A stretch of 64,000 nucleotides of DNA from a virus: IMG/VR virus record IMGVR_UViG_3300021963_000030. The stretch is one strand, 5' to 3'. The notes below the pieces were generated by a model. The model searched no databases. It had not been told where the DNA came from and was given only the letters and a program-made list of their open reading frames with translations. Below, one piece after another: positions 1 through 64,000 of this stretch; position 1 is the stretch's first letter; each line of letters begins with the position of its first letter. Position numbers and translations under genes: made by a program.

Positions 1-2
1 GT

Positions 3-278
3 AAGAGTGAGTTTGTTCCATCTACAAACTACTTCGTTCGTGTGAAGAACAAGGAGTTTAATTATAGTAACAATCCTACATTTGTATCTGATGGAACTGA
101 TGGACTTACCAAGGGAACAATCATCTATCAAGATTTGATCAACAATCCAAGAACTTATATTACCAGTGTTGGTTTGTATAACTCTAACAATGAACTACTT
201 GCTATCGGTAAGATCAGTAGACCAGTTCAAAAGAGTTTTGATAGTGAACTGTTGATAAAAGTCCGTATCGATTTCTAA
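3..278 (+). CDS. 5'-truncated virion structural protein, C-terminal YITxVGLY...LLAxGKxS domain
   Basis: Frame 3 is open from the window edge (KSEFVPSTNYFVRVKNKEFNYSNNPTF...), so the track start at 42 is internal. Its C-terminus is paralogous to that of 5855..8440. Confidence 0.7.
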   Translation, partial: KSEFVPSTNYFVRVKNKEFNYSNNPTFVSDGTDGLTKGTIIYQDLINNPRTYITSVGLYNSNNELLAIGKISRPVQKSFDSELLIKVRIDF

Positions 279-286
279 TACAATCC

Positions 287-294
287 TATTTATA
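287..294 (+). promoter_or_regulatory. TATTTATA late-gene motif
   Basis: Exact motif 5 nt upstream of ATG 300; one of about 21 copies. Confidence 0.6.
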
Positions 295-299
295 TTAGG

Positions 300-1943
300 A
301 TGATCAAGTTTTTTAGAAATCAAGATATTATTTTGACTCCATTCACTCTTGCGAAACCGCAGGAGATGAATAGTATTTTCAATGATCTAATTGCGGTGAA
401 TGATGGAGACGAAGTTTATGCACTATCGACTCCAACTTTGGCATGTGATGATACGACTTCTGGTAGTTGTTATGAAACTACAGTTGAAGGATTTTTAGGA
501 GTAAGTCAGTTTGATGATGGAATAGCTCTCCAGATAGGTATTTACGTTCCATCAAGTTCTGTATTTTACCCAAGTGGAAGTCCAGATTATAATGCTTCGA
601 CAAATCCTCAAAATTTGGACGGAACTTATCAACGTCAAGTTTATAATACAGTCAAAAAGATGTATTATAACAACTACAATAACGCATACAACATGTTTGG
701 TATTGATGGGTATGACAACTCGTTGATGACAAGCAGTCTTACAAACGATATATCTGTTTTTAGTTTGACCATCAGTCAAGCAGGCGACAAAATCAGACCA
801 AATACGGTTGTAATAAGTAATCAAAGTGGTGACATCGTAGCAGACATAATTGATGATGGAAATTACAACTTGATACTTTCTGGAACTTACTTTATAAACA
901 AATATCCATTAAGTTCCGATTCAAGAGATTTGACTACTCCTTTGAATATTTGTGGTTTGGGTGCATATTTGTCAGATCCATATAATATTGAACCATGTTG
1001 TAATATAACTCCAACTCCCACACCTACTCCAGCTCCCACATCAACGCCAACTCCTACGCCAACACCTACTGCTACAAGCACACCAACTCCTACTGCTACT
1101 GCAACTCCTACGCCTACTGGCGCGCCAACAAATACGCCTACACCAACTCCGACCAATACGCCTACGCCAACACCTACAAATACCCCTACAAACACTCCAA
1201 CGGCTACTCCAACTCCAACCCCTGAACCTCCGACTGCTACGCCAACACCTACCCCAACTGCTACACCAACACCAACACCTGGTGGACCAACTGCAACTCC
1301 AACTCCTACACCAACTCCCACACCTACAAACACTCCAACGCCTACACCAGAACCGCCTACACCTACTCCGGTTCCTACAAATACACCTACCCCAACTGTC
1401 ACACCTACTCCGACGCCTACGCCTACACCGGAACCACCAACTCCGACGCCTACTCCTACTCCAGCGCCTGGTGACTTTTTTTACGTTGAAGCACGTATCT
1501 TTGGATCTTGTTCATCTGAACCCAATTGTATTGAATATCCTTCGTGCGTCCCATGTTGGGATGGAACGGGTGTTCAAGATTTGTGTCCTCCAGGAAATAT
1601 TGCGGTGAGTGTTACTGTTACTACTTATAACCAAGGTGGCGCCATAATGGAAAGCGTAGGCGACGAACAATCAACAATTTCATGTGGTGTAGTCCCATCA
1701 CAAAAAGTTGTGACTATACGATATAATTCGGCATTCCTAGGAGTAACAAGTTCTAATACAGCAATACAAGTTGTAAAGACAGAACCAAGGCTCGATAATA
1801 TAACAGGTTGTTGCACAACAATAACATCTCCAGGCACACCTAATACAGTTGATGATATTATTGCAAAAATAAATTATGCTATAAATAATAGCCTTGGATC
1901 TGGAACAGTTGGCGATCCATATCGCATGGATGTTTTCACCTAA
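300..1943 (+). CDS. Putative virion structural protein with a central Pro/Thr mucin-like linker
   Basis: 547 aa. N-terminal domain ([10 protein letters not shown]...IIDDGNYNL), about 154-residue PT/PTN/PTA repeat, then a Cys-containing C-terminal domain. Preceded by the late motif. Confidence 0.7.
1008..1469 (+). repeat. (Pro-Thr)n low-complexity coding repeat
   Basis: CCN-ACN codon alternation with varied third positions, encoding TPTPTP..., with occasional EPP, N, A, GG interruptions. Confidence 0.95.
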
Positions 1944-1954
1944 TTATATCTAAT

Positions 1955-1983
1955 TTCAAGATTGATGTAAGTCTATGTATAAT
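1955..1983 (+). promoter_or_regulatory. Sigma70-like promoter for the glycosylation cassette
   Basis: TTCAAG-17 nt-TATAAT, 5 nt before ATG 1989; no SD. Confidence 0.55.
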
Positions 1984-1988
1984 GAGTT

Positions 1989-3236
1989 ATGTCTAAAATA
2001 TTTGTTCAAATTGCCAGTTATAGAGATCCTGAGTTAGTTCCTACAATTAGAGATTTAATTGCTAAAGCCAAATATCCAGAAAATTTGACATTTGGTATAT
2101 GTTGGCAACGTGATGATACCGAGTCACTAGAAGAGTTTACTAATGACCCACGGTTCAGAGTGATGGATGTTCAGTATCAAAAAAGTGAGGGTTTGGGTTG
2201 GGCTAGAAATATAACACAAAAGCTTTGGAAAGACGAAGAATTTACATTACAAATTGATTCACATCATCGATTTGTTCAAGATTGGGATGCGATGTGTATT
2301 GAAGATTATAATCAAGCGTTAGAACTTAGTAAGAAACCAATCATTACAACATACTGCACCCCATTTAATCCAAAAGATGATCCGTCTACTTGGAATCCAG
2401 TTCCTTGTTTGATGAGTCAGTATGAGTTTTCATATGATAAATTGTTGATGAGTATGCCTTGGTTTATTCAAGACTATAAATCAAGAACTAAGGTAATTCG
2501 TGCCAGAACATTATCTGGACATTTTATTTTTACACAAGGAAAGTTCTGTGAGGAGGTTCAGTATGACCCAAGAGTATACTTTGGTGGATACACAGAAGAA
2601 ACGTCTATGAGTTTGAGAGCATACAGCCACGGGTATGATTTCTTCTCACCATACAGAATGATTATGTGGCATGAGTATACCAGAAACTATCGTGTCAAAC
2701 ATTGGGATGATCATGGTCATAAGACAGAACAAATTAAAGTCACCAGCGGAGAACGTGATGTTTTATCTCGTAACCTAGTCAGACAGTTGTTTGGTCAAGA
2801 AAATCATAATATACCATTTGGAGTTTATGGTTTAGGAACTGAACGGACTTTGCGTGACTATGAAGTTGCGTTTGGATTTGATTTTAAGAAGTGTAGAATT
2901 CAAGGTTATACCCTTAAGGTTAATGAACCACCTAATCCAGGCGTGTGGGAAGAAGAGTTTAAACTTGAAAACTACAATATGGTCGTAAATTGGGATGTTG
3001 AGTTTTTCAAAAACAATCAGTTGGATGGATATGAGTTCATAACATTTGGAATATTGGATAAGTTCAGTAATAACTTATATCGTCAAGATTTCAACCCGAA
3101 AGAACATCCCAATATTTTCAATTATACACAAAATACTCACACTGCGAAGTTTGCTAGTGAGAACAAACCGGATAAACTGGTTATGTATGGTCATACAAAA
3201 GCTGGATGGTCTCCTCGATATGAAAAGAGTATATGA
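1989..3236 (+). CDS. GT60-like (Gnt1/Skp1 GlcNAc-transferase-like) glycosyltransferase
   Basis: IFVQIASYRDPEL, GLGWARN, LQIDSHHRF (DxH), LSGHFIF, EEVQYDP..YF.GYTEE..MSLRAYSHGYDFFSP...MWHEY match the GT60/GlcNAc family pattern. Extra C-terminal domain. Confidence 0.8.
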   Translation: MSKIFVQIASYRDPELVPTIRDLIAKAKYPENLTFGICWQRDDTESLEEFTNDPRFRVMDVQYQKSEGLGWARNITQKLWKDEEFTLQIDSHHRFVQDWDAMCIEDYNQALELSKKPIITTYCTPFNPKDDPSTWNPVPCLMSQYEFSYDKLLMSMPWFIQDYKSRTKVIRARTLSGHFIFTQGKFCEEVQYDPRVYFGGYTEETSMSLRAYSHGYDFFSPYRMIMWHEYTRNYRVKHWDDHGHKTEQIKVTSGERDVLSRNLVRQLFGQENHNIPFGVYGLGTERTLRDYEVAFGFDFKKCRIQGYTLKVNEPPNPGVWEEEFKLENYNMVVNWDVEFFKNNQLDGYEFITFGILDKFSNNLYRQDFNPKEHPNIFNYTQNTHTAKFASENKPDKLVMYGHTKAGWSPRYEKSI

Positions 3237-4327
3237 GAATCGCATTTCTCGTCATAGGAAACACAAGTAGGAGTGGTGTTATCACCGGTAAAAATATAAG
3301 ATACGGCGGATCTAGTTGCTCTGGAACCGAGAGTAGTGTAATTTATGTTGCGGAGTATCTAAAAAAGATTGGACATGACGTAACTATAGCACTTGAGGTT
3401 TGCGATAAAGCTGAAGTCTGTGGTGGCGTCTTATACACAGATTTTTCTTTTAAAGGTGATGATACAAAAGAATATGATGTGTTGGTATCATGTTTGTGGT
3501 TTAATAAATATGATGAATTACCGATCAAAGTAACCAAGGCGGTTGTATATTGGTATCACTTGGCATGGGGATATGCTATGAACGATATGGTTAAGTTTGC
3601 CAAAGATAATAACTTAATCATCGGCACTATATCCGTATCGAATTGGGCAAAAAAAGAAAACGAATCATACAATGTTCCATTTAAGAATTACTCGGATAGA
3701 TATATTGAAGAGGTAATTCCAAATTCGTTAGATGTCCATCTGATCAATTCAGTTTGGAACAAAAAAATTCAAAGAAAAAAACATAAAATCATTCATTTTG
3801 GTCAATGGTCCAGAGGTGGAGACATCGCAAAAAATACCGCATATGAATTAGGGTGGGATGATTTGGTATTTGAGAGTTTTGATTATTTGGATTCGGAACG
3901 GGGGCTTGATAAGACTACACTATATACAAAACTCGCCGAGAGTGATTACTATATATTTCCACTTTTGACTCATGGAAAACTTGTTTATCAAGATACATTT
4001 TCTGTGTCAGTCGCTGAAGCATTAGCTATGGGTGTGACCGTAGTAACATATCCGTTGGGAGCAATACCAGAATATTTTGGTGACTATTGTAAATTTATTG
4101 ACTTTCCAAATGGCGTAAATATGGATGTGTTGTCTAAACTGCGTGTATTTGAAGAACCTAGATTTTCAGACACAACTAACATAATTAAACTGATTAATAC
4201 GATTGAACAAAGTGATGTCAGTGAGTATGACAGAATTTCACAACGTGAGTATATCTGTAATTCATTCAACGTTGAATTTGTAGGTAGTAAATGGAACAAT
4301 TTTCTGAACAACTTATGTATGATTTGA
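3233..4327 (+). CDS. GT-B fold, GT4-like glycosyltransferase
   Basis: GSSCSGTESSVIYVAEYL..GHDVT, and C-terminal DYYIFP...DTFSVSVAEALAMGVTVVTYPLGAIPE. ATGA overlap with the upstream gene. Confidence 0.8.
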   Translation: MRIAFLVIGNTSRSGVITGKNIRYGGSSCSGTESSVIYVAEYLKKIGHDVTIALEVCDKAEVCGGVLYTDFSFKGDDTKEYDVLVSCLWFNKYDELPIKVTKAVVYWYHLAWGYAMNDMVKFAKDNNLIIGTISVSNWAKKENESYNVPFKNYSDRYIEEVIPNSLDVHLINSVWNKKIQRKKHKIIHFGQWSRGGDIAKNTAYELGWDDLVFESFDYLDSERGLDKTTLYTKLAESDYYIFPLLTHGKLVYQDTFSVSVAEALAMGVTVVTYPLGAIPEYFGDYCKFIDFPNGVNMDVLSKLRVFEEPRFSDTTNIIKLINTIEQSDVSEYDRISQREYICNSFNVEFVGSKWNNFLNNLCMI

Positions 4328-4425
4328 TAGCATTAAAAGATCGTATTTACACAACAATCATAGACCATGAAGATGTTTTTTGTGTGAGTAATGAATACTT
4401 AAAACAACTGGGTAATAATTTATGA
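4315..4425 (+). CDS. Small hypothetical protein (36 aa, MYDLIALKDRIYTT...)
   Basis: Fills the gap between the GT4-like gene and the methyltransferase; its TGA overlaps ATG 4422 (ATGA). Below the ORF-track cutoff. Confidence 0.4.
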   Translation: MYDLIALKDRIYTTIIDHEDVFCVSNEYLKQLGNNL

Positions 4426-5081
4426 ATAAAATCGGAGTAGATGTGTATGAAAATTTCAGCCCCATGTATCCATTAGATATGCATGGGTGGATGGCAAATT
4501 CTGAGATATTTGAAAAGTTAATAACAAAATGTAGACCAGATACCATCATAGAAGTTGGAACTTGGAAAGGTAGATCTGCAATAACAATGTCAGAGATTGT
4601 AAAAAAACTAGGACTGGATTGTAAAATATATTGTATAGATACTTGGCTTGGCGCTTTAGAATTTTGGGGCAACGATATTCCTGTAGAAAAGAATTTGTTT
4701 TTGAAGAATGGATATCCACAGATATATTATCAATTTTTGTCCAACGTTGTTCATACAAACAATCAAGATATTATTACACCCGTGCCTCTTCCATCAAATT
4801 TAGCGGCTAAATTGTTGAAAAATAATCAAATAAAATCTCAACTTATTTATATAGATGGTTCACATGAAACCGATGATGTATATGCGGACATGACTAACTA
4901 CAGTAAATTATTAACCCCAGGCGGAATAATGTTTGGTGATGATTATACTTGGTATACCGTAAAAGACGGAGTTCGTAAATTTGTTGATGAAAATAAATGT
5001 GGACAAAATATGACTTATGAGTTTGATCCAAATCCAGAAGCAGGTCCTATAAATTGGATATATGAAAAACCCAAATTATGA
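4422..5081 (+). CDS. Class I SAM-dependent methyltransferase (Methyltransf_24-like)
   Basis: IIEVGTWKGRSA, YCIDTW, LIYIDGSH...LTPGGIMFGDDY. Confidence 0.85.
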   Translation: MNKIGVDVYENFSPMYPLDMHGWMANSEIFEKLITKCRPDTIIEVGTWKGRSAITMSEIVKKLGLDCKIYCIDTWLGALEFWGNDIPVEKNLFLKNGYPQIYYQFLSNVVHTNNQDIITPVPLPSNLAAKLLKNNQIKSQLIYIDGSHETDDVYADMTNYSKLLTPGGIMFGDDYTWYTVKDGVRKFVDENKCGQNMTYEFDPNPEAGPINWIYEKPKL

Positions 5082-5851
5082 AATTAGGATTATTTTACCA
5101 ATCGGGACATAAAATCGAAGCGTGTTATTTTGCGCTAGAACAGTTTAGAAAATTTTATCCATCTGAACCTATAGCTCTGTGGGAAGATAATACTAATATA
5201 TTGGTTCCTGTTTCTAGGAAATTTAACTGTGATTATAAAAAAACAACTATTCCAGGATTAAACACGACGACTTTGGGAAGGCCTGTATATAATTTAGAAA
5301 CATTGTTGTCTTGGTATGATAGAGTTTATGAATCATGTTTGACGACATTGAGTTCCGCAGATTGGGTTATGAATTTTGAAGACGATGTTTGGTTTAAAAA
5401 AAGAATTGAAGGAGAACCACCTTTTGATTTATCTGGAATTCTTGGCAGAGGTTGGCATGACGATTTGTATAATCACCTACAAACGTCTGTTAAAGGGTGT
5501 TTTGGATGTGGCGGGTCTATATTTAACCGATTGAAGTTTATAGAAGCATATAATAAACTAAAAAATGTAGATTGGCAATTGATAGATAATTTAGCTAAAG
5601 ATCCAAAACCGACCGAGTGGACTGATTCTGGTTTAACATTTCTATTTTATTATTCTAAGTTTAGTGTTGGTGGTTGGGTGGAGTTATCGCAATATAGATC
5701 TCAAAAAATACATGCTTTACATGATCTCGACTGTTGGTGGGAATCTATTAATAATAACAATGGATCTGTCATTCATGGGTTCAAACCATACTATTTTCCC
5801 ACTTTAGATCAAACAGATTACGTAAAAACTAATTTACTTCAATATTTATAG
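5078..5851 (+). CDS. Putative GT-A fold glycosyltransferase
   Basis: DWVMNFEDDVWF acidic metal-binding motif and GCGGSIFNR; lies in an ATGA-coupled glycosylation operon. Confidence 0.55.
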   Translation: MKLGLFYQSGHKIEACYFALEQFRKFYPSEPIALWEDNTNILVPVSRKFNCDYKKTTIPGLNTTTLGRPVYNLETLLSWYDRVYESCLTTLSSADWVMNFEDDVWFKKRIEGEPPFDLSGILGRGWHDDLYNHLQTSVKGCFGCGGSIFNRLKFIEAYNKLKNVDWQLIDNLAKDPKPTEWTDSGLTFLFYYSKFSVGGWVELSQYRSQKIHALHDLDCWWESINNNNGSVIHGFKPYYFPTLDQTDYVKTNLLQYL

Positions 5852-5854
5852 TAA

Positions 5855-8440
5855 ATGTCGAATCTGTTAAACATCTATAACGAGAACTTTGGACAACATG
5901 TAGTCACGAATGGTGCTTACATAGCTGTGTCAAACACCAACTCAAAGCCATACTCTTGTGAGGAGGGATTTGCTAGAATTGGCGAAGTGGTAATTTATCA
6001 AAAAAATAGATTTTCTACGAACTATTCTTTTGCAAAGACGTATAGAAACGAAGTCGAGAGTCGAGGCGACATTTTGTCATACTACACAGAACAAAGTGCG
6101 AGTGTCGATTTTACGGCTTCTTTGAGATACGAAAGTGGATCTTACACTGACAACTCATTAGCATGTGACTTTTTGGTATTGGAAGATGGAACGGTAATTT
6201 CTAAACAAACTTCGTTTGGATCTGCATTAGCTATGTGTGATCGATTCTTAGCAATATCAGATATTGCATTTAGTCAAAGCATAGCAAATATTGATCAAAA
6301 TTATGCATCCGTGTATATCTACAAGTTCTTTGACGAAAATATTACGGGATCATGTTCTGTAGAAAATAATGATTTGTTTACTTTGCCAGATCTTCCAATT
6401 TGTGGAATAACAGGTTCAGCCGCTGAAGGATTTGGTAGATCAGTAGCAATTTCTGACAACTTCTTAGCAATAGGATCACCATTCAAAAATTCAAACAGTG
6501 GGTCAGTTGACATTTATTTGTATACTGGATCTGGTTGTGGATATTATTTGTATTATCAAACTATAACTTCTTCAAATAACGCTGATGCGTATTTTGGAAC
6601 ATCTTTGTATATCGATAAATTTGATGAAAACAAATTGGTAATATCATCTGGACCACAAACAGATAGTAAAGTATTTGTTTACTTCAGAGAAGGAGATATA
6701 AAAACTGGAACGTGGGAATTGACTCAAACAATTTCTCAAGATACTTCATCAAAGTGGTTAAGAATAGAAGGAGATCAAGATCTTGAGTGGTTTCCCATCA
6801 GTCAAACGAATACTAGGTATGGTTATTCAGTAGCAGTTGCTAAAAATAATTTGATCGTAGGTGCTCCTAACGATCTTATTTACTACGAGTATAGTAGTTC
6901 ATTGGCACTTACTGGGTCACAACCTTTAAGACAAAGAGGCGCTATTTACTATTACAGTTTGCCTGTGACCGGATCAAAAGAATTTGCACTAGTAGAGAAA
7001 ATCTACGGTGATACAAATACATTCAAAGACAACATGTTTGGATATAGTGTTGATATAAACAACCAATATGTTCTTGCTGGATCTCCAAAACGATATTTTC
7101 CATTTTCTAGTTTGTATTTGTCCGCATCTGTTGATAGATACAATACAAATTTTGAGGTAAATGATTTTGGTGCTAGCACATTTAACGGACAAGCCATGTT
7201 GTATAAGATATCGACTGACGTTTGTCCAGATCAATTGACTTTGAAGATGGCAACAACCACACCTATAGGATACAGAAAGAAGGTGGGTGAGTCTTTCACA
7301 GCGTTTGGTGCATCTGTTGCATTGTCCGAACAAAACTTGGTTATAGGTTCACCAGCACCATTGAATAATGACATGTATTTGGCGGAACCATATGCGGTAG
7401 AACAAAGTGGTAGTGGTGAGTTTAATTGTAATGGTGATGACCCAACTGATGTAGTTTATCTTAGAATGGAAGATGAGATTTGTGATTGTAGTGGATATGA
7501 TTTGAATTCTGCTCAAAGTGGTTCGATTGTGTTTATTGAAGAGACAGATGCAAATGTTGTTGCAAGTTTATATGGTAGAGCTTTTATCTATGATTTTAGT
7601 GATCTACAAACCAATCCAAACGTAGGTAACATATTCTATAGTTACAATAAGTTTGTGGTAAACAACACAGGCAGTATATTTGCGGATATTTTAAAGAACC
7701 CACTACAACCTCTTGATGATTACATTTATGGTGAATATCAAAGTCAAATAACCCTCCATGAAAAACAATATATCTGCACTGTAGAACCAGGCGAGTTCAA
7801 CATCTCTACCAATCCTACAGCTGTTACTTCTTCGTTGGTAGGACCATACTGTGTTATCAACAAAGATACATTTGACTTTAGTAACTTGGATATCATATTG
7901 AGGTATATCAACTATAAATTGACTTCTACACACGTTGAATCTTGGTGGGATGTGTTGGTATCTGGCGATGTTCAAGAAAGTATATTTGGATTCTTCACAT
8001 CATCCGTAGTTGATTACACAGACAATCGATTGACACCAGAGTTGTTATGTGAATTAGGAACCAAAAATTTTGACGTAAATAAAGATGGTATGATCAATTA
8101 TGCAGATGCGTATATGATCTGGAACTACTTTATACAAAATTTGACAATTGAAAATTATCAACAGTATGTTGGTCCTACTTCAAAGAGAAAGAACTATGAC
8201 GATATTATTGCGTTTCTGGATGAACAAACTGGCAAAGGTAATCAGAATACAGTAAAAGCTGAGTTCTTTGATTATAACTTCAGTTCGTCTGTGGACCCAA
8301 CCGGTTCTTATTTGGCACCGTATATTACTGAGGTTGGTTTGTATGCTGGTGCAGATCTTGTAGCGGTTGCTAAGTTAGCAAGTCCTATCAAAAACAACGG
8401 TCAAATTCCAATAAATATTGTTGTTAAATGGGACACATAA
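5855..8440 (+). CDS. FG-GAP beta-propeller virion protein with EF-hand/dockerin-like motif and C-terminal YITEVGLY domain
   Basis: About 7 FG/YG blades (FGSALAM, FGRSVAISDNFLAIGSP, YFGTSL, YGYSVAV...IVGAP, FGYSVDI...AGSP, FGASVAL...IGSP); DVNKDGMINYAD; TATTTATA 4 nt upstream (5843-5850). Confidence 0.75.
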   Translation: MSNLLNIYNENFGQHVVTNGAYIAVSNTNSKPYSCEEGFARIGEVVIYQKNRFSTNYSFAKTYRNEVESRGDILSYYTEQSASVDFTASLRYESGSYTDNSLACDFLVLEDGTVISKQTSFGSALAMCDRFLAISDIAFSQSIANIDQNYASVYIYKFFDENITGSCSVENNDLFTLPDLPICGITGSAAEGFGRSVAISDNFLAIGSPFKNSNSGSVDIYLYTGSGCGYYLYYQTITSSNNADAYFGTSLYIDKFDENKLVISSGPQTDSKVFVYFREGDIKTGTWELTQTISQDTSSKWLRIEGDQDLEWFPISQTNTRYGYSVAVAKNNLIVGAPNDLIYYEYSSSLALTGSQPLRQRGAIYYYSLPVTGSKEFALVEKIYGDTNTFKDNMFGYSVDINNQYVLAGSPKRYFPFSSLYLSASVDRYNTNFEVNDFGASTFNGQAMLYKISTDVCPDQLTLKMATTTPIGYRKKVGESFTAFGASVALSEQNLVIGSPAPLNNDMYLAEPYAVEQSGSGEFNCNGDDPTDVVYLRMEDEICDCSGYDLNSAQSGSIVFIEETDANVVASLYGRAFIYDFSDLQTNPNVGNIFYSYNKFVVNNTGSIFADILKNPLQPLDDYIYGEYQSQITLHEKQYICTVEPGEFNISTNPTAVTSSLVGPYCVINKDTFDFSNLDIILRYINYKLTSTHVESWWDVLVSGDVQESIFGFFTSSVVDYTDNRLTPELLCELGTKNFDVNKDGMINYADAYMIWNYFIQNLTIENYQQYVGPTSKRKNYDDIIAFLDEQTGKGNQNTVKAEFFDYNFSSSVDPTGSYLAPYITEVGLYAGADLVAVAKLASPIKNNGQIPINIVVKWDT

Positions 8441-8469
8441 CCATATTTATTATAAAGCGATAAAAACAT

Positions 8470-8958
8470 ATGGCTACTCTATCAGACAGCAAAATAATTG
8501 ACCGTGAATCATCAAACAAGAGTTTGGCAGACAGATATTTGTCTGGTCAAGCCGCTGGTGGTGCTTATCAACCAGTTCAAAAGAATGTCAAGACACAAGG
8601 TTCAAATGAGTTGTCACTTGGTGGAAGCACAGCTGATAGAGACTGGACTGTTTCCAAGGGGTTCTTGACAAAGGTCACTACTGGAACTGAGAATTTTAAT
8701 AAAAGCGCACTCAATTATAGTGATAATACCAGAAACGGTCCAGTTATTACCACGGGTATAAACAAAATTGCTACTAACTGGAATGGAGGATCTTCAATCA
8801 AAGATACTTTGTATACCGTTGATCCAGGCTTTAGAACTAATACTCCTACTGGTGCTACACAATTCAAGGATGCTATAGGAAATCAATCCAAGCAACTTTC
8901 TATATACTTAAAGGGTTTCAATTCAAACAAATATATTAATGGCGGGTTTACTCGTTAA
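8470..8958 (+). CDS. Hypothetical protein (late motif upstream)
   Basis: 162 aa with a weak internal duplication (GFLTKVTTGTENF / GFRTNTPTGATQF); TATTTATT at 8444-8451. Confidence 0.6.
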   Translation: MATLSDSKIIDRESSNKSLADRYLSGQAAGGAYQPVQKNVKTQGSNELSLGGSTADRDWTVSKGFLTKVTTGTENFNKSALNYSDNTRNGPVITTGINKIATNWNGGSSIKDTLYTVDPGFRTNTPTGATQFKDAIGNQSKQLSIYLKGFNSNKYINGGFTR

Positions 8959-8972
8959 TATATCTATTTGTA

Positions 8973-9485
8973 ATGGTTATATTAGGTTTAGATTCATCAA
9001 CATCGGTTACTGGATGGGCATTTAACGTCGATGGTAAAATCGAACAAGCGGGTTTTATTGACACCAAAAAGTTCGAAACGACTAAAGAAAAAACGTTTCA
9101 TGTAATCTCAGAATTGGAAAAGATTCCACTCATTAAAAAAGTGGACCATATAAATCTTGAAGCAGCCCTCAGTGGTTTTGCTGGCGGATTTACATCACAA
9201 CAAGTTATTATAACTTTGGCACGACACAATGCTGTATTTGCTTATATCATTGAAGAACACTTCAAATGTAAAGTAAATCTTCTATCGGTTACTACAATGC
9301 GTAAACATCTTTTTGGAAAATGTCGTGTCAAGGGTATCAAACCAAAAGAGTTTGTGAAAGAAGAGTTGGAAAAAATGATGCCCACTGTTACTAAGTTTAC
9401 CGTTAAGAATAAAAAAGGAAATTGGGACGAGCGAAATAGCGACATGTATGACGGAATTGTATGCGCCATGTATGTCGAAAAATAA
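8973..9485 (+). CDS. RuvC-like Holliday junction resolvase
   Basis: ILGLDSSTSVTGWA, INLEAA, and terminal DMYDGIVCA give the RNase H-fold D..E..D-x2-D acidic set. Confidence 0.8.
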   Translation: MVILGLDSSTSVTGWAFNVDGKIEQAGFIDTKKFETTKEKTFHVISELEKIPLIKKVDHINLEAALSGFAGGFTSQQVIITLARHNAVFAYIIEEHFKCKVNLLSVTTMRKHLFGKCRVKGIKPKEFVKEELEKMMPTVTKFTVKNKKGNWDERNSDMYDGIVCAMYVEK

Positions 9486-9489
9486 AAAG

Positions 9490-9517
9490 TTGATTCTGCT
9501 AATTCGTCGTGTAGAAT
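9490..9517 (+). promoter_or_regulatory. Sigma70-like promoter upstream of primase
   Basis: TTGATT-16 nt-TAGAAT, 11 nt before ATG 9529. Confidence 0.4.
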
Positions 9518-9528
9518 GAGAATGACGT

Positions 9529-10440
9529 ATGGTAGAAACTTCGGTTATAGATACACTTACAAGACTTTTTAAACACAAACCGTCTGTCCAAAAGGGCGGA
9601 ACGGAGTTGATGTTTTTTTGTCCCAATTGTAATCACTATAAAAGGAAGTTGAACGTAAACACAACTACAGGTTATTATCACTGTTGGGTTTGTAATTTTA
9701 GTGGAAAAGGATTCAAGAGTCTTCTTAACAAAATCAAAGCTCCCGCAGAGTATTATGAATCTTTGTGCAAGATCAAGGCTCCTAGATCAATTAAGAGTGA
9801 TGTAAAGAAACTACATCTACCGTGGGAATTCAAACCGTTGTATCTTCACGATCATGATGTGATGTATAAACACGCTTTGAACTATTGTTTGAAACGTGGA
9901 TTGAGTGTGTATGACATAGTTCGTTACAACATAGGTTACTGTCCTTGTGGTCAGTTTAAGAACCGTGTTGTAGTTCCTTCATATTCTGCAACGGGTGAAC
10001 TAAACTTTTTTTGTGGTAGAGATATCTATGAAAGTAAGATGAAATATAGATTGTGTGAATCTACCAAAGATGTAATTGGATTTGAAATGTTCACAGACTT
10101 TAGTAAGCCTGTGACCCTAGTTGAAGGTGTATTTGACGCATTTTCTGTAAAATACAACGTGGTTCCGTTGTTTGGAAAAACCATGTCCAATAAACTCAAG
10201 GCTAAGATGACTACACAAAGGCCTCCTAGAGTAAATGTATTGTTGGACAACGATGCAATCAAGAGTAGTTTGGACATATGTCAATTTTTGGTATACAACG
10301 GCATCGATACACATCTTGTATTATTGGATGGTAAAGATCCAAATGAACTTGGACATAAAAATACTTGGAAAGCCATAGATGCCAGTGTTAAGATCTCCGA
10401 AAGCGATTTATTCAAATTGAAAATTAAACACAAGTTATGA
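9529..10440 (+). CDS. DNA primase (Zn-ribbon + TOPRIM), T4 gp61-like
   Basis: CPNC...HCWVC zinc ribbon; RVVVPSY; TLVEGVFDA and LDND TOPRIM motifs. Confidence 0.85.
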   Translation: MVETSVIDTLTRLFKHKPSVQKGGTELMFFCPNCNHYKRKLNVNTTTGYYHCWVCNFSGKGFKSLLNKIKAPAEYYESLCKIKAPRSIKSDVKKLHLPWEFKPLYLHDHDVMYKHALNYCLKRGLSVYDIVRYNIGYCPCGQFKNRVVVPSYSATGELNFFCGRDIYESKMKYRLCESTKDVIGFEMFTDFSKPVTLVEGVFDAFSVKYNVVPLFGKTMSNKLKAKMTTQRPPRVNVLLDNDAIKSSLDICQFLVYNGIDTHLVLLDGKDPNELGHKNTWKAIDASVKISESDLFKLKIKHKL

Positions 10441-13400
10441 TAGTATTAAAAAACACAGATAGTAAGATCGACAATGTGATTCAGGTGTCTGATATTCATA
10501 TTCGTCTGACAAAGCGCCATGAAGAATATACTTCTGTATTCGAACGTTTTTATACTGTCTTGGACAAAATCAAGAAGAATACAAACTTGGTGTGCGTTAT
10601 CACGGGTGACGTATTTCACAACAAGAGTGATCTAAGTCCCGAGTGTGTCAAAATTGGTAGTGACTTTTTGAAGAACTGTGCGGATCGTGTTCCTACCATC
10701 TTGATTGCTGGTAACCACGATGCTACACTAGCTAATAAAAGCAGACTCGATTGTTTGACTCCGATTGTTGATGCTCTTCAACACCCCAACCTTTATTATC
10801 TCAAGCAAAGCGAAGTGTTTCGTTACGAAAACATTTTGTTCAATCACTTTAGTGTGTTTGATGAATGTGATAAGTATATCAAGTATGATTCTATCCCAGA
10901 TAAGCACAAACTATCAACGGATCATCACGTTGCGTTGTTTCACGGGCCAGTAAATGATGCGGTTACAGATGTTGGTTATACTGTGAGTAACAGAACCATC
11001 GTGAACGATCTGTTTGATGGTCATCATATTGCGATGTTAGGTGATATTCATAAACATCAGATTCTTCAAGAGTATAATGAAGATGAAAACAAGCCTGTGA
11101 TTGTTTATGCTGGATCGATGATTCAACAGAACCATGGTGAGGAACTCAAGGGTCATGGATTCTTGTTGTGGGATCTAAAGCGTAAGTTGTTTAAACACTA
11201 TGAACTTCCCAATGATTATGGTTTCTATACCATTGAAATCAACAAGGGTAAGTTGATCACCGATATTGCGGATATTCCCAAGAAGGCTCGTATCAGAACC
11301 AAGTGTTTTGAATCGATTCCATCACAAGTAAAAGAAGTGATTAATGAGATCAAGGACAAGTGTGAAATTCTTGAGTCAACATTTATTCGTATTGATGAAT
11401 TTGACAATAATACAACTAAGATCAATCAGGTTCTTGATATCCATAACATCTTTAATGTTGATTATCAAAACAAATTGATTGAAGATACGTTGGTGTCTAA
11501 GAAGACCAACAAGACTTTGATTGATAAAGTAAAGGAACTAAACAAGAATATTAATCTTCAAATTCCTAAAGATAAAACTCCAAAGAACATTCGATGGAAG
11601 CCTAAGACTTTTGAGTTTGACAATATGTTCAGTTATGGTGAAAGTAACTACATTGACTTTACCAAACTAAAGGGAACCATTGGTTTGTTTGCTCCTAATG
11701 CTAGTGGTAAATCTAGCATCATGGACGCACTTGCATTTTGTGTATTCGACAAGTTCAGTAAGGGATATAAAGCGGTTCATGTTCTCAACACACAAAAGAT
11801 GAGCTTCAAGTGTAAGTTCAATTTTGAAGTCAGTGGTGTTGATTACTTCATTGAACGTGAAGGTAAAGCCGATAAGAAGGGTGCAGTCAAGGTTGATGTC
11901 AAGTTCTATAAGATCGACAAGGATGGTCAAGAGGTGCCTTTGAATGGTGAAGCACGTAGATCAACCAACGATATTATTAGAGACTATGTTGGAACCTATG
12001 ATGACTTTATCTTGACGGTGTTGAGTATTCAGAACAGTAAGGCTGGGTCATTTATTGATCTTGGTCAGACTGAACGTAAGGATTTGTTGTGTCAATTTAT
12101 GGGTCTTAATATCTTTGATCAACTCTATAATATTGCGAATGAAAACTTCAAAGAGACCAATACATTGTTGAAGAATATCAGTAAAGACCAACTTGAATCG
12201 GATCTTACTAATATCTCTGGTAGTATTGATATTAATTTGACAAACATTGCCACATTCAATTCCGAGTTAAAGACACTAGAGTCCCAGAAAGAAGAACATA
12301 ACAATCACTTACTTCAACTCAGCAAGAATATTGTTAAGTTGGATTCTATTAAGTCTGTCGATATTACCGATCTGGAAAAAGATAAGATTGAACATGGAAA
12401 AAACATTGGTAAGTTCGAATCTTCAATTGCGGATAATAAGACCAAGTTAGAAGAAGTTGAATCTCAAATCACTTCATTGAGTTCGTCATTGAAGTTGTGT
12501 GAGAACATTGAGACTACTTATCAAGAATATAAGACTGTGAAGAAAGAACAAGAAACAAAACAGTCTCAGATTGATCAATTGAAGTTTGTCATAAAGACCA
12601 AGGTTGATAAACTCAAGAAACTTGAAGAACATAAGTATGATCCTAATTGTGAATACTGTGTTAATAACGTATTCGTGAAGGATGCTATTGCAACAAAACA
12701 AGACCTTGAAAATGAAAAGATCAATGCTTCTAACATCATTGCTGAGTTTAACAAAATAAAAGCAAAGGTAGAAGAATTTGGTGATATTGAGACAAGGTAT
12801 CAAAATTGTCAAAGCACCAATAACGATAGAATCAAATTGGAAAAACGTCGTGAAATATTGACCACATCAATTCTGCGTGATGAAAATTATTTGATTACGT
12901 TGAAAAACAAATTAAAGGAGACTATTGATAGTATTGATGCGTTCTATAAGAACAAAGATACTATTGAAAATAATCAGAAATTGTTGAATGAGATTGAAGA
13001 ACACAAGGGTCTGATCAAAGATATTGAATTGGAAATTAAGTCTGTAAATTCCAAGTTGTTTAACATTTCTACTGAGAAAGGTAGATTGGAGTTGCAGTAT
13101 AAGAATACTACTGATCAGTTGAATAAAGTAAAGGAGTTGGAAGATTCCTACGAAGCATACAAACTGTATACGTCAATTATAAGCCGTGACGGTATTCCAT
13201 ATGATGTTATTACCAAGACTTTGCCTGAGATCGAAAAGGAAGTTAACAATATTCTTCATCAAATTGTGGAGTTTAGTGTAACTCTTCAGACTGACGGTAA
13301 GAACATTATGACCAACATTGTTTATGATGACAAACGTTGGCCGCTTGAAATGGCTAGTGGTATGGAGAAGTTCATTAGTGGACTAGCTATCAGAGTCGCT

Positions 13401-13628
13401 TTGATTAATATTAGCAATTTGCCGAGACCCAATATTATATGTATTGATGAAGGTTTTGGTTGTGCTGATAGTGATCACTTGGGTCAAATGGGATCGTTAT
13501 TTACATATTTAAAACACCAATTTGAATTTATCTGGGTTATTAGCCATCTTGATCAAATGAGAGACATGGTTGATCAACAGTTGGAGATAAAGAAAGAAAA
13601 TGGGTATAGCAAGATCGATTTTCGGTGA
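10437..13628 (+). CDS. Single-chain Mre11/SbcD nuclease - Rad50/SbcC ATPase fusion (gp47-gp46-like)
   Basis: SDIH, GDVFH, GNHD, FHG and GDIHK phosphoesterase motifs, then Walker A APNASGKSS, coiled coil, CEYC zinc hook, ASGME signature, IDEGFG Walker B and VISH, all in one 1063-aa frame. Confidence 0.92.
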   Translation: MIVLKNTDSKIDNVIQVSDIHIRLTKRHEEYTSVFERFYTVLDKIKKNTNLVCVITGDVFHNKSDLSPECVKIGSDFLKNCADRVPTILIAGNHDATLANKSRLDCLTPIVDALQHPNLYYLKQSEVFRYENILFNHFSVFDECDKYIKYDSIPDKHKLSTDHHVALFHGPVNDAVTDVGYTVSNRTIVNDLFDGHHIAMLGDIHKHQILQEYNEDENKPVIVYAGSMIQQNHGEELKGHGFLLWDLKRKLFKHYELPNDYGFYTIEINKGKLITDIADIPKKARIRTKCFESIPSQVKEVINEIKDKCEILESTFIRIDEFDNNTTKINQVLDIHNIFNVDYQNKLIEDTLVSKKTNKTLIDKVKELNKNINLQIPKDKTPKNIRWKPKTFEFDNMFSYGESNYIDFTKLKGTIGLFAPNASGKSSIMDALAFCVFDKFSKGYKAVHVLNTQKMSFKCKFNFEVSGVDYFIEREGKADKKGAVKVDVKFYKIDKDGQEVPLNGEARRSTNDIIRDYVGTYDDFILTVLSIQNSKAGSFIDLGQTERKDLLCQFMGLNIFDQLYNIANENFKETNTLLKNISKDQLESDLTNISGSIDINLTNIATFNSELKTLESQKEEHNNHLLQLSKNIVKLDSIKSVDITDLEKDKIEHGKNIGKFESSIADNKTKLEEVESQITSLSSSLKLCENIETTYQEYKTVKKEQETKQSQIDQLKFVIKTKVDKLKKLEEHKYDPNCEYCVNNVFVKDAIATKQDLENEKINASNIIAEFNKIKAKVEEFGDIETRYQNCQSTNNDRIKLEKRREILTTSILRDENYLITLKNKLKETIDSIDAFYKNKDTIENNQKLLNEIEEHKGLIKDIELEIKSVNSKLFNISTEKGRLELQYKNTTDQLNKVKELEDSYEAYKLYTSIISRDGIPYDVITKTLPEIEKEVNNILHQIVEFSVTLQTDGKNIMTNIVYDDKRWPLEMASGMEKFISGLAIRVALINISNLPRPNIICIDEGFGCADSDHLGQMGSLFTYLKHQFEFIWVISHLDQMRDMVDQQLEIKKENGYSKIDFR

Positions 13629-13678
13629 AAAAAGTTAAAAGTGTATATAAATAGTTAGGTGTTCCACTTTTTTGGCAA

Positions 13679-13686
13679 TATTTATA
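13679..13686 (+). promoter_or_regulatory. TATTTATA late motif before tail sheath (leadered, AAGGA SD)
   Basis: Motif 53 nt upstream of ATG 13740, with AAGGA near the start codon. Confidence 0.55.
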
Positions 13687-13739
13687 AAGTAAACATAACT
13701 TTTTGTAAAGTTAAGTTGACCCTGAAAGGAATATAAATT

Positions 13740-16700
13740 ATGCCAATTCAAGAAGGTGGACGATGGAGTCCAACACAAAATATAGTAAGTCCTGGTGTTT
13801 TCACCAGAGAAAATGACTTATCGGGGCTAGCCCAAGGCGTAGCCAACATAGGTGGTGCAATCGTGGCTCCGTTCGCCGACGGACCTGCGTTTTTCCCAAG
13901 CGTGATCACAGACGTAGCAACACTAGAACAAAGATTCGGTATTGCTGACGGTGTATACTACGGTCCCTACACTGCAAAAGAATACCTCTTACAACAAGGT
14001 ATCGTAACCATAGTTCGTGTCGGCGGATTGACTGGTTACTGGCAAAAGAACCCATTGGTGGTTTATGCTGAACCAGGTCAATGGCTTAGAACTTGGGATA
14101 TTGGTGCTTTGACTACCGCTTCGTTTATGTATTTGAATAGTGGTGACTACACTGCTAATCTTCAATACGTTCACAGTGCTTCATCATGGGAAATCGAACC
14201 AAGTGCTTTAGTAAGAACCAATCCGCTTGCAGGTATCTGGATCACTGGTTCTAATACAACAAACCAACAAATTGCTGATTTCGTTGGTGCAAATTCAAGT
14301 TTGGAATACATCAATGATTTGTCTGCTTCTCTCGTAGCATTGAAAGATGCTGGTAAGTTGGTAAGTTTGACTACTTACAATGCTTATTCAGCATTTAGTG
14401 CCTCGGTTGTCGCAGCTGGACTTAAAGTCACCCCATCAGGTGGTGGTTCAGATCACGCTTTGGCATGGTTTGACGTAACTCAATGGGCACCATATGGTTA
14501 TGTTTACAAGTCTGGTTCTGGTGCATGGAGCACATTCCAAATTGATGATAACATTACTGGCAACATAGTCAACGGATTCCCAACTAACTCTGGATCTTAT
14601 TTGACTGCTTCTATCATCAAGGTTAACAATCAACAAGTTACCTTCCCATTCGTAGCATTGTCAACAAGTGTAGGTTCGAACGCTACAGTTTGTTCTCACA
14701 AAGAAACTGGTGCTAATACTACTTCTTCTCCATATTTCTATCCAACCTTTGATTGTTCTTACTTGACAATCAGTGGTAGCATTAATGCAAGATTTGGTAG
14801 TGCTGCTTTGACCAGTGGATTCCCATCCAACTACAATGGAACTGGTAATTTGAGTGGTAGTAAGTTGTATGCTGGTAAGCAAGTAAGTCTTGGAACTGTC
14901 GAGACTGCTCAGCTCAGCAGACGTTTCTACGGTGCTACTCACTTGGCTCCGTCTGGATCTGCTGGATTGTATTTCTACTTGAGTTCTAGTGCTCAAGGAA
15001 GTAGCACCGCTACAACAGAGACTCAAATTGCTACAGCAATTGCAGAAAGCACCGAAGTATCATTCTTGTTGACTTCAAGTTTGTTGAACCTTGGTTCTAC
15101 AACTTCTAACATCGCATTGGAATATGACCAAGATACGTTTGATGCTACAAGCGACTTGTATATTAAGAGTGGTAGCTTTGCTACTGTTCGTAGTGCCGCA
15201 ACTTGCGGTGCCGCATTGAGATTCTTGGGTCTTGTAAGTGGTTCTTACGGAGCATTTACAGGCAACTTCGAAGCTGATGGTTCGGGTGGTTCAGATCCAT
15301 GTAATCCATCTACAACAGGTCGTCAACCAGTTGTGCTCGCAGTATTGGCTAACACCCAAAATGCTTCGACACAATTCAGTAGCGATTATGAAGTATACGG
15401 ATTTGACACTTCTACTGTAAGTCAATTGACCAGTTCAGTATATCCATATCAAGGTATTGTCAATCCAAACGACAACGTTTATCAACTTATCTTGAGATAC
15501 AACTGGACTGATACAAACGGTGTGGTTTCTGACGGAACCTACGGTTATTATGACTTCAGCTTGAATGAAGATGACAACAACTATATCAAGGACGTATTCG
15601 GAATTGATCCAACTGTTGGTAATCCATCTAAGCAAATTGCTGGTCAAAAGGTAGAGGCTGCATATAACTACATCCTCTTCGAAGACACCATCAAGAAGTT
15701 TATTGCTGAAAAGACTCGTCCAAATGCTGAGGGTGGTGGTTGGAGATTGTTGGTAGCAACTGCTCCATCTGCTTCGTTTAGTGTTGGTGAGTCTATGAAG
15801 TTCTTGGATCAATACTCACTAGATCCTAACAGTGGTGATTCACAATTTGCTATCACAAATGCGAAGACCCCATGGTTCTATAGTCAACAAATTGCTCCAT
15901 TCAAGGGAAGTGCTGATGAAGCAGCTGTTCCTACCAAGTTCAAGTTGTTCAAGGTTCACACTCTCAGTGACGGTAGCTTGAGTAACAAGAAGTATAAGAT
16001 CGAAATTAGCAACGTTAAGTTGGCTGGAACTGTTCCAGGCAGCAATTGGGGTTCATTCACTCTTGCTGTTCGTGCTTACAGTGATACCGACAAACGTCCT
16101 AAGTATCTTGAAATCTTCCAAAACTTGAACCTCGACCCAGACAGTGCAAACTTCATTGCACGTCGTATTGGTGATCGTTACGCATACATTACCTTCGCTG
16201 GTAAGATTGTAGAATACGGAACTTACGTTAACTTGAGTCAGTTTATCAGAATCGAAATGACCGACATTGCTTATCCAGAAGTAGTCGTTCCTTACGGTTT
16301 CGAATCATACTCTGCTCCAGTAAACGGAACTCTAAGCAACATGTTGCCAGCAGTTCGTTACAGTAAGGCAAGTATCTATGGTCTCGCACCTGGTAAGTAT
16401 CCATCTGGAACTGTGTTTGGTGATGTTCCAGAAAGTGGTGCTCAAATCGCTGCTTTGTATCCTACCGCTTCGTTTGGAGTAGGTGTCGCAAATGATACAA
16501 AACAATACTTCAAGCCTCTTCCATCCTACGGTGGTTCAGATCAAAACGGTGAAAACATCGACTTTGATTTGGAAGCAAAGGTATGGGGAACAGCAGACTG
16601 TTCTTACTATGCTCAAGGCGTATCGGCAAGCACCGGTTCGTTACTTGCTCCAAGTTTGAGTGGTAGTATTCCATCGGTATACGATCCAGTCAATGAATCT

Positions 16701-17711
16701 ACTTACGTAAGACTTCGTAAGTTTATCGTAGGTTTCCAAGGTGGATTTGAAGGTCAATGGCCAGCAATTCCAATCAACGTTGGATCTGATATTACTGCTG
16801 GTAATACTCAAGGTTTGGATTGCACAAACATTACAAGCCCAGGTAGTATCGCATACAAACAATGTATCGCTGCTCTCGGTAATGCCGATGAGTTTGATAT
16901 CAACTTGATCGTGTTGCCAGGTATCTTCCGTGAACAACACAGCTATGTCACCGAGATCACCATTGATATGTGTGAAGCTCGTGGAGATTGTTTCTACATC
17001 ATGGATAACGTGGTCTTCCCAGCAAGTAACCAAAGCGTAGGTTTGATCAATGCCGCAATCAACACGGTTGCTACAATTGATAGTAACTACGTCGCAACTT
17101 ACTATCCATGGGTCAAGATCCTCGACACAAACTTGAACAAGATCATCAGTGTTCCACCTTCGGTAGTGTTGCCAGCAGTTTACGCTGCTAACGACAATGC
17201 AGCTGCCGAATGGTATGCTCCAGCCGGTTTGAACCGTGGTGGAATCCCACAAGCAGTTCAAGTTCTTGACAGATTGACTCACGCAGAACGTGATCAACTC
17301 TATGAGAATCGTGTGAACCCAATCGCAGCATTCCCAGGCCAAGGTATCGTAGTGTGGGGTCAAAAGACTCTTCAAATTCAACCAAGTGCTTTGGATCGTG
17401 TGAACGTCCGTCGCTTGTTGATCAACTTGAAGAAGTTTATTGCAAGTTCAAGCAACTACTTGGTCTTCGAACAAAACGTTGCTGCAACTCGTAACCGCTT
17501 CTTGAGTATCGTAAATCCATACTTGGAGAGTGTCCAACAACGTAACGGTATCTATGCTTACCAAGTTAAGATGGATGCTGAGAACAATACTCCAGACTTG
17601 ATCGATAGAAACATCCTCTACGGTCAAATCTATATCCAACCAACCAGAACTGCTGAATTCATCTTGCTTGATTTCAACATTCTGCCAACTGGTGCTTCTT
17701 TCGGTGAATAA
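13740..17711 (+). CDS. Contractile tail sheath protein (gp18-like) with large insertion
   Basis: SPGVFTRENDLS N-terminus; C-terminal YYPWVKI, WYAPAGLNRG, LYENRVNPI, WGQKTL, LDRVNVRRLL, QPTRTAEFI. 1323 aa. Confidence 0.95.
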   Translation: MPIQEGGRWSPTQNIVSPGVFTRENDLSGLAQGVANIGGAIVAPFADGPAFFPSVITDVATLEQRFGIADGVYYGPYTAKEYLLQQGIVTIVRVGGLTGYWQKNPLVVYAEPGQWLRTWDIGALTTASFMYLNSGDYTANLQYVHSASSWEIEPSALVRTNPLAGIWITGSNTTNQQIADFVGANSSLEYINDLSASLVALKDAGKLVSLTTYNAYSAFSASVVAAGLKVTPSGGGSDHALAWFDVTQWAPYGYVYKSGSGAWSTFQIDDNITGNIVNGFPTNSGSYLTASIIKVNNQQVTFPFVALSTSVGSNATVCSHKETGANTTSSPYFYPTFDCSYLTISGSINARFGSAALTSGFPSNYNGTGNLSGSKLYAGKQVSLGTVETAQLSRRFYGATHLAPSGSAGLYFYLSSSAQGSSTATTETQIATAIAESTEVSFLLTSSLLNLGSTTSNIALEYDQDTFDATSDLYIKSGSFATVRSAATCGAALRFLGLVSGSYGAFTGNFEADGSGGSDPCNPSTTGRQPVVLAVLANTQNASTQFSSDYEVYGFDTSTVSQLTSSVYPYQGIVNPNDNVYQLILRYNWTDTNGVVSDGTYGYYDFSLNEDDNNYIKDVFGIDPTVGNPSKQIAGQKVEAAYNYILFEDTIKKFIAEKTRPNAEGGGWRLLVATAPSASFSVGESMKFLDQYSLDPNSGDSQFAITNAKTPWFYSQQIAPFKGSADEAAVPTKFKLFKVHTLSDGSLSNKKYKIEISNVKLAGTVPGSNWGSFTLAVRAYSDTDKRPKYLEIFQNLNLDPDSANFIARRIGDRYAYITFAGKIVEYGTYVNLSQFIRIEMTDIAYPEVVVPYGFESYSAPVNGTLSNMLPAVRYSKASIYGLAPGKYPSGTVFGDVPESGAQIAALYPTASFGVGVANDTKQYFKPLPSYGGSDQNGENIDFDLEAKVWGTADCSYYAQGVSASTGSLLAPSLSGSIPSVYDPVNESTYVRLRKFIVGFQGGFEGQWPAIPINVGSDITAGNTQGLDCTNITSPGSIAYKQCIAALGNADEFDINLIVLPGIFREQHSYVTEITIDMCEARGDCFYIMDNVVFPASNQSVGLINAAINTVATIDSNYVATYYPWVKILDTNLNKIISVPPSVVLPAVYAANDNAAAEWYAPAGLNRGGIPQAVQVLDRLTHAERDQLYENRVNPIAAFPGQGIVVWGQKTLQIQPSALDRVNVRRLLINLKKFIASSSNYLVFEQNVAATRNRFLSIVNPYLESVQQRNGIYAYQVKMDAENNTPDLIDRNILYGQIYIQPTRTAEFILLDFNILPTGASFGE

Positions 17712-17731
17712 CCCAAAGTAACCTAAACAAG

Positions 17732-17765
17732 ACCCCGGCCCTAAAAAGCCGGGGTTTTTTGTTTT
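17732..17765 (+). terminator. Rho-independent terminator after sheath
   Basis: ACCCCGGC-loop-GCCGGGGT followed by a T run. Confidence 0.85.
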
Positions 17766-17798
17766 GTATTTTTACTATAATCTGTATATTTATATGAG

Positions 17799-18581
17799 AT
17801 GATTAGTCTATCAGACCTTTTACTAGAAGCTAAGTTACCTATTAGCGAACAAGATATGGACTTGTATGCAAAAAAATACAAGAAGACCATTGATTATTTG
17901 CGTAACAAAAACAAAGTTTTATTATTGACAACCAGTAATAGATGGGTCAAACACAAAGAAGATGTTCCAAAAAGCAGTCAATTAGCTATCAAAATTCAAG
18001 ACTTGTTGGGAAAAGAAAAGGTAACATTGATCGACACAACAAAATTGAATATAGTTCCATGTGAAGGTAACGTGAGTAGTAACAAAGAGTTTGGCGGTAA
18101 TCATTGTGGAACTGCTGGCGCTTTATTAAAGAACAAAGATCAAAATCCAAGTGGATATCATCGTTGTTGGGCAAGTGTGAATGAAAAGGGAGACGAACTT
18201 TGGAAGATAAGCAAAGAATTGTTTGAAAGCGACTGTGTATTATTTTTTGCAAGCATTCGTTGGGGCCAAACAAATAGTTACTATCAAAAATTGATTGAAC
18301 GTCTAACTTGGATTGAAAACAGACACAGCACTTTGGGTGAGTCTAACATTGTTAAAGATATTGATGCTGGATTTATTGCTGTCGGTCAAAATTGGAATGG
18401 TAAACATGTAGTTGATACTCAAAAGAGCGTTCTTGAGTTTTATGGATTCAAGACACCAGATCCTTTGTTTTGGAATTGGCAATTTACAGATGATTCACTT
18501 GATGAGACTAAACGTTCATATTTAAAGGGCGTAACTACATTCGAAAATACTTTTATTAAACCATATGATAAAGCTAAGTAA
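17799..18581 (+). CDS. Flavodoxin-like (WrbA/Isf-type FMN-binding) protein with MISLSDLLLE leader
   Basis: LLLTTSNR, PCEG...C...RCWAS, ELFESDCVLFFASIRWG...KLIERL, AGFIAVG. TATTTATA at 17787-17794. Confidence 0.7.
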   Translation: MISLSDLLLEAKLPISEQDMDLYAKKYKKTIDYLRNKNKVLLLTTSNRWVKHKEDVPKSSQLAIKIQDLLGKEKVTLIDTTKLNIVPCEGNVSSNKEFGGNHCGTAGALLKNKDQNPSGYHRCWASVNEKGDELWKISKELFESDCVLFFASIRWGQTNSYYQKLIERLTWIENRHSTLGESNIVKDIDAGFIAVGQNWNGKHVVDTQKSVLEFYGFKTPDPLFWNWQFTDDSLDETKRSYLKGVTTFENTFIKPYDKAK

Positions 18582-19617
18582 TATTTTGTCGGAAGTTCTT
18601 AAAGAAGGTGGAGCCGGTGGCCACATGGAACATCCATTTGACTTTACCTCGAGCGGAAAACAACTCGTAGATGTATTTCAAAAAGCAATCAATTCACTAG
18701 AAAAAGGAACTGGTAGTGTAAAGATTGACGGTGTAAACGCAAGTATCCGTTTGGTCAATGGTGAATTCGTAATGGATCGTGGTAGTGCAAAACCATTAGA
18801 CATCAAGGGAATGCGCCCTCAAGACTTGTCTGCTAGATTTTTGCCAGATCCACAATCTGGTGCCGAACATGGATTTATCAAGATTGGTTCCAAGGTAATT
18901 CAGATATTTGATGAAGCTATACCATCTACCCGACAAGAATTAAAGACGTTGGGCTTATTAAACAATCCAAATATTTTGTTAAACGTTGAATACGTCGAAG
19001 GTCAAACAAACGTTCTTGGATACGAAAACATTGGTAACTTTCTAGCAATCCACGGTCTAAAAGAAATCAAGCCAAAGACATTTGGTAAAGATGGTAGTGT
19101 CAAGTCAAGAGTAGCTACTGAGATTCCTTATGATAAGACTGCAATGCAATCTTATATCAATAAGTTGAATATGGTTGCTAAGAAACATGGATTCAAGGTG
19201 TTAGGAAGCGTGGATACCAAGTTCAAGTCTAGACCAAACCTTTCAAAACCTTTGAGTGAGAAAGTCACTTTATATCCTCAAGGTAATCCAGTGACCAAGA
19301 GTTTAAGAGATTGGTTGAAGGATGTTACTATTCAAACTCCTTTAATCACCCGTGAACAATTCCAAAAGGCATCTGCAAGTAAAAATATTGCGATGGACTT
19401 TGAAGGACAAGATATTGATAAGATTGTCAACGATTGTATTGTGTATATTGCTACAATCAAGTTGGGTGACGAAATATTAAAGAATGCTACTAGTGAAATT
19501 GGTGACCTTGAAAAACATGAAGGAATTGTTGTTAGAGATCCAAGTATACACAGTAATCCATTTAAAATAACTGGTAGTTTCATTATTAAGGGACTACAAA
19601 GTGGTTTTGGTAAATAA
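18565..19617 (+). CDS. Ligase/covalent nucleotidyltransferase-fold protein with MIKLSNILSE leader
   Basis: SVKIDG (KxDG motif I), NVEYV (III), EGIVVR (IV), FKITG (V); N-terminal EGGAGGHMEHPFD. Confidence 0.55.
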   Translation: MIKLSNILSEVLKEGGAGGHMEHPFDFTSSGKQLVDVFQKAINSLEKGTGSVKIDGVNASIRLVNGEFVMDRGSAKPLDIKGMRPQDLSARFLPDPQSGAEHGFIKIGSKVIQIFDEAIPSTRQELKTLGLLNNPNILLNVEYVEGQTNVLGYENIGNFLAIHGLKEIKPKTFGKDGSVKSRVATEIPYDKTAMQSYINKLNMVAKKHGFKVLGSVDTKFKSRPNLSKPLSEKVTLYPQGNPVTKSLRDWLKDVTIQTPLITREQFQKASASKNIAMDFEGQDIDKIVNDCIVYIATIKLGDEILKNATSEIGDLEKHEGIVVRDPSIHSNPFKITGSFIIKGLQSGFGK

Positions 19618-19635
19618 AAAAAATAAGTATTGGTT

Positions 19636-20283
19636 ATGAAAAGAGCACAAGGTAAAAGCAATCTAGAGATTGTTCAAGATTATCTGGATGGTAATAGACC
19701 ATTTATTCAAGTTGGTTATACCGACGATATTAATAACGCCACTCGTAAAGAAGGTGAAGAGTGGGAGGATAGTCAAGGACGTAAATGGATTTGGAAGAAT
19801 GGCAGCAAACGTCGTGTTCCAAAAAAGGTTATTATTGACAACAAGTGTATCTGTAAACATTGTAATGCAGATATTCGTTGGGGTAATTACCTAGACAACC
19901 AAGTTTGGCCAAAGACACATTTGTGTTATGACTGTTTTACCAAGAATGAAACACAAATGAAGTTGGAAGGAACTTGGGAGTTTTATGATCAGATCCGTGA
20001 ACTCAAGAATGAACGATCTGTTTTGACCGATTACAAAACCAAGTTTGATGAAACATTAAAGTGGTGTATAGAGAAGGAGAACAAACCACTAGAGTTTATT
20101 AATGAAGATGGTTCTATCGAAAAGTGGGAAGGTGAGAATGGTATTGAAAAAATTAAACAAGACGTTGAAAAGGATCTTGAGTTTATAAATGCTAGGTTAT
20201 TGGAAATCGACAAGTCCATTAGTAATCTAGAAAAAGACTATGAGTCAGCAAAATCTAAGAGAAATAATAAAACAAGAGTATAA
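19636..20283 (+). CDS. Conserved hypothetical Zn-finger/coiled-coil protein immediately upstream of terL
   Basis: CKHC...CYDC, then a helical C-terminus; overlaps terL by 44 nt. ATG 19636 preferred over TTG 19630. Confidence 0.65.
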   Translation: MKRAQGKSNLEIVQDYLDGNRPFIQVGYTDDINNATRKEGEEWEDSQGRKWIWKNGSKRRVPKKVIIDNKCICKHCNADIRWGNYLDNQVWPKTHLCYDCFTKNETQMKLEGTWEFYDQIRELKNERSVLTDYKTKFDETLKWCIEKENKPLEFINEDGSIEKWEGENGIEKIKQDVEKDLEFINARLLEIDKSISNLEKDYESAKSKRNNKTRV

Positions 20284-21853
20284 GAAGTGTCTTGAAAATC
20301 CTATATACTTCATGAAGAAGTATGTGAAGATTCAACACCCAGTTCGTGGAACAGTAAACTTTGATTTGTTTGAGTTCCAAGAACACGCTTTGGAAGATAT
20401 GGTTGAGCACAAACTCAATATTATCTTAAAGAGTCGTCAAATGGGTATTTCTACTCTAACATCCGCATATAGTCTGTGGTTGATGACTTTTCACAGTGAT
20501 AAGAACATCTTGATCATCAGTATCACTCAAGAGACTGCAAAAGAAATTGTCACCAAAGTTAGATTTGCTAATGATAGTCTTCCAGCATGGTTAAAAGTTC
20601 CATGTGTAGAAGACAATCGTCTATCACTACGTCTTAAGAATGGATCTCAAATTAAGGCTGTATCTAGTGCTGGAACCGCAGGTCGTTCGGCAGCTTTGTC
20701 ACTTCTAATCATTGACGAAGCAGCATTCATCGATGGTATTGAAGAAATTTGGTTGTCTGCTCAATATACGTTGTCAACCGGTGGTCGAGCCATATTATTG
20801 TCTACTCCAAACGGTGTTGGTAACTTCTTTCACAAGACATGGGTTGCTGCGGAGGCTGGTGAAAATGGTTTCAATACAATCAGATTGCCATGGCATTTAC
20901 ATCCAGAACGTGATCAAGCATGGAGAGATAAACAAACAGAATTGTCTGGTGTCAAAGGTGCTGCACAAGAATGTGATTGTGACTTTTCTACATCGGGTAA
21001 TCAAGTTGTGTCTGTTGAGACCATTGAGTTTTATAAACAAACACATATCAAAGATCCAGTAGAAAAACGAGGTGCTCAACAAGATCTTTGGATATGGGAC
21101 AGACCAGATTATAGTAAGAACTACATTGTATCAGCTGACTGTGCTCGTGGTGACGGCGCCGATTATAGTGCGTTTCATATATTTGACGTTGATACACTTA
21201 CACAAGTTGCTGAATATAAGGGTCAGTTGACTACAAAAGATTACGGTAATTTGTTGGTAGCTATTGCAACAGAATACAATAATGCGATGCTTGTGGTAGA
21301 AAACAACAACATAGGTTGGGGAACTCTACAACAGATTATTGATAGAGATTACCAAAATACTTTCTACAGCACTCCAGACTTGAATGTAGTTGATGTGGAA
21401 CACAATTACACTAACAAACTAAATGCGCAAGATAGAAAGTTAGTGCCTGGATTTACAACTACAAACAAGAACAGACCTTTGATGGTATCCAATATGGAAT
21501 CATGCTTCAGGGATAAATCGGTCACTATAAGGTCTATAAGACTGTATGAGGAGTTGAACGTGTTTATTTGGAATGGACCTAAGGCTGAGGCAATGAGAGG
21601 ATACAACGACGATTTGGTGATGGCATTGAGTATTGGTTTATGGGTTCGTGGAACAGCATTGAAGTTAAGAACAGAACAAATGGCTTATACCCGAACCATG
21701 TTGGGTGGTATTACAAAAATAACAAACACAACGCCTGGTCCGTCATCACAATATAAAATCATACAATCTCCTCAAGAAACGTGGAAATTCGATACAGGAG
21801 CTAATGGTGCTCCAGGCTCAGGTAAAAAAGAATCACTAACTTGGTTGTTGTAA
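20240..21853 (+). CDS. terL: Terminase large subunit (gp17-like)
   Basis: LKSRQMGISTL Walker A, LIIDEAAF Walker B, LSTPNG motif III, ADCARGDGADYS nuclease motif. Confidence 0.96.
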   Translation: MSQQNLREIIKQEYKKCLENPIYFMKKYVKIQHPVRGTVNFDLFEFQEHALEDMVEHKLNIILKSRQMGISTLTSAYSLWLMTFHSDKNILIISITQETAKEIVTKVRFANDSLPAWLKVPCVEDNRLSLRLKNGSQIKAVSSAGTAGRSAALSLLIIDEAAFIDGIEEIWLSAQYTLSTGGRAILLSTPNGVGNFFHKTWVAAEAGENGFNTIRLPWHLHPERDQAWRDKQTELSGVKGAAQECDCDFSTSGNQVVSVETIEFYKQTHIKDPVEKRGAQQDLWIWDRPDYSKNYIVSADCARGDGADYSAFHIFDVDTLTQVAEYKGQLTTKDYGNLLVAIATEYNNAMLVVENNNIGWGTLQQIIDRDYQNTFYSTPDLNVVDVEHNYTNKLNAQDRKLVPGFTTTNKNRPLMVSNMESCFRDKSVTIRSIRLYEELNVFIWNGPKAEAMRGYNDDLVMALSIGLWVRGTALKLRTEQMAYTRTMLGGITKITNTTPGPSSQYKIIQSPQETWKFDTGANGAPGSGKKESLTWLL

Positions 21854-21877
21854 TACTTATATATAAGATAGCATTTT

Positions 21878-23854
21878 ATGGATGACAAATCATTTCAAGA
21901 GTTAAAAAATAGGTCACTTTACGCTAGGCTGAAGAGGCTTTTTAGCAACGACGTAATCGTTCGTAACGTGGGTGGCAAAAAGCTCAAGGTCATCGATACA
22001 GATGAAATTCAGTATGCTACAGACCGTAACAGTCTAAGAGATCGTTTCAATCGTCTTAGAACTACTGCTTACAATTCGTATACCCGTGACTTTAATTTAT
22101 CATATCAAAGCAGCCGTGTAGAATTGTTTCGTGATTATGATACAATGGACATGGACCCAATTCTTGCATCAGCATTGGACATCTATGCGGATGAATGCAC
22201 AACCCGAAATGAATTGGGAGACATTATTACTGTCCGAAGCACCAACGATGACATCAAGAGTATATTAAACAATTTGTTCTATGACATCTTGAACATCGAA
22301 TTCAATCTTTGGTCTTGGACTCGTAGCATGGTCAAGTATGGCGATTTTTATTTAAGACTGCACATCAGTCCAGAATATGGTGTATACATGGTTGAGCCAC
22401 TTAGTTCATATTATGTTACCCGTGTAGAAAACGCACATTTACAAAATAAGAGCTTTGTAAAGTTCCAAGTTAATCTTCCATATGGTAATAAGATTGAAGA
22501 TCTTGAGAACTATCAAATGGCACATTTTCGTTTGTTGAGTGATAGTAACTTCTTGCCATATGGTAAGAGTATGTTGGAGGGTGCTCGTCGTGTTTGGAAG
22601 CAATTGAGTTTGATGGAAGACGCAATGTTGATTCACCGTATCATGCGTGCTCCAGAAAAACGTATTTTCAAAATTGATATTGGTAACATTCCTCCAAACG
22701 AAGTTGATAACCATATGGAGAGAATTATTCAACAGATGAAGAAGACTCCATATTTGGACCAAGCTACTGGTGATTACAATCTTCGTTTCAATCTACAAAA
22801 CATGGTTGAAGACTTTTTCTTGCCAGTTCGTGGTGGTGATAGTGGAACTGCTATTGACAATTTGCCTGGGCTTGAGTGGACTGGAACCGATGATATCGAA
22901 TATCTTCGTAACAAAATGATGGCAGCACTTAAGATTCCTAAGGCATTCTTGGGTTATGATGAATCATTGTCTGGTAAGGCTACATTAGCTGCCGAAGACA
23001 TTCGTTTTGCTAGAACAATTCAACGTATTCAACGTATTATTGTCAGTGAATTGAACAAGATTGCTGTTGTTCATTTGTATAGTCAAGGATACAGAGATGA
23101 ATCATTGGTTGATTTTAGTCTTGAACTCACCAATCCATCTACAATTTTTGAGAAAGAAAAGATTGATGTTTGGAAGAGCAAGGTTGAAGTCAGCAAAGAC
23201 ATGCAAGAACAAAAGTTGTTTAGCAAAAAGTGGATTTATGAAAAAGTGTTTGGTATGAGCGACCAAGACATGATCATGTTGCAAAAACAACTTATTGATG
23301 ATGCTAAGGGCATGTATAGATTTAAGCAGATCGAAGAAGAAGGTAACGATCCTGCATTGAACTTCCTAAAGACCAAAGGCTCAGAGGGAGGAGAAGGCGG
23401 CGGAGAAGGTGGAGCCGGCGGTGCGGAAGGGGGTAGCGCTGGTGGAGGCGAAGTAGGTGGAGGAGAAACAGGAGGTGCTGAAGCCAGCGCTACTGCTCCC
23501 GCAACTGGTGGTGCCGAAGCGGGTGGAGAAGCTCCAAAATTGACCGAAAAAGTTAAATTGTCTGCGCATGAACGAGAAGAAGCTGCTCGTAAAAAAGAAG
23601 AAGAACGTGATAGAGATCAGACTGGTAGAAAAGATGCTAGAAAATATCCATTTGGTGAAGATCCACTTGGAACACAAGAAAACAATAGAGACAGTGATTT
23701 GTCACCATCTCATAAGTATAAAAAGCGTTCGCCACTGTCTTTGGAATCAATGGAGTCGTTGTCAACAATTTTACAAGGATTAGATAAGTCCAAAGAAATT
23801 TTAAGAGAGGGAGTTTCTGGGTCTTATATGGATGAAACAAACATCAAAGAATGA
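21878..23854 (+). CDS. Portal protein (gp20-like) with Gly/Glu-rich C-terminal tail
   Basis: QLSLMEDAMLIHRIMRAPEKRIFKIDIGN, MVEDFFLP.RGG..GT.ID.LPG, LKIPKAFL, EDIRFARTIQRIQ. Confidence 0.95.
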   Translation: MDDKSFQELKNRSLYARLKRLFSNDVIVRNVGGKKLKVIDTDEIQYATDRNSLRDRFNRLRTTAYNSYTRDFNLSYQSSRVELFRDYDTMDMDPILASALDIYADECTTRNELGDIITVRSTNDDIKSILNNLFYDILNIEFNLWSWTRSMVKYGDFYLRLHISPEYGVYMVEPLSSYYVTRVENAHLQNKSFVKFQVNLPYGNKIEDLENYQMAHFRLLSDSNFLPYGKSMLEGARRVWKQLSLMEDAMLIHRIMRAPEKRIFKIDIGNIPPNEVDNHMERIIQQMKKTPYLDQATGDYNLRFNLQNMVEDFFLPVRGGDSGTAIDNLPGLEWTGTDDIEYLRNKMMAALKIPKAFLGYDESLSGKATLAAEDIRFARTIQRIQRIIVSELNKIAVVHLYSQGYRDESLVDFSLELTNPSTIFEKEKIDVWKSKVEVSKDMQEQKLFSKKWIYEKVFGMSDQDMIMLQKQLIDDAKGMYRFKQIEEEGNDPALNFLKTKGSEGGEGGGEGGAGGAEGGSAGGGEVGGGETGGAEASATAPATGGAEAGGEAPKLTEKVKLSAHEREEAARKKEEERDRDQTGRKDARKYPFGEDPLGTQENNRDSDLSPSHKYKKRSPLSLESMESLSTILQGLDKSKEILREGVSGSYMDETNIKE

Positions 23855-23909
23855 TATAAATCCGATGATTTTCCAAATTTCAATATATTTATAATTATTA
23901 GAGAACTAT

Positions 23910-24782
23910 ATGCGCAAAAAAGCTAAACATTCTAAGTTTAAGAATAGCGGAGTATTGTTTGAGTTGCTCACGCGACAGATTACCGCAGATATATTGGCAG
24001 GTCGTGACGAATCATTCACCAAGAACTTGATGTTCAAATATTTTAACGAAAGCACTGCGCTCGGAAAAGAATTTCAATTGTATAACTTCATCGTAAGTCA
24101 ATCTTCTAAGAATTCCGAGTCTGCTGATCGTATTTTGAATGTAGTATTGCAAACACGTTCAAAGTTAAATGAACGTGAATTAACTTCGCAAAAGTATAAT
24201 CTCGTTAAGGAGATCAAAGAGAAGTTTAACATCGACGAATTTCTAAAGAACAAGATTCCAAACTATAAACTTTACGCATCGATATATAAGTTGTTTGAAA
24301 ATCAAGGTGGTGATGAAGTTAAGTTTGATGTAGAAGAGATTTTGGAAGCCAGAGAGTTTGTAACAGAAAATTTGACAAAGGAAAGAAAGAACGAAGAACA
24401 AGCTTTGGATGTATATAGTTCTCAACCAGCCGAAGTGAAGTTACTCGCATATAAGTTCTTGATCGAAAACTTCAACAAAAAGTATTCGTCTTTGTTGCCT
24501 TCTCAAAAGGCTTTGTTAAAAGAATATATTACAAACGTTTCCAACACCAACAAGTTCACTGAATTTGTCAACAAGGAATATAAGAAGGTGTCTGATCTTC
24601 TTAAGGAAAGATCTATTTTGGTTAAGCATGATGTTATCAAGATCAAACTTAACGAAACGATTGCTCAGCTTTCAAACAAAACTCTCACAGGTATTGTGAA
24701 AGAGAATCAATTGACTGCTCTTTTGAGTGCGTATGAATTGATCGAAGAATTAAATAAACTTGCTGATGAAAAAGCTTCTTAA
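23910..24782 (+). CDS. Conserved hypothetical head-region protein
   Basis: 290-aa helical ORF between portal and protease; TATTTATA at 23886-23893. Confidence 0.7.
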   Translation: MRKKAKHSKFKNSGVLFELLTRQITADILAGRDESFTKNLMFKYFNESTALGKEFQLYNFIVSQSSKNSESADRILNVVLQTRSKLNERELTSQKYNLVKEIKEKFNIDEFLKNKIPNYKLYASIYKLFENQGGDEVKFDVEEILEAREFVTENLTKERKNEEQALDVYSSQPAEVKLLAYKFLIENFNKKYSSLLPSQKALLKEYITNVSNTNKFTEFVNKEYKKVSDLLKERSILVKHDVIKIKLNETIAQLSNKTLTGIVKENQLTALLSAYELIEELNKLADEKAS

Positions 24783-25878
24783 AGAATCAGGCGATCCGTT
24801 TAGAGATATTGTTAAAAAATATGCTCAATTGTATCGTGATAGTGAATTAGCCCGCATTGATAAATCTCAATACAATGCATGGTTGCAAGCTCATGCTGGC
24901 AAGATCTCGCCATCTGTAAAAGCAGACATCGAAAAAAAAGTAAATGCCAAGTTGAAAAAGAAAGATGAAGCATCAACCAGTAGTGCTGCTGGTGCTTACA
25001 TGACTCCATTTGCTTTTTCTCGTAGAGGACCAGGCAATGTTAGAGCAGCTACTCAACTTGGATTTAAGTTAGCAAAACCCGTAAAAAAGAGTCCAGGCTA
25101 TGCTTTGGAAAACCAAATGTATAGTGAACCAGCTTATGTAACTCCAGCACAAAACATCGAACCAGTATCAACTTACACAGATCAATTTGGATTGGTTCAA
25201 CACGGTGATCCAGAGTTGGACCCAGGCCTTGCTGGTAAGACACAAACAACTCTTCCTACTACAGAACAACGTAAATCTGTCAAAAAAATCATCGAAGGAT
25301 ATCGTGCCAACAGATTTTTGACAAAGGAAGCAGACGGCGGTCAACAACCAGCACCGGCACAACCTCAACAAGCACCACAGGCAGATCCAACTGTAAATGT
25401 TCAATCATATGACATTCAACCAGACTTTACTGCTTTTGATACCAAGTTAAAGGATGCTACTGAACAGACCAAATTAGAACTTCAAAAGAAGATTCAAGAT
25501 CAAATTTTAAACAAAAAGATCGTTGTTCGTGCTAGTAAAGGATATAAGCAACCAGAAACAGATTATACAATCAACGTGACTGGTGTTCAAATTGATTACT
25601 ATTATGATCGATATGTTATCATCATAATTGGTCGTGAAGAAAGTAAACAAAAAGCAGCCAAGTTCTTTGTAAAACCTGGTTTCAAGATCAAGATTTTGGG
25701 TCCAGCCGATGTTAAACAAAGAGACAAGTATCAAATTGCCAAATCAAAAGCATTGGTTGATCCATCACAACAAACTTCAGCTGGAGCTTCAAATGTTGTA
25801 ACTTCAAAACAACAACCAGCACCAGCTAAACCAGAGGAAACACCAGAAGCTCCAGCAGCACAACCACCACCAGCTTAA
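24766..25878 (+). CDS. Putative internal head protein (MKKLLKE leader, multiple xxE sites)
   Basis: ATG 24766 overlaps the upstream stop. EASTSSAAGAYMTPFAF segment and Q/P-rich linkers. Confidence 0.6.
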   Translation: MKKLLKESGDPFRDIVKKYAQLYRDSELARIDKSQYNAWLQAHAGKISPSVKADIEKKVNAKLKKKDEASTSSAAGAYMTPFAFSRRGPGNVRAATQLGFKLAKPVKKSPGYALENQMYSEPAYVTPAQNIEPVSTYTDQFGLVQHGDPELDPGLAGKTQTTLPTTEQRKSVKKIIEGYRANRFLTKEADGGQQPAPAQPQQAPQADPTVNVQSYDIQPDFTAFDTKLKDATEQTKLELQKKIQDQILNKKIVVRASKGYKQPETDYTINVTGVQIDYYYDRYVIIIIGREESKQKAAKFFVKPGFKIKILGPADVKQRDKYQIAKSKALVDPSQQTSAGASNVVTSKQQPAPAKPEETPEAPAAQPPPA

Positions 25879-25879
25879 T

Positions 25880-26488
25880 ATGAAAACAGTATTAATTGAC
25901 GTATTACCATTTGAGTTCAAGAAGACCGCACTTAACGAATCGTTGAGTGATGGTAAACTTCTTGTAACTGGCACACTACAACGTGCTGAAGCTAAGAATC
26001 AAAATGGTAGAATCTATCCAAAGGAAATTCTTCAACGTGAAGCCACAAAATACATGGATAATTTTGTTAAACAACGTCGTGCTATGGGTGAATTGGATCA
26101 TCCAGAATCGTCTGTTGTTAACTTAAAAAATGTTAGTCACAACATCGTAGACATGGGTTGGGATGGTGATGATTTGGTTGGAACTGTAGAAATTTTACCA
26201 ACACCAAGTGGTAACATTTTGAAAGATCTTCTCAAGGCTGGTATTCTTTTGGGTATCAGTAGTCGTGGTTTGGGTAGTGTAAAGAAGGATATGAGAGAAG
26301 GTGCTGATGTGGTTCAAGATGATTTTGACTTGATCGCATTTGACTTTGTAAGCAATCCTTCAACACAAGGTGCGTTCATGTATCCTCAAGGAAAGATCAC
26401 CGAAAGTGTCAATCCTAATGGCAACAGAATCATCAATCCTTACTCAAATATTGAAAAAATTATTCATGATATTATATCAGAATTATAA
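25880..26488 (+). CDS. Prohead core protease (gp21-like)
   Basis: NQNGRIYP, GELDHP (His), GISSRGLGS (Ser), FDFVSNPS. Confidence 0.95.
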   Translation: MKTVLIDVLPFEFKKTALNESLSDGKLLVTGTLQRAEAKNQNGRIYPKEILQREATKYMDNFVKQRRAMGELDHPESSVVNLKNVSHNIVDMGWDGDDLVGTVEILPTPSGNILKDLLKAGILLGISSRGLGSVKKDMREGADVVQDDFDLIAFDFVSNPSTQGAFMYPQGKITESVNPNGNRIINPYSNIEKIIHDIISEL

Positions 26489-26509
26489 TTTGAACCCTAT
26501 TTATAGCAT

Positions 26510-27025
26510 ATGATTAAGCTAAGACATTTAGTAGAAAATTCCACAGAAACCTCTTACGTTCCTCTTACCAAAGAAGAGAAAGTCAAGTTACGTGAGACAG
26601 TAAAGGCTTATAACGAATATCGTAAGAGTCTTAAAGCTGAAAGTGTTTATTCTACTGCTTCAAAAATTATGGAGGCAGTTAACTTGGCAGAACGTTATGC
26701 TATCAAGGAATGTGGTGAGTGGATGGAAGCAAAGATGGTTGAGCGTGACATGAAAGAAGTTAAGAAACTCGCTCACAAGTTGTATGAAGAAGCAAATAAG
26801 ATCAAGGGTGTAGAACACACACTTGAGATGATTTATGAAGAAATTGGTTTGAAGTTGGAACGTTATTTTGAGATTGCTGATCCAATTACTGAGACCCCAC
26901 AAGCATATCAAGTTCAAGGTCGTCCTGATTCAGTGAGTATCAACGCATTGGAAAACTCTGAACTTCCAGGTGCTCAACCAGTTACTCAACCTCATCAACA
27001 ACCACCTTACCAATCACAAAAGTAA
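26510..27025 (+). CDS. Hypothetical head protein with MIKLRHLVE leader
   Basis: Helical 171 aa; TATTTATA 4 nt upstream (26498-26505). Confidence 0.65.
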   Translation: MIKLRHLVENSTETSYVPLTKEEKVKLRETVKAYNEYRKSLKAESVYSTASKIMEAVNLAERYAIKECGEWMEAKMVERDMKEVKKLAHKLYEEANKIKGVEHTLEMIYEEIGLKLERYFEIADPITETPQAYQVQGRPDSVSINALENSELPGAQPVTQPHQQPPYQSQK

Positions 27026-27027
27026 GG

Positions 27028-27387
27028 TTACTTGTTCTTAAATTTAGGGTCTGATGGGATTGAATCAATAAACTCAATCATCTTACTAAAAGATTCAAAC
27101 ACATAACGACGGGATGTTTCAAGAACATACCCGTCTTCGTTTTTATATACACGAACTGGCACCTTTTCGTCCATCATTTCTAGTGTAGGCACTTCAATTT
27201 CGCACACCATATCGGAGTCATTGTCGATTTTGAAGCCCATATCACCGAGTGTGTCAATTTCATTGAAGTTCCAACCATTTGGGTGGTCGATATCAATCAA
27301 CTTGAATTTTGGAGAATCGGTATCTTCTCCGCCTTTGTTTAGAAAGTTGCCCAATTTTACTTGAGCGTATAGATTCTTATAGTCCAT
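27028..27387 (-). CDS. Hypothetical protein
   Basis: ATG at 27387 (MDYKNLY) overlaps the upstream minus-strand gene by 11 nt; the track uses TTG 27405. Confidence 0.6.
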   Translation of the reverse strand: MDYKNLYAQVKLGNFLNKGGEDTDSPKFKLIDIDHPNGWNFNEIDTLGDMGFKIDNDSDMVCEIEVPTLEMMDEKVPVRVYKNEDGYVLETSRRYVFESFSKMIEFIDSIPSDPKFKNK

Positions 27388-27961
27388 ATGAGTTAATTCT
27401 ATCAATGAAATCTGCTAAAACTTTGGTTTTTTCTTCACCGTCGTTATCAAAAATGCTACTCAAAACATACACAACCTTTTCTTTGTTTTCTTCTGGATCT
27501 TCACTTTGTTTAGCAGGTGATATTCCAATGAAACAAGCGTAGTTGTATAAGCCTGGGTTTTGGTTATTTACCAACTTTTTGAAAACATAGTTCTTATTTG
27601 ACTCGTTACTGGTAATGTTTGCTGAAATTTCGTTGGTGCTCTTTTTGTGAACGAAGTTTGCTTTGCCAAATCCGCCAAATCCGTTTTGTTTGTTTTGAAA
27701 TGTAAGAAGTTCTTTTTTGTCAAACTTTACACCAGAGTTTTCTCTCAACACATCATCGAGAGTTTTATCTGGAACCTCTTGCATTTTAGCAGAACTGAAC
27801 TCTGCTTCTGTCAATTCGTCCTTACGTTTGTCAACAATTGCTAATGCTGCATAATACTTTTTGAGACTTTCTTTGTCTCCTTTTGTGCAGCCAACTTTCT
27901 TGTTGTTCGACTTTTTAAACACACAATATTTGTCGTTTACTTTTTTATGATAATATGGCAT
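27377..27961 (-). CDS. Hypothetical late protein (MPYYHKK...)
   Basis: Start re-assigned to ATG 27961 because TATTTATA lies 5 nt upstream on the minus strand (27974-27967). Confidence 0.65.
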   Translation of the reverse strand: MPYYHKKVNDKYCVFKKSNNKKVGCTKGDKESLKKYYAALAIVDKRKDELTEAEFSSAKMQEVPDKTLDDVLRENSGVKFDKKELLTFQNKQNGFGGFGKANFVHKKSTNEISANITSNESNKNYVFKKLVNNQNPGLYNYACFIGISPAKQSEDPEENKEKVVYVLSSIFDNDGEEKTKVLADFIDRINSYGL

Positions 27962-27966
27962 ACAAC

Positions 27967-28015
27967 TATAAATATCAAAAAAATTGTGATTTTCCAATTT
28001 TATATCATATTTATT
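27967..28015. promoter_or_regulatory. Divergent pair of late motifs
   Basis: TATTTATA on the minus strand (27974-27967) and TATTTATT on the plus strand (28008-28015), ahead of the scaffold/capsid genes. Confidence 0.55.
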
Positions 28016-28110
28016 ATCAAATGCGTCAACGTCTTTGATGCCACTATAATTCAATCTTCTTTGGAGTTCTCCAATAACTTCACAACAACAATAGGAAAGG
28101 TAAAATTAAT

Positions 28111-29202
28111 ATGAGCGATCTATTAAAGGAAAGCATCGCAGACGCAAAGGCAGTTCGTGAAACTGCAATTGCTAATGCAAAAACCTTTCTTGAGGAAAAC
28201 TTCGCAAAGAGCATGAAAGAAATGTTCGCAGAGAAGCTCAAGGAAGAGTCAGAAGAAGCAGGTGAGGAAAAGAAGGAAGAAGGAAAGATCGAAGAGAAGC
28301 TTTCTTCTTCAGGCATTGGTAAGGACGATGGTAACTTCGTATCAGACCAAAAGCCAGTCCAACCTTCTACATCTGCCAAGAAGAACACAACTCCAGCCGG
28401 TAAGCAAGAGTTCGACGCAACTCTTGAAGAAGGCGAAGAAATCACCAGCGAAGAGTTGGATGAGATTCTTGCTGAGTTGGAACAAGAAGGTAAGAAGGAA
28501 GACGGTGAAAAGGAAGAAAAGCACGAAGTAGTTGCTGAAGAGGAAGAGGCTTCTGAAGAAGAAGTTGTTGATCTTGATGAACTACTCGCTGAGTTGGAAG
28601 TTGACGAACAAGCTCCAGCTGCTCCAGTTGCTCCAGCACCAGCTGCTGTTGACCCAACCATGGCAGCCGCAGCACCAGCTGTTCCAGCCGCACCAGTTGC
28701 TCCAGCACCTGGACAAGTTCCTTCCCCAATGGAAGAAGACACCTACGAAGAAGAAGTGACTGCTGAAGAAATGGCAGAGGCACTCGTTGCTATTAATGAA
28801 GAAAACGAAGCATTGAAGAATTCTTTGAAGGAACACCAAGATACTGTTAAGTATTTGAAGGGTGTTCTTGAAGAAACCAATCTCTTGAATGCTAAGTTGC
28901 TCTATACCAACAAGATCTTCAAGGGTAAGAATTTGACCGAAGACCAAAAGTTGAAGGTCATCAACACATTTGATCTCACCAAGACATTGCGTGAAATCAA
29001 GTTGGCATATACAGTTTTGGCCGAATCATTTAATGCCGGTGGATCAGTCGCCAAGAAAAAGACAAATGCGACTGTCTCAACTATCACCGAAGGTTTGGCA
29101 AGCAAACCAGTATCCAGCACAAAGCCTGACTCTACGATTGTAGAACCTCAAGCTGATGTAATGGCTTCAAGATTCCAAAAGCTCGCAGGAATCAAGAAGT
29201 AA
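28111..29202 (+). CDS. Prohead core scaffold protein (gp22-like)
   Basis: MSDLLKESIADAKAV, very acidic, AP-rich linker, NLLNAKLLY, RFQKLAGI; directly upstream of the major capsid gene. Confidence 0.85.
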   Translation: MSDLLKESIADAKAVRETAIANAKTFLEENFAKSMKEMFAEKLKEESEEAGEEKKEEGKIEEKLSSSGIGKDDGNFVSDQKPVQPSTSAKKNTTPAGKQEFDATLEEGEEITSEELDEILAELEQEGKKEDGEKEEKHEVVAEEEEASEEEVVDLDELLAELEVDEQAPAAPVAPAPAAVDPTMAAAAPAVPAAPVAPAPGQVPSPMEEDTYEEEVTAEEMAEALVAINEENEALKNSLKEHQDTVKYLKGVLEETNLLNAKLLYTNKIFKGKNLTEDQKLKVINTFDLTKTLREIKLAYTVLAESFNAGGSVAKKKTNATVSTITEGLASKPVSSTKPDSTIVEPQADVMASRFQKLAGIKK

Positions 29203-29245
29203 TTAGTTTGCGAGTAATTAACAAACCAAAAGATAGGAAAATATT

Positions 29246-30976
29246 ATGGACGTAAAGAGTCTACTAACAAATAATATGAATCCACAGGCAAAGCTTATGG
29301 CTGAAACCCGTGGTCTTCAAAGCAAGTGGGAAAAGACGGGTCTTCTAGAAAACACCACAGGTGTTGAGAAGGCACACATGTCAATCCTCTTGGAAAACCA
29401 AGCAAAGCAATTGTTGGACGAAGCTTCAACAACCGGCACAAGCGCAAACAGTGAACAATGGGCAGGCGTTGCTCTTCCATTGGTCCGTCGTGTATTTGCT
29501 GAGATCGCTGCTAAGGAATTCGTATCGGTTCAACCAATGAATCTCCCAAGCGGTCTTATCTTCTACTTAGACTTCAAGTATGGTTCCGGCACTCAATTGG
29601 GTCACACTGCAGGCGAAAGCTTGTTCGGTGGTAACCAAAAGAAGCTCGGTTCGACTGATGCTCCTGTGAACGGTCTCTATGGCCAAGGACGTTACGCTTA
29701 TTCTGAGCGCACCGTTTCTAGCTCAAACGCAACTGTTCTCGTAGCTACTGCAAGCTGGAACGATCTCCAATTCGATTCTGCTTTCAGTGCTTCCGTAAAC
29801 GGTTCTGGTAACGTTCCAGGTATCTACAAGATCACCTTTAACCTCGACGACAACACTGAAGCAAAGCCAGGTTCCGGTAACCTCTGGAACGTTGACTTGA
29901 ATGCAGTTCGTTCGTTCGGTGTTCAAAGTTCCGCAGGTGTAGCTCGCACTGTATTGAACACTTACGCAACCGCAGTTAACACTGGTAGCTTGGCAAACCC
30001 ATACTATCAAATTAACTTGTTCGTAAGTCAATCTGCTGGTGCTGCTGCTCCAACTACTACCCAACGTTTGAACTACACTGTTCAACCTTCGGACAACCTC
30101 CGTGGTGACTTCGAAGATGGTAAGACCGCTGGTGAAGGTTCTGGTGTTGCTAACAACGTCTATACCCAATCTATCGGAACTGACATCAAGATCCCAGAAG
30201 TCAACCTTGAGTTGAAGAGCGAACCAATCGTTGCTAAGACTCGTAAGTTGAAGGCAGTCTGGACCCCAGAACTCGCTCAAGACTTGAACGCATACCACTC
30301 TATTGATGCAGAAGCAGAACTTACTGCTCTCTTGAGTGAATATGTTTCGATGGAAATCGACCTCGAAATCCTCGACATGTTGAACGAGTCTGTAACTGGT
30401 CAAACCACTGAAGCTTGGTCCGCCCAAATCGGAACTGAATTCAGCAAGACCATCAATAACACTACCGATGTGGCTTCGTTCACACGTAATGTTAATGCTT
30501 CACCAAACAGAACCGCTTACGTAAAGAGCACTTGGTTCCAAACTCTTGGTAACAAGATCCAAAAGGTCTCTAACAAGATTCACCAATTGACTCTCCGTGG
30601 TGGTGCTAACTTCTTGGTCTGCTCCCCAGACGTTGCAACAATCTTGGAGTCTATCCCAGGTTACGTTGTAAACACTGATGGTGACCAAGCTAAGTTCGCA
30701 ATGGGTGTAAGCCGTGTTGGTAGCTTCGCAAGTCGCTTCCAAGTGTATAAGAACCCATACATGACCGATAACGCTATCCTCGTTGGTTTCCGTGGTAGCA
30801 ACTTCTTGGAGACTGGTGCTGTGTATGCCCCATACATCCCACTCATCCAAACTCCATTGGTCTATGATCCAACCAACTTCACTCCACGTAGAGGTGTAAT
30901 GACCCGCTACGCTAAGAAGGTTGTTCGTCCTGAGTTCTACGGTAAGGTCTTGATCGCTGATCTCGACACCGTATAA
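29246..30976 (+). CDS. Major capsid protein (gp23-like)
   Basis: LPLVRRV, VQPMNLPSGLIFYL, AKTRKLKAVWTPELAQDLNAYHSIDAEAEL, YAPYIPL, GVMTRY. Confidence 0.97.
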   Translation: MDVKSLLTNNMNPQAKLMAETRGLQSKWEKTGLLENTTGVEKAHMSILLENQAKQLLDEASTTGTSANSEQWAGVALPLVRRVFAEIAAKEFVSVQPMNLPSGLIFYLDFKYGSGTQLGHTAGESLFGGNQKKLGSTDAPVNGLYGQGRYAYSERTVSSSNATVLVATASWNDLQFDSAFSASVNGSGNVPGIYKITFNLDDNTEAKPGSGNLWNVDLNAVRSFGVQSSAGVARTVLNTYATAVNTGSLANPYYQINLFVSQSAGAAAPTTTQRLNYTVQPSDNLRGDFEDGKTAGEGSGVANNVYTQSIGTDIKIPEVNLELKSEPIVAKTRKLKAVWTPELAQDLNAYHSIDAEAELTALLSEYVSMEIDLEILDMLNESVTGQTTEAWSAQIGTEFSKTINNTTDVASFTRNVNASPNRTAYVKSTWFQTLGNKIQKVSNKIHQLTLRGGANFLVCSPDVATILESIPGYVVNTDGDQAKFAMGVSRVGSFASRFQVYKNPYMTDNAILVGFRGSNFLETGAVYAPYIPLIQTPLVYDPTNFTPRRGVMTRYAKKVVRPEFYGKVLIADLDTV

Positions 30977-31005
30977 TTTGGATCGGGTCTAAATTATTAA
31001 CAACG

Positions 31006-31040
31006 AACCCATCAGTCGAAAGGCTGGTGGGTTTTTTCTT
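31006..31040 (+). terminator. Rho-independent terminator after major capsid
   Basis: AACCCATCAGTC-GAAA-GGCTGGTGGGTT (12-bp stem with G-U pairs), then a T run. Confidence 0.88.
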
Positions 31041-31819
31041 TGATATGTATAGTTATGAATTTTGTTACATACATAAACTATACTGATGTTTACGACGATT
31101 CAGATTATTTGTCTTATTGTATAAGAACTAGTAAAGTATTGGTTATTAAGAATCATAGATCTATTACATCAGTAATAGATGATACTACCAGATCTGTGTC
31201 TAAATTTGGTCGTATGGTAAACATAGACGAAGATTTGAAGTCTGGTAAAACAACAGACCAATTATTTATGGAGATTAGTTTTGACCCAGAACAACAGTTT
31301 CAATATCGAACTGCTAAATCCCATCAACCGTTACATACAGACTTTAGTTATTTGCCTGTGAACAATACAATTCAATTTTTAATGTGTATGAAACAGGCTC
31401 CGATTGGTGGCGCAACTACATTTATAGACACACGTAGATTGGTAGAATTAATGAATATGGACGGTGAAACTAAAATGTATGAAGATTTGTTGACTATACC
31501 AGTTTCACATTCAAAAGGCGATTTAATCAAGACACAGCCTATATTGGAAGTAATTGAAGATGATTATAAAATAAATTGGAATTATCAACCCGCAATACGT
31601 GCTAAAAATACCGATCAGGCAAAAACATTAATTCAGTATTTCAAAGATTGGTTGGATAATCGTATTGAAAAATCTGGATTATTGACACCAGTATTGTTAG
31701 AAACAAACGATACTGTGTTTTTTCACGACTACCGTGTGTTGCATGGTAGAAATAGTTATTTTGCTAATGTCAAAGGAGATAGACGTTTGGTTAAAGGAAC
31801 GCTAGTATTTAATCAGTAA
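31040..31819 (+). CDS. TauD/TfdA (clavaminate synthase-like) Fe(II)/2-oxoglutarate dioxygenase
   Basis: PLHTDFSY (HxD), GGATTFID, VFFHDYRVLHGR (distal H...R). The real start may be ATG 31055. Confidence 0.8.
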   Translation: MICIVMNFVTYINYTDVYDDSDYLSYCIRTSKVLVIKNHRSITSVIDDTTRSVSKFGRMVNIDEDLKSGKTTDQLFMEISFDPEQQFQYRTAKSHQPLHTDFSYLPVNNTIQFLMCMKQAPIGGATTFIDTRRLVELMNMDGETKMYEDLLTIPVSHSKGDLIKTQPILEVIEDDYKINWNYQPAIRAKNTDQAKTLIQYFKDWLDNRIEKSGLLTPVLLETNDTVFFHDYRVLHGRNSYFANVKGDRRLVKGTLVFNQ

Positions 31820-32585
31820 AAAATTCGTTACTATTATCGACAATAACTTCTTGTATTTGTTCTTTGAACGACGTTGTTTTTGGATAAGGTAATAGTTTGT
31901 GTATGAGAGATTTGGTCAACTTCTTATTCTCAATCTTATTACTAATGAACTTGATGTAACGGTGTTTGCCACTCTCACGTTTGCGCCAGAACGTCTTTCC
32001 GATGCGTTCCTTAAGTTTGTCCACATTGTGTGTTTTCCACCTTCCATAGACGTTTCTGCTATGAATCCAATCATAATTTGGAGGTCCAACAAGACTGACA
32101 CTATAGTTCGGCATTAGTGCGATATCCACATAATTGTCTCCTTGATATAGAAAACCAGTGGCTTGATAAATGGTTCCAGCATGACCAACCTCGCTATCAG
32201 CATAACTCAAAATACACTTAATTTGAGGATATTCTGTGTTCAAATGTCTAAAACTTTCGGCTATACAGAAACTTTCTATGTTGCCACCATGACCGTCTTC
32301 TATCCATAATCTGGTCAATTCAAAGACGTTATCGTTGGTCAATAGTGGACTAATACTGGTGCTGGAATTACGTCCTACAGCGTTACCATATACAAGAACT
32401 CCAATCAATTTACTGTCAAAACCGCCGAAGAATGTGCTTTCTATGTAGTCTTTGGTATACACACCGTATGCTACAGAACAACTGGTCCACTTGTGTGTAT
32501 AGTGGTTCTTTTCAATCAAATTACGTGCTACCGATTTGTTGATCGGTTTCAAATAAATTAATGATGTGTCACAATATTTTGACAT
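31809..32585 (-). CDS. Mom-like GNAT DNA-modification enzyme
   Basis: ELTRLWI...NIESFCIAES...ILSYAD...GHAGTIYQATGFLYQG parallels phage Mu Mom. Start moved to MSKYCD (32585) on promoter position. Confidence 0.72.
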   Translation of the reverse strand: MSKYCDTSLIYLKPINKSVARNLIEKNHYTHKWTSCSVAYGVYTKDYIESTFFGGFDSKLIGVLVYGNAVGRNSSTSISPLLTNDNVFELTRLWIEDGHGGNIESFCIAESFRHLNTEYPQIKCILSYADSEVGHAGTIYQATGFLYQGDNYVDIALMPNYSVSLVGPPNYDWIHSRNVYGRWKTHNVDKLKERIGKTFWRKRESGKHRYIKFISNKIENKKLTKSLIHKLLPYPKTTSFKEQIQEVIVDNSNEFFTD

Positions 32586-32591
32586 AATAGT

Positions 32592-32620
32592 ATCATAAAT
32601 GAGAGTGGTGAAATACACAA
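32592..32620 (-). promoter_or_regulatory. Sigma70-like promoter for Mom-like gene
   Basis: Minus strand TTGTGT-17 nt-TATGAT, 6 nt before ATG 32585. Confidence 0.55.
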
Positions 32621-32651
32621 GTTTTTATAGTGACGATGGATATTTATAGGT

Positions 32652-33578
32652 ATGAGAAAACTATTTACACTATTTTTGGCTTCATTTTTATTGGTCGGAG
32701 GATGCAAAACTTCTAACCAAGAGAAGGTTCAAAAGACAAAAGATGGTCTTGCAAATACCCGTGTTGAGATGGCAAAAAATGAAGGAGAGAAGTTACAACA
32801 AGTTGCTACGTTAGCTAGTGGAACTGATTATTCTCTCAAATCGGTGACCAATCCTCCCGTTCAAGTCAAGACTGCTATTGACTTTAATAGTAGGATTTTG
32901 AACATTACTGGCAACCCAAATATTGACGAATTGAACAAAATAAAGGAACTTACAGACCTTTTGAATAGTGAGGTGGAAAAGGAAAAACAAAAGGGTAGTA
33001 AATTACTCAAGGAACGAGATGATGAAATTTTGTCTCTTCAAATAAGACAAGAAGAGATTCAGAATGTGTATGAAGAACAAATAAAAGGTCTTGAAACACA
33101 GGCTTCTCAAGTGGCAAAAAAGGCAGATGCTTTGCAGGTTACTGTGGATGAAGTCAATAGTTGGATGGGTCTTGGTGGAGTGATGTATGGACTAAAAAGA
33201 TTCGTTACAATAGGGGTTACTGGCATATTGATATTCTTGATAGCATTCATAGTATTAAGATTTTTGGCCGCTGCAAATCCAATTGCTGGAGCTATTTTTA
33301 GTGTATTTGAACACATTGCTTCGTATGCGATATCGTTGATTAAGGGTATAGCTCCTAGATCTATAGACTTTAGTAATTTGACTTCTAGTCTAGAATTCAC
33401 CAGATACAAGACCACTTTGGATAGTGTTGTTGACACTATTGAAGTAATGAAAACTATAGAAAAAAAGACTGGTGTGACCTATACACTTAAAGATTTGGGA
33501 GTTGAATTGGATAAGAATTTGAATGACTCTGACAAGAGATTAATCGGAGAATTAAAACTCACAAACAAATACGAATAA
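32652..33578 (+). CDS. Lipoprotein with coiled coil and C-proximal transmembrane helix (possible unimolecular spanin)
   Basis: MRK + hydrophobic + LVGG-C18 lipobox; coiled coil; TM GVTGILIFLIAFIVL near aa 185-200; TATTTATA at 32641-32648. Confidence 0.55.
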   Translation: MRKLFTLFLASFLLVGGCKTSNQEKVQKTKDGLANTRVEMAKNEGEKLQQVATLASGTDYSLKSVTNPPVQVKTAIDFNSRILNITGNPNIDELNKIKELTDLLNSEVEKEKQKGSKLLKERDDEILSLQIRQEEIQNVYEEQIKGLETQASQVAKKADALQVTVDEVNSWMGLGGVMYGLKRFVTIGVTGILIFLIAFIVLRFLAAANPIAGAIFSVFEHIASYAISLIKGIAPRSIDFSNLTSSLEFTRYKTTLDSVVDTIEVMKTIEKKTGVTYTLKDLGVELDKNLNDSDKRLIGELKLTNKYE

Positions 33579-33590
33579 TATTTATATCAT

Positions 33591-34193
33591 ATGATCAAAT
33601 TTAATGACCTTCTTGAAAATGAGGAGCTTTGTTCAATGAAGCTGCTTGAAAATGTAGAAATTACTTCTTATCTGAAGTATCACCTTGACAAAGAACTTTC
33701 TCTCAACGAGTCCATTTTTAGAACCTACAGCGAGTCTTACTTTGATTTGATCAACGAAGTTCGTAAGTTATATTATGACAATCTAATTGAACTGTGTGAT
33801 GCGGATGCTGAATTGGTCGAGAGTGATTTGGGCCAAAAGGTCGTTGTTGAAGGTCGAGAAATTTATTTGGATGCTCCTCTTGAAATTGAAGAAGACTTGG
33901 TAATGGAGGCAAAACATCGTGGCAAGAATGTTACTCTCAATAGACCAATAAGAACTCCAGGTGGTCCTAAAAAGTATGCGGTATATGTGAAAGCTAAGAA
34001 TGGTAAAATCAAGAAAGTAACATTTGGTGATCCTAATTTGAGAGTGAGAGGTCGTAGTAAAGCTCGCCGTAAGAGTTTTGCTGCTAGACACAAATGCAGT
34101 CAAAAGAAAGACAGAACAACGGCTGGTTATTGGAGTTGTCGCAGTCATCGCATTCGTAGTTTGGGTAACAAAGGAAGGGGTAAATACTGGTAA
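33591..34193 (+). CDS. Hypothetical head protein (MIKFNDLLE leader; basic C-terminal domain)
   Basis: C-terminal KKVTFGDP...RKSFAARHKC...AGYWSC; TATTTATA at 33579-33586. Confidence 0.7.
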   Translation: MIKFNDLLENEELCSMKLLENVEITSYLKYHLDKELSLNESIFRTYSESYFDLINEVRKLYYDNLIELCDADAELVESDLGQKVVVEGREIYLDAPLEIEEDLVMEAKHRGKNVTLNRPIRTPGGPKKYAVYVKAKNGKIKKVTFGDPNLRVRGRSKARRKSFAARHKCSQKKDRTTAGYWSCRSHRIRSLGNKGRGKYW

Positions 34194-34197
34194 ATTT

Positions 34198-35502
34198 ATG
34201 GTAAAACTAATAGACATATTGGTAGAAAATCCAGACACGGTGTATTATAAGAAAAAGACTTATAATTACAACACTCCTGCGAACAAGTGTGCTTTCTTTA
34301 TTTACAAGGATAAAAAGACAAAGAAAGAGACTACGTTTGGATACAGTATTATCAAGAGGGAATTCTATTGCACCAATCCCGATGTGTTAAAAGAAATCAA
34401 AGAGTTGGAGAATGCACCCAAAATAAAAATGGGTTCTTCTGCCGATGATAACAGTCGATATTGGGCCCAGCGTGGTATAGAAGACATTAAAAATAGAAAC
34501 AACGGTGGTGGTCATTTAGCATTAGAAAACATACTATCTGGATTGGGTCGTTGGGTTACTGACGATGATCTCACTTTAAAGGGTAGAATATTTGAAGTGG
34601 ATGACACAGTTGATACTAGTCCTAAAACTGGTTCACCAAATTTAGATATACAGATCGAATCTACCATACCCAGTGGCAAAGCTATCATTGTAACCTTCTG
34701 GTCGTATAACAGAGATAATGTAGCACCATGGAAAGATCAAATAGATCATGTTGTTGAATTCAATAACTTTAAACCAGAAGAATGTCTGTATGAGTTGGGT
34801 AGTAGGGTGATGACATTTAGTGAGTTGTATGGTGGTAAAGAAGAACCCAAGAAGGAACCAACACCATCGACACCTAAACCACAATCTAATGATAGTGAGT
34901 CTGCAAAGTATTTTAAAGTTGGAGACAGAGTAAAATTGAAAGGTATGAAGATCTTTGGTGATGTTGTATCTATGGATGGCAATAATATCACTATAAAAAT
35001 AACTGACACCGATATGCCCACAGTTGCACCAAAAGATGTTGAGAAAACTATTTCTTACGTATTTTTGGAACCTGATAATACGCCAGCTGGATTATCATTA
35101 GAGAAAGTTATTGATGATAAGACACAAGAGTTTGTTGAAAAAAGAGGAAAACTTCATACAACAGGAGCGAAATTTACGCCTGCTGAAAAGGCTAATTTAG
35201 AAAAAGAAGTAGATAGTTTAGAAATCGAATTAAAAATGTTAAACAACTACTTGACGAACGGCGTGAAGATTTATACAGACGAATTGAAAAATTTAGTGAA
35301 TCGTTCTGTTCAACGTAAATTACACGATAAAGAAAAAGAAAAGCTTGACAGATACAGTTTAGCAGCTCAGGCTGAGAAACAGTATGGCATGCCGATTGCG
35401 CAAATACGTCAAAAATACAGAGGTGTGCCTTTGGATCAATTGGTAAAGAAAGAACATTTAATCCGTGAAATTGTTAGAAAATATGTTACTAAACGAAAAT
35501 AG
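34198..35502 (+). CDS. Hypothetical multidomain protein (MVKLIDILVE leader)
   Basis: Start re-assigned to ATG 34198, after the upstream stop. Contains an SH3/KOW-like FKVGDRVKLK segment and a helical C-terminus. Confidence 0.65.
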   Translation: MVKLIDILVENPDTVYYKKKTYNYNTPANKCAFFIYKDKKTKKETTFGYSIIKREFYCTNPDVLKEIKELENAPKIKMGSSADDNSRYWAQRGIEDIKNRNNGGGHLALENILSGLGRWVTDDDLTLKGRIFEVDDTVDTSPKTGSPNLDIQIESTIPSGKAIIVTFWSYNRDNVAPWKDQIDHVVEFNNFKPEECLYELGSRVMTFSELYGGKEEPKKEPTPSTPKPQSNDSESAKYFKVGDRVKLKGMKIFGDVVSMDGNNITIKITDTDMPTVAPKDVEKTISYVFLEPDNTPAGLSLEKVIDDKTQEFVEKRGKLHTTGAKFTPAEKANLEKEVDSLEIELKMLNNYLTNGVKIYTDELKNLVNRSVQRKLHDKEKEKLDRYSLAAQAEKQYGMPIAQIRQKYRGVPLDQLVKKEHLIREIVRKYVTKRK

Positions 35503-35998
35503 ACACGTTCAAAAAGGATGTCTAATGGCACAAGTGAGTCCTACTTATGGACCTCACGTTATTAGGCTTGGTAGAACCGCAATACCTCCTCAAATACTAT
35601 ATACCGATCCAAACGATCCTACGTATGGTTATGATGACGAACCACATGTTACTCTAAAATATGGCTTTGAGCCTGATTTGGATAGACTAAATGTTGCTCG
35701 TATATTAAAGGGTATCGGGCCATTTAATGTGGTTCTTAGAGCACTTAATTTGTTTGAAAATGACAAATTTGATGTGGTAAAGTTTGAGGTGGAAAAGTGT
35801 CCTATCTTAACAGAATTGAGACGTAGATGTGATGGATATCCTAACAGTGATAGTTATCCAGACTACAAACCTCATATGACCCTAGCTTATGTGAAGAAGG
35901 GCAGTTTCCCACATAAACGTGATAATCTTAATATAGCTTTACCAATTACAAGATTCAAATATAGTGGACCAAACGGAAAATACTTTATTAACCTATGA
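35465..35998 (+). CDS. 2H phosphoesterase (Acb1/T4 57B-like)
   Basis: Two HxT motifs: EPHVTLKYG and YKPHMTLAY. Confidence 0.8.
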   Translation: MKLLENMLLNENRHVQKGCLMAQVSPTYGPHVIRLGRTAIPPQILYTDPNDPTYGYDDEPHVTLKYGFEPDLDRLNVARILKGIGPFNVVLRALNLFENDKFDVVKFEVEKCPILTELRRRCDGYPNSDSYPDYKPHMTLAYVKKGSFPHKRDNLNIALPITRFKYSGPNGKYFINL

Positions 35999-36498
35999 TC
36001 AAATTTAAAGATATACTCAAAGAAGTTGCTAACGCCGATATTAATCAAATTGCCTCTTCTCTAGAATTTAAACCAGTAACCAAACAAAAGTTGGTGTATA
36101 AATACGTAGAAGACGGTAAGCCTGGTGAAATGCCTCCGATGACATACACTAAGGCTACGGTTCAACAGCCTGTTGTTACCGTTACTACCGATGGTAAGGA
36201 GACACAAAATACGGCAGAAGTGGGTGACATCATTTTCAGTGGTGCTACCGGCGAAAACTATGTAATCAAATCAGCTAAGTTACCAAAATTATATACTGGT
36301 AATGTTGGTGGTGATATCTATCCAGAACAGTCTCCAAGACAAGTTGCATTGTATACCGGAGAACCTGTGACATTCAAAGCTCCGTGGGGAGAAGATATGA
36401 TTATCAAACCAGGTGACTATTTGGTCAAAGATCCAGCTAATACTGGTTATTATAGAATTGCTAAAGTAGAATTTGAAAAGACATATAATCCTCTATGA
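35995..36498 (+). CDS. PGDYG-like protein with MIKFKDILKE leader
   Basis: Duplicated T.DG.E..A..GD.I..G..GE.Y / APWGEDMIIKPGDYLV...YRIAKVEFEKTY pattern. Confidence 0.6.
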   Translation: MIKFKDILKEVANADINQIASSLEFKPVTKQKLVYKYVEDGKPGEMPPMTYTKATVQQPVVTVTTDGKETQNTAEVGDIIFSGATGENYVIKSAKLPKLYTGNVGGDIYPEQSPRQVALYTGEPVTFKAPWGEDMIIKPGDYLVKDPANTGYYRIAKVEFEKTYNPL

Positions 36499-37493
36499 TC
36501 AAGTTGATGGATTTATTGAAAGAAGGTGGTAAACTATTTGGTAGTAGAGCCAGTAGAGTTACTACTTCTGAGATGAACAGTATTTTTGATGAACTCAAGA
36601 ATCAACTGGGTAATGACTTTAGCAAGTTTGAGTTGAGTAAAGCACTACCATCCAAACAAGATCACGGTGATATTGATATTGTGTTGACTGGATCGTCTGG
36701 TGATATCAAGAACACGTTGTTATCTAATTTGGGTAATAAGGTGAAGGATTATAGTCGTAACGGAAATATCTATAGTGTTCTTTACAAGTCTGATTTGGGT
36801 AAGGATGTTCACGTAGACTTTTTGTATGCGGATACCGACGATGACTTTGACGCACAAAAGACTTATTTAGCTCTAGGAGACTTTAGTGGTATATTGGGTG
36901 TAATGGCCAGACAAAATGGTTACAAGTATGCTACTACAGGCTTTCAAAAGATTTATGTAGACAAGAGTGGTAGACATCACGATATACTAATAACCAAGAA
37001 TCTAAAAGACGGTTTGAAGATATTGGGTTACGGTGATGTATTAAACACATATGACAATATTCAGAACAATGATGATGTTGTGAAGTTTATTAGTAGCAGT
37101 CCATTGTTTGACAGTGACAACTATAAAGGTCAAACTATGAATCATAGTGATCGTAAGAGAGTCAGATCTGGTAGACCTAGCGCTGATTATATCCGTAAGT
37201 CATTAATAGGTTTAAATAAACATAGAACCATAGATGATCCAGATTATTTCTTGAAGAAGTTGTTTCCAGACAAGTATCAAGCTTATTTGGATAAGATCAA
37301 AGAAATAGAATCGTTTACCCCAGTCAAATCCAAATATGGTGGTGAATGGATTATGCAAAATTTTAATGTCAAACCTGGGCCAGTATTGGGTAAAATCAAA
37401 CAATTCTGGACACAAAAGTATGGCGATCAATTAGATAATGTCCCAGAAGATCAATTACGTAGCGACACTGATATGTATATTAAGTCTATATAA
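36495..37493 (+). CDS. Pol-beta superfamily nucleotidyltransferase-like protein with MIKLMDLLKE leader
   Basis: KQDHGDIDIVL and VHVDF; C-terminal GGEWIM...VKPGPVLGKI resembles CCA/poly(A) polymerase tails. Confidence 0.6.
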   Translation: MIKLMDLLKEGGKLFGSRASRVTTSEMNSIFDELKNQLGNDFSKFELSKALPSKQDHGDIDIVLTGSSGDIKNTLLSNLGNKVKDYSRNGNIYSVLYKSDLGKDVHVDFLYADTDDDFDAQKTYLALGDFSGILGVMARQNGYKYATTGFQKIYVDKSGRHHDILITKNLKDGLKILGYGDVLNTYDNIQNNDDVVKFISSSPLFDSDNYKGQTMNHSDRKRVRSGRPSADYIRKSLIGLNKHRTIDDPDYFLKKLFPDKYQAYLDKIKEIESFTPVKSKYGGEWIMQNFNVKPGPVLGKIKQFWTQKYGDQLDNVPEDQLRSDTDMYIKSI

Positions 37494-37556
37494 GGACAAA
37501 CTTTGCTTTTATATTAAATGACGGTATGTATGATTTTTAAATATTTATATTAAACT

Positions 37557-40500
37557 ATGCCGAATAATATTATCATAACGCCTGGAAATAGAGAAATTAG
37601 TTTTCAAGATGGGTCTAACCCCGCAAGAAAATTAACAATTACAGGAAGTAATCTTTCATATGAATCAACAATAAGTGCGAGTAATTTTTATACACACAAT
37701 AGTAGTGGGAGATTTTATGGAAGTGCATCATATGCTGCGACCGCGAGTTATGCCGCTATATATTATAGCGGTAGTGTTGTTAGTTCTTCATATGCGGTGA
37801 CTGCTTCTTATGCACTAAATGGTGGTGGCGGCGGAACAAACTTAGTTACGGGATCAACATATCCAATAACAAGTAGCTACAGTATAAATGCAATTAGTGC
37901 TTCATACATTCCTACAAGTGCAAATATTACCGCAAGTTTAGCAGAAGACAGTATTTCTTCTTCTTATGCAGAGACGGCAAAAAGTGCAAGTTATGCTTTA
38001 ACTGCTTCGTATGCTTTGAACGGTGGAGGTGGCGGCCACAATGTAGTATTGGTCACAGGCAGTATAGCGACTCAGACAATCTTATATGATGTTGTTACTG
38101 GACAAGAGAACGTGATTTCGTCCGTTGGTGGCGCCATTGATTTATCACTAAATAAATGGAGTGTTTCTGTTCTAGAAGAGTGGGATGATGTGAGTGGTGA
38201 TCCATATTATGCAAGTTGTAGTTTATTGTTACATTGTAATGGAACCGACAATTCTATTTCATTTTCAGACAGCGGACCTAATAGTTTAACGGTTACATCA
38301 AACGGAGGCGCCAAAATAGTATCGGCTATTAACAAATTTGGTAGCGGAAGCGGATTCTTTGATGGAGTCAACGATTATCTCAGCGTTCCAAATAGTGTTG
38401 GTTTTAATTTTGGAACAGGAGATTTTACTATTGAATGTTGGATTCGTTCTTCAGATGTATCTGCTGCGAGACAACGAGGATTTTTTCAAACGTCAACTTC
38501 CCCTATAGGGTTAGCTACATATTTCAACACAGGTATAGCAATAATTCAAGGTGCTAATGCTTCTGGAGGACCGCTAAATGGTGGATTGTGTGCAAACGTT
38601 GCGGGGGTCAATGTGGGAAGCAACGCTGCATCAATAACAGCAAATACTTGGCATCATATTGCGCTTGTAAGACTGTCTGGAACTTCATCGTTGTATGTAG
38701 ATGGAACATCTATTGCATCTGTAATAACTCCGGGAAATTGTTCAGGAACATATGCGGCAGTTGGTGGATATTATAATACTTCATTTTTACATAGTGGTTA
38801 CATAGATGAACTTAGAATTCTGAAGGGGGTTGCTAGATACACAGGTAGTTTCACGCCACCAACAACTGAATTTGAAAATATCGCATATACTCAATATACA
38901 ACAAACTATATAGCCACTGTCGGAGGACTAAATGATACTGGCTCTGACTATGGTGTTCAAAAAATAAATAATAGTTCTCTTAAGATTAGAAAGATGTCGA
39001 ACACCAGTCAGCCTGTATCTGGGTCTCAAGCACTTAGTAACACTGTTGATAGAGTTTATGTTAATGTATTGGATTACACAAATGTAACATCAGCATCGAA
39101 TTCTACAAGCGCATCATATGCTCTAACCTCTTCATATGCTGGTTTGTCGCAAACTGCATCATATGTTAATTTAGCTCGTAGTGCTTCGTATGTTAGTCTT
39201 GCAAAAAGTGCTTCGTATGTTAATCTAGCTCGTAGTGCAAGTTATTATAGTGGAAATGTGGCAACCGCTTCTTACTCACCTTCTTCTGGTAATTCTATAA
39301 GTGCAAGTTATGCTTTAACTGCTTCGTATGCTTTGAACGGTGGTGGCGGCGGACACAATGTAGTATTGGTCACAGGCAGTATAGCAACCCAAACAATCTT
39401 ATATGATGTTGTTACTGGGCAAGAGAACACAATCACGGGTATCGATTTATCATTAAATAAGTGGAGTGTTTCTGTTCTGGAAGAGTGGGAATATACCACC
39501 GGCGACCCGTATTATGCAAGTTGTAGTTTATTACTACACTGTAACGGCACTAATAATTCGACAACATTCTCAGATAGCGGACCATATAACTTGACTGTTA
39601 CTTCGGTTGGTGGCGCAAAAATAGCATCAGCTATTAACAAATTCGGCAGTGGAAGCGGATTCTTTGATGGAGTCAACGATTATCTTTCTATTCCAGATCA
39701 TCCTGGTTTTAATTTTGGTTCTGGTGATTTTACAGTGGAATGTTGGCTTTATCCAACTGCCCATCCCGCAGTTGTTTATTTATTCGGTCAAACAAATGCT
39801 TCAGACGTTGCTCCTTTTGTTATTGCGCTTTCTAATGGTAGACCAAGTATAGCAGCATCAACAAATGGTTCAACATGGATTGTAAACGCAACGCTTGCAA
39901 CACCGTTAACACTTAATGCTTGGACACATTTAGCAGCAGTTAGATATGGTAATAAATGGAGTGTATATGTAAATGGTGTTGAAAACGTTGTAGCACCATC
40001 AACATCTGGAACTCTTTATGATTCTGTAAATGGGCTCGGAATAGGCGCTGACGGTCCAGGCGCCGGAGTTGTATCATATTATTATAAAGGATATATTGAT
40101 GAATTCAGAGTGTTGAAGGGGGTTGCTAGATATACAGGTAGTTTTACACCACCAACATCGGAATTTGATAATATCGCATATACTCAAACCTTAACAAACT
40201 ATGTAGCCACTGTAGGTGGTTTAAATGATACTGGGTCAGATTATGGTGTTCAAAAAATAAACAACAGTTCTCTTAAAATTAGAAAAATGTCTGACACCAG
40301 TCAACCTGTGTCAGGTTCTCAACCACTTAGTTCTACTGTTGATAGAGTTTATGTTAATGTGTTAGATTATACAAATGTAACGTCGGCATCAAACTCTACA
40401 AGTGCTTCTTATGCTTTGACTGCATCATACGCATCTAATGCTGGCTCTTTTTTGACAACCGGTTCGACATATCCAATAACTGCAAGTTGGAGTAATAATA

Positions 40501-42248
40501 GTGTAACATCTTCATATGTTATTACATCACAAACCGCAAGTTATTATGGCGGCAATGTAATCAGTTCCAGTTACAGTTTAAGTAGTTCGTATGCACCAAC
40601 AAATACAAATATCACTGCAAGTTGGTCGAGTAATGCAATATCATCTAGTTATGCTTTAACTGCTTCATATGTGTCGGGTGGTGGAGGCGGTCACAATGTA
40701 GTATTGGTCACAGGCAGTATAGCGACTCAGACAATACTGTATGATGTTGTTACTGGTCAAGAAAATATTATAACAGGTATTGATTTATCATTAAATAAGT
40801 GGAGTGTTTCTGTTCTGGAAGAGTGGGAATATACAACTGGTGATCCATATTATGCAAGTTGTAGTTTACTATTGCATTGCAATGGCACCAATAACTCAAC
40901 TACATTCTCAGATAGTGGGCCAAATAATTTAACCGTTACTTCGGTTGGGGGAACAAAAATAGCATCAGCTATTTATAAGTTTGGTAGTGGAAGTGCTTTT
41001 TTTGATGGAGTTAATGATTATATTTCCGTTCAAGACAACGCTGGTCTTAATTTTGGATCTGGTGATTTTACAATCGAATACTGGGAATATAGAACTTCGA
41101 CAGCAACTCAAAGTCCAATATTAAGTAGAAATACTGCAGTATATACCCCATATATGGTTGGATGGCGTGATTCTGCGGTAGGCCCTAATCTTGCATTGTA
41201 TATGAGTTCTACTGGAACTAATTGGAATGTCGCTTCAAATGTAAGTATGGGAAGTGTTGTATTTAATGCTTGGACTCATTATGCTGTTACACGACAAGGT
41301 AATACATTTAGAACTTTTCAAAACGGCACACTAATTTCTACATTTACATCGGCAGCTTCATTTCCAGCTGTATCTGGTCCGTTGCAGATAGGTAGATATG
41401 ATACCGTGTATTATTTTAAAGGTGGATATCTCGATGAACTTAGAATTCTAAAAGGTGTTGCTAGATATACAGGTAGTTTCACGCCTCCAACAGCAGAATT
41501 TGAGAATATCGCATACACGCAAAATTTGACAAACTACATGGCCACAGTCGGAGGACTAAATGATACTGGGTCAGATTATGGTGTTCAAAAAATAAACAAC
41601 AGTTCTCTTAAGATTAGAAAGATGTCGAACACCAGTCAGCCTGTGTCAGGTTCTCAACCACTTAGTAACACTGTTGATAGAGTTTATGTTAATGTATTGG
41701 ATTACACAAATGTAACATCCGCTTCTAATTCTACAAGTGCTTCTTATGCTTTGACATCAAGTTATTATGGCGGATCTGTTGAGACTGCTAGTTTTGCTTC
41801 TAACTCTGTTAGTAGTTCTTATGCTCTGACCTCTTCATATACACCGATTTATTTACTTGAAGCCTATGCTAGTGAGACTTATACTTTACCAGGTAGTTTT
41901 ACCGAAGATCCTTGTAGATACAGTTATATAAGCAATACAGTCAATGTATCAAGCAGTTGGTTCAACACAAGCACATATACATTCACACCACAAAAAGCAG
42001 GCTACTGGGAAATCACTGCCACTTATGATGTTTATAGAAATGCTGAGGCAAGTATGGTAATTAAGAAAAATACCAACATTGTAGCTTCAGCAGGATCTTT
42101 TAATTCGGTAGCTCAACAAATAACAAAAATTGTCTATCTGAATGGTTCAACTGATTATATAAAAATTTTCAATTATGGCGGAGCAGCACTTTCAAGATCA
42201 CAATATGACGCAAGGTCTTGGTTCCAAGCAAGATGGGTAGGCGAATAA
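37557..42248 (+). CDS. Tail fibre/receptor-binding protein with three LamG (ConA-like) modules
   Basis: SASYA repeats; 3x SLLLHCNG...KFGSGS.FFDG..DY...GDFT.E.W...W.H.A...GYIDE.RI.KGVARY; C-terminal beta-sandwich (YTFTPQKAGYWEI). TATTTATA at 37542-37549. Confidence 0.85.
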   Translation: MPNNIIITPGNREISFQDGSNPARKLTITGSNLSYESTISASNFYTHNSSGRFYGSASYAATASYAAIYYSGSVVSSSYAVTASYALNGGGGGTNLVTGSTYPITSSYSINAISASYIPTSANITASLAEDSISSSYAETAKSASYALTASYALNGGGGGHNVVLVTGSIATQTILYDVVTGQENVISSVGGAIDLSLNKWSVSVLEEWDDVSGDPYYASCSLLLHCNGTDNSISFSDSGPNSLTVTSNGGAKIVSAINKFGSGSGFFDGVNDYLSVPNSVGFNFGTGDFTIECWIRSSDVSAARQRGFFQTSTSPIGLATYFNTGIAIIQGANASGGPLNGGLCANVAGVNVGSNAASITANTWHHIALVRLSGTSSLYVDGTSIASVITPGNCSGTYAAVGGYYNTSFLHSGYIDELRILKGVARYTGSFTPPTTEFENIAYTQYTTNYIATVGGLNDTGSDYGVQKINNSSLKIRKMSNTSQPVSGSQALSNTVDRVYVNVLDYTNVTSASNSTSASYALTSSYAGLSQTASYVNLARSASYVSLAKSASYVNLARSASYYSGNVATASYSPSSGNSISASYALTASYALNGGGGGHNVVLVTGSIATQTILYDVVTGQENTITGIDLSLNKWSVSVLEEWEYTTGDPYYASCSLLLHCNGTNNSTTFSDSGPYNLTVTSVGGAKIASAINKFGSGSGFFDGVNDYLSIPDHPGFNFGSGDFTVECWLYPTAHPAVVYLFGQTNASDVAPFVIALSNGRPSIAASTNGSTWIVNATLATPLTLNAWTHLAAVRYGNKWSVYVNGVENVVAPSTSGTLYDSVNGLGIGADGPGAGVVSYYYKGYIDEFRVLKGVARYTGSFTPPTSEFDNIAYTQTLTNYVATVGGLNDTGSDYGVQKINNSSLKIRKMSDTSQPVSGSQPLSSTVDRVYVNVLDYTNVTSASNSTSASYALTASYASNAGSFLTTGSTYPITASWSNNSVTSSYVITSQTASYYGGNVISSSYSLSSSYAPTNTNITASWSSNAISSSYALTASYVSGGGGGHNVVLVTGSIATQTILYDVVTGQENIITGIDLSLNKWSVSVLEEWEYTTGDPYYASCSLLLHCNGTNNSTTFSDSGPNNLTVTSVGGTKIASAIYKFGSGSAFFDGVNDYISVQDNAGLNFGSGDFTIEYWEYRTSTATQSPILSRNTAVYTPYMVGWRDSAVGPNLALYMSSTGTNWNVASNVSMGSVVFNAWTHYAVTRQGNTFRTFQNGTLISTFTSAASFPAVSGPLQIGRYDTVYYFKGGYLDELRILKGVARYTGSFTPPTAEFENIAYTQNLTNYMATVGGLNDTGSDYGVQKINNSSLKIRKMSNTSQPVSGSQPLSNTVDRVYVNVLDYTNVTSASNSTSASYALTSSYYGGSVETASFASNSVSSSYALTSSYTPIYLLEAYASETYTLPGSFTEDPCRYSYISNTVNVSSSWFNTSTYTFTPQKAGYWEITATYDVYRNAEASMVIKKNTNIVASAGSFNSVAQQITKIVYLNGSTDYIKIFNYGGAALSRSQYDARSWFQARWVGE
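37984..39130 (+). repeat. Fibre module copy 1
   Basis: Flanks nearly identical at DNA level to copies 2 and 3; boundaries approximate. Confidence 0.85.
39301..40430 (+). repeat. Fibre module copy 2
   Basis: Offset 1317 nt from copy 1; boundaries approximate. Confidence 0.85.
40647..41760 (+). repeat. Fibre module copy 3
   Basis: Offset 1341 nt from copy 2; boundaries approximate. Confidence 0.85.
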
Positions 42249-42274
42249 TTATTTTAAGGTTCCGACAAAACATC

Positions 42275-43444
42275 ATGATACGATTCAAAGACATCATTTC
42301 TGAACTTAGACGCAATCCAGAGTTAAATCCCAAAATTGCCGCATTGGATGCGTTGAGTAAGTATAAGGATGATCCTTCTTATTTTATCACGTTCACCACC
42401 ATTGAAAAAGTTGGGCTAAACCCAAGAAGTCCATTTTCTACACCTGTTGGTTTGTATGCGTATAAACTCAAGGATGTGTATGGTGAATTAGAGAGTAAGA
42501 ATTATTTGTTTGGTGTAGACCGTCCATTTGTCAACGTCATACAATTGACCACAGATCGTGTATTAGATTTGGAAAATTACAACAACAAAAGTTCTGACTT
42601 ACAAAAACTACGAAAGATCTATGAGAGTGAAACTGGTAAGTCATTTGATGATGTGTTGAAAGAGTTTGACAGTAATAATCATTTGTTGTATCCAGTTGAT
42701 ACTGATGGTAAGTATGTGTATGGTTTGATGAATTTTATATCAAACGGAGTTGAGGGTAGAACTGGACCAGTAAAGAAGTCAATGGTCTATTTCAACAAGT
42801 TGCTTAGAAAAATGGGTTATGATGTGGTAATTGATCGAACTGGAACGGTTCATTTATTACAACCATCTCAGGCTGTTTTCTTGGTTCCCTCGTCGTATAA
42901 ATTTGTCGAGAAGATTATCAATAAGTCTTATTCTGGAAACGAGCCTGTATCAGCAAACACTTACTGGCACGTTGGTGTTAACCCCACAGTTGACAATGTT
43001 ATCTTAAAACGTGAAGGAGATACTTACAAAGTATTATTGATCAAACGTAAGAACAAAGTGGAATTCGGTAAGTGGGCATTGCCTGGCGGGTTTATTGATA
43101 CAAATGCTAAAAAAGGTGAGCCTTGGCAGCCTGGTAGAGAAACTCCAAGACAAGCTGCTATCAGAGAGTTGCACGAAGAAACTGGATTATACATTGAGTC
43201 TATTTCAAATTTGTTGAAACAGATTGGTGTGTATGAAGGTAATCATCGTGACCCAAGAGATACAAAAACTTCATGGTCAAAGTCTCATGCATTTGGTCTT
43301 GTATTGCCAGATGGGTTTAATACAAGTTCCGTAAAAGCAAGAGATGATGCTTCCGATGCACAGTGGTTTGATATAAAAGCACTTCCTACACTAGCATTTG
43401 ACCATTCCACAATTATTGGAGACGCACTACCTAAATTGATATAG
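42275..43444 (+). CDS. Unknown N-terminal domain + NrtR/NadM-type Nudix hydrolase, with MIRFKDIISE leader
   Basis: VLLIKR...WALPGGF...ETPRQAAIRELHEETGL, RDPR, LAFDH. Start re-assigned to ATG 42275. Confidence 0.8.
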   Translation: MIRFKDIISELRRNPELNPKIAALDALSKYKDDPSYFITFTTIEKVGLNPRSPFSTPVGLYAYKLKDVYGELESKNYLFGVDRPFVNVIQLTTDRVLDLENYNNKSSDLQKLRKIYESETGKSFDDVLKEFDSNNHLLYPVDTDGKYVYGLMNFISNGVEGRTGPVKKSMVYFNKLLRKMGYDVVIDRTGTVHLLQPSQAVFLVPSSYKFVEKIINKSYSGNEPVSANTYWHVGVNPTVDNVILKREGDTYKVLLIKRKNKVEFGKWALPGGFIDTNAKKGEPWQPGRETPRQAAIRELHEETGLYIESISNLLKQIGVYEGNHRDPRDTKTSWSKSHAFGLVLPDGFNTSSVKARDDASDAQWFDIKALPTLAFDHSTIIGDALPKLI

Positions 43445-43456
43445 TATTTATAACAT

Positions 43457-44392
43457 ATGGCAACTACTCCTACACCCACTGATATAGCTAATGCTCAGAC
43501 TAATTTGAACAACATGATTACGTTCAATACTCAGTTTTACTCTTATGGTAATTCTAAGATATTGAATGCTTATGCCTTATTACAACAAACAGACAATTCA
43601 GATCTAGGTCTACAAATTGGTCTAGATTTACTTACAAGTGCAATGGCTGCTTTGGGTGGTTGTGCTGGATTTGGAGGAGCATTAGCTGGTAACTTTGTTG
43701 CTGCTATGGTGGCTCAATATGCTACGGTAACACCACCATGTTTGGCTGGAGAATTTGCTGATCTTATTAGTAGATTTGAACAAACGTCATTACAATGTGG
43801 TAGTGACCTACAAGAACTATATGCTAATACTTCTGGATCGTGGAACAATACTTATAGTGGTCAATTGATTACTCCATTTGGAACAACAACTATATCGGGA
43901 TCAGTATCAGACTTAGCTACTCCAAATTTGTTTCCAAGTCAAGATGATCCACTGTTTAATGACTTGCTTGAAACTGCTACATATGCTTTGGATCAATCTA
44001 TTTGGTCAGTATTGTTACCAAGATTTTGTATTACATCATACCAACCTTCTACTGAGTATCCATCTTCTCAGTATACAGAACAAGATATGGAGAATAATGC
44101 TACAGCATTCTATTCAGCACATCCAGCTTATTACAATACTTGGGTATATGAATCCGCTAATAAATCTAAGAATGATGCTTATTGGTTGACTCAAAGTAAT
44201 TTAGGAACTGGTTATTCAATGACAAGTGATGGTAGTTTGAATAGTCAAGCTTGTGATTATTTATTTATCGATGCTTATGATGGTGTGATTATAAATCCAG
44301 CTGGGTTATTTAATAGAGAGTTTGTGTTTACCAGTATGAATATTCCTCAAAAGACTCATACATTTCCATCACCAACTCCACCTCCACCATGA
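43457..44392 (+). CDS. Hypothetical late protein with a hydrophobic Gly/Ala-rich segment and PT-like termini
   Basis: 311 aa; TATTTATA at 43445-43452. Confidence 0.65.
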   Translation: MATTPTPTDIANAQTNLNNMITFNTQFYSYGNSKILNAYALLQQTDNSDLGLQIGLDLLTSAMAALGGCAGFGGALAGNFVAAMVAQYATVTPPCLAGEFADLISRFEQTSLQCGSDLQELYANTSGSWNNTYSGQLITPFGTTTISGSVSDLATPNLFPSQDDPLFNDLLETATYALDQSIWSVLLPRFCITSYQPSTEYPSSQYTEQDMENNATAFYSAHPAYYNTWVYESANKSKNDAYWLTQSNLGTGYSMTSDGSLNSQACDYLFIDAYDGVIINPAGLFNREFVFTSMNIPQKTHTFPSPTPPPP

Positions 44393-44395
44393 TTT

Positions 44396-45196
44396 ATGAA
44401 CTTACTTGAATTACTAAAAAAACACAGATTGATAGAAGGTGTAGATGATCCGTCTACACTCAAATGTATATTCATGGCTGGTGGGCCTGGTAGTGGCAAA
44501 AGCACCGTGGCAAGAGAATTGTTCGATTTACCAGATGATTCGTCTGTTAACCAGTATGGTTTGAAGGTTATCAATAGTGACAATGAGTTTGAACAGATGC
44601 TTCATCAAATGAAGATTTCTACAGACTTGAGTAAGTTGAGTCCTGAGGAGTTTGAACGATTGACGGTTGGTCCACAATCTACTAGAGAAAAAGCAAAGAG
44701 AATAACCAGAAAGAAATTGGACATGTATAGAAGGGCCAAGTTGGGTCTCATCATAGATGGAACTGGTGATAGTATACAATCTATTCAGTTGAAGAAACGT
44801 GTTATGGAACAACACGGATATGATTGTTATATGGTATTTGTTAATACTAGTTTGCAAGTTGCAATGGAACGAAATGCGAAAAGAGATCGTAAGATACCTG
44901 AGGATTTATTGACACAGATGTGGTTTAGTTGTCAAAACAATTTGGGTCATTTTCAAAATATCTTTGGAAACAATTTTAAGATTGTTGATCGAACAAAGAG
45001 TGGAGAACCAATTGATAAAAGTGTGTTAAGGAGTGTAATTAATTTCTTGAAAAGTCCAATCAGAAACCCAATTGGTAGACGTTGGATTCAAAACTATTAT
45101 ACTGATGTCAAGAGGGTTGATGGTGCTACTCGGTCTGATGACGATTCTGATATTGAGCCACCTTCTATTGAACCGATGCGTCCTAGAAGAGTATGA
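44396..45196 (+). CDS. P-loop kinase (zeta-toxin/AAA_33-like)
   Basis: IFMAGGPGSGKST, INSD, LIIDGTG, FVNTSLQVAMERN..R.R. Confidence 0.8.
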   Translation: MNLLELLKKHRLIEGVDDPSTLKCIFMAGGPGSGKSTVARELFDLPDDSSVNQYGLKVINSDNEFEQMLHQMKISTDLSKLSPEEFERLTVGPQSTREKAKRITRKKLDMYRRAKLGLIIDGTGDSIQSIQLKKRVMEQHGYDCYMVFVNTSLQVAMERNAKRDRKIPEDLLTQMWFSCQNNLGHFQNIFGNNFKIVDRTKSGEPIDKSVLRSVINFLKSPIRNPIGRRWIQNYYTDVKRVDGATRSDDDSDIEPPSIEPMRPRRV

Positions 45197-45459
45197 TGCC
45201 CTATAAAGAAACTAGTCTTGGACAGAATCAATATATTCGTGAATTTGATTCGAATGTAAATAGTCACGAACTAGAGTGGCATTTAGACAGAGAAGATCGT
45301 TTAATTGAGGTTGTGGAGAACAATGGAGGATGGGAGGTTCAATTAGATAATAATCTTCCTTGTTTGCTTGACAAATCAATATTTATACCTAAAGAAACGT
45401 ATCACAGAGTCATCAAGGGCTCTGGAAAACTTATAGTCAAGATTACAAAAAATGTATGA
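45193..45459 (+). CDS. Small cupin-like protein
   Basis: WHLDREDR...FIPKETYHRVIKG cupin-type His motifs. Confidence 0.6.
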   Translation: MMPYKETSLGQNQYIREFDSNVNSHELEWHLDREDRLIEVVENNGGWEVQLDNNLPCLLDKSIFIPKETYHRVIKGSGKLIVKITKNV

Positions 45460-45590
45460 ATGAAAAGGTCCAAAATACTCTTCAGAAGATTCTTAAAGCC
45501 AAGAAGTTGAAAGAAGAGTCAATTAAAAAACAACAACAAAAAAAGGTTGTTGTGTCAGACTATAGGTTGCTAGCACAATCATTTCTATGA
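45456..45590 (+). CDS. Small basic hypothetical protein (44 aa, MNEKVQNTLQK...)
   Basis: ATGA overlaps with both neighbours; not in the ORF track. Confidence 0.55.
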   Translation: MNEKVQNTLQKILKAKKLKEESIKKQQQKKVVVSDYRLLAQSFL

Positions 45591-46315
45591 TCAAAAAACT
45601 AAGAGTATTTGATTTTGATGATACACTTTTTCATACATCTGGTAAAGTAATACTTACAAAAGGTGATGGAAAGGTGATCAGAATGTCAGCAGCTGAGTAT
45701 GCTGTGTATCCCCCACAACCGGGTGACAAGTTTGATTATTCTGAATTTCAAGCAGTTGTAGATCCCGTTGTTATTAGGTCTGTGGCAAAACGTTTCTATA
45801 AGATTGTGACTGCCGGTAATCAAGGTCGATTAACGGTAATATTAACTGCTCGTGGACCATCAAGTATTCCTCATATACAAGAAGTTTTACAAAAATACTT
45901 TAGGGTTGATATTCCAGTAATAGCTGTTGGAACTAGTGATCCTATGGCTAAAGCTAATTGGATTAAGGATAAAGTTGAAAACGAAGGATACAATGATGTG
46001 TTCTTTATCGATGATAGTCCCAAGAATATTAAAGCAGTTTATACTACAATTAAAAATCTTCCGATTAAGTATAAAATTGTTGATTTGAGTGGTCCTAGAA
46101 AACTTGAGGGCAATAATTTGACTGTTGGTGACGCAGATGTGTTATCTGAATCGTCCAGTGGTGAAATAAACAATGAATTTTCTGGTGATATTCTTGACAA
46201 TGTTAGGGTTCAATTGAATCAAGACGGTGATATTAGTTTGGTTGAATTGAGATTTAAAAATAGTTATAAATCCCTAATAATTGAAGGTGATTATTTGACC
46301 ATGACAATAGAGTAG
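45587..46315 (+). CDS. HAD-superfamily phosphatase (PNKP phosphatase-like)
   Basis: VFDFDDTL (DxD), ILTAR, K, FFIDDSPKN. Confidence 0.8.
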   Translation: MIKKLRVFDFDDTLFHTSGKVILTKGDGKVIRMSAAEYAVYPPQPGDKFDYSEFQAVVDPVVIRSVAKRFYKIVTAGNQGRLTVILTARGPSSIPHIQEVLQKYFRVDIPVIAVGTSDPMAKANWIKDKVENEGYNDVFFIDDSPKNIKAVYTTIKNLPIKYKIVDLSGPRKLEGNNLTVGDADVLSESSSGEINNEFSGDILDNVRVQLNQDGDISLVELRFKNSYKSLIIEGDYLTMTIE

Positions 46316-46355
46316 ATTTTAGCACTAATATCGAATCACTCGATATTTATATTTA

Positions 46356-47591
46356 ATGAGTGCTAATTTAGACCAAGATAGAGTAAGGTGGCCTGGTTCA
46401 GGCAGTGCGGTCAATACTGCAAGTGTTCCATTTGGTTATTATCTAGACGAACAAAATTGTTCTGTCAGCGAAACGACCTTTGAGAATGACTGTAGTAGTA
46501 GCGCAATGTGGGCTGCCAAACGATTAGGTTATCCGATTGTTGATATTGAAATGATCGATGCCAACTTCTATGCATGTTTTGAAGAAGCAGTATTGGAGTA
46601 TAATCGTGTAATCAACGAATTTAACATCGTTAACAACTTGGTCAACGTTCAAGGATTGCCACAAGATCAATTTCCAAACTTGACTGGTATGAGTGTCAAG
46701 GGTAGTGGTTTGCCATTTGTTGTTCAATTGAGTAAACAATATGGTAGTGAAGCATTGGTTGGTGGCGAAGTTGAATTGAAACGTGCTTCTTTCTTGGCAA
46801 CTGGATCTGCAAGTTTTGGTGGTCCACAAGATAGTCATCAAGTCTTTGATTTGAATGTAATAATTGGCGATCAGATTGAACATTTGACTGGATCACGAAT
46901 TGAAGTTCGCAGAGTATTTCACCATCGTCCACCAGCAGTCGCTCGTATTTATGACCCATTCAGTATGACTGGTATGAGTTATAGTAACGTTCTAAGCGAA
47001 ATGGGGTTCAGTGCGTATAGTCCGGCAACTCAGTTCTTGATGACTCCAATTTTTGAAGATTTGGAACGTATACAAGCAATTGAATTCAACGACATGGTTC
47101 GTAAGAGTGCTTATGGTTTTCAAATCACCGGTGATAACATGTTGAGAATTTTCCCAATTCCAACACATGATTTTCGAGTTTATATCGATTATTATATTGA
47201 GAGTGATAAAAATATAACAAACTTTTTTAGTGGATCAAACTATGAATACATCAGTGATCCAAGCGATGTCCCATATGAATATTGTCAATATTGTAAAATT
47301 AATCAAGCAGGTAAACAGTGGATTAAAAAGTATTTCTTGGCTCTCTGTAAGGAAACACTTGGTCGTATTCTTCAAAAGTATAGCACTGTTCCAATTCCAG
47401 GTGGCGAAGTTACCTTGGACGGTGCTGAGTTACGTGCTGAAGCTAAGGAAGAAATAAGCAATCTTCTTGAGAAATTGAGAGATATGTTGGATAAGTCTCT
47501 GAGAGTAAATCAACTTGAAAGTAAAGACAAGGAATCCGAAGCAATGAGTAAAATGTTAGGAAGGGTTCCAGTTCACATTTATATAGGATAA
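46356..47591 (+). CDS. Neck/head-tail adaptor (gp13-like)
   Basis: RLGYPIVDIE...ACFEEAV; WIKKYFLALCKE.LG...KY..VPIPGGEVTLDG; TATTTATA at 46344-46351. Confidence 0.8.
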   Translation: MSANLDQDRVRWPGSGSAVNTASVPFGYYLDEQNCSVSETTFENDCSSSAMWAAKRLGYPIVDIEMIDANFYACFEEAVLEYNRVINEFNIVNNLVNVQGLPQDQFPNLTGMSVKGSGLPFVVQLSKQYGSEALVGGEVELKRASFLATGSASFGGPQDSHQVFDLNVIIGDQIEHLTGSRIEVRRVFHHRPPAVARIYDPFSMTGMSYSNVLSEMGFSAYSPATQFLMTPIFEDLERIQAIEFNDMVRKSAYGFQITGDNMLRIFPIPTHDFRVYIDYYIESDKNITNFFSGSNYEYISDPSDVPYEYCQYCKINQAGKQWIKKYFLALCKETLGRILQKYSTVPIPGGEVTLDGAELRAEAKEEISNLLEKLRDMLDKSLRVNQLESKDKESEAMSKMLGRVPVHIYIG

Positions 47592-47594
47592 TCT

Positions 47595-48167
47595 ATGGCA
47601 GCACCAGTAACACCACAGTGGCCACAGCAAAATCCCGCTTTTCCTCAATACTGGACGAACGGTCGTAAAGATATTGGTATATACGGCACAAACTATTTGC
47701 CTGGTAGATATTTTAGCAGTCGTGACATGAACTTACTTGGTTCTGTCAATGCTGAATTGGTTGGTGATATTATTGAATGTGTTGTTCAATTGTTTAAGGT
47801 CGCAGTTACCGAGACAAAGGTCAACATTTATGGTGAGTCTTCATCCGAAACGGGCAAGGCGTTTTATCCGGGTATTAATATGACCGCTTTGATTCAACGT
47901 GAAGACATTACTGGAGACGACAATCAAGGATTTGGACCAGATCGCAATCAAAGTGTAGTATATAAGTTTCGTGAACGTGATTGTATCATCACTGGTTTCT
48001 TTCCAGAAATTGGTGATATCGTATTATACAATGAACGTTTCTATGAAGTTGACAATGTAATTCAAGAACAATTTTTAGGTGGTCATCCAGATAAGTCTTG
48101 GAGCTTTATCTGCAATACACACTACAGCAGACTTAGTAAGTTGAATGTAGTAGAAAGACAAACATAA
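47595..48167 (+). CDS. Neck/head closure protein (gp14-like)
   Basis: KVNIYGES, PEIGDIVLYNERFYEVDNV; position after the gp13-like gene. Confidence 0.7.
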   Translation: MAAPVTPQWPQQNPAFPQYWTNGRKDIGIYGTNYLPGRYFSSRDMNLLGSVNAELVGDIIECVVQLFKVAVTETKVNIYGESSSETGKAFYPGINMTALIQREDITGDDNQGFGPDRNQSVVYKFRERDCIITGFFPEIGDIVLYNERFYEVDNVIQEQFLGGHPDKSWSFICNTHYSRLSKLNVVERQT

Positions 48168-48170
48168 TTT

Positions 48171-49604
48171 ATGTCGTGGAAAGGTAATCCAACTGGTAAG
48201 AGTCAAAATGGACAAGGAATTAATCCGGCTCCAAACATCAAGCAAAATAATTCAAATTTGTCTGATGTTAGAAAGCCATTTGTTCAAAATGAAGACACGG
48301 GCGCAGTAATGCCTGACGATAATACTGCGATTCCGTTGGTGGGTCCGTATAAAAAAGAATTTGCAGTTCGTCGTGATCAAGACAAGACTGAGAATTTCAG
48401 TGTAACTTTACTTGACATCGATACAACCATTATTAATCACATGTCACAACGAGTTGATTTGAGTGTGATGGATAATGGAACGTTGGTAAAAGTTCCGGTA
48501 TTGTATGCAAGTCCAGAACGTTGGAATGCTGTTAAACGTGATGGATTTTTACGTGATAACCAAGGTAAAATACTATTGCCTGCTATTTTGATCAAAAGAG
48601 CAAGTGTTAGTAACAATAAAGATTTAATGACTCTCAATCGTTATTTGTCATATCAAGTTGTTGCTCAATTTGATCAAAAAAACAAGTATGACAAGTTCAA
48701 CATTTTGAATTTGGGTAATCCATTCAGAAACAAACCAACAAAACAGATCTATAACGTTACATTGCCTGATCACGTTACTATAACTTACGAATGTATTTTG
48801 TGGACTGACTATGTTGATCAGAACAATAAACTTTTGGAAAAGATCAATTTTGCTACACATGATTATTGGGGAGTTGGTGATTTTAGATTTAGAACCCGTG
48901 TCGATGATTATACAAACACTGTAGAATTGGGTGCTGGTGAAGATAGAAACGTTAAAACCACCTTTAACTTGGTGGTAAATGCTTATTTATTACCAAAAAC
49001 AATCGATGGTGTTAAATCAACTACACAAAAGACATTCACAACCAGAAAGATTGTGGTTTCTGATTATGCTGTTAACGGTGAACAAATGGCGCAGGTCGAA
49101 GCGTCTGGTATAAGAAGTCCATATTCTTATTTGAAGGACGTTGGTGTGAAGTATAATTCTACAACCAGAACGCCTGATCTAGATAAGGATGATAAGCCAG
49201 CAATTACTGAAAAGGTATTGTTTAGACCGGCTCCAAAGAAAACGTCAGATTATGGAGAAAACGGTTGGTTGGCATACGATCAATTTTATATTTATGTATA
49301 TCGTAAACCGCTGGGTTGGGTCAGAAGAGCTATAGCCACATTTGATTTTGACGCAAATACGGGTGCTTATATCAGTGGAACAGATTGTGAAGGTAACCCC
49401 GTTTATTCTAACGGAGTTCGTCCAATTAACACAGCTTTTAGAGTGTTTCAACGATTCCCTGATAGATATTATCATCAAGTTCCGTATAAATCATCTGACT
49501 ATGGTGAAGACGGTTGGATAAGCTATGATGGCAATTATTTTTACATATATTCTTACAATGAATGGCGTCGTGTTCCGATTGCTATGGTGGACGAAACATT
49601 TTAA
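48171..49604 (+). CDS. Tail completion/sheath terminator (gp15-like) with duplicated C-terminal module
   Basis: VPVLYASPERW, KILLPAI, PDHVTITYECILWT..V; C-terminal 2x (SDYGE.GW..YD..Y.Y.Y...W.R..I). Confidence 0.7.
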   Translation: MSWKGNPTGKSQNGQGINPAPNIKQNNSNLSDVRKPFVQNEDTGAVMPDDNTAIPLVGPYKKEFAVRRDQDKTENFSVTLLDIDTTIINHMSQRVDLSVMDNGTLVKVPVLYASPERWNAVKRDGFLRDNQGKILLPAILIKRASVSNNKDLMTLNRYLSYQVVAQFDQKNKYDKFNILNLGNPFRNKPTKQIYNVTLPDHVTITYECILWTDYVDQNNKLLEKINFATHDYWGVGDFRFRTRVDDYTNTVELGAGEDRNVKTTFNLVVNAYLLPKTIDGVKSTTQKTFTTRKIVVSDYAVNGEQMAQVEASGIRSPYSYLKDVGVKYNSTTRTPDLDKDDKPAITEKVLFRPAPKKTSDYGENGWLAYDQFYIYVYRKPLGWVRRAIATFDFDANTGAYISGTDCEGNPVYSNGVRPINTAFRVFQRFPDRYYHQVPYKSSDYGEDGWISYDGNYFYIYSYNEWRRVPIAMVDETF

Positions 49605-49647
49605 TTGAATATATCTGGTATTGTTCATATTTATATTAGACTAAGAT

Positions 49648-51057
49648 ATGATTTTTCAAGAAAAGGATTTACTATTAAGCCGTAGAAGTGGCAGTTCATT
49701 TGTTGAACAGATTATTCGTCCACAAACTGCGTCTTTGGTAGCTTTTGATAATAACAAATTTCCGATTGTAGTTCCGTCTGCGTCGATTCAAGTTGAGTCT
49801 GCTTCATATGCTCTAAGTGCTTCGTATGCTTTGAACGGTGGCGGTGGTGGTGGAGTAAATCCTGCATTGGTGTTGGTTCAAAATGGTTCTGGTGTTACTC
49901 TTAATAAAGGACAAGTAGTTAGTGTAATCGGAAGTAACTTGTCTTCTCAGTTGGTTGTTGATTTAGCAGTTTCTAAAATACATACTCCAGGTTCAAATAT
50001 TACTAGTGATATTTTGGGTGTGGTCAATGATACGATTGCTGCTGGATTGACTGGTTATATTTTGACGACCGGATATTTGTCTGGTATAAATACCGCAACT
50101 GGTTTTTCTTTGGGTGACGAACTGTATGTGAGTCCATCGGTTTCTGGTTCTTTTACAAGTATCAAACCACAGGCACCAAGAGACGTTGTTAAAGTGGGTT
50201 ATATTGCTGGTGTAAATGACACTACCGGTTCAATATTTGTAAATGTTAAACAACCTACTACAATAGATGAAATTAGTAATGTAAGTAGTAGTGCTTCTCC
50301 AGCTGACGGCGCACTCTTAGTCTATAATGCCGCAGAGGGAGTTTGGGAAGACAAGGCTAGTGGTCTGGTATTGAGTGGTAGTTTGAGTGCTAGTAATGCT
50401 GATGTTGGTAGTTTGATGGCCGGCACCGCGTTGGTCCAAGATGTTCTTACTGTTAACGATCTTAATGTTCTAAACAACCTAACTGTTGAAAATGATGCGA
50501 CTGTTGGACGAGATTTGGTTGTTGAAAGACAAATAATTGCTAGTGGTTCATCTGCTCCGTTTCGTGTTGTAAGTAGTATTAATGGAACCAACGTATTTTA
50601 TGTAACTGGAAGTAGAGTTGGTATAAATGACGTAATGGACCCTCAATTTAATCTTGAGGTCCAAGGTTCGTTTGCTGCTTCTACAAAATCGTTCGTTATT
50701 GATCACCAAGAGATGCCCGACAAGAGATTGGTTCACGCTACTCTTGAAGGTCCAGAACACGCCGTATTCGTTCGTGGTAGATCAGAATCGTTGACTATTG
50801 AATTGCCGGATTATTGGGTTTGGTTGATTGACTCTGATACAATCACTGTTCATTTGACTGGAATCGGGTCGTCAGACGTTTATTATGTGGAGAAGATAGA
50901 AGGTAATAAGGTTTATATTGGTGTTTCTAGAAATACAAGCTTTTTTAACAAACTATTTAGCGCACCAAAAGTTAATTTTTATTATATGGTAAATGCTGAA
51001 CGTAAGGATGTTGATAAACTCAAAGTTATTATTGACAAAGAGGTGGGTAGAATATAA
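49648..51057 (+). CDS. Fibre-like virion protein with C-terminal intramolecular-chaperone-like domain
   Basis: SASYALSASYALNGGGGG hinge; KSFVIDH...LVHATLEGPE..VFVRG...LPDYW C-terminus; TATTTATA at 49628-49635. Confidence 0.65.
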   Translation: MIFQEKDLLLSRRSGSSFVEQIIRPQTASLVAFDNNKFPIVVPSASIQVESASYALSASYALNGGGGGGVNPALVLVQNGSGVTLNKGQVVSVIGSNLSSQLVVDLAVSKIHTPGSNITSDILGVVNDTIAAGLTGYILTTGYLSGINTATGFSLGDELYVSPSVSGSFTSIKPQAPRDVVKVGYIAGVNDTTGSIFVNVKQPTTIDEISNVSSSASPADGALLVYNAAEGVWEDKASGLVLSGSLSASNADVGSLMAGTALVQDVLTVNDLNVLNNLTVENDATVGRDLVVERQIIASGSSAPFRVVSSINGTNVFYVTGSRVGINDVMDPQFNLEVQGSFAASTKSFVIDHQEMPDKRLVHATLEGPEHAVFVRGRSESLTIELPDYWVWLIDSDTITVHLTGIGSSDVYYVEKIEGNKVYIGVSRNTSFFNKLFSAPKVNFYYMVNAERKDVDKLKVIIDKEVGRI

Positions 51058-51093
51058 TTAAAGTTTAAATACGGGCAACCGTATATATTGTAT

Positions 51094-51375
51094 ATGAGTG
51101 AAAATGTTATAAAATTTACCGAAGCAGAAATGCAACAAATTGCGCAACTTCAAGGCAAGTATCAACAAAAGATATTTGAACTTGGTCAACTTGAGCTTGC
51201 CAGAATTGATTTGGAACAACAACTATCTGATCTATCAAACAACAAACAAAAGTTACTTGGGGATTGGACTGGAATTCAAAAGGAAGAAAATGACATTCTT
51301 CAACAGTTGAGCCAAAAGTATGGTGATGGTGTTTTGAGTCTGAAAGATGGAACTTTTAAGCCTGCTGCTAAATAA
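51094..51375 (+). CDS. Small coiled-coil hypothetical protein
   Basis: KFTEAEMQQI...KYGDGVLSLKDGTF; ATG 51094 preferred. Confidence 0.65.
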   Translation: MSENVIKFTEAEMQQIAQLQGKYQQKIFELGQLELARIDLEQQLSDLSNNKQKLLGDWTGIQKEENDILQQLSQKYGDGVLSLKDGTFKPAAK

Positions 51376-51393
51376 TTCACATATTTATATTAT

Positions 51394-51576
51394 GTGAAAG
51401 TTAGGTTTGAGCAGTATGACGATGAAGTCTACTACGAACCCATAAACTCAGAAAATAATGGGTCTGTGGACGAAGACTTCATCTCTGTATTCGAAAAATT
51501 ATTCCAGTCTGATAAAATAAAATTAGACATTTCTGTGGGTATTGGAGTAAAATTTCTTGACATTCTGAATATATAA
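51394..51576 (+). CDS. Small acidic hypothetical protein
   Basis: GTG start 4 nt after TATTTATA (51382-51389). Confidence 0.45.
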   Translation: MKVRFEQYDDEVYYEPINSENNGSVDEDFISVFEKLFQSDKIKLDISVGIGVKFLDILNI

Positions 51577-51584
51577 AGTATAAG
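51557..51584 (+). promoter_or_regulatory. Sigma70-like promoter
   Basis: TTGACA-16 nt-TATAAG, immediately followed by hairpin GCAGCAA-GCT-TTGCTGC. Confidence 0.5.
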
Positions 51585-51618
51585 CGCAGCAAGCTTTGCT
51601 GCTTTAAATGCTTAATAT

Positions 51619-51942
51619 ATGAATGCTAAAATTAAAAATTACAATAAGCGCAACAAGCAACGCAGCATCAGCAAAGCGCAGCAATTAAGCATAGAAACTT
51701 ATTTAAAGCAGATCATTCCTATTCACTTTTCTTATATCAAAAATGCTGACGGTCTTTGTTATAATCCAAATCTCAAAAACTCTAGAATTCTCATAAGAAA
51801 AAGATTATTGACTAGAAGACGGTTGAATGTATTAATTGAAGAAGTAACACACGCATTTTTTTGGGATTTGCCAGAATATAAAGTCAGAAAGTTTAGCGCA
51901 CAACTTGGTCGTGTAATATACTCTCTGTTTCTTAAAAAGTGA
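51619..51942 (+). CDS. Basic hypothetical protein with a zincin-like EExxH motif
   Basis: LIEEVTHAFFWDLPEYKV. Confidence 0.5.
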   Translation: MNAKIKNYNKRNKQRSISKAQQLSIETYLKQIIPIHFSYIKNADGLCYNPNLKNSRILIRKRLLTRRRLNVLIEEVTHAFFWDLPEYKVRKFSAQLGRVIYSLFLKK

Positions 51943-51956
51943 CATATTTATTATAA

Positions 51957-53117
51957 ATGGTCCAAAGTAAATACAAAATTTATGTTGATATGGATGGGGT
52001 TCTTTCAGACTGGGAAAAACAGTTTGAAAGATTGTTTGGAGTTCCAGTATCAACCTATGAAGCAGAACACGGCAAAGATAAACGTTACGAATTGGTTCAC
52101 AAGAACAGTCCAAACTTTTATGCTACAATGCCATGGATGAAAGACGGCAAAGTATTGTATGACTTTATCAAAGAGTTTCCAACAGAAATACTTAGTCACG
52201 CAACGGATTCAGCATGTAAAGAAGGAAAAGAGATTTGGTTAAAAGCACATAACGTAACGTTGAAACCAAACTTAGTTCCCAATAGAGAAGATAAAGCAAA
52301 GTTTGCAACTCCAGAATCAATATTGATAGATGACCGTGAAGACAATGTAAATGAGTTTGTTCAAGCAGGTGGTATCGGAATACTACACACCAATGCGACA
52401 GATACAATCAACAAACTCAAAGAAATCCTCGGAGTCAAACAATCATTTAGAATATACAACAGTATTCTGAACCCAGAGTTATGGGAAGATGATGCACTCA
52501 AGCCAGACGTTCTAAGTAAAATGTTGAAGATTGCCACATCATTTTACAAAGATACTGAATTGACTGCTCCAATTGAAGACATATATTTCTTGGGAAGCAC
52601 AGCTGGTTACAACTGGACTCCAACAAGTGATATTGATCTACACATTCTTATTGACTTTTCTAAGATCGATGAAAACAAAGAATTAGTCAAGAAGTTGGTT
52701 GACGGTTACAAAAACAAATGGAACGAACAACACGACATCAGTATAGGCAATCACCCAGTTGAAGTTTATATACAAGATGTCAATGACGTAAATCGTAGTC
52801 AAGCAGTATACAGTATTCTTCATAACAAGTGGATAAAAAAACCATCATATGAAGACATACAAATCGACAAAGAGTCAATAAAAACCAAATACAAAGACTT
52901 GGTGACCAAAATAAACAAAGCTGTCGAAGAACAAAATTTATCTAAAATGAAAGAGTTGGTTCAACGTATTTACAACATGCGTGAAGCCGGTTTGAGTTCA
53001 GGTGGTGAATACAGCACAGAAAACCTTGTATTCAAACTTCTTAGAGCAAGTGGATTCATCAGTAAACTAAGAATAAACATCACAAATCTTACTGATAAAG
53101 AACTCAACAAATTATAA
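51957..53117 (+). CDS. Fusion of 5'(3')-deoxyribonucleotidase-like HAD and Pol-beta nucleotidyltransferase-like domain
   Basis: IYVDMDGVL...LIDD; then LGSTAGYNW...SDIDLH...VEVYIQD; TATTTATT at 51945-51952. Confidence 0.75.
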   Translation: MVQSKYKIYVDMDGVLSDWEKQFERLFGVPVSTYEAEHGKDKRYELVHKNSPNFYATMPWMKDGKVLYDFIKEFPTEILSHATDSACKEGKEIWLKAHNVTLKPNLVPNREDKAKFATPESILIDDREDNVNEFVQAGGIGILHTNATDTINKLKEILGVKQSFRIYNSILNPELWEDDALKPDVLSKMLKIATSFYKDTELTAPIEDIYFLGSTAGYNWTPTSDIDLHILIDFSKIDENKELVKKLVDGYKNKWNEQHDISIGNHPVEVYIQDVNDVNRSQAVYSILHNKWIKKPSYEDIQIDKESIKTKYKDLVTKINKAVEEQNLSKMKELVQRIYNMREAGLSSGGEYSTENLVFKLLRASGFISKLRINITNLTDKELNKL

Positions 53118-53178
53118 AAAAAATTACAAATATTGAATCTTAATCATATTTATATCTAGGACATAAAGGAATAACACT

Positions 53179-53670
53179 ATGGCAGAATTACTAAATCCAT
53201 CGGAAATTTTTTACACAGCGTTTGAGCCAAAAGTTCAAAATCGCTTTATCTTGTATTGTGACGGTATCCCTTCATTTATCATCAAGAAGACAGACCGTCC
53301 AAAACTAACACAAGCAGCCAAGGAACTTGACCACATCAACATCAGAACCTTCTACAAGGGTAAGAGTATCTGGGGTCAAGTAACTATGGAGTTGTATGAC
53401 CCAATCGTTCCATCCGGTGCGCAAGCAGTAATGGAGTGGGTCCGTCTTCACCACGAATCCGTAACTGGTCGTGATGGTTATCAAGACTTTTACAAGAAAG
53501 ACTTGACCATCAACGTTCTAGGTCCAGTCGGTGACAAGGTAGAAGAGTGGACACTCAAGGGATCATTCATCACCGAAGCTACTTTCAACTCACTAGACTG
53601 GTCAAACGACGGTGAAGCAATGAAGATCAACTTGACTATCCAACCAGACTACTGTATCCTCCAATACTAA
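53179..53670 (+). CDS. Tail tube protein (gp19-like)
   Basis: FEPKVQNRF, LYDPIVPSGAQAVMEW, YKKDL..LGPVGDKVEEWTLKG..DW; TATTTATA at 53147-53154 plus AAGGA SD. Confidence 0.92.
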   Translation: MAELLNPSEIFYTAFEPKVQNRFILYCDGIPSFIIKKTDRPKLTQAAKELDHINIRTFYKGKSIWGQVTMELYDPIVPSGAQAVMEWVRLHHESVTGRDGYQDFYKKDLTINVLGPVGDKVEEWTLKGSFITEATFNSLDWSNDGEAMKINLTIQPDYCILQY

Positions 53671-53692
53671 TTCTTGTTCATTTATGTCCTTT

Positions 53693-53727
53693 AAACCCTC
53701 CGTCAAAAAAGCGGAGGGTTTTTTGTT
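53693..53727 (+). terminator. Rho-independent terminator after tail tube
   Basis: AAACCCTCCG-loop-CGGAGGGTTT followed by a T run. Confidence 0.88.
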
Positions 53728-53745
53728 TTATGTATATTTATTGAT

Positions 53746-54537
53746 ATGAACAATAAAGTAACCGTGCTACTACCCGGCGGTTTCAAACCACCTCATGCCG
53801 GGCATTTGGGATTAGCTAACAAATTTGCTAGTCGATCTGATGTTGGTAAAGTAATAGTGATGGTAGGACCAAGTGAACGTGATGGAGTTAACCGTCAACA
53901 GAGTGTAGCAATATGGAACCTTTTGCCCACAAACCCCAAGGTAGAGGTTGTGCCGGTCAACGATGACAGTCCTATGAACGCAGCATTTGGATATGTTTTC
54001 AATCTACCAAAAGACAGCAATGAAACAATTGCTTTAGCAGCCAGCGCAAAGAGTCCAGAAGATGCTAAACGTAGTAAAATATTCAAAGCAGCTGTAGACC
54101 GTTACAAAACCAAACCAACGAAGGACGGAGCTACTGCACCTCAAGGTGTGACAGTAATTGAAATGACCGATGATGCTCCTACTATTTATCAAGGTAGAGA
54201 CGATGATAAAAACGGTCAAAGTATTAGTGCTAGCACATTGAGAGGTGATTTGGCAAACGGAAACTTTCAGAATTTTCAGACCAATTACCCAGGCGTAAAA
54301 ACTGGTGTGGTCAAGAGTATTTATAACATTTTAACCAAAAAGAAATCTATGGACGAAACAAAAAAACAAAAGATTAAAGCATTGATCAAGAAAATCCTCA
54401 GAGAAGAAGACAGTTTCATGGATGCTTTGGTAGGACCAGAATCTAAGTTTAAAGACGCAATCAATAAGATTAATGTTAGAGCTGGTATTTTAACAAAAGC
54501 TGCTCAAGATGCTCAAAAGAAGATAAAGCCAAAATAA
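53746..54537 (+). CDS. HIGH-motif (cytidylyltransferase-like) nucleotidyltransferase
   Basis: LPGGFKPPHAGH and ISASTLR; C-terminal KALIKKILREE helix; TATTTATT at 53735-53742. Confidence 0.75.
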   Translation: MNNKVTVLLPGGFKPPHAGHLGLANKFASRSDVGKVIVMVGPSERDGVNRQQSVAIWNLLPTNPKVEVVPVNDDSPMNAAFGYVFNLPKDSNETIALAASAKSPEDAKRSKIFKAAVDRYKTKPTKDGATAPQGVTVIEMTDDAPTIYQGRDDDKNGQSISASTLRGDLANGNFQNFQTNYPGVKTGVVKSIYNILTKKKSMDETKKQKIKALIKKILREEDSFMDALVGPESKFKDAINKINVRAGILTKAAQDAQKKIKPK

Positions 54538-54582
54538 AAATACCCAAAAATATATAATGGGTTCTATGTATTGTTATAATTT

Positions 54583-55389
54583 ATGAGTGACGAAATCGTT
54601 TTACAAAGAACAGTTGCAAACAAACAACAAACTGCGTTTCCAACTGAAACCATAGATCTTCCTAGTAAAGGTCATTTCTACCCACCAGGCAGTCCTCTGT
54701 CAAAAGGAACCATCGAACTTAAGTTGATGACTGCTAAGGAAGAAGATATTCTTACAAGTCCTAACCTACTCAAGAAAGGACTCGCAATCGACAAGCTTTT
54801 GGAATCACTCATCGTTGACAAAAATATCAAGATCAATGAACTTTTGTTGGGTGATAAGAATGCTGTTATCTTTGCGGTTCGTCGTCTTGCTTATGGTGAC
54901 AATTATGGTCCTGTAGATATCACATGTCCAAAGTGTCAAACTGTTAATAGACTTAATATTGATTTGAGTCAGATCAAAGAAAAAGAACTTGATGAGTCAA
55001 AGTATCAACCAGGCGTAAATGAATTTGAGTTTACACTTCCATATTCAAAGGCAGTGATTAAATTCAGATTACTCACGGATTCTGATGAAAAAGAAATTGA
55101 ACGTGACTCAGTAGCCCTTGCCAAGTTAAACAACAAGTCATCGTCCGAAGTTACATCACGTTTGAAGAAATCTGTTATTGAATTTAACGGAGAGACTGAT
55201 CCAGTTAAACTAAAGGCTATGGTTGATAACATGCAGAGTCGCGATAGTTTAGCTCTACGTCAATATATTCGTGAGGTCACACCCGACATCAATGCTACAT
55301 TTGATTTCTCTTGTAAAGAATGTGGTAACGAAGAAAGGGCAGCAGTGCCAATGACTGTCCAATTTTTTTGGCCTGACTCAAGAGTATAA
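54583..55389 (+). CDS. Tail assembly chaperone / baseplate hub assembly protein (gp26-like)
   Basis: TETIDLPSKG..Y...MTAKEEDIL, CPKC...CKEC; lies between tail tube and tape measure. Confidence 0.75.
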   Translation: MSDEIVLQRTVANKQQTAFPTETIDLPSKGHFYPPGSPLSKGTIELKLMTAKEEDILTSPNLLKKGLAIDKLLESLIVDKNIKINELLLGDKNAVIFAVRRLAYGDNYGPVDITCPKCQTVNRLNIDLSQIKEKELDESKYQPGVNEFEFTLPYSKAVIKFRLLTDSDEKEIERDSVALAKLNNKSSSEVTSRLKKSVIEFNGETDPVKLKAMVDNMQSRDSLALRQYIREVTPDINATFDFSCKECGNEERAAVPMTVQFFWPDSRV

Positions 55390-55597
55390 AGTTTACATCC
55401 AACAAGTTATATTCGACCTCTGTTATCACGGTAATGGAGGATTCTTCCCAACAGAGGTCTATAGTCTACCTGTATACCTACGTAACTTCTATTACAAGAA
55501 ACTAATAGAAGCTAAAGAAAAAGAAGCAGAAGCTCAAAAACAATCGTCAAACCCATCACAAAAGACTGGGAAAATAGATAGACCTACTTTTAAATAG
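55355..55597 (+). CDS. Start-less alternative-frame extension of the tail chaperone (gp51/gpT-like), reached by frameshift
   Basis: Open from TGA 55352 to TAG 55595 with no ATG/GTG/TTG. Encodes FGLTQEYKVYIQQVIFDLCYHGNGGFF...LRNFYYKKL; T7 run at 55363-55369. Confidence 0.7.
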   Translation: MSNFFGLTQEYKVYIQQVIFDLCYHGNGGFFPTEVYSLPVYLRNFYYKKLIEAKEKEAEAQKQSSNPSQKTGKIDRPTFK

Positions 55598-55623
55598 GTA
55601 GATATTTATTAATATATTGACGT

Positions 55624-58275
55624 ATGGCAGATTATAAAGCAGACATTCGCAATCTTCGTAGTGAACTTGATGGCGCAGCTACCAAGTTCAACAAAGACCT
55701 TAACGATGGAATGAAAAAGTTGGGGTCATTAGCAAAAAGTGCTGATGAACTTGGACAAAAAATGCAAAGTGTTGTAGACCCAGCAATGTTGATGGATAAA
55801 GCATTGTCACAGATGGGAGTCAGATATGAAGCACTAAAAACACAAGCACAAAATTATAAAAATGTTCAACAAAAAGCAATATCTGATATATTTGCAATAA
55901 ATGAACAAATTAAAGAACGAAACGCACTAGATGCTAAAGCTAGATCGGGTGTTACACTAACAGCCTCGGAACAACTCCGTCTTCAAAAATTACAATCAGA
56001 TAATTTAGAAACACAAAAATTATCAATTGGAAAAATTGCAAATGAAGCAAGTCGTAATGCAAAAGCAGCAGACGATAATGCAAAGGCTCTTGAGAAACAA
56101 CAACAAACTCTTTCTAAAATACAAGCTGTATATACAACCATAATGTCTCTTGGTGAGAAGTATGACAAGATGTTGAGTGAAGAGGCCAAGGCTCAAGGCA
56201 CCACCAAGGATGAGATTGATAGTCAATACAACACTATTCAGAAGATTAATAGTGAGGTTGGAAAAAATCTTGCAAGTAATCAAGAAATTTTAAAGGCAAT
56301 AACTTCCGCAAGGAAAGAATATGCCCTGACGGAAAGTCAACTCGGAAATATAGGTAAAGAAGCGGCAAACATCAGTCGTTTCACTGGTTTGTCTGTAGAT
56401 GAATCTGTTAAGTTCCAAAACAGTTTGGCTGAAATTGGAGGCACATCACATACCGCTCAAGAAAACATGACTGCTATTGCTCAGTATGCAGCACAAGCAG
56501 CTGGTGTTCCAATTGGTATGGTAATGAAAGATGTTGCCAATGCAAGTAGTGCGGTAAGAACAATATTTAGAGGAAACACAGCCGAGTTAATTAAACAAGC
56601 AGCTGAAGCAAGAAAACTTGGAACCAACCTTGACTCTGCTGCAAAATCAGCTGAAGCTTTATTAAACTTTGAATCGTCAATTGGTGCTGAGTTAAAAGCA
56701 GCTGCTTTGTTGGGTCAAAATTTGAATTTCAATGAATCACGTAGATTGGCGTTTGCGGGAGATTTGATTGGTGCGGAAAAGGCTCTTCAAAAAGAAATTG
56801 AACGAGTTGGTGATCTTAACAAACTAAACTACAATCAACGTAAGGCTTTGTCTGAAGCAACCGGTAAAGATTTTTCAGAACTACAAAAAATTCAGACTCA
56901 AAGAAAAGACATGTTGGAAGCAGAAAGAATGTTTCCAGAAGAAGCCAAGAAGATGAAGAAGGCTCAAGAAGAACTTGCTGCTCTACAAAAGAAGGGACCA
57001 GAAGCAAGGAAAAAAGAACTTGAGCTTATGATGCAACAAAAGACAGCAGAGGCCGAATCTGCTAAGTTGGCACAAGCAAAAGAAGCAGCATTGTTAAATC
57101 TTGGCAAGATTCTCAAACCTGTATATGATATAATACTTGGTATACAAACCTATTTTTTCCAAGCTATAGCCGCAATATTATCATTCAAAGCATCATGGAC
57201 ACAGGTGTTAGGTGCTATTGCAATTGGTGCGACTGTAATATTGACCGCATTCTTTACATTAAAATATGGGTTATCAAAGGTGCTTGACTTTCTTGGTAAC
57301 ATGTTTGGTAAAGCAGCACAATCTGCGGGTGAAGGATTGGGTAAAGGTCTTGAGGGCATATCAAAAGGAATCACTGCTTTAGGAACAGCAGTCGGCGCAC
57401 TCAAGTGGAGTGACATGGCAAAACTAGCAGCTCTATTAGTATTGATTACTGGAGCAGCAATAGGACTAGGATATGCTATGAGTATGTTGGGACAAACAAG
57501 TGCAACACAAATACTAGCATTCACAGCAGCACTAGTAATACTTGGAGCTGGACTAGCAGGTATCGCATTGTTGATGACACCGCCATCACCACTTGGAGCT
57601 GGTTTATTAATCTTTGCTGGAGCATTAGCAATTACATCACTTGCTGCTATTGGATTTGCCAAGGCTATACAAATGGTAACACCAGCACTTGACAAAATTG
57701 GAACAATCATACTTGGGCTAGGAAATATAGTTGCGGGTGTTGTGAAGAATGCGTTTCAAACCATGTATAACGTATTTGTAAAACTACCAGATGTGGTATC
57801 TAAAGTTGCTGGTCCACTAGCCACGTTAGCTCTTGTTTCGCCTGGACTGATAGTGGCAGCTGCTGGTGTAAGCGCATTGACGGTATCACTTGGATTGTTA
57901 ACAACTGCTTTGGTTTTGTTTCCAACCAGTGAGTTAACCAGAGTAACAACACAGTTGAGTTTATTGGCAATGTCAGCAACCGGAATTAGAGTTGCTGCAT
58001 CAGCACTAAAAGATCTTAGTGGTATAGAGTTGCCAAAGATTGAGTTTGGTGGAGTAGCCGCTTTGGCCGCAGTATCTGCTGCTGGGTCTGCCGCAAAGAG
58101 CCAAGAAACACAAGAACTTAAACAAGGACTTGAAGTTGTCGCTCAAAAGATTGAAACTTTGACCAACATGATGGCAAGTGGCGGTATCGCAGTCAACTTG
58201 GATGGACAAAAAGTTAACTATGCTTTGGCAAAATCTTCTAATAATAGAGGATCTCTTGGTCAAGCAACCTTCTAA
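55624..58275 (+). CDS. Tape measure protein
   Basis: 883 aa, Ala/Leu-rich helical, hydrophobic C-terminal stretch ending IAVNLDGQKV; follows the chaperone; TATTTATT at 55603-55610. Confidence 0.8.
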   Translation: MADYKADIRNLRSELDGAATKFNKDLNDGMKKLGSLAKSADELGQKMQSVVDPAMLMDKALSQMGVRYEALKTQAQNYKNVQQKAISDIFAINEQIKERNALDAKARSGVTLTASEQLRLQKLQSDNLETQKLSIGKIANEASRNAKAADDNAKALEKQQQTLSKIQAVYTTIMSLGEKYDKMLSEEAKAQGTTKDEIDSQYNTIQKINSEVGKNLASNQEILKAITSARKEYALTESQLGNIGKEAANISRFTGLSVDESVKFQNSLAEIGGTSHTAQENMTAIAQYAAQAAGVPIGMVMKDVANASSAVRTIFRGNTAELIKQAAEARKLGTNLDSAAKSAEALLNFESSIGAELKAAALLGQNLNFNESRRLAFAGDLIGAEKALQKEIERVGDLNKLNYNQRKALSEATGKDFSELQKIQTQRKDMLEAERMFPEEAKKMKKAQEELAALQKKGPEARKKELELMMQQKTAEAESAKLAQAKEAALLNLGKILKPVYDIILGIQTYFFQAIAAILSFKASWTQVLGAIAIGATVILTAFFTLKYGLSKVLDFLGNMFGKAAQSAGEGLGKGLEGISKGITALGTAVGALKWSDMAKLAALLVLITGAAIGLGYAMSMLGQTSATQILAFTAALVILGAGLAGIALLMTPPSPLGAGLLIFAGALAITSLAAIGFAKAIQMVTPALDKIGTIILGLGNIVAGVVKNAFQTMYNVFVKLPDVVSKVAGPLATLALVSPGLIVAAAGVSALTVSLGLLTTALVLFPTSELTRVTTQLSLLAMSATGIRVAASALKDLSGIELPKIEFGGVAALAAVSAAGSAAKSQETQELKQGLEVVAQKIETLTNMMASGGIAVNLDGQKVNYALAKSSNNRGSLGQATF

Positions 58276-58292
58276 TCTGATATTTATATACA

Positions 58293-60893
58293 ATGGCAAA
58301 TAGTCAAACATTCGTAGAAGGATTAACTAGTGGTGGTGACCAAATCACTACACTAGCCAATATTCAAGGTGCTGGTCTAAAACTACCAGCAGCAACTGCA
58401 GATTTTATTAATATAAGATCTCCAGGCAAAATTCGTGCGTTGTTTGAAACAAACGGTAATGCTGAAAGACTATATTCTGTAAACAAACCAGAAGATGTTG
58501 GTCTAGCAGACGTATTAAGAACAAGATTTGACTATAAGAACCCAAATCAAGGTCAACGATCAAAGGTAACTGGACTAGTCAGAGCAGCTGCTCAAGACGC
58601 AAATTTAGTTAGAAAGTTTTTAGGTTCAACCAAAGGAACTCAATTCATAGTCAAACAATTGATATTACAAGGTTATCAAGCCTTTGACGAAACCAAGGTA
58701 TACAATCCAGGTTCACCTTTGATTGCTGCTTTAAGACCCGCATCATTTGGTTTACTAGACAGACCAACAAGACATCTAGACACCAGTAACGTCATTGGTG
58801 GTATTATCAACGGTGTTGGTCTAGGAAGTGTAGTGTCCACAGTTGGAGCCTTGGTTGGCGGTGCTCCACCACAACCACCTCCACCACGTTCGTCTGTTGC
58901 TAGCACTGCAAGTAACGGATTGGGATTAAGCACGTTGACCAGTTTTGTTGGTGGCGGTGATAGATCCAGTGAAGTTGTAGCACCAATTGCGAGAGGTGAC
59001 GTTAAGGGTCTATTGAGAGGTAATACTGCAACAAACGCATACAACGCAGACAGATACACCAGATTGGTAAATCAAGGTGGTGGATCATTCTTTGGTAGAT
59101 TGTTTACGGGTATAGGTAAGTTCATCCAGAACAATACTGCTATTGGTGGTATTCTTCCCCCAAAACAACCATGGGCTGCCAAGTTTCGTGCTGACGAAGA
59201 AACATATGATTTGTATTTGAATGCCGGAAAACTCTTTGATCCAACTTCAACTGGAATCAAGGGTGGTGGTATTTTGAGTGGATTGTTGAATTCTATTGGA
59301 TTTGGAAAAAGAGCAAATTATTCACAAAAAGTAACACAGAGGTTTTACAATAAATCCAAGAATCAACCAAATCTTTCTAGATTAACAATTACTGGTAATC
59401 TATACAAGTCAAGTCAACCTTCTACAATTTCGTCAATGACTGGCGAAGTTGGTGTATACAATGGATCTGAACCTTTCTTGGTCAATCAAATCACCACAGA
59501 AAAGAACGACAATTCTGTAACGGGTGATACGTTGAAGTATGGTAAATTAGTTACCAGAGGTTATTATGGTGAACAAGAAAGAAGTGACCAACTTCTCAAT
59601 TATAAGGCACTGTTGGATGGAACCAAAAACTTCAACGACACATTTGTTGATGAACAAACATTAACAGTTGAAAAACTTAATTTGACGTTAAATGCTGCTA
59701 TAAACAGCATTCGTGGATCTAACAACGAAAAATACAGTATAAATTCAGAAGGAAAGAGAAATCTAGATCCTCTACAATTTGCGAAATTTGGTTCAGACAA
59801 GATCGGCATGGATTATCTCAAAGATCTTAATGCTAGCAATTTGAATTCAACATCTGTTCAAGAAAACAACACATACCAAGGAAGATTCCGTAGAAACGAA
59901 TCTGCTGGTGTTAGAGTGCCTACAAGACTTGGTGAGGGTCCAAATGATAGATACATTCGACCAACAAACAATGTAGATTATGTCAATGCACTTGAGGTGT
60001 TGAGACCAGATCAATTTGATAAACTATATGCTAACACAGACAAGTTTGGTGTATATGGTCCAGACATAATCAAGTTTTATTTCTATGATATCATTAACAA
60101 GAAATATATTCCATTCAATGCTACTGTTAAGTCTATAAATGACAACAATAATGCAACGTGGGAAACGATTGAATATCTTGGTCGTGCTGATAAGTTGTAT
60201 TATTACAAAGGATTCACACGTAGTGTCAGTTTCAATTTTACAGTGAATGCTCACAGTGTTAAAGAATTGATGCCTATGTGGAACAGAATCAACTACTTGG
60301 TTGGGTTGACTCGACCTGCTAATTATACACTACAACAGTTTGGTGGATTTATGGTATCACCCATGGTCCAATTGACTTTGGGAGATTTCTATAAAAATCA
60401 CAATGTGGTAATCAATAGTTGTAATGTAACGATCCCAGAAGATGCTGGGTGGGAAACTATTCCAGAAGAAGCACAAAAGGATGGTAAAAATTGGTATTAT
60501 GGTCCAAACGGGGCTATATCTTGGGACAGTGCAAACACGTTACTTAACAGTTCGATTGATCAAAGAAAAGCAAATTCAACGGGTCGTGTAGCTCAATTTC
60601 CAAGAACAGCAGATATTCAAATTGAAATGAATGTTCTTGAAAAAGATCTTCCACGAACTGGTAGAGCAATTTGGGGTGATGCTCCTGTCAAGAGTGTAAG
60701 CCTTGAACAATTTGCAGCAGACGTTGAAGCTAGAACTGGTCAAAAACTAGATATTCAAAGAATGAGAAATGATGGAATCACCAGAGTTGATAGTTATGAT
60801 GATGTTCTAAGTGGTGCAAATACGTTTTCTATATACATGAGATATGATAATGATTTGGCAGCTTCTCAACAACCAGCCACAGCTACACCTTAA
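58293..60893 (+). CDS. Baseplate/tail-tube initiator-like protein
   Basis: C-terminal tube-like domain: IPFNA.V..I.D...ATWE...YLGRADKLYYYKGFTRSVSFNF...PMVQLTLGD; TATTTATA at 58281-58288. Confidence 0.65.
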   Translation: MANSQTFVEGLTSGGDQITTLANIQGAGLKLPAATADFINIRSPGKIRALFETNGNAERLYSVNKPEDVGLADVLRTRFDYKNPNQGQRSKVTGLVRAAAQDANLVRKFLGSTKGTQFIVKQLILQGYQAFDETKVYNPGSPLIAALRPASFGLLDRPTRHLDTSNVIGGIINGVGLGSVVSTVGALVGGAPPQPPPPRSSVASTASNGLGLSTLTSFVGGGDRSSEVVAPIARGDVKGLLRGNTATNAYNADRYTRLVNQGGGSFFGRLFTGIGKFIQNNTAIGGILPPKQPWAAKFRADEETYDLYLNAGKLFDPTSTGIKGGGILSGLLNSIGFGKRANYSQKVTQRFYNKSKNQPNLSRLTITGNLYKSSQPSTISSMTGEVGVYNGSEPFLVNQITTEKNDNSVTGDTLKYGKLVTRGYYGEQERSDQLLNYKALLDGTKNFNDTFVDEQTLTVEKLNLTLNAAINSIRGSNNEKYSINSEGKRNLDPLQFAKFGSDKIGMDYLKDLNASNLNSTSVQENNTYQGRFRRNESAGVRVPTRLGEGPNDRYIRPTNNVDYVNALEVLRPDQFDKLYANTDKFGVYGPDIIKFYFYDIINKKYIPFNATVKSINDNNNATWETIEYLGRADKLYYYKGFTRSVSFNFTVNAHSVKELMPMWNRINYLVGLTRPANYTLQQFGGFMVSPMVQLTLGDFYKNHNVVINSCNVTIPEDAGWETIPEEAQKDGKNWYYGPNGAISWDSANTLLNSSIDQRKANSTGRVAQFPRTADIQIEMNVLEKDLPRTGRAIWGDAPVKSVSLEQFAADVEARTGQKLDIQRMRNDGITRVDSYDDVLSGANTFSIYMRYDNDLAASQQPATATP

Positions 60894-60895
60894 TT

Positions 60896-61186
60896 ATGAG
60901 ATATCAATTTACACCAGTTGAAAAACGTTGGGATGGAAACAGAGTATATTCTACAACATATTATCCAGTTATACAACCCGACACCACAGATATTTATATT
61001 ACTGCTAGTGACGAAGATTATTTGGATAGTCTAGCTAAAAAATATTATGGTAACGAAAGTTATTGGTGGGTTATTGCAAATGCCAACAATTTGGGTAACG
61101 GCCGACTATCTATACCTGTAGGCAAACAAATCAGAATACCGGGTAATTTACCACAAATAATGCAATCATTGAAGAATGCTAATTAA
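60896..61186 (+). CDS. LysM-like baseplate wedge protein (gp53/P2 gpX-like)
   Basis: EDYLDSLAKKYYGNESYWWVIANAN...VGKQIRIP. Confidence 0.8.
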   Translation: MRYQFTPVEKRWDGNRVYSTTYYPVIQPDTTDIYITASDEDYLDSLAKKYYGNESYWWVIANANNLGNGRLSIPVGKQIRIPGNLPQIMQSLKNAN

Positions 61187-61191
61187 GTTAT

Positions 61192-64000
61192 ATGGCAACA
61201 ACACCAAATGTTCAGAATCAACCTACATGGGCTAAGCCACAACCAAATGACATCCGTGAAGTAGATGTAAAATGGTGGGAGGCACAAAATATTCCATGGC
61301 AGTTGGTTCGTGAACTTCAACGTCGTAGAAACAACACTAACATTGGTCAAAGTGGTAACACAACCACTGTGATTAATTTTGAAAACGAACATGCTACCTA
61401 CAGAGGTCCAATGACTCCGTGGGTCCGTGCTTTTTCAAACGGAACTGGACAAATTGGAAGTCCAACTGTTCCAGTGAGTAAGTATCTTTTCAAAAATGGA
61501 GCATTGCCAAAATATGATGGATTTATATTAAGCGGCGGTGATGGTTTTGGAAATGCTTATGGATTTACTAAAAAAGGAAATGTTTTGGTCGAGGACAAAG
61601 CTATAATAGGATACCAAGCAAATGGTGAACCTCATTATATTGATCCTAAATATAGAACCAACACGTATTACGATGCGGGTGTCCATTGCCCAGAGGGAGT
61701 AAAGTTTCCACAAAATTCAGTAGTTCCATCTGTTCTTCCACCACCTGGTATTACATCAATCAATGTCAAAACAAACAAAGACATGATGGCCAATGCTACA
61801 ATCAACTGGAAATGCTACAGCTTGGCTCAGTTGGAGTATATGATGCCATTTTGGTTGAGTCCAAAGATCAATGTATTCTTGGAATTTGGGTGGAACTTGT
61901 TTAATATTGATTCGTTAGTTCCACTTGTTGATACCAACGAGTGTTATAAACTAATTCTACGTCCCGAGTTGGCACTTGAACGTTATTATAAATCTTTTGG
62001 TAATTATGGACTAATTACTGGAATTATATCCAAGTATAATTTTTCAACAGACGATGGTTTTGTTTACAATTGCACAACTGAACTAATTTCGAGACAAGCA
62101 ATGTATGCGGGGTATCGTGCTGATAATCCAACTGTATCTCAAGGTCAAAATGAAGGCGAAACAAAGGAGTATGTAAACTTAAAAGACTTCTTTTCAAACT
62201 ATCTTCAATTTACAAAACAAATTGTTGAAGATAGAGGTAACTTTATCAATTACATTTTGAAGAATGCAGAACGTCTTAAGAAGATAGTAAATAAAGACTC
62301 CAAGGATGCCAAGAAATCAGCTGCTCAGTCTCAGCAAATTGGATTACCACCAATAGACAATAGTGGATCTCCAATATTTTATAATGGGTTGCCAGAAAAT
62401 CGAGTATTCATGGGTCGTATACAAGACGTTTACAAAAAAGCAAAGATTCCTAAAAAACCAGAAGCATCATTGAGTGCTGGTCAAATGGATGCTCAACGAG
62501 CCAGTGCAAATTTTGCGGGTGGTTTGGGTGGAATAGGTTTGATGCCTAGACCACAGTTGCCTTTACCAAAACCAGCAATCACAGAAGCAATTCCTTATGG
62601 TTCAACACCTACCAAAGGACCTGCTAGATTTGCAAATAATGGTATTATATCGTTTGCAGATAAATCTACTGATTTTGATTACGAAGATGGATCAAACGAT
62701 GAAGCGTGGTATCAACTTGATTTTGTTTTTGAAATAATCAATTTGTTTTGTTCTGAACCAAAAACAAAAAATAACAAAATTGATATTTCTCAAATTATCA
62801 TTGGGGGTCATCCAAATTTGATATCATGTGATCCAAACGTATTGATTCCAAACTCAATAGCGCCAAAAATCAATATAGGAAGAACTCCGGCAGTGCGTGG
62901 TCAAAGAATAACTGATGGATATTTGGAAAGTTTAGATGCTAATAATAATTTATTTGTTGACCAGTTTTATTGGATTGATTTCAACAAAGAAATTGTTAAT
63001 GGACAGAAAGAAGAAAAAGCAGCTGCTGATAAACTAAAAGCAAATTCTTTGGAAGCTGAATGTGTTACCAAAAGAACATCACCTTTGTGGAAAGCAGCAT
63101 TAAAAGCACAAAATACATTCAAGACAAGAGGATCTCCAAGGGATGATTTGGACGTAATGGTCAATTGGTTATACTACAATATTGGTGGATCATCAAGTGC
63201 GGCATTTCCATTCAGAGAACCTAAGACTGTAGGAAATAGAACTTATCAAGCACATTACTATGGTTATTTGAAAAACATCTATATTAGTAAATCCAGATTG
63301 ATTGAAATTGGTAAAGACCAAGAGTTGAAAACATTGGAACAAATTGTCAATAAAATTCTCAACATTGTAAACGAATCAGTTGATAACTTCTGGAACTTAC
63401 AAGTGGTAAAGAGTGAAACTGGTGGGTTATCGATCATTGACAAAAACTTGTCTTTACCAAGAAAATCTCCAATCTATAAATTTGACATTGGTTCAACATC
63501 TGGTGTAATCAAAAAAATTGATTTTCAAGTAAATCTAACGAATGAACAAGTCAATTCTGTATTATACGGAAGTGGACAAAATGCTGCAAACGATCAAGCT
63601 AGTAAAATTACTGAGATTGCGAACAGCATGGATATTAGTTTGAAAGAAAAGGTGGACAAAATTACCCAGATTAAAACTGGATTGCCAAGTTTGAATTATG
63701 CGGATCGATTTGATGACCGTCAGTTATTGGATGTGGTAAACAAAAAACTGGAAGAGATATCAGCAGAACTTAAGGAACAACAAAGTAAACCACCTGCTGA
63801 ACAAAATCAAACTGTTCCGCATGGTCCTATTATTAATAAAAATGAAGAAATAAGAAGATTGCAAACACAAGGTAAGCAAGATGAAAAAGTCTTGGTTATG
63901 CGTGTTAGAGCTTTGAAAAAAGGAGAAGATCCATATGGTCCAACCGAAGAAACTGCTGGTAAATTTAATCCACTCGTTGAAAATGTTACAACTACCACAG
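61192..64000 (+). CDS. Large baseplate hub-like protein, 3'-truncated by the window
   Basis: Not in the track because no stop lies within the window. Frame 1 from ATG 61192 (MATTPNVQ...PPPGITSINVK...LEFGWN...KFNPLVENVTTTT). I checked the ends and sampled internal lines, not every codon. Confidence 0.7.
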   Translation, partial: MATTPNVQNQPTWAKPQPNDIREVDVKWWEAQNIPWQLVRELQRRRNNTNIGQSGNTTTVINFENEHATYRGPMTPWVRAFSNGTGQIGSPTVPVSKYLFKNGALPKYDGFILSGGDGFGNAYGFTKKGNVLVEDKAIIGYQANGEPHYIDPKYRTNTYYDAGVHCPEGVKFPQNSVVPSVLPPPGITSINVKTNKDMMANATINWKCYSLAQLEYMMPFWLSPKINVFLEFGWNLFNIDSLVPLVDTNECYKLILRPELALERYYKSFGNYGLITGIISKYNFSTDDGFVYNCTTELISRQAMYAGYRADNPTVSQGQNEGETKEYVNLKDFFSNYLQFTKQIVEDRGNFINYILKNAERLKKIVNKDSKDAKKSAAQSQQIGLPPIDNSGSPIFYNGLPENRVFMGRIQDVYKKAKIPKKPEASLSAGQMDAQRASANFAGGLGGIGLMPRPQLPLPKPAITEAIPYGSTPTKGPARFANNGIISFADKSTDFDYEDGSNDEAWYQLDFVFEIINLFCSEPKTKNNKIDISQIIIGGHPNLISCDPNVLIPNSIAPKINIGRTPAVRGQRITDGYLESLDANNNLFVDQFYWIDFNKEIVNGQKEEKAAADKLKANSLEAECVTKRTSPLWKAALKAQNTFKTRGSPRDDLDVMVNWLYYNIGGSSSAAFPFREPKTVGNRTYQAHYYGYLKNIYISKSRLIEIGKDQELKTLEQIVNKILNIVNESVDNFWNLQVVKSETGGLSIIDKNLSLPRKSPIYKFDIGSTSGVIKKIDFQVNLTNEQVNSVLYGSGQNAANDQASKITEIANSMDISLKEKVDKITQIKTGLPSLNYADRFDDRQLLDVVNKKLEEISAELKEQQSKPPAEQNQTVPHGPIINKNEEIRRLQTQGKQDEKVLVMRVRALKKGEDPYGPTEETAGKFNPLVENVTTTT

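Follow-up and report, generated by a model that had tools for sequence, protein, structure and literature searches.

Secreted glycoside hydrolases of bacteria and fungi, such as the cellulases of Cellulomonas and actinobacteria, have Pro/Thr linkers that are O-glycosylated, for example by GT39 Pmt-type mannosylation. These spacers lie between globular modules, and their O-glycans stiffen them and shield them from proteases. In chlorovirus PBCV-1, virus-encoded, ER/Golgi-independent soluble GT-A enzymes (e.g. A64R, PDB 2p6w) glycosylate a virion protein; the glycans are methylated, N-linked and borne by the major capsid protein of this eukaryotic virus. Family GT60 (PF11397) includes protist enzymes, among them the pp-alphaGlcNAcTs of Dictyostelium and Trypanosoma cruzi and the Skp1-hydroxyproline transferase Gnt1, which is cytoplasmic. 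The characterized members are polypeptide alpha-GlcNAc transferases that start mucin-type O-glycans on Ser/Thr-rich domains (PMC8724618). According to the account given in PMC12619734, mycobacteriophage glycosyltransferases act in the cytoplasm and attach O-glycans to structural proteins of the phage itself (Freeman et al. 2023, Cell Host Microbe).

Here, we have analyzed a stretch of 64 kb (hereafter, the window) from an uncultured far-T4-like myophage, a water phage. A module flanked by two late genes consists of a modular late protein, rich in Pro and Thr (PT protein), and a four-gene cassette of soluble enzymes (Table 1). The best explanation, to which we assign a probability of about 60%, is that Thr-Pro linkers of phage appendage proteins are O-glycosylated in the cytoplasm, with GT60 as the initiating enzyme. 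As in the mycobacteriophage system, phage-encoded glycosyltransferases would act on the phage's own proteins. As far as that system is described in the above account, it differs in its acceptors, which are C-termini of capsid and tail-tube subunits in actinophages, whereas a Thr-Pro spacer within a modular accessory protein is proposed for this T4-like phage. The initiator in the window would be a GT60 enzyme. Compared with the glycoside hydrolase linkers, to which membrane GT-C enzymes add lipid-linked mannose in the course of export, the enzymes of the window are soluble, nucleotide-sugar-dependent GT-A and GT-B types. We found no paper in the literature describing this kind of cassette.

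Table 1. Features of the module and its borders in the window
Feature	Position	Strand	Basis or remark
Upstream conserved protein, C-terminal end	3..278	+	full length ~371-373 aa in relatives
TATTTATA motif, putative late promoter element of PT gene	287..294	+	5 nt before ATG
Conserved N-terminal domain, aa 1-230, presumed anchoring module	300..989	+	42-82% identity in 56 viral contigs
(TP)n tract T237-P390, 154 residues, proposed O-glycan acceptor	1008..1469	+	Thr/Pro composition
Variable Cys-rich C-terminal beta-sandwich domain of PT protein	1470..1943	+	model pLDDT 80-96
Soluble GT60 (PF11397) glycosyltransferase, proposed initiating polypeptide alpha-HexNAc transferase	1989..3236	+	PF11397 + phrog_24687
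GT-B / GT4-like glycosyltransferase, translationally coupled to GT60	3233..4327	+	ATGA overlap, phrog_2170, ESM Atlas
Non-coding gap of 94 nt between coupled pairs	4328..4421	.	inside 4127-5279, segment without DNA homology to L003
Class I SAM methyltransferase, CmcI / rhamnosyl-O-MT / TylF type, swapped-in module	4422..5081	+	PF13578, PF04989
GT-A fold glycosyltransferase without Pfam family	5078..5851	+	AF2 model + Foldseek vs PDB
TATTTATA motif of FG-GAP gene	5843..5850	+	4 nt upstream, inside end of ORF 5078-5851
FG-GAP repeat protein, closes slot	5855..8440	+	PF14312 E 4.6e-18

The PT protein (ORF 300-1943, 547 aa) consists of a conserved N-terminal domain joined by a Thr-Pro spacer to a variable beta-sandwich domain at its end, and its gene is the only PT-rich ORF in the window. 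It matched no PHROG or Pfam family, and no homologue could be identified among cultured phages. The sequence-only reading had noted a Pro/Thr tract of about 154 residues, and exactly this length was found; 67 Thr and 62 Pro were counted in the 167-residue stretch scored, and the tract is predicted to be disordered. Synonymous codons are mixed along it (ACT, ACA, ACG and ACC; CCT, CCA and CCG) and its DNA repeats are merely 62-82% alike, which argues that the tract is maintained at the protein level. The N-terminal domain, whose AF2 model was poor (pLDDT ~30-40), makes up nearly the whole protein (232-248 aa) in most of the 41 scored contigs lacking a linker. For the C-terminal domain, the best PDB matches were generic beta-sandwiches (Z <= 5.2), and it is just 47-53% identical in relatives whose N-terminal domain is 81% identical. 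The protein had been described earlier as a late-motif virion protein. The motif part of this description holds, since TATTTATA (reverse complement of TATAAATA) is present in 25 copies where 5.1 would be expected; the virion part is our inference from the putative late motif, the place between late genes and the modular architecture. Thirteen plus-strand genes, including the PT, FG-GAP, tail tube, baseplate-like and adaptor-like genes, have the motif 3-25 nt ahead of their ATG, and it precedes none of the four cassette enzyme genes.

The first cassette gene encodes a sequence member of GT60. The search against PF11397 gave an E-value of 7.9e-57 (193.7 bits, cutoff 21), with residues 54-300 covering positions 97-351 of the 352-position profile and a second stretch aligned as well, and phrog_24687 was matched at E 1.7e-93. 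Like the protist enzymes, it has a D-S-H metal-binding-type motif and no ricin-like lectin domain, and the Thr/Pro-rich, mucin-like protein proposed as its acceptor is encoded beside it. Residues D90-S91-H92-H93, H178 and H228 are invariant across eight phage homologues 42-83% identical to it, the D-x-H/D-x-D-type motif being scored among phage homologues rather than against a characterized enzyme. Unlike the protist enzymes, it is phage-encoded and soluble, would work in a bacterial cytoplasm rather than the Golgi (Gnt1 is likewise cytoplasmic), is operon-linked to GT4, GT-A and methyltransferase genes, and has a conserved extension of ~115 aa (aa 301-415) beyond the Pfam model. By analogy with the characterized family members, it may move a sugar onto the Thr-Pro tract.

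The assignments previously made for the other three enzymes were also largely sustained. That of the GT4-like enzyme found support in phrog_2170 (E 9.4e-8) and in the ESM Atlas (feature score 0.98; structure TM 0.77-0.79 to Glycos_transf_1 clusters), whereas its Pfam matches, confined to residues 230-286, stayed below threshold (PF13692, 24.3 bits, E 4e-5, cutoff 27; PF00534, 18.6 bits, cutoff 26.4). Of 23 related loci, 21 have a GT4-like gene downstream of GT60, and in 19 it is the immediate neighbour. The third enzyme certainly has a methyltransferase fold, matching Methyltransf_24 (PF13578; E 3e-16, 60.6 bits, cutoff 26.3) and PF04989 (E 4.6e-8, 33.5 bits, cutoff 23.2); the TylF score was below its cutoff, and the NCBIfam rhamnosyl O-MT model NF045824 scored 22.8 against a cutoff of 400 (E 5e-5). 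The enzyme is sugar-O-methyltransferase-like, and its substrate may be a sugar. The last enzyme matched no Pfam, NCBIfam or PHROG family, and a profile built from 48 of its homologues gave nothing significant against PDB sequences (best E 0.19; E 0.19 for chlorovirus A64R, 2p6w). Its AF2 model (pLDDT 93.8, pTM 0.92) gave 367 Foldseek matches in the PDB at E<=0.001, with the best (E ~2e-7) to GT8, GT6 and GT24, and the best 50 of these 367 were all glycosyltransferases or sugar-phosphate transferases. The leading matches were Gat1 (6mw5), UGGT, GTA/GTB, LgtC and glycogenin (TM 0.41-0.54), and an Atlas structure search retrieved GT8 at TM 0.64-0.66. Within its acidic, DxD-type E101-D102-D103 motif, E101 and D103 are invariant in the 48 homologues, and fusions with GT25, GT1, GT6 and methyltransferase domains occur in the family. 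The model thus places it in the GT-A fold of the retaining GT8/GT6/GT24 clan, outside any named family.

The N-terminal domain of the PT protein was found in the same slot in 56 phage contigs, where the order is upstream protein, N-domain gene and FG-GAP gene; the C-terminal end of the upstream protein was present in 54 of them, nearly always directly before the N-domain gene, and in relatives without the cassette the FG-GAP gene comes straight after it. Among the 50 rows that could be scored (49 contigs and the window), 41 had neither linker nor GT60, nine had both and none was discordant. Independent distribution of GT60 homologues and PT-rich proteins, named in the sequence-only reading as a refuting result, was not what we saw. 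Likewise, no PT/STP-rich ORF occurred in 42 GT60-less segments (803 kb), as compared with 12 in eight GT60-bearing loci (165 kb). In four of the nine rows with both traits, the GT60 is very different (38-42% identical), in the form of a tandem-GT60 protein of ~870 aa, followed in the two such loci examined (L067 and L086) by an FkbM-MT/HtrL/GT2 fusion protein; these loci keep the same logic built from different parts. Because spacer and enzymes are always present or absent together in related phages, the phage probably sugar-coats its own appendage. It should be noted that on the N-domain tree the linker and GT60 traits change just 3-4 times, giving 2-3 independent pairs (sign test p = 0.5), and with only ~3 independent transitions and adjacent genes the slot test is unable to reach significance. 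Since linker and cassette are physically adjacent, a single recombination event can move both without a functional link.

Adjacency was also observed more widely. In GT60-anchored loci with enough flank, the immediate upstream gene was PT-rich in 14 of 19, over four of five GT60 clades; a test of adjacency in related contigs had been suggested earlier. In close relatives' contigs of 52-77 kb, all or nearly all TP-coding runs lay within 3 kb of GT60. Among 33 bacterial GT60 loci, all nine PT-rich ORFs were within 2.9 kb of GT60 and none at 3-10 kb, and 25 loci had no PT neighbour. These 25 loci speak against the best explanation, as does one phage clade (L011-L014 and L022; GT60-GT4-GT25-GT11-Glf) in which the 10 kb around GT60 were free of PT ORFs: contigs of 67 and 91 kb from this clade were devoid of any, and a third contig had one 74 kb away. 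Thr/Ser-rich repeat proteins are encoded a few kb downstream in this clade. In another phage, which likewise counts against the best explanation, PT genes are spread over several distant sites, which would imply action in trans. Both observations would suit a quite improbable reading in which phage proteins are glycosylated, but not (or not only) at the Thr-Pro tract, the tract being a flexible spacer and the targets globular end domains, other virion proteins (capsid or tail tube, for instance) or tracts rich in Ser/Thr at other places; mycobacteriophage glycans, as cited in PMC12619734, sit on C-termini of capsid and tail-tube subunits. On the other hand, it is the linker itself that covaries with GT60, and one relative (L070) has the N-terminal domain and an extra domain, without linker and without GT60. 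Moreover, PT proteins next to GT60 have non-homologous globular domains (e.g. Laminin_G_3) and share only the tract.

The genes predicted to elongate the glycan are hypervariable between phages whose GT60 is 93% identical, with sharp DNA breakpoints. They comprise the methyltransferase and GT-A genes in the window, a GT25-like gene (in the place of the methyltransferase) and a GT-A gene in the near relative L003, an unassigned gene, a GT25-like gene and GT11 in L001, and an FkbM-MT in L002; the more distant L006 (GT60 79% identical) carries Glf. Such swapping is expected for an exposed glycan. It typifies O-antigen loci too, and GT25-, GT11- and GT8-like enzymes are commonplace in LPS/O-antigen loci, as are Glf and FkbM-type methyltransferases. 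Together with the GT60-GT4 cassettes lacking PT neighbours and a distant member of the last cassette enzyme's family fused to a Wzy_C O-antigen ligase domain, this could suggest that the cassette acts during infection on an envelope glycan of the host, be it LPS, capsule, S-layer or cell-wall polymer, so as to block superinfection or aid release, for instance, and that PT adjacency means only that both belong to one hypervariable accessory island of the fibre region. We consider this unlikely: the cassette lacks a lipid-carrier initiating transferase, a flippase, a polymerase and any TM segment, characterized GT60 members use polypeptide acceptors, and both the joint gain and loss of linker and GT60 (41:0:0:9) and the clustering of bacterial PT ORFs within 3 kb of GT60 would be left unexplained.

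Cultured jumbo phages of Xanthomonas and Stenotrophomonas have their GT60 next to a carbamoyltransferase gene and replication genes, near DNA polymerase and RNase H, a placement that counts against the best explanation. The window, too, has replication genes (primase, SbcCD) near the cassette. Hypermodification of DNA with diverse glycans by arrays of phage glycosyltransferases is on record, as cited in PMC12619734, and the enzymes could accordingly be imagined to glycosylate hypermodified phage DNA and evade restriction, as T-even glucosyltransferases and other multi-GT phage systems do. This appears very improbable, considering that the cassette lies between genes with the putative late motif and not among nucleotide-metabolism genes, that no base-hydroxymethylase was seen next to it, that no nucleic-acid acceptor is known for GT60, that DNA is not known to undergo sugar O-methylation or chemistry of the GT11, GT25 and Glf kinds, and that covariation with a protein linker would have no explanation.

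For glycosylation of the Thr-Pro linker, the following course may be proposed. In the host cytoplasm, GT60 would put the first HexNAc on threonines of the spacer, by family precedent alpha-GlcNAc from UDP-GlcNAc. The GT4-like GT-B and GT8/GT6-like GT-A enzymes would then lengthen the chain, and the CmcI/rhamnosyl-O-MT-like methyltransferase would methylate a sugar. As all four enzymes build or modify glycans, a multi-sugar, possibly methylated glycan is plausible, and the product might be a stiff, protease-resistant, strain-specific sleeve on the phage appendage. No TM or signal segments were found in the PT protein or in the four enzymes, as would be expected if the reaction took place in the cytoplasm and the protein left the cell by lysis.

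Thus, both the GT60 match and its association with PT genes in the sequence-only reading stood, whereas its promoter-timing argument found no support. Positions 1-9000 contain 40 sigma70-like sites against 39.5 expected, so that the promoter claimed for the cassette is no better than a chance match and the idea that the enzymes are expressed before their substrate loses its support. The candidate TTTCAA-N18-TATAAT (1954-1983) failed the criteria of the scan. The proposed coupled four-enzyme operon is coupled within two ATGA-overlapping pairs (overlaps at 3233-3236 and 5078-5081), but is split as a single unit by the gap between them. Finally, the proteins bordering the slot, the upstream protein and the FG-GAP protein, have a C-terminal module in common (BLASTP E 5e-5).

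The family of the PT protein N-domain (residues 1-230) was present in 56 viral contigs. Wherever the flanks were visible, its gene occupied one and the same slot, in the order upstream protein, N-domain gene and FG-GAP gene. The Thr-Pro linker was absent from 41 scored contigs, most of which encoded the N-domain alone (232-248 amino acids; L070 carried an extra domain, again without linker). The FG-GAP gene followed directly in these contigs, with L098 as the exception, and no GT60 gene was detected within 10 kb in any of the 41. Where a PT or Ser/Thr/Pro linker and a complete flank were present (eight contigs and the window), a GT60 cassette always lay between the PT gene and the FG-GAP gene, giving a linker/GT60 table of 41:0:0:9 (41 with neither, 9 with both and none discordant). 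Likewise, 12 PT- or Ser/Thr/Pro-rich ORFs were identified in eight GT60-bearing loci (165 kb), versus none in 42 GT60-less segments (803 kb). If the cassette modified a glycan of the host envelope, or if it glycosylated DNA, such covariation would be explained less well than if the linker itself were the acceptor, and a cassette directed at other phage proteins would meet the same difficulty. Strict pairing in one slot also offers a clean design, as the same anchor protein occurs with and without linker and cassette. It should be noted that the linker and GT60 traits changed only 3-4 times on the N-domain tree. This leaves 2-3 independent concordant pairs, with which a sign test cannot reach significance (p = 0.5, concordant but underpowered). 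We do not claim statistical proof of linker-GT60 co-evolution from this slot alone, and one recombination event could transfer linker and cassette together, since they lie side by side. In four of the nine linker-bearing loci the GT60 was divergent (38-42% identical to that of the window, in a protein of ~870-900 amino acids). The two examined with Pfam (viral loci L067 and L086) had a tandem GT60 followed by an ~800-residue FkbM-methyltransferase/HtrL (YibB)/GT2 fusion protein, and thus the same initiator-elongator-methyltransferase logic is built from different parts.

The GT60-anchored set comprised 23 viral loci (GT60 homologues 40-93% identical), in 21 of which a GT4-like gene lay downstream of GT60, immediately adjoining in 19. 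The adjacency of GT60 and PT-rich genes, which the sequence-only reading had put forward as a check, held in most loci: a PT-rich gene was immediately upstream of GT60 in 14 of the 19 loci with enough upstream flank, representing four of the five GT60 clades. The PT proteins of these loci had no globular domain in common with that of the window, and some GT60-neighbouring PT proteins contained Laminin_G_3 lectin-like domains. A whole-contig scan for TP-coding runs placed essentially all of them within 3 kb of GT60 in close relatives, while one 185-kb phage contig had further PT genes at distant sites. In one clade (L011-L014 and L022), GT60-GT4 was followed by GT25-like, GT11 and UDP-galactopyranose mutase genes; no PT gene was found within 10 kb of the cassette, and the scan of whole contigs revealed either no runs or one at 74 kb. 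Three members of this PT-less clade encode Thr/Ser-rich repeats a few kilobases downstream (TTSKTD repeats and T/G/Q/S-rich runs), and these proteins could be alternative acceptors. In bacteria (one genome per species), 33 GT60 loci were collected. Eight contained PT-rich ORFs and 25 did not; all nine such ORFs were at most 2.9 kb from GT60, and the zone from 3 to 10 kb contained none. In several Pseudomonadota MAGs the PT protein was encoded directly upstream of GT60; these proteins have 1200-1450 residues with the PT tract near residue 820, and that of L046 ends in an Rv2525c-like glycoside-hydrolase-like domain. Among cultured phages, only jumbo Xanthomonas and Stenotrophomonas phages had a GT60 homologue (33-36% identical). 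In their loci a gene of ~2.3 kb follows GT60 (carbamoyltransferase by XacN1 annotation), with DNA polymerase and RNase H nearby.

The ORF layout proposed earlier was borne out. The PT protein (547 amino acids) contains a tract of 154 nearly pure Thr/Pro residues (T237-P390; the scored stretch has 167 residues, 67 T and 62 P) and is encoded by the only PT-rich ORF of the 64-kb window. Synonymous codons were mixed in the tract and its DNA repeats were loose; therefore, the tract is kept at the protein level. The N-domain belongs to a narrow family (16 protein clusters) and was not modelled usefully in an AF2 model of the whole protein (pLDDT 30-40), and PDB structure matches of the C-terminal domain were to generic beta-sandwiches only (Z <= 5.2), which assign it no function. 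The four enzymes were assigned as had been suggested: a GT60 (PF11397, E 7.9e-57), a GT-B/GT4-like enzyme (PHROG and ESM Atlas feature/structure matches, sub-threshold in Pfam), a class I methyltransferase (CmcI/rhamnosyl-O-methyltransferase and TylF-like matches) and a GT-A enzyme, which had no family match but a confident model (pLDDT 93.8). The last had 367 PDB structure matches, best to GT8, GT6 and GT24 retaining transferases, and an invariant E-D-D motif, and its relatives include fusions to GT25, GT1, GT6 and methyltransferase domains. One homologue, P0171 (1212 amino acids), joins methyltransferase, ORF6-like and GT1 domains, with an intein/HINT insertion within the GT1 domain. A phmmer search of the three glycosyltransferases against PDB sequences gave nothing significant. 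No transmembrane or signal segment was detected in the PT protein or the four enzymes. The supposed coupled operon is better described as two ATGA-coupled pairs, since a 94-nt gap splits them. The GT60 has a C-terminal extension of ~115 residues (301-415) beyond the PF11397 model, which may be an acceptor-binding module. The extension was kept in the aligned full-length phage homologues; many bacterial matches reached only residues 1-300, and the match in L023, a viral locus, stopped at residue 319 close to the contig end.

The late motif TATTTATA was real (25 copies versus 5.1 expected). It was located 3-25 nt upstream of ATG in 13 plus-strand genes, including the PT, FG-GAP, tail tube, giant baseplate-like and adaptor-like genes, and was absent before all four enzyme genes. 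These are mostly structural genes, the spacing is usually 3-5 nt, and no Shine-Dalgarno sequence was visible in the spacers; if the motif serves as a -10-like element of late promoters, transcripts would begin at or beside the start codon, and the late mRNAs would be leaderless or nearly so. The sigma70-like promoter that the cassette had been thought to own was not supported: such sites occurred at chance level (40 versus 39.5 expected), the proposed one did not pass the scan, and in relatives the sequence preceding GT60 was rich in AT but showed no conservation with that of the window.

Comparison with close relatives revealed a mosaic structure. L001, a related contig with a 93% identical GT60 protein, had DNA homology to window positions 1-1735, 1986-3263 and 5833-10498, and none to 3264-5832, which holds the GT4, methyltransferase and GT-A genes. 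Relative to L003, only 4127-5279 was replaced, the counterpart of the methyltransferase being a GT25-like gene. The end domain of the PT protein was 47-53% identical in relatives versus 81% for the N-domain, and in close relatives, but not in the window, another PT protein is encoded between the first one and GT60. An initiator that is conserved while acceptor ends and elongators are exchanged around it is the pattern that would be expected of an exposed, diversifying glycoconjugate. The genes after GT60-GT4 vary among related phages (GT25-like, GT11 of the fucosyltransferase family, FkbM methyltransferase and UDP-galactopyranose mutase), which implies that otherwise similar phages differ in their glycans, these bearing fucose, galactofuranose or methyl caps.

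GT60 enzymes initiate mucin-type glycans by placing alpha-GlcNAc on Ser/Thr-rich domains (PMC8724618), and mycobacteriophage capsid and tail-tube glycosylation, as cited in PMC12619734, provides a phage precedent. The best-supported reading of the genes is cytoplasmic O-glycosylation, in which GT60 would start a glycan on the Thr-Pro spacer, the GT-B and GT-A enzymes would lengthen it and the methyltransferase would methylate one of its sugars. More generally, soluble GT60 may represent an undescribed, widespread mucin-type O-glycosylation of prokaryotes and phages, which would act in the cytoplasm on spacers (Thr-Pro or Ser/Thr/Pro) in modular appendage proteins of phages and in some bacterial proteins and, elaborated by hypervariable, swapped elongators, would produce a strain-specific glycan coat; we give this a probability of about one half. 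Our literature searches found no description of GT60 or PF11397 in phages. If this reading is true, the initiating chemistry of mucin-type O-glycosylation would extend beyond the secretory pathways of eukaryotes, into the bacterial cytoplasm and tailed phages, and the many Thr-Pro tracts in structural genes of aquatic phages would be accounted for. Phage-host recognition, particle stability and protection from proteases and grazers in water would likewise gain a glycan layer, and glyco-engineering in E. coli would profit from a soluble polypeptide HexNAc-transferase that works on simple (TP)n acceptors.

Coordinates of the features discussed
Feature	Sequence	Coordinates	Strand	Basis
PT protein	window	300-1943		
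GT60	window	1989-3236		
GT4-like	window	3233-4327		
Methyltransferase	window	4422-5081		
GT-A (ORF6)	window	5078-5851		
FG-GAP protein	window	5855-8440		
SbcD/SbcC-like ORF	window	10437-13628		
Tail sheath	window	13740-17711		
Major head protein	window	29246-30976		
TATTTATA	window	287, 5843, 17787, 23886, 26498, 32641, 33579, 37542, 43445, 46344, 49628, 53147, 58281	+	
Second cassette type, same slot	L067	11680-14292, 16106-18511		Pfam
Second cassette type, same slot	L086	12507-15110, 17644-20034		Pfam
Variable genes after GT60-GT4	L001; L002; L003; L006; L011	12420-14646; 2382-3059; 12345-13043; 3786-4901; 12424-15687		
Thr/Ser-rich repeats	L012; L013; L022	20400-21245; 20377-21243; 15972-16730		
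Bacterial PT protein	L046; L055; L032; L033; L034	5054-8650; 4874-8497; 4382-8740; 3483-7181; 5095-8745		
GT60 locus	L024 (Xanthomonas phage XacN1)	7989-11706		
GT60 locus	L025 (Stenotrophomonas phage RAS14)	8001-11818		

The window derives from an uncultured far-T4-like myophage (GC ~36%) and has genes for a gp23-type major head protein, portal, large terminase, tail sheath and tail tube as well as for baseplate-wedge-like proteins. The head proteins of Microcystis phage Mel-JY01 and Flavobacterium phage immuto share 52% identity with that of the window. No match to cultured phages was obtained for positions 1-9000 (megablast) or for the N-domain and FG-GAP protein (tblastn), and thus no annotated relative backs a virion role of the PT protein. 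The sheath match was confined to residues 1024-1321 of 1323 and the main head match to residues 296-559 of 576; therefore, long N-terminal parts lie outside the matches in both. Finally, a 1063-residue ORF with an SbcD-like nuclease at its N-terminus and an SbcC-like ATPase in the remainder looks like an SbcD-SbcC fusion.

Follow-up and report, generated by a model that had tools for sequence, protein, structure and literature searches.

The 64,000-nt stretch of DNA analyzed here in full (the window) belongs to an uncultured, distant T4-like myophage and encodes 8–11 unrelated proteins, mostly enzymes, which begin with the same N-terminal peptide of about ten residues. Judging from the sequences, we consider it quite probable that this common start is a propeptide, a variant of the T4 capsid targeting sequence (CTS) specific to one clade. 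Because the leader looks like the signal with which T4 loads proteins into the head and then clips them, the tagged proteins are probably packed in the capsid.

Table 1. Tagged genes and prohead genes of the window (a slash marks the predicted or aligned cut)
Feature	Coordinates	Strand	Length (aa)	Leader (position)	Remarks
Tagged gene 1	17799..18581	+	260	MISLSDLLLE/AK (17799-17828)	Strict motif; mature pI 8.8
Tagged gene 2	18565..19617	+	350	MIKLSNILSEVLKE/GG (18565-18606)	RNA-ligase-fold nucleotidyltransferase
Untagged, between portal and protease	23910..24782	+	290		12 [LI]xE versus 5.9 expected
Weakly tagged gene	24766..25878	+	370	MKKLLKE/SG (24766-24786)	Mature pI 9.5
Prohead protease, gp21/S77 family	25880..26488	+			PF03420 at 9.6e-31, 107 bits (cut-off 27)
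Tagged gene	26510..27025	+	171	MIKLRHLVE/NS (26510-26536)	Strict motif; pI 5.6, acidic
Scaffold, gp22-like	28111..29202	+			N-terminus MSDLLKES resembles leader
Major capsid protein, gp23 family	29246..30976	+			PF07068 at 2.6e-75
Tagged gene	33591..34193	+	200	MIKFNDLLE/NE (33591-33617)	phrog_7595, function unknown; mature pI 9.5
Tagged gene	34198..35502	+	434	MVKLIDILVE/NP (34198-34227)	Strict motif
Weakly tagged gene, GTG start	35465..35998	+	177	MKLLENMLLNE/NR (35465-35497)	2H phosphoesterase (LigT/Acb1-like)
Tagged gene	35995..36498	+	167	MIKFKDILKE/VA (35995-36024)	Strict motif; acidic, pI 5.3
Tagged gene	36495..37493	+	332	MIKLMDLLKE/GG (36495-36524)	PolX-like nucleotidyltransferase (lead)
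Tagged gene	42275..43444	+	389	MIRFKDIISE/LR (42275-42304)	Unknown N-domain and ADP-ribose-type Nudix domain
Tagged gene	44396..45196	+	266	MNLLELLKKHRLIE/GV (44396-44437)	P-loop kinase (AAA_33/zeta-toxin-like)

A Common Leader Heads Unrelated Proteins

All twelve N-termini quoted by the sequence-only reading of this DNA were present at the coordinates given. Eight of them (genes 17799, 18565, 26510, 33591, 34198, 35995, 36495, and 42275, named by their start positions) matched the strict pattern M[IV][KRS][LF]x[DNH][IL][LIV]x(0-1)E, against about 9e-5 N-terminal matches expected among 59 genes from the amino-acid composition of the window; without its Met, the pattern had no internal match in the 20,251 residues of the window proteins. 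Three further leaders (24766, 35465, and 44396) were weaker, and the degree of their support from relatives varied.

Across 11 independent tagged families, leader entropy was 0–1.3 bits at positions 1–4, 6–8, and 10, and 2.4–2.5 bits at positions 5 and 9, which are free. At the DNA level, the leader copies showed synonymous codon differences at nearly every position, and the tagged genes had no upstream DNA in common. The motif was kept by orthologs in about 80 related viral contigs (IMG/VR relatives), with the Glu replaced by Asp, Gln, or Lys in some of them, a point against the CTS reading. The synonymous codon differences, the restriction of variation to positions 5 and 9, and the retention by orthologs indicate that conservation acts on the leader peptide and not on the DNA.

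The mature parts were mutually unrelated (best pairwise BLASTP E 0.059), mostly basic, and most of them 17–48 kDa, with a pI above 8 in 9 of 11 compared with 9 of the 34 other proteins (Mann–Whitney p = 0.01). As previously claimed for tail, baseplate, fiber, and replication proteins, no leader was found within the window on the sheath, tube, baseplate, fiber, primase, Mre11/Rad50, or glycosyltransferase genes.

Prohead Machinery and Internal [LI]xE Sites

The catalytic His85 and Ser140 of the T4 protease aligned with His74 and Ser127 of the window protein, an intact S77 (gp21-type) prohead protease. It has been reported that gp21 cuts after L/I-x-E (PMC9026906), which is the general rule; the earlier reading had given I-A-E as the ending for the T4 internal proteins. 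In the capsid protein alignment, the T4 gp23 cut site FLTE/A fell on QLLDE/A in the window, QLISE/A in Mel-JY01, and QIVSE/A in immuto, and the maturation cut is predicted after Glu59 (QLLDE/AS, codon 29420-29422).

Among the window proteins, the scaffold had the highest density of [LI]xE (17 sites vs. 7.3 expected), closely followed by the 26510 product (8 vs. 3.2) and then by the untagged 23910 protein. The latter, conserved in Mel-JY01 and immuto, occupies the place of T4 gp67/gp68 and is a candidate for a prohead core protein. The leader of 26510 was retained by 38 orthologs, and because of its acidity and high site density its product is probably a core/scaffold-type protein that is degraded, not cargo. 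The scaffold had also been counted as tagged; its MSDLLKE N-terminus is real, but in Mel-JY01 and immuto Asn or Gln replaces Glu7, so that this segment probably belongs to a conserved helix of the scaffold itself.

These densities bear on an alternative in which the leader does target the prohead, but the tagged proteins are assembly-stage core or scaffold accessories, or enzymes of the maturing head, which are degraded, expelled, or retained and not injected. We regard it as unlikely: although 26510 and 23910 match the scaffold's high density, suggesting degradation, the majority of the tagged set consists of folded enzymes whose mature parts are basic and not enriched in internal [LI]xE sites, and T4 Alt and CTS fusions with such leaders reach the host (PMC9026906).

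Families and Folds of the Tagged Proteins

The ligase-fold, 2H phosphoesterase, Nudix, and kinase domains read from the sequence alone were confirmed, the first by structure matches and the others by Pfam. The 18565 protein has the invariant residues K53-x-D55-G56, E319-G320, and K334; its best VIA structural match was T4 Rnl1 (Z 8.8, rmsd 4.0, 184 aligned), the top 25 rows were all ligases or capping enzymes, and Trl1 was matched at Z 7.0–7.3. The 35465 product, whose leader is conserved in orthologs, matched PF13563 (5.6e-11, 43 bits, cut-off 27) and, weakly, TIGR02258. The 42275 product matched PF00293 at 2.8e-16, its Nudix domain resembled NrtR (Z 19.4) and NadM (Z 18.1), and M1, I2, and E10 were at least 90% conserved among 18 homologs. 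For the 44396 kinase, PF13671 was matched at 4.2e-15 and PF06414 at 8.7e-10.

Two further assignments of that reading, the nucleotidyltransferase and the flavoprotein, stand as leads. The former comes from a phrog_24943 match of the 36495 product (1.8e-9) and from its only isolate-phage homolog, a Pseudomonas phage pPa_SNUABM_DT01 protein annotated with an NT_POLXc domain; in another phage, a homolog of this member of the tagged set adjoins a CCA-adding enzyme. The 17799 product, with a leader conserved in 30 orthologs, is possibly FMN-reductase-like, PF03358 (FMN_red) being found in part of its Atlas neighbors. The PGDYG match of the 35995 product was weak, PF14083 (1.6e-4) reaching 22.4 bits, below the Pfam cut-off of 27. 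Genes 34198 and 24766 had no family match in family searches; the start of 34198 is confirmed by stops just upstream in its orthologs, and the short leader of 24766 was kept in most orthologs, with a Glu that is not invariant (LKKS in the relative L072). Orthologs of 33591 begin with MIK[LF]xDL[ILMF][ED], Asp standing for Glu in some.

The Leader as a Modular Element

The AF2 models left the leader unpacked against the fold both in 18565 (pLDDT 92.4; below 50 for residues 1–13) and in 42275 (below 50 for residues 1–20, beside well-modelled domains), so that it lies outside the folds, and homology to tagless relatives begins at the predicted cut. The pPa_SNUABM_DT01 homolog of 36495 starts MGGNALAPFG and aligns from query residue 11, with MGG at the position of E10, and the 14- and 17-aa leaders of 36495 orthologs still end in [LI]xE/GG. 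The ligase-like family has a hydrophobic-x-E/GG junction, and 27 of its 142 representatives start with M-GG where the Glu would stand. In the 44396 kinase family, leaders of many lengths occur, and GVDDPGILK, with which the conserved domain begins, almost always follows hydrophobic-x-E; MVKLIDLLNE or MLKLKDILLE is found on some members, and the weak leader of 44396 is supported by this family. Additionally, the NT5C of immuto has a 16–17 residue leader ending in LLLE and the window homolog 51957 has none; the leader is thus modular, a related phage adding one to an enzyme untagged in the window.

Related leaders were found in other phages. A T4-like contig with a ligase-family member has neighbors starting with MKTFKEF, MRSFKEFLLTE, and MITFKQYLLNE, and pelagiphage HTVC008M carries the leaders MIPFILKE and MKSFKDFQNVNE, the former on its 44396 homolog (MIPFILKE/GLYDPG). 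Through these leaders, those of the window appear continuous with the canonical CTS.

Counter-evidence comes from long ligase-like and kinase fusions without an N-terminal leader, in which the hydrophobic-x-E-G piece lies at internal domain junctions (45 of 52 ligase-family fusion proteins, and long N-terminal extensions in the kinase family), so that it could be a structural element and not a cut site. The hydrophobic-hydrophobic-x-E-G motif would then be a structural or functional part of the ligase-like, kinase, and nucleotidyltransferase domains, and the N-termini would share a helix or serve to dock a common partner outside the prohead, such as a modifying enzyme. We find this decidedly unlikely, as the tagless M-GG members show that the fold does not need this piece, AF2 leaves it unpacked, at least eight unrelated folds begin with the one leader, and the motif ends exactly in the rule of the protease, an ending shared by the capsid protein at the T4-equivalent cut site. 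Against a modifying enzyme, no CxxxCxxC radical-SAM signature was found in any window protein.

Genomic Context

The tagged genes all lie at 17.8–45.2 kb, on either side of and among the head genes, and the units in which they sit open with TATTTATA. This sequence was found at 17787 (before 17799) and 33579 (before 33591), and also upstream of the sheath gene and of the untagged genes 23910 (at 23886), 46356, and 53179 (tube-like). In a 303-kb relative, the leader-bearing orthologs of the ligase, 26510, and the nucleotidyltransferase lie within about 20 kb of head genes. G001, a close jumbo relative (protease 90% identical), retained only three leaders, so that the leader set is dispensable and variable, a further point against the CTS reading.

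In place of a peptide signal, the similarity could reflect nucleic acid or translation (an optimal start region for mRNAs that are leaderless or lack an SD), or a scar left by recombination among shuffled gene cassettes. This is highly improbable, and the codon comparison goes most of the way to refuting it: TATTTATA lies 4–15 nt upstream of several starts, so that the mRNAs may be nearly leaderless, and MIK- also begins some untagged genes (300 and 45587), but upstream DNA is unshared, conservation follows amino-acid class with positions 5 and 9 free, most genes with TATTTATA have no tag, and five strictly tagged genes (18565, 34198, 35995, 36495, and 42275) have none directly upstream.

Comparison with Known Systems

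The leaders in the T4 record are MKTYQEFIAE (IPII/III), MAKINELLRE (gp24), MELITELFDE (Alt), and MLKEQLIAE (gp22); the gp21 protease removes the CTS of IPI–III and the short propeptides of gp24 and Alt. In T4 IPIII, the first ten residues suffice, residues 4 and 7 serving targeting and residues 8 and 10 processing (PMC9026906); these four positions are among the conserved ones in the window leaders. Both leaders are N-terminal, comprise about ten residues with a hydrophobic residue at 4 and 7 and [IL]-x-E at 8–10, and head otherwise unrelated proteins; the S77 protease and the capsid cut site are homologous, and the scaffold N-terminus is leader-like in both phages. They differ in that the window consensus, known from sequence alone, is MIK[LF]xD[IL]LxE compared with MKTYQEFIAE, and the leaders can comprise 9, 10, 11, 14, or 17 residues and have a second [IL]xE. 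Moreover, 8–11 leader proteins, mostly enzymes of 17–48 kDa, lie in one 27-kb stretch, whereas T4 has three small IPs and one enzyme (Alt). Cargo of up to 48 kDa exceeds the T4 IPs in size, which counts against the CTS reading; T4 Alt, of 682 aa, is nevertheless packaged and, by the annotation of the T4 record, reaches the host together with the DNA.

In the giant phages phiKZ, 201phi2-1, and SPN3US, a diverged gp21 homolog cleaves many proteins of the head interior after Glu, and sites can be redundant (PMC9026906). The propeptide-bearing head and ejection proteins of these phages, cleaved by gp21-like proteases, resemble the tagged set, but the proteases use S/A-x-E, the propeptides are long and varied and not one short common leader, and the capsid and protease genes of the window are far closer to T4-type phages.

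With respect to function, the tagged set includes an Rnl1/Trl1-like ligase fold, a P-loop kinase, and a 2H phosphoesterase, recalling the fungal and plant tRNA ligase Trl1 (ligase, polynucleotide kinase, and 2H cyclic phosphodiesterase) and the tRNA repair pair Pnk/Rnl1 of T4, although in the window each activity has its own gene, with a leader of the capsid type.

Proposed Role of the Leader

The capsid-targeting and cleavage signal initially proposed is indirectly but well supported by the S77 protease, the capsid L-x-E, the T4-like positions, and the unpacked modular leader, with the reservation that 26510 looks like a degraded core protein. In the CTS reading, the leader would be short and amphipathic (M-I-K-[L/F]-x-[D/N]-[I/L]-L-x-E, in some cases with a second [ILV]-[IL]-x-E) and would bring late-made proteins into the core of the assembling prohead. 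The gp21-family (S77) protease would remove it by cutting after the Glu; the same enzyme would also cleave the capsid protein after Glu59 and degrade the scaffold and core proteins. Once freed of the leader, the mature proteins, mostly basic, would remain in the DNA-filled head; T4 internal proteins touch packaged DNA via lysines (PMC3012670). By analogy with T4 IPI–III and Alt, they would most likely exit with the DNA when a host is infected, and they might act there early, before phage genes are expressed. Judged from fold and family, the ligase, kinase, and 2H proteins may constitute an RNA repair set, and the tagged proteins as a whole might be delivered into the host as an enzyme toolkit.

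A common N-terminal leader on unrelated proteins

The sequence-only reading had proposed that about 11 unrelated proteins share a MIK[LF]xD[IL]LxE-type N-terminal peptide, and this was confirmed, with every N-terminus that it quoted found in the sequence. Eight genes, named here as all others by their start coordinates, carry the strict pattern M[IV][KRS][LF]x[DNH][IL][LIV]x(0-1)E (17799, 18565, 26510, 33591, 34198, 35995, 36495, and 42275), where about 9e-5 such N-termini are expected among 59 genes from the amino-acid composition of the window; the Met-less form of this pattern occurred nowhere inside the proteins (20,251 residues). Including the weaker copies on 24766, 35465, and 44396, the leader runs from Met1 over 9-14 residues on 8-11 genes, and upstream in-frame stops in orthologues confirmed its starts. 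Within the 64-kb window, the leader is on no other gene. The mature parts, i.e., the proteins after the leader, are mutually unrelated (best E 0.059 in an all-against-all BLASTP) and differ in their Pfam families and folds. A pI above 8 was observed in 9 of the 11 mature parts versus 9 of 34 other proteins (p = 0.01), which fits proteins located among packaged DNA.

Between copies, the leader codons exhibit synonymous differences at almost every position and the upstream DNA is not common; on this codon comparison, an explanation of the likeness at the level of translation or mRNA was rejected. Across 11 independent tagged families, entropy was at most 1.3 bits at positions 1-4, 6-8, and 10, reaching no more than 0.95 bits at each of positions 4 (L/F), 7 (I/L), 8 (L/I), and 10 (E), whereas positions 5 and 9 vary freely (2.4-2.5 bits). 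The motif was also kept, with positions 5 and 9 varying, in the orthologues of relatives (38 copies of 26510, 34 of 18565, and 30 of 17799) and in 120 database clusters of 18565, and M1, I2, and E10 of 42275 were at least 90% conserved in 18 homologues. Orthologous leaders can differ in length with both ends unchanged; the 36495 family reads MIKLMDLLKE/GG in the window (the slash marking the predicted cut after Glu), MIKLGNILTGLIKE/GG in a 303-kb IMG/VR relative, and MIKLTDILQQSVIKLTE/GG in another relative.

Among the weaker copies, we count the leader of 44396 as real from its family alignment, in which a hydrophobic-x-E almost always stands before the domain start GVDDPGILK, behind leaders of 4 to about 45 residues, some of them of the strong form (MVKLIDLLNE, MLKLKDILLE). 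The leader of 35465 is kept in orthologues, and that of 24766 is short with a Glu that is not invariant. The N-terminus MSDLLKE of the scaffold (28111) loses its Glu in Microcystis phage Mel-JY01 and Flavobacterium phage immuto and is therefore probably the scaffold's own helix. The 303-kb relative (G001, L088-L103; protease 90% identical), taken whole and scanned as protein, has the leader only on its orthologues of the ligase-like 18565, of 26510, and of the nucleotidyltransferase-like 36495, all three near its head genes, so the tagged set is fluid and strongly different between close relatives. A degenerate DNA pattern run on five long relatives matched only the ligase orthologue; this narrow pattern misses several forms (Ser and CGN-Arg at position 3, plus the 9-residue leader).

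Prohead protease and predicted cut sites

The product of 25880 scored 107.2 bits against PF03420 (Peptidase S77; gathering cut-off 27), and its His74 and Ser127 align with His85 and Ser140 of the T4 protease, which we take to be the catalytic residues. In the capsid alignment, the T4 gp23 cut FLTE/A falls on QLLDE(59)/A in the window and on QLISE/A and QIVSE/A in the two nearest isolates, so the protease specificity was probably kept. The T4 enzyme, gp21, cleaves after L/I-x-E (PMC9026906), and the ends of the leaders (LLLE, ILSE/VLKE, HLVE, DLLE, ILVE, ILKE, LLKE, and IISE) fit this rule. The predicted neo-N-termini after the leader Glu include GGAGGHMEHPFDF, AKLPISEQDMDLYAK, GGKLFGSR, and NPDTVYYK, and that of the capsid protein is ASTTGTSA. 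A complex prediction pairing the protease with residues 1-40 of 36495, run with no controls, scored 0.00 and is evidence neither way.

The highest densities of [LI]xE sites in the window were found in the scaffold (17 observed vs 7.3 expected), 26510 (8 vs 3.2), and 23910 (12 vs 5.9), the pattern expected of core proteins destined for degradation. Judged from this density, 26510 belongs more likely to the core than to the cargo.

Relation to the T4 capsid targeting sequence

In the T4 record, the leaders read MKTYQEFIAE (IPII/III), MAKINELLRE (gp24), MELITELFDE (Alt), and MLKEQLIAE (gp22). It is established that T-even internal proteins and Alt are loaded by such a capsid targeting sequence (CTS) (PMC3012670, PMC9026906, PMC12373910); the first 10 residues of IPIII are enough for head incorporation, with residues 4 and 7 mainly serving targeting and 8 and 10 processing, and the CTS is possibly a general route by which T4-like phages load varied proteins (PMC9026906). 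These four functional positions are all among the conserved positions of the window leader. For homology to MKTYQEFIAE, the leader is too short for statistics; in other T4-like phages, members of the same enzyme family bear intermediate forms (MITFKQYLLNE, MKTFKEFFTE, MKSFKDFQNVNE). The T4-like Logan contig L105 encodes a ligase-family member starting MITFKQYLLNE/GG, whose neighbors start with MRSFKEFLLTE, MKTFKEFFTE, MKTFKEFVDS (a cytidylyltransferase-like protein), and MNTFKEYYDS, nearly identical to MKTFKEF of T4 IPI. Pelagiphage HTVC008M bears MIPFILKE/GLYDPG on a kinase, with MKSFKDFQNVNE nearby, and about nine genes upstream of the terminase of immuto have leaders such as MKKSQLRQIIKE and MRLLELLRE. 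Given these three sets, the MIKLxDLLxE leader appears to be one variant of a T4-type signal that is widespread. At positions 5574-16762 of L105, the near-canonical leader cluster lies on ParB_N-like, cytidylyltransferase-like, RimB-like, and ligase-like proteins.

Altogether, capsid targeting followed by cleavage is the best explanation of the leader and, in our judgment, a likely one. Recognition of the common leader by a radical-SAM/SPASM enzyme, of the RB43 type, was also considered; no protein of the 64-kb window has a CxxxCxxC motif, and Pfam scans of the same window returned no radical-SAM family.

The leader as an add-on and hydrophobic-x-E/G joints

In the AlphaFold models, residues 1-13 of 18565 (mean pLDDT 92.4) and residues 1-20 of 42275 fall below a pLDDT of 50. 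An exhaustive profile-free search (E <= 0.001) gathered the 18565 family into 364 clusters at 50% identity, of which 142 representatives could be anchored on the conserved GGxGH..HPFD start. A short leader precedes this start in 63 of them, ending in 60 cases in hydrophobic-x-E directly before GG; another 27 start M-GG, with Met replacing Glu, and in 52 the domain lies behind other domains, 45 of these with hydrophobic-x-E before GG. From such joints and M-GG starts, all forms (P0121-P0270) could yield a free N-terminal Gly-Gly. Isolate phages contain a single homologue of 36495, and its start, MGGNALAPFG, aligns to /GGKLFGSRA. A leader of 16-17 residues with the end LLLE is present on the 5'-nucleotidase of immuto but absent from its window homologue, 51957.

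Fusion proteins that lack an N-terminal leader also have hydrophobic-x-E-G at their internal joints, which may be either sites where the protease cuts a polyprotein or structural elements. Under the polyprotein reading, the prohead protease may also cut multi-enzyme polyproteins at hydrophobic-x-E/G joints, giving each enzyme a free N-terminal glycine; in tagless relatives, loss of Met from M-GG would produce this N-terminus as well. As a separate observation, dozens of metagenomic proteins (P0127, P0128, P0146, and others) have the untagged cytidylyltransferase-like module of 53746-54537 fused upstream of a ligase-like domain.

Enzymatic content of the tagged set

The ligase fold that had been proposed was borne out for 18565 by motif I (KxDG), motif IV (EGxV), and the motif V lysine in order, together with a nucleotidyltransferase fold; 41 homologues all keep K53, D55, G56, E319, G320, and K334. 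Its best structural neighbor was T4 Rnl1 (Z 8.8, rmsd 4.0, 184 aligned), followed by Naegleria Rnl (Z 7.6) and Trl1 (Z 7.0-7.3), and as these Z values are middling, we call it a ligase-superfamily nucleotidyltransferase and name no subfamily. It had no tblastn match in isolate phages, in which 36495 had a single match, and 18565, 36495, and 17799 retrieved nothing from PDB sequences at E <= 1.

Three further domains named by the sequence-only reading agreed with the family and structure searches: the 2H phosphoesterase is 35465 (PF13563, 43.1 bits vs 27; PF02834, 25.4 vs 23.3), with Acb1 (PF23474) scoring 24.5 bits, below the cut-off of 27; the kinase is 44396, of the AAA_33/zeta P-loop type (Pfam); and the Nudix domain, of ADP-ribose type, is at the C-terminus of 42275 (NrtR Z 19.4, NadM Z 18.1; NCBIfam), a protein in whose structural search the listed matches were taken up by that domain. 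The PGDYG domain stood only in part, as 35995 matches the family with a score below the cut-off. By sequence, 36495 is probably a PolX-like nucleotidyltransferase and 17799 possibly an FMN reductase. Family searches gave no assignable function for 24766, 26510, 33591, and 34198, the last of which had no family or Atlas lead. In metagenomes, 7,524 of 8,000 scored candidates matched the kinase family at E <= 1e-10, and most members of the kinase and ligase-like families have some form of hydrophobic-x-E leader or joint. Ligase, kinase, and 2H phosphodiesterase, all encoded among the tagged genes, are also the activity set of Trl1-type RNA repair.

Gene context and the source phage

Nearly all window genes lie on the + strand. 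The capsid protein shares about 52% identity with Mel-JY01 and the immuto group and 37% with Rhodothermus phage RM378, megablast of the region against isolate phages gave no DNA-level match, and IMG/VR relatives are many (proteases 83-99% identical), one being a contig of 303,564 bp; the 99%-identical contigs came from lakes. These observations indicate that the source is an uncultured, distant T4-like myophage of an abundant environmental clade. The ORF combining Metallophos and SMC_N may encode a fused Mre11-Rad50 protein (T4 gp47-gp46 type).

Features of the window and their positions (single numbers are gene starts)
Feature	Position	Strand	Basis
Primase and glycosyltransferases	left side of window		Pfam
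Metallophos and SMC_N, one 1063-aa ORF	10437-13628		Pfam
Tail sheath	13740		Pfam
Large terminase, T4-type	20240		Pfam
Portal	21878		Pfam
S77 prohead protease	25880		Pfam PF03420
Two overlapping ORFs, 125 and 225 aa	27028-28054	-	no family match
gp23-family capsid protein	29246		Pfam
TauD-family dioxygenase	31040-31819	+	7.7e-18
Mom-family gene	31809-32618	-	1.5e-42
308-aa protein, lipoprotein-type N-terminus MRKLFTLFLASFLLVGGC	32652-33578
1563-aa protein, three Laminin_G_3 stretches	37557-42248		3.5e-47
Tube, weak match	53179		Pfam
263-aa untagged protein starting MNNKVTVLLPGGFKPPHAGH, cytidylyltransferase-like (NMNAT-like)	53746-54537
T4 baseplate protein	54583		Pfam
TATTTATA copies, examples	287-294, 5843-5850, 13679-13686, 17787-17794, 23886-23893, 26498-26505, 32641-32648, 33579-33586, 37542-37549, 43445-43452, 46344-46351, 58281-58288

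The element TATTTATA has 25 copies vs 5.2 expected, a number reached in none of 100 shuffles, and 20 of them are on the + strand, most 4-15 nt upstream of structural or tagged gene starts. It precedes the sheath gene, 23910, 46356 (no family match), the tube-like 53179, and the tagged 17799, 26510, and 33591, and the remaining tagged genes follow within units headed by it; we infer that the tagged genes are co-expressed with structural genes. TATTTATA is the reverse complement of the T4 late TATAAATA; as a candidate late promoter, it would start mRNAs that are nearly leaderless.

Other genes of the region deserve mention in their own right. The TauD-family gene and the convergent Mom-family gene overlapping it directly follow the capsid gene, which suggests a DNA base-modification module inserted into the head operon. 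The lipoprotein-type gene has the Mom-like gene on one side and the tagged block on the other, with TATTTATA upstream. The two overlapping ORFs that fill the space separating 26510 from the scaffold gene are candidate coding regions only, and the sole minus-strand ORFs within the head module. The Laminin_G_3 protein, probably a fibre or decoration protein, is encoded between two groups of tagged genes by the first gene of the unit holding 42275.

A possible enzyme cargo and its meaning

That the tagged enzymes form an injected toolkit, as the sequence-only reading had put forward, is plausible, at best an even chance. As a hypothesis only, one part of such a kit would serve Trl1-like RNA end-healing and sealing (the RNA-ligase-fold protein, P-loop kinase, 2H cyclic phosphodiesterase, and PolX-like nucleotidyltransferase) and a second part, equally hypothetical, ADP-ribose, NAD, and redox chemistry (the Nudix fusion and the FMN-reductase-like protein). 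Once ejected, the kit could undo tRNA-cutting, NAD-depleting, or cyclic-nucleotide-signalling defences before phage gene expression. The full combination, in which the capsid carries a ready-made enzyme kit that is ejected with the DNA and counters defences while the protease also cuts polyproteins, is tentative and rather doubtful as a whole. In the literature searched, nothing was found on CTS cargo rich in enzymes from distant T4-like phages; such papers may exist.

Should the leader act as it does in T4, a motif of ten residues would provide a sequence-only handle on the head cargo of uncultured T4-like phages, listing proteins carried in heads and probably injected. For this window, the cargo so listed would consist mostly of enzymes rather than small inhibitors, from families that are abundant in metagenomes, and would widen the pre-made phage effector repertoire to RNA repair, nucleotide-signal or ADP-ribose hydrolysis, and redox. 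Where phages of non-model hosts are used to deliver proteins, the leader could also provide the packaging tag, as the T4 CTS has done in E. coli.
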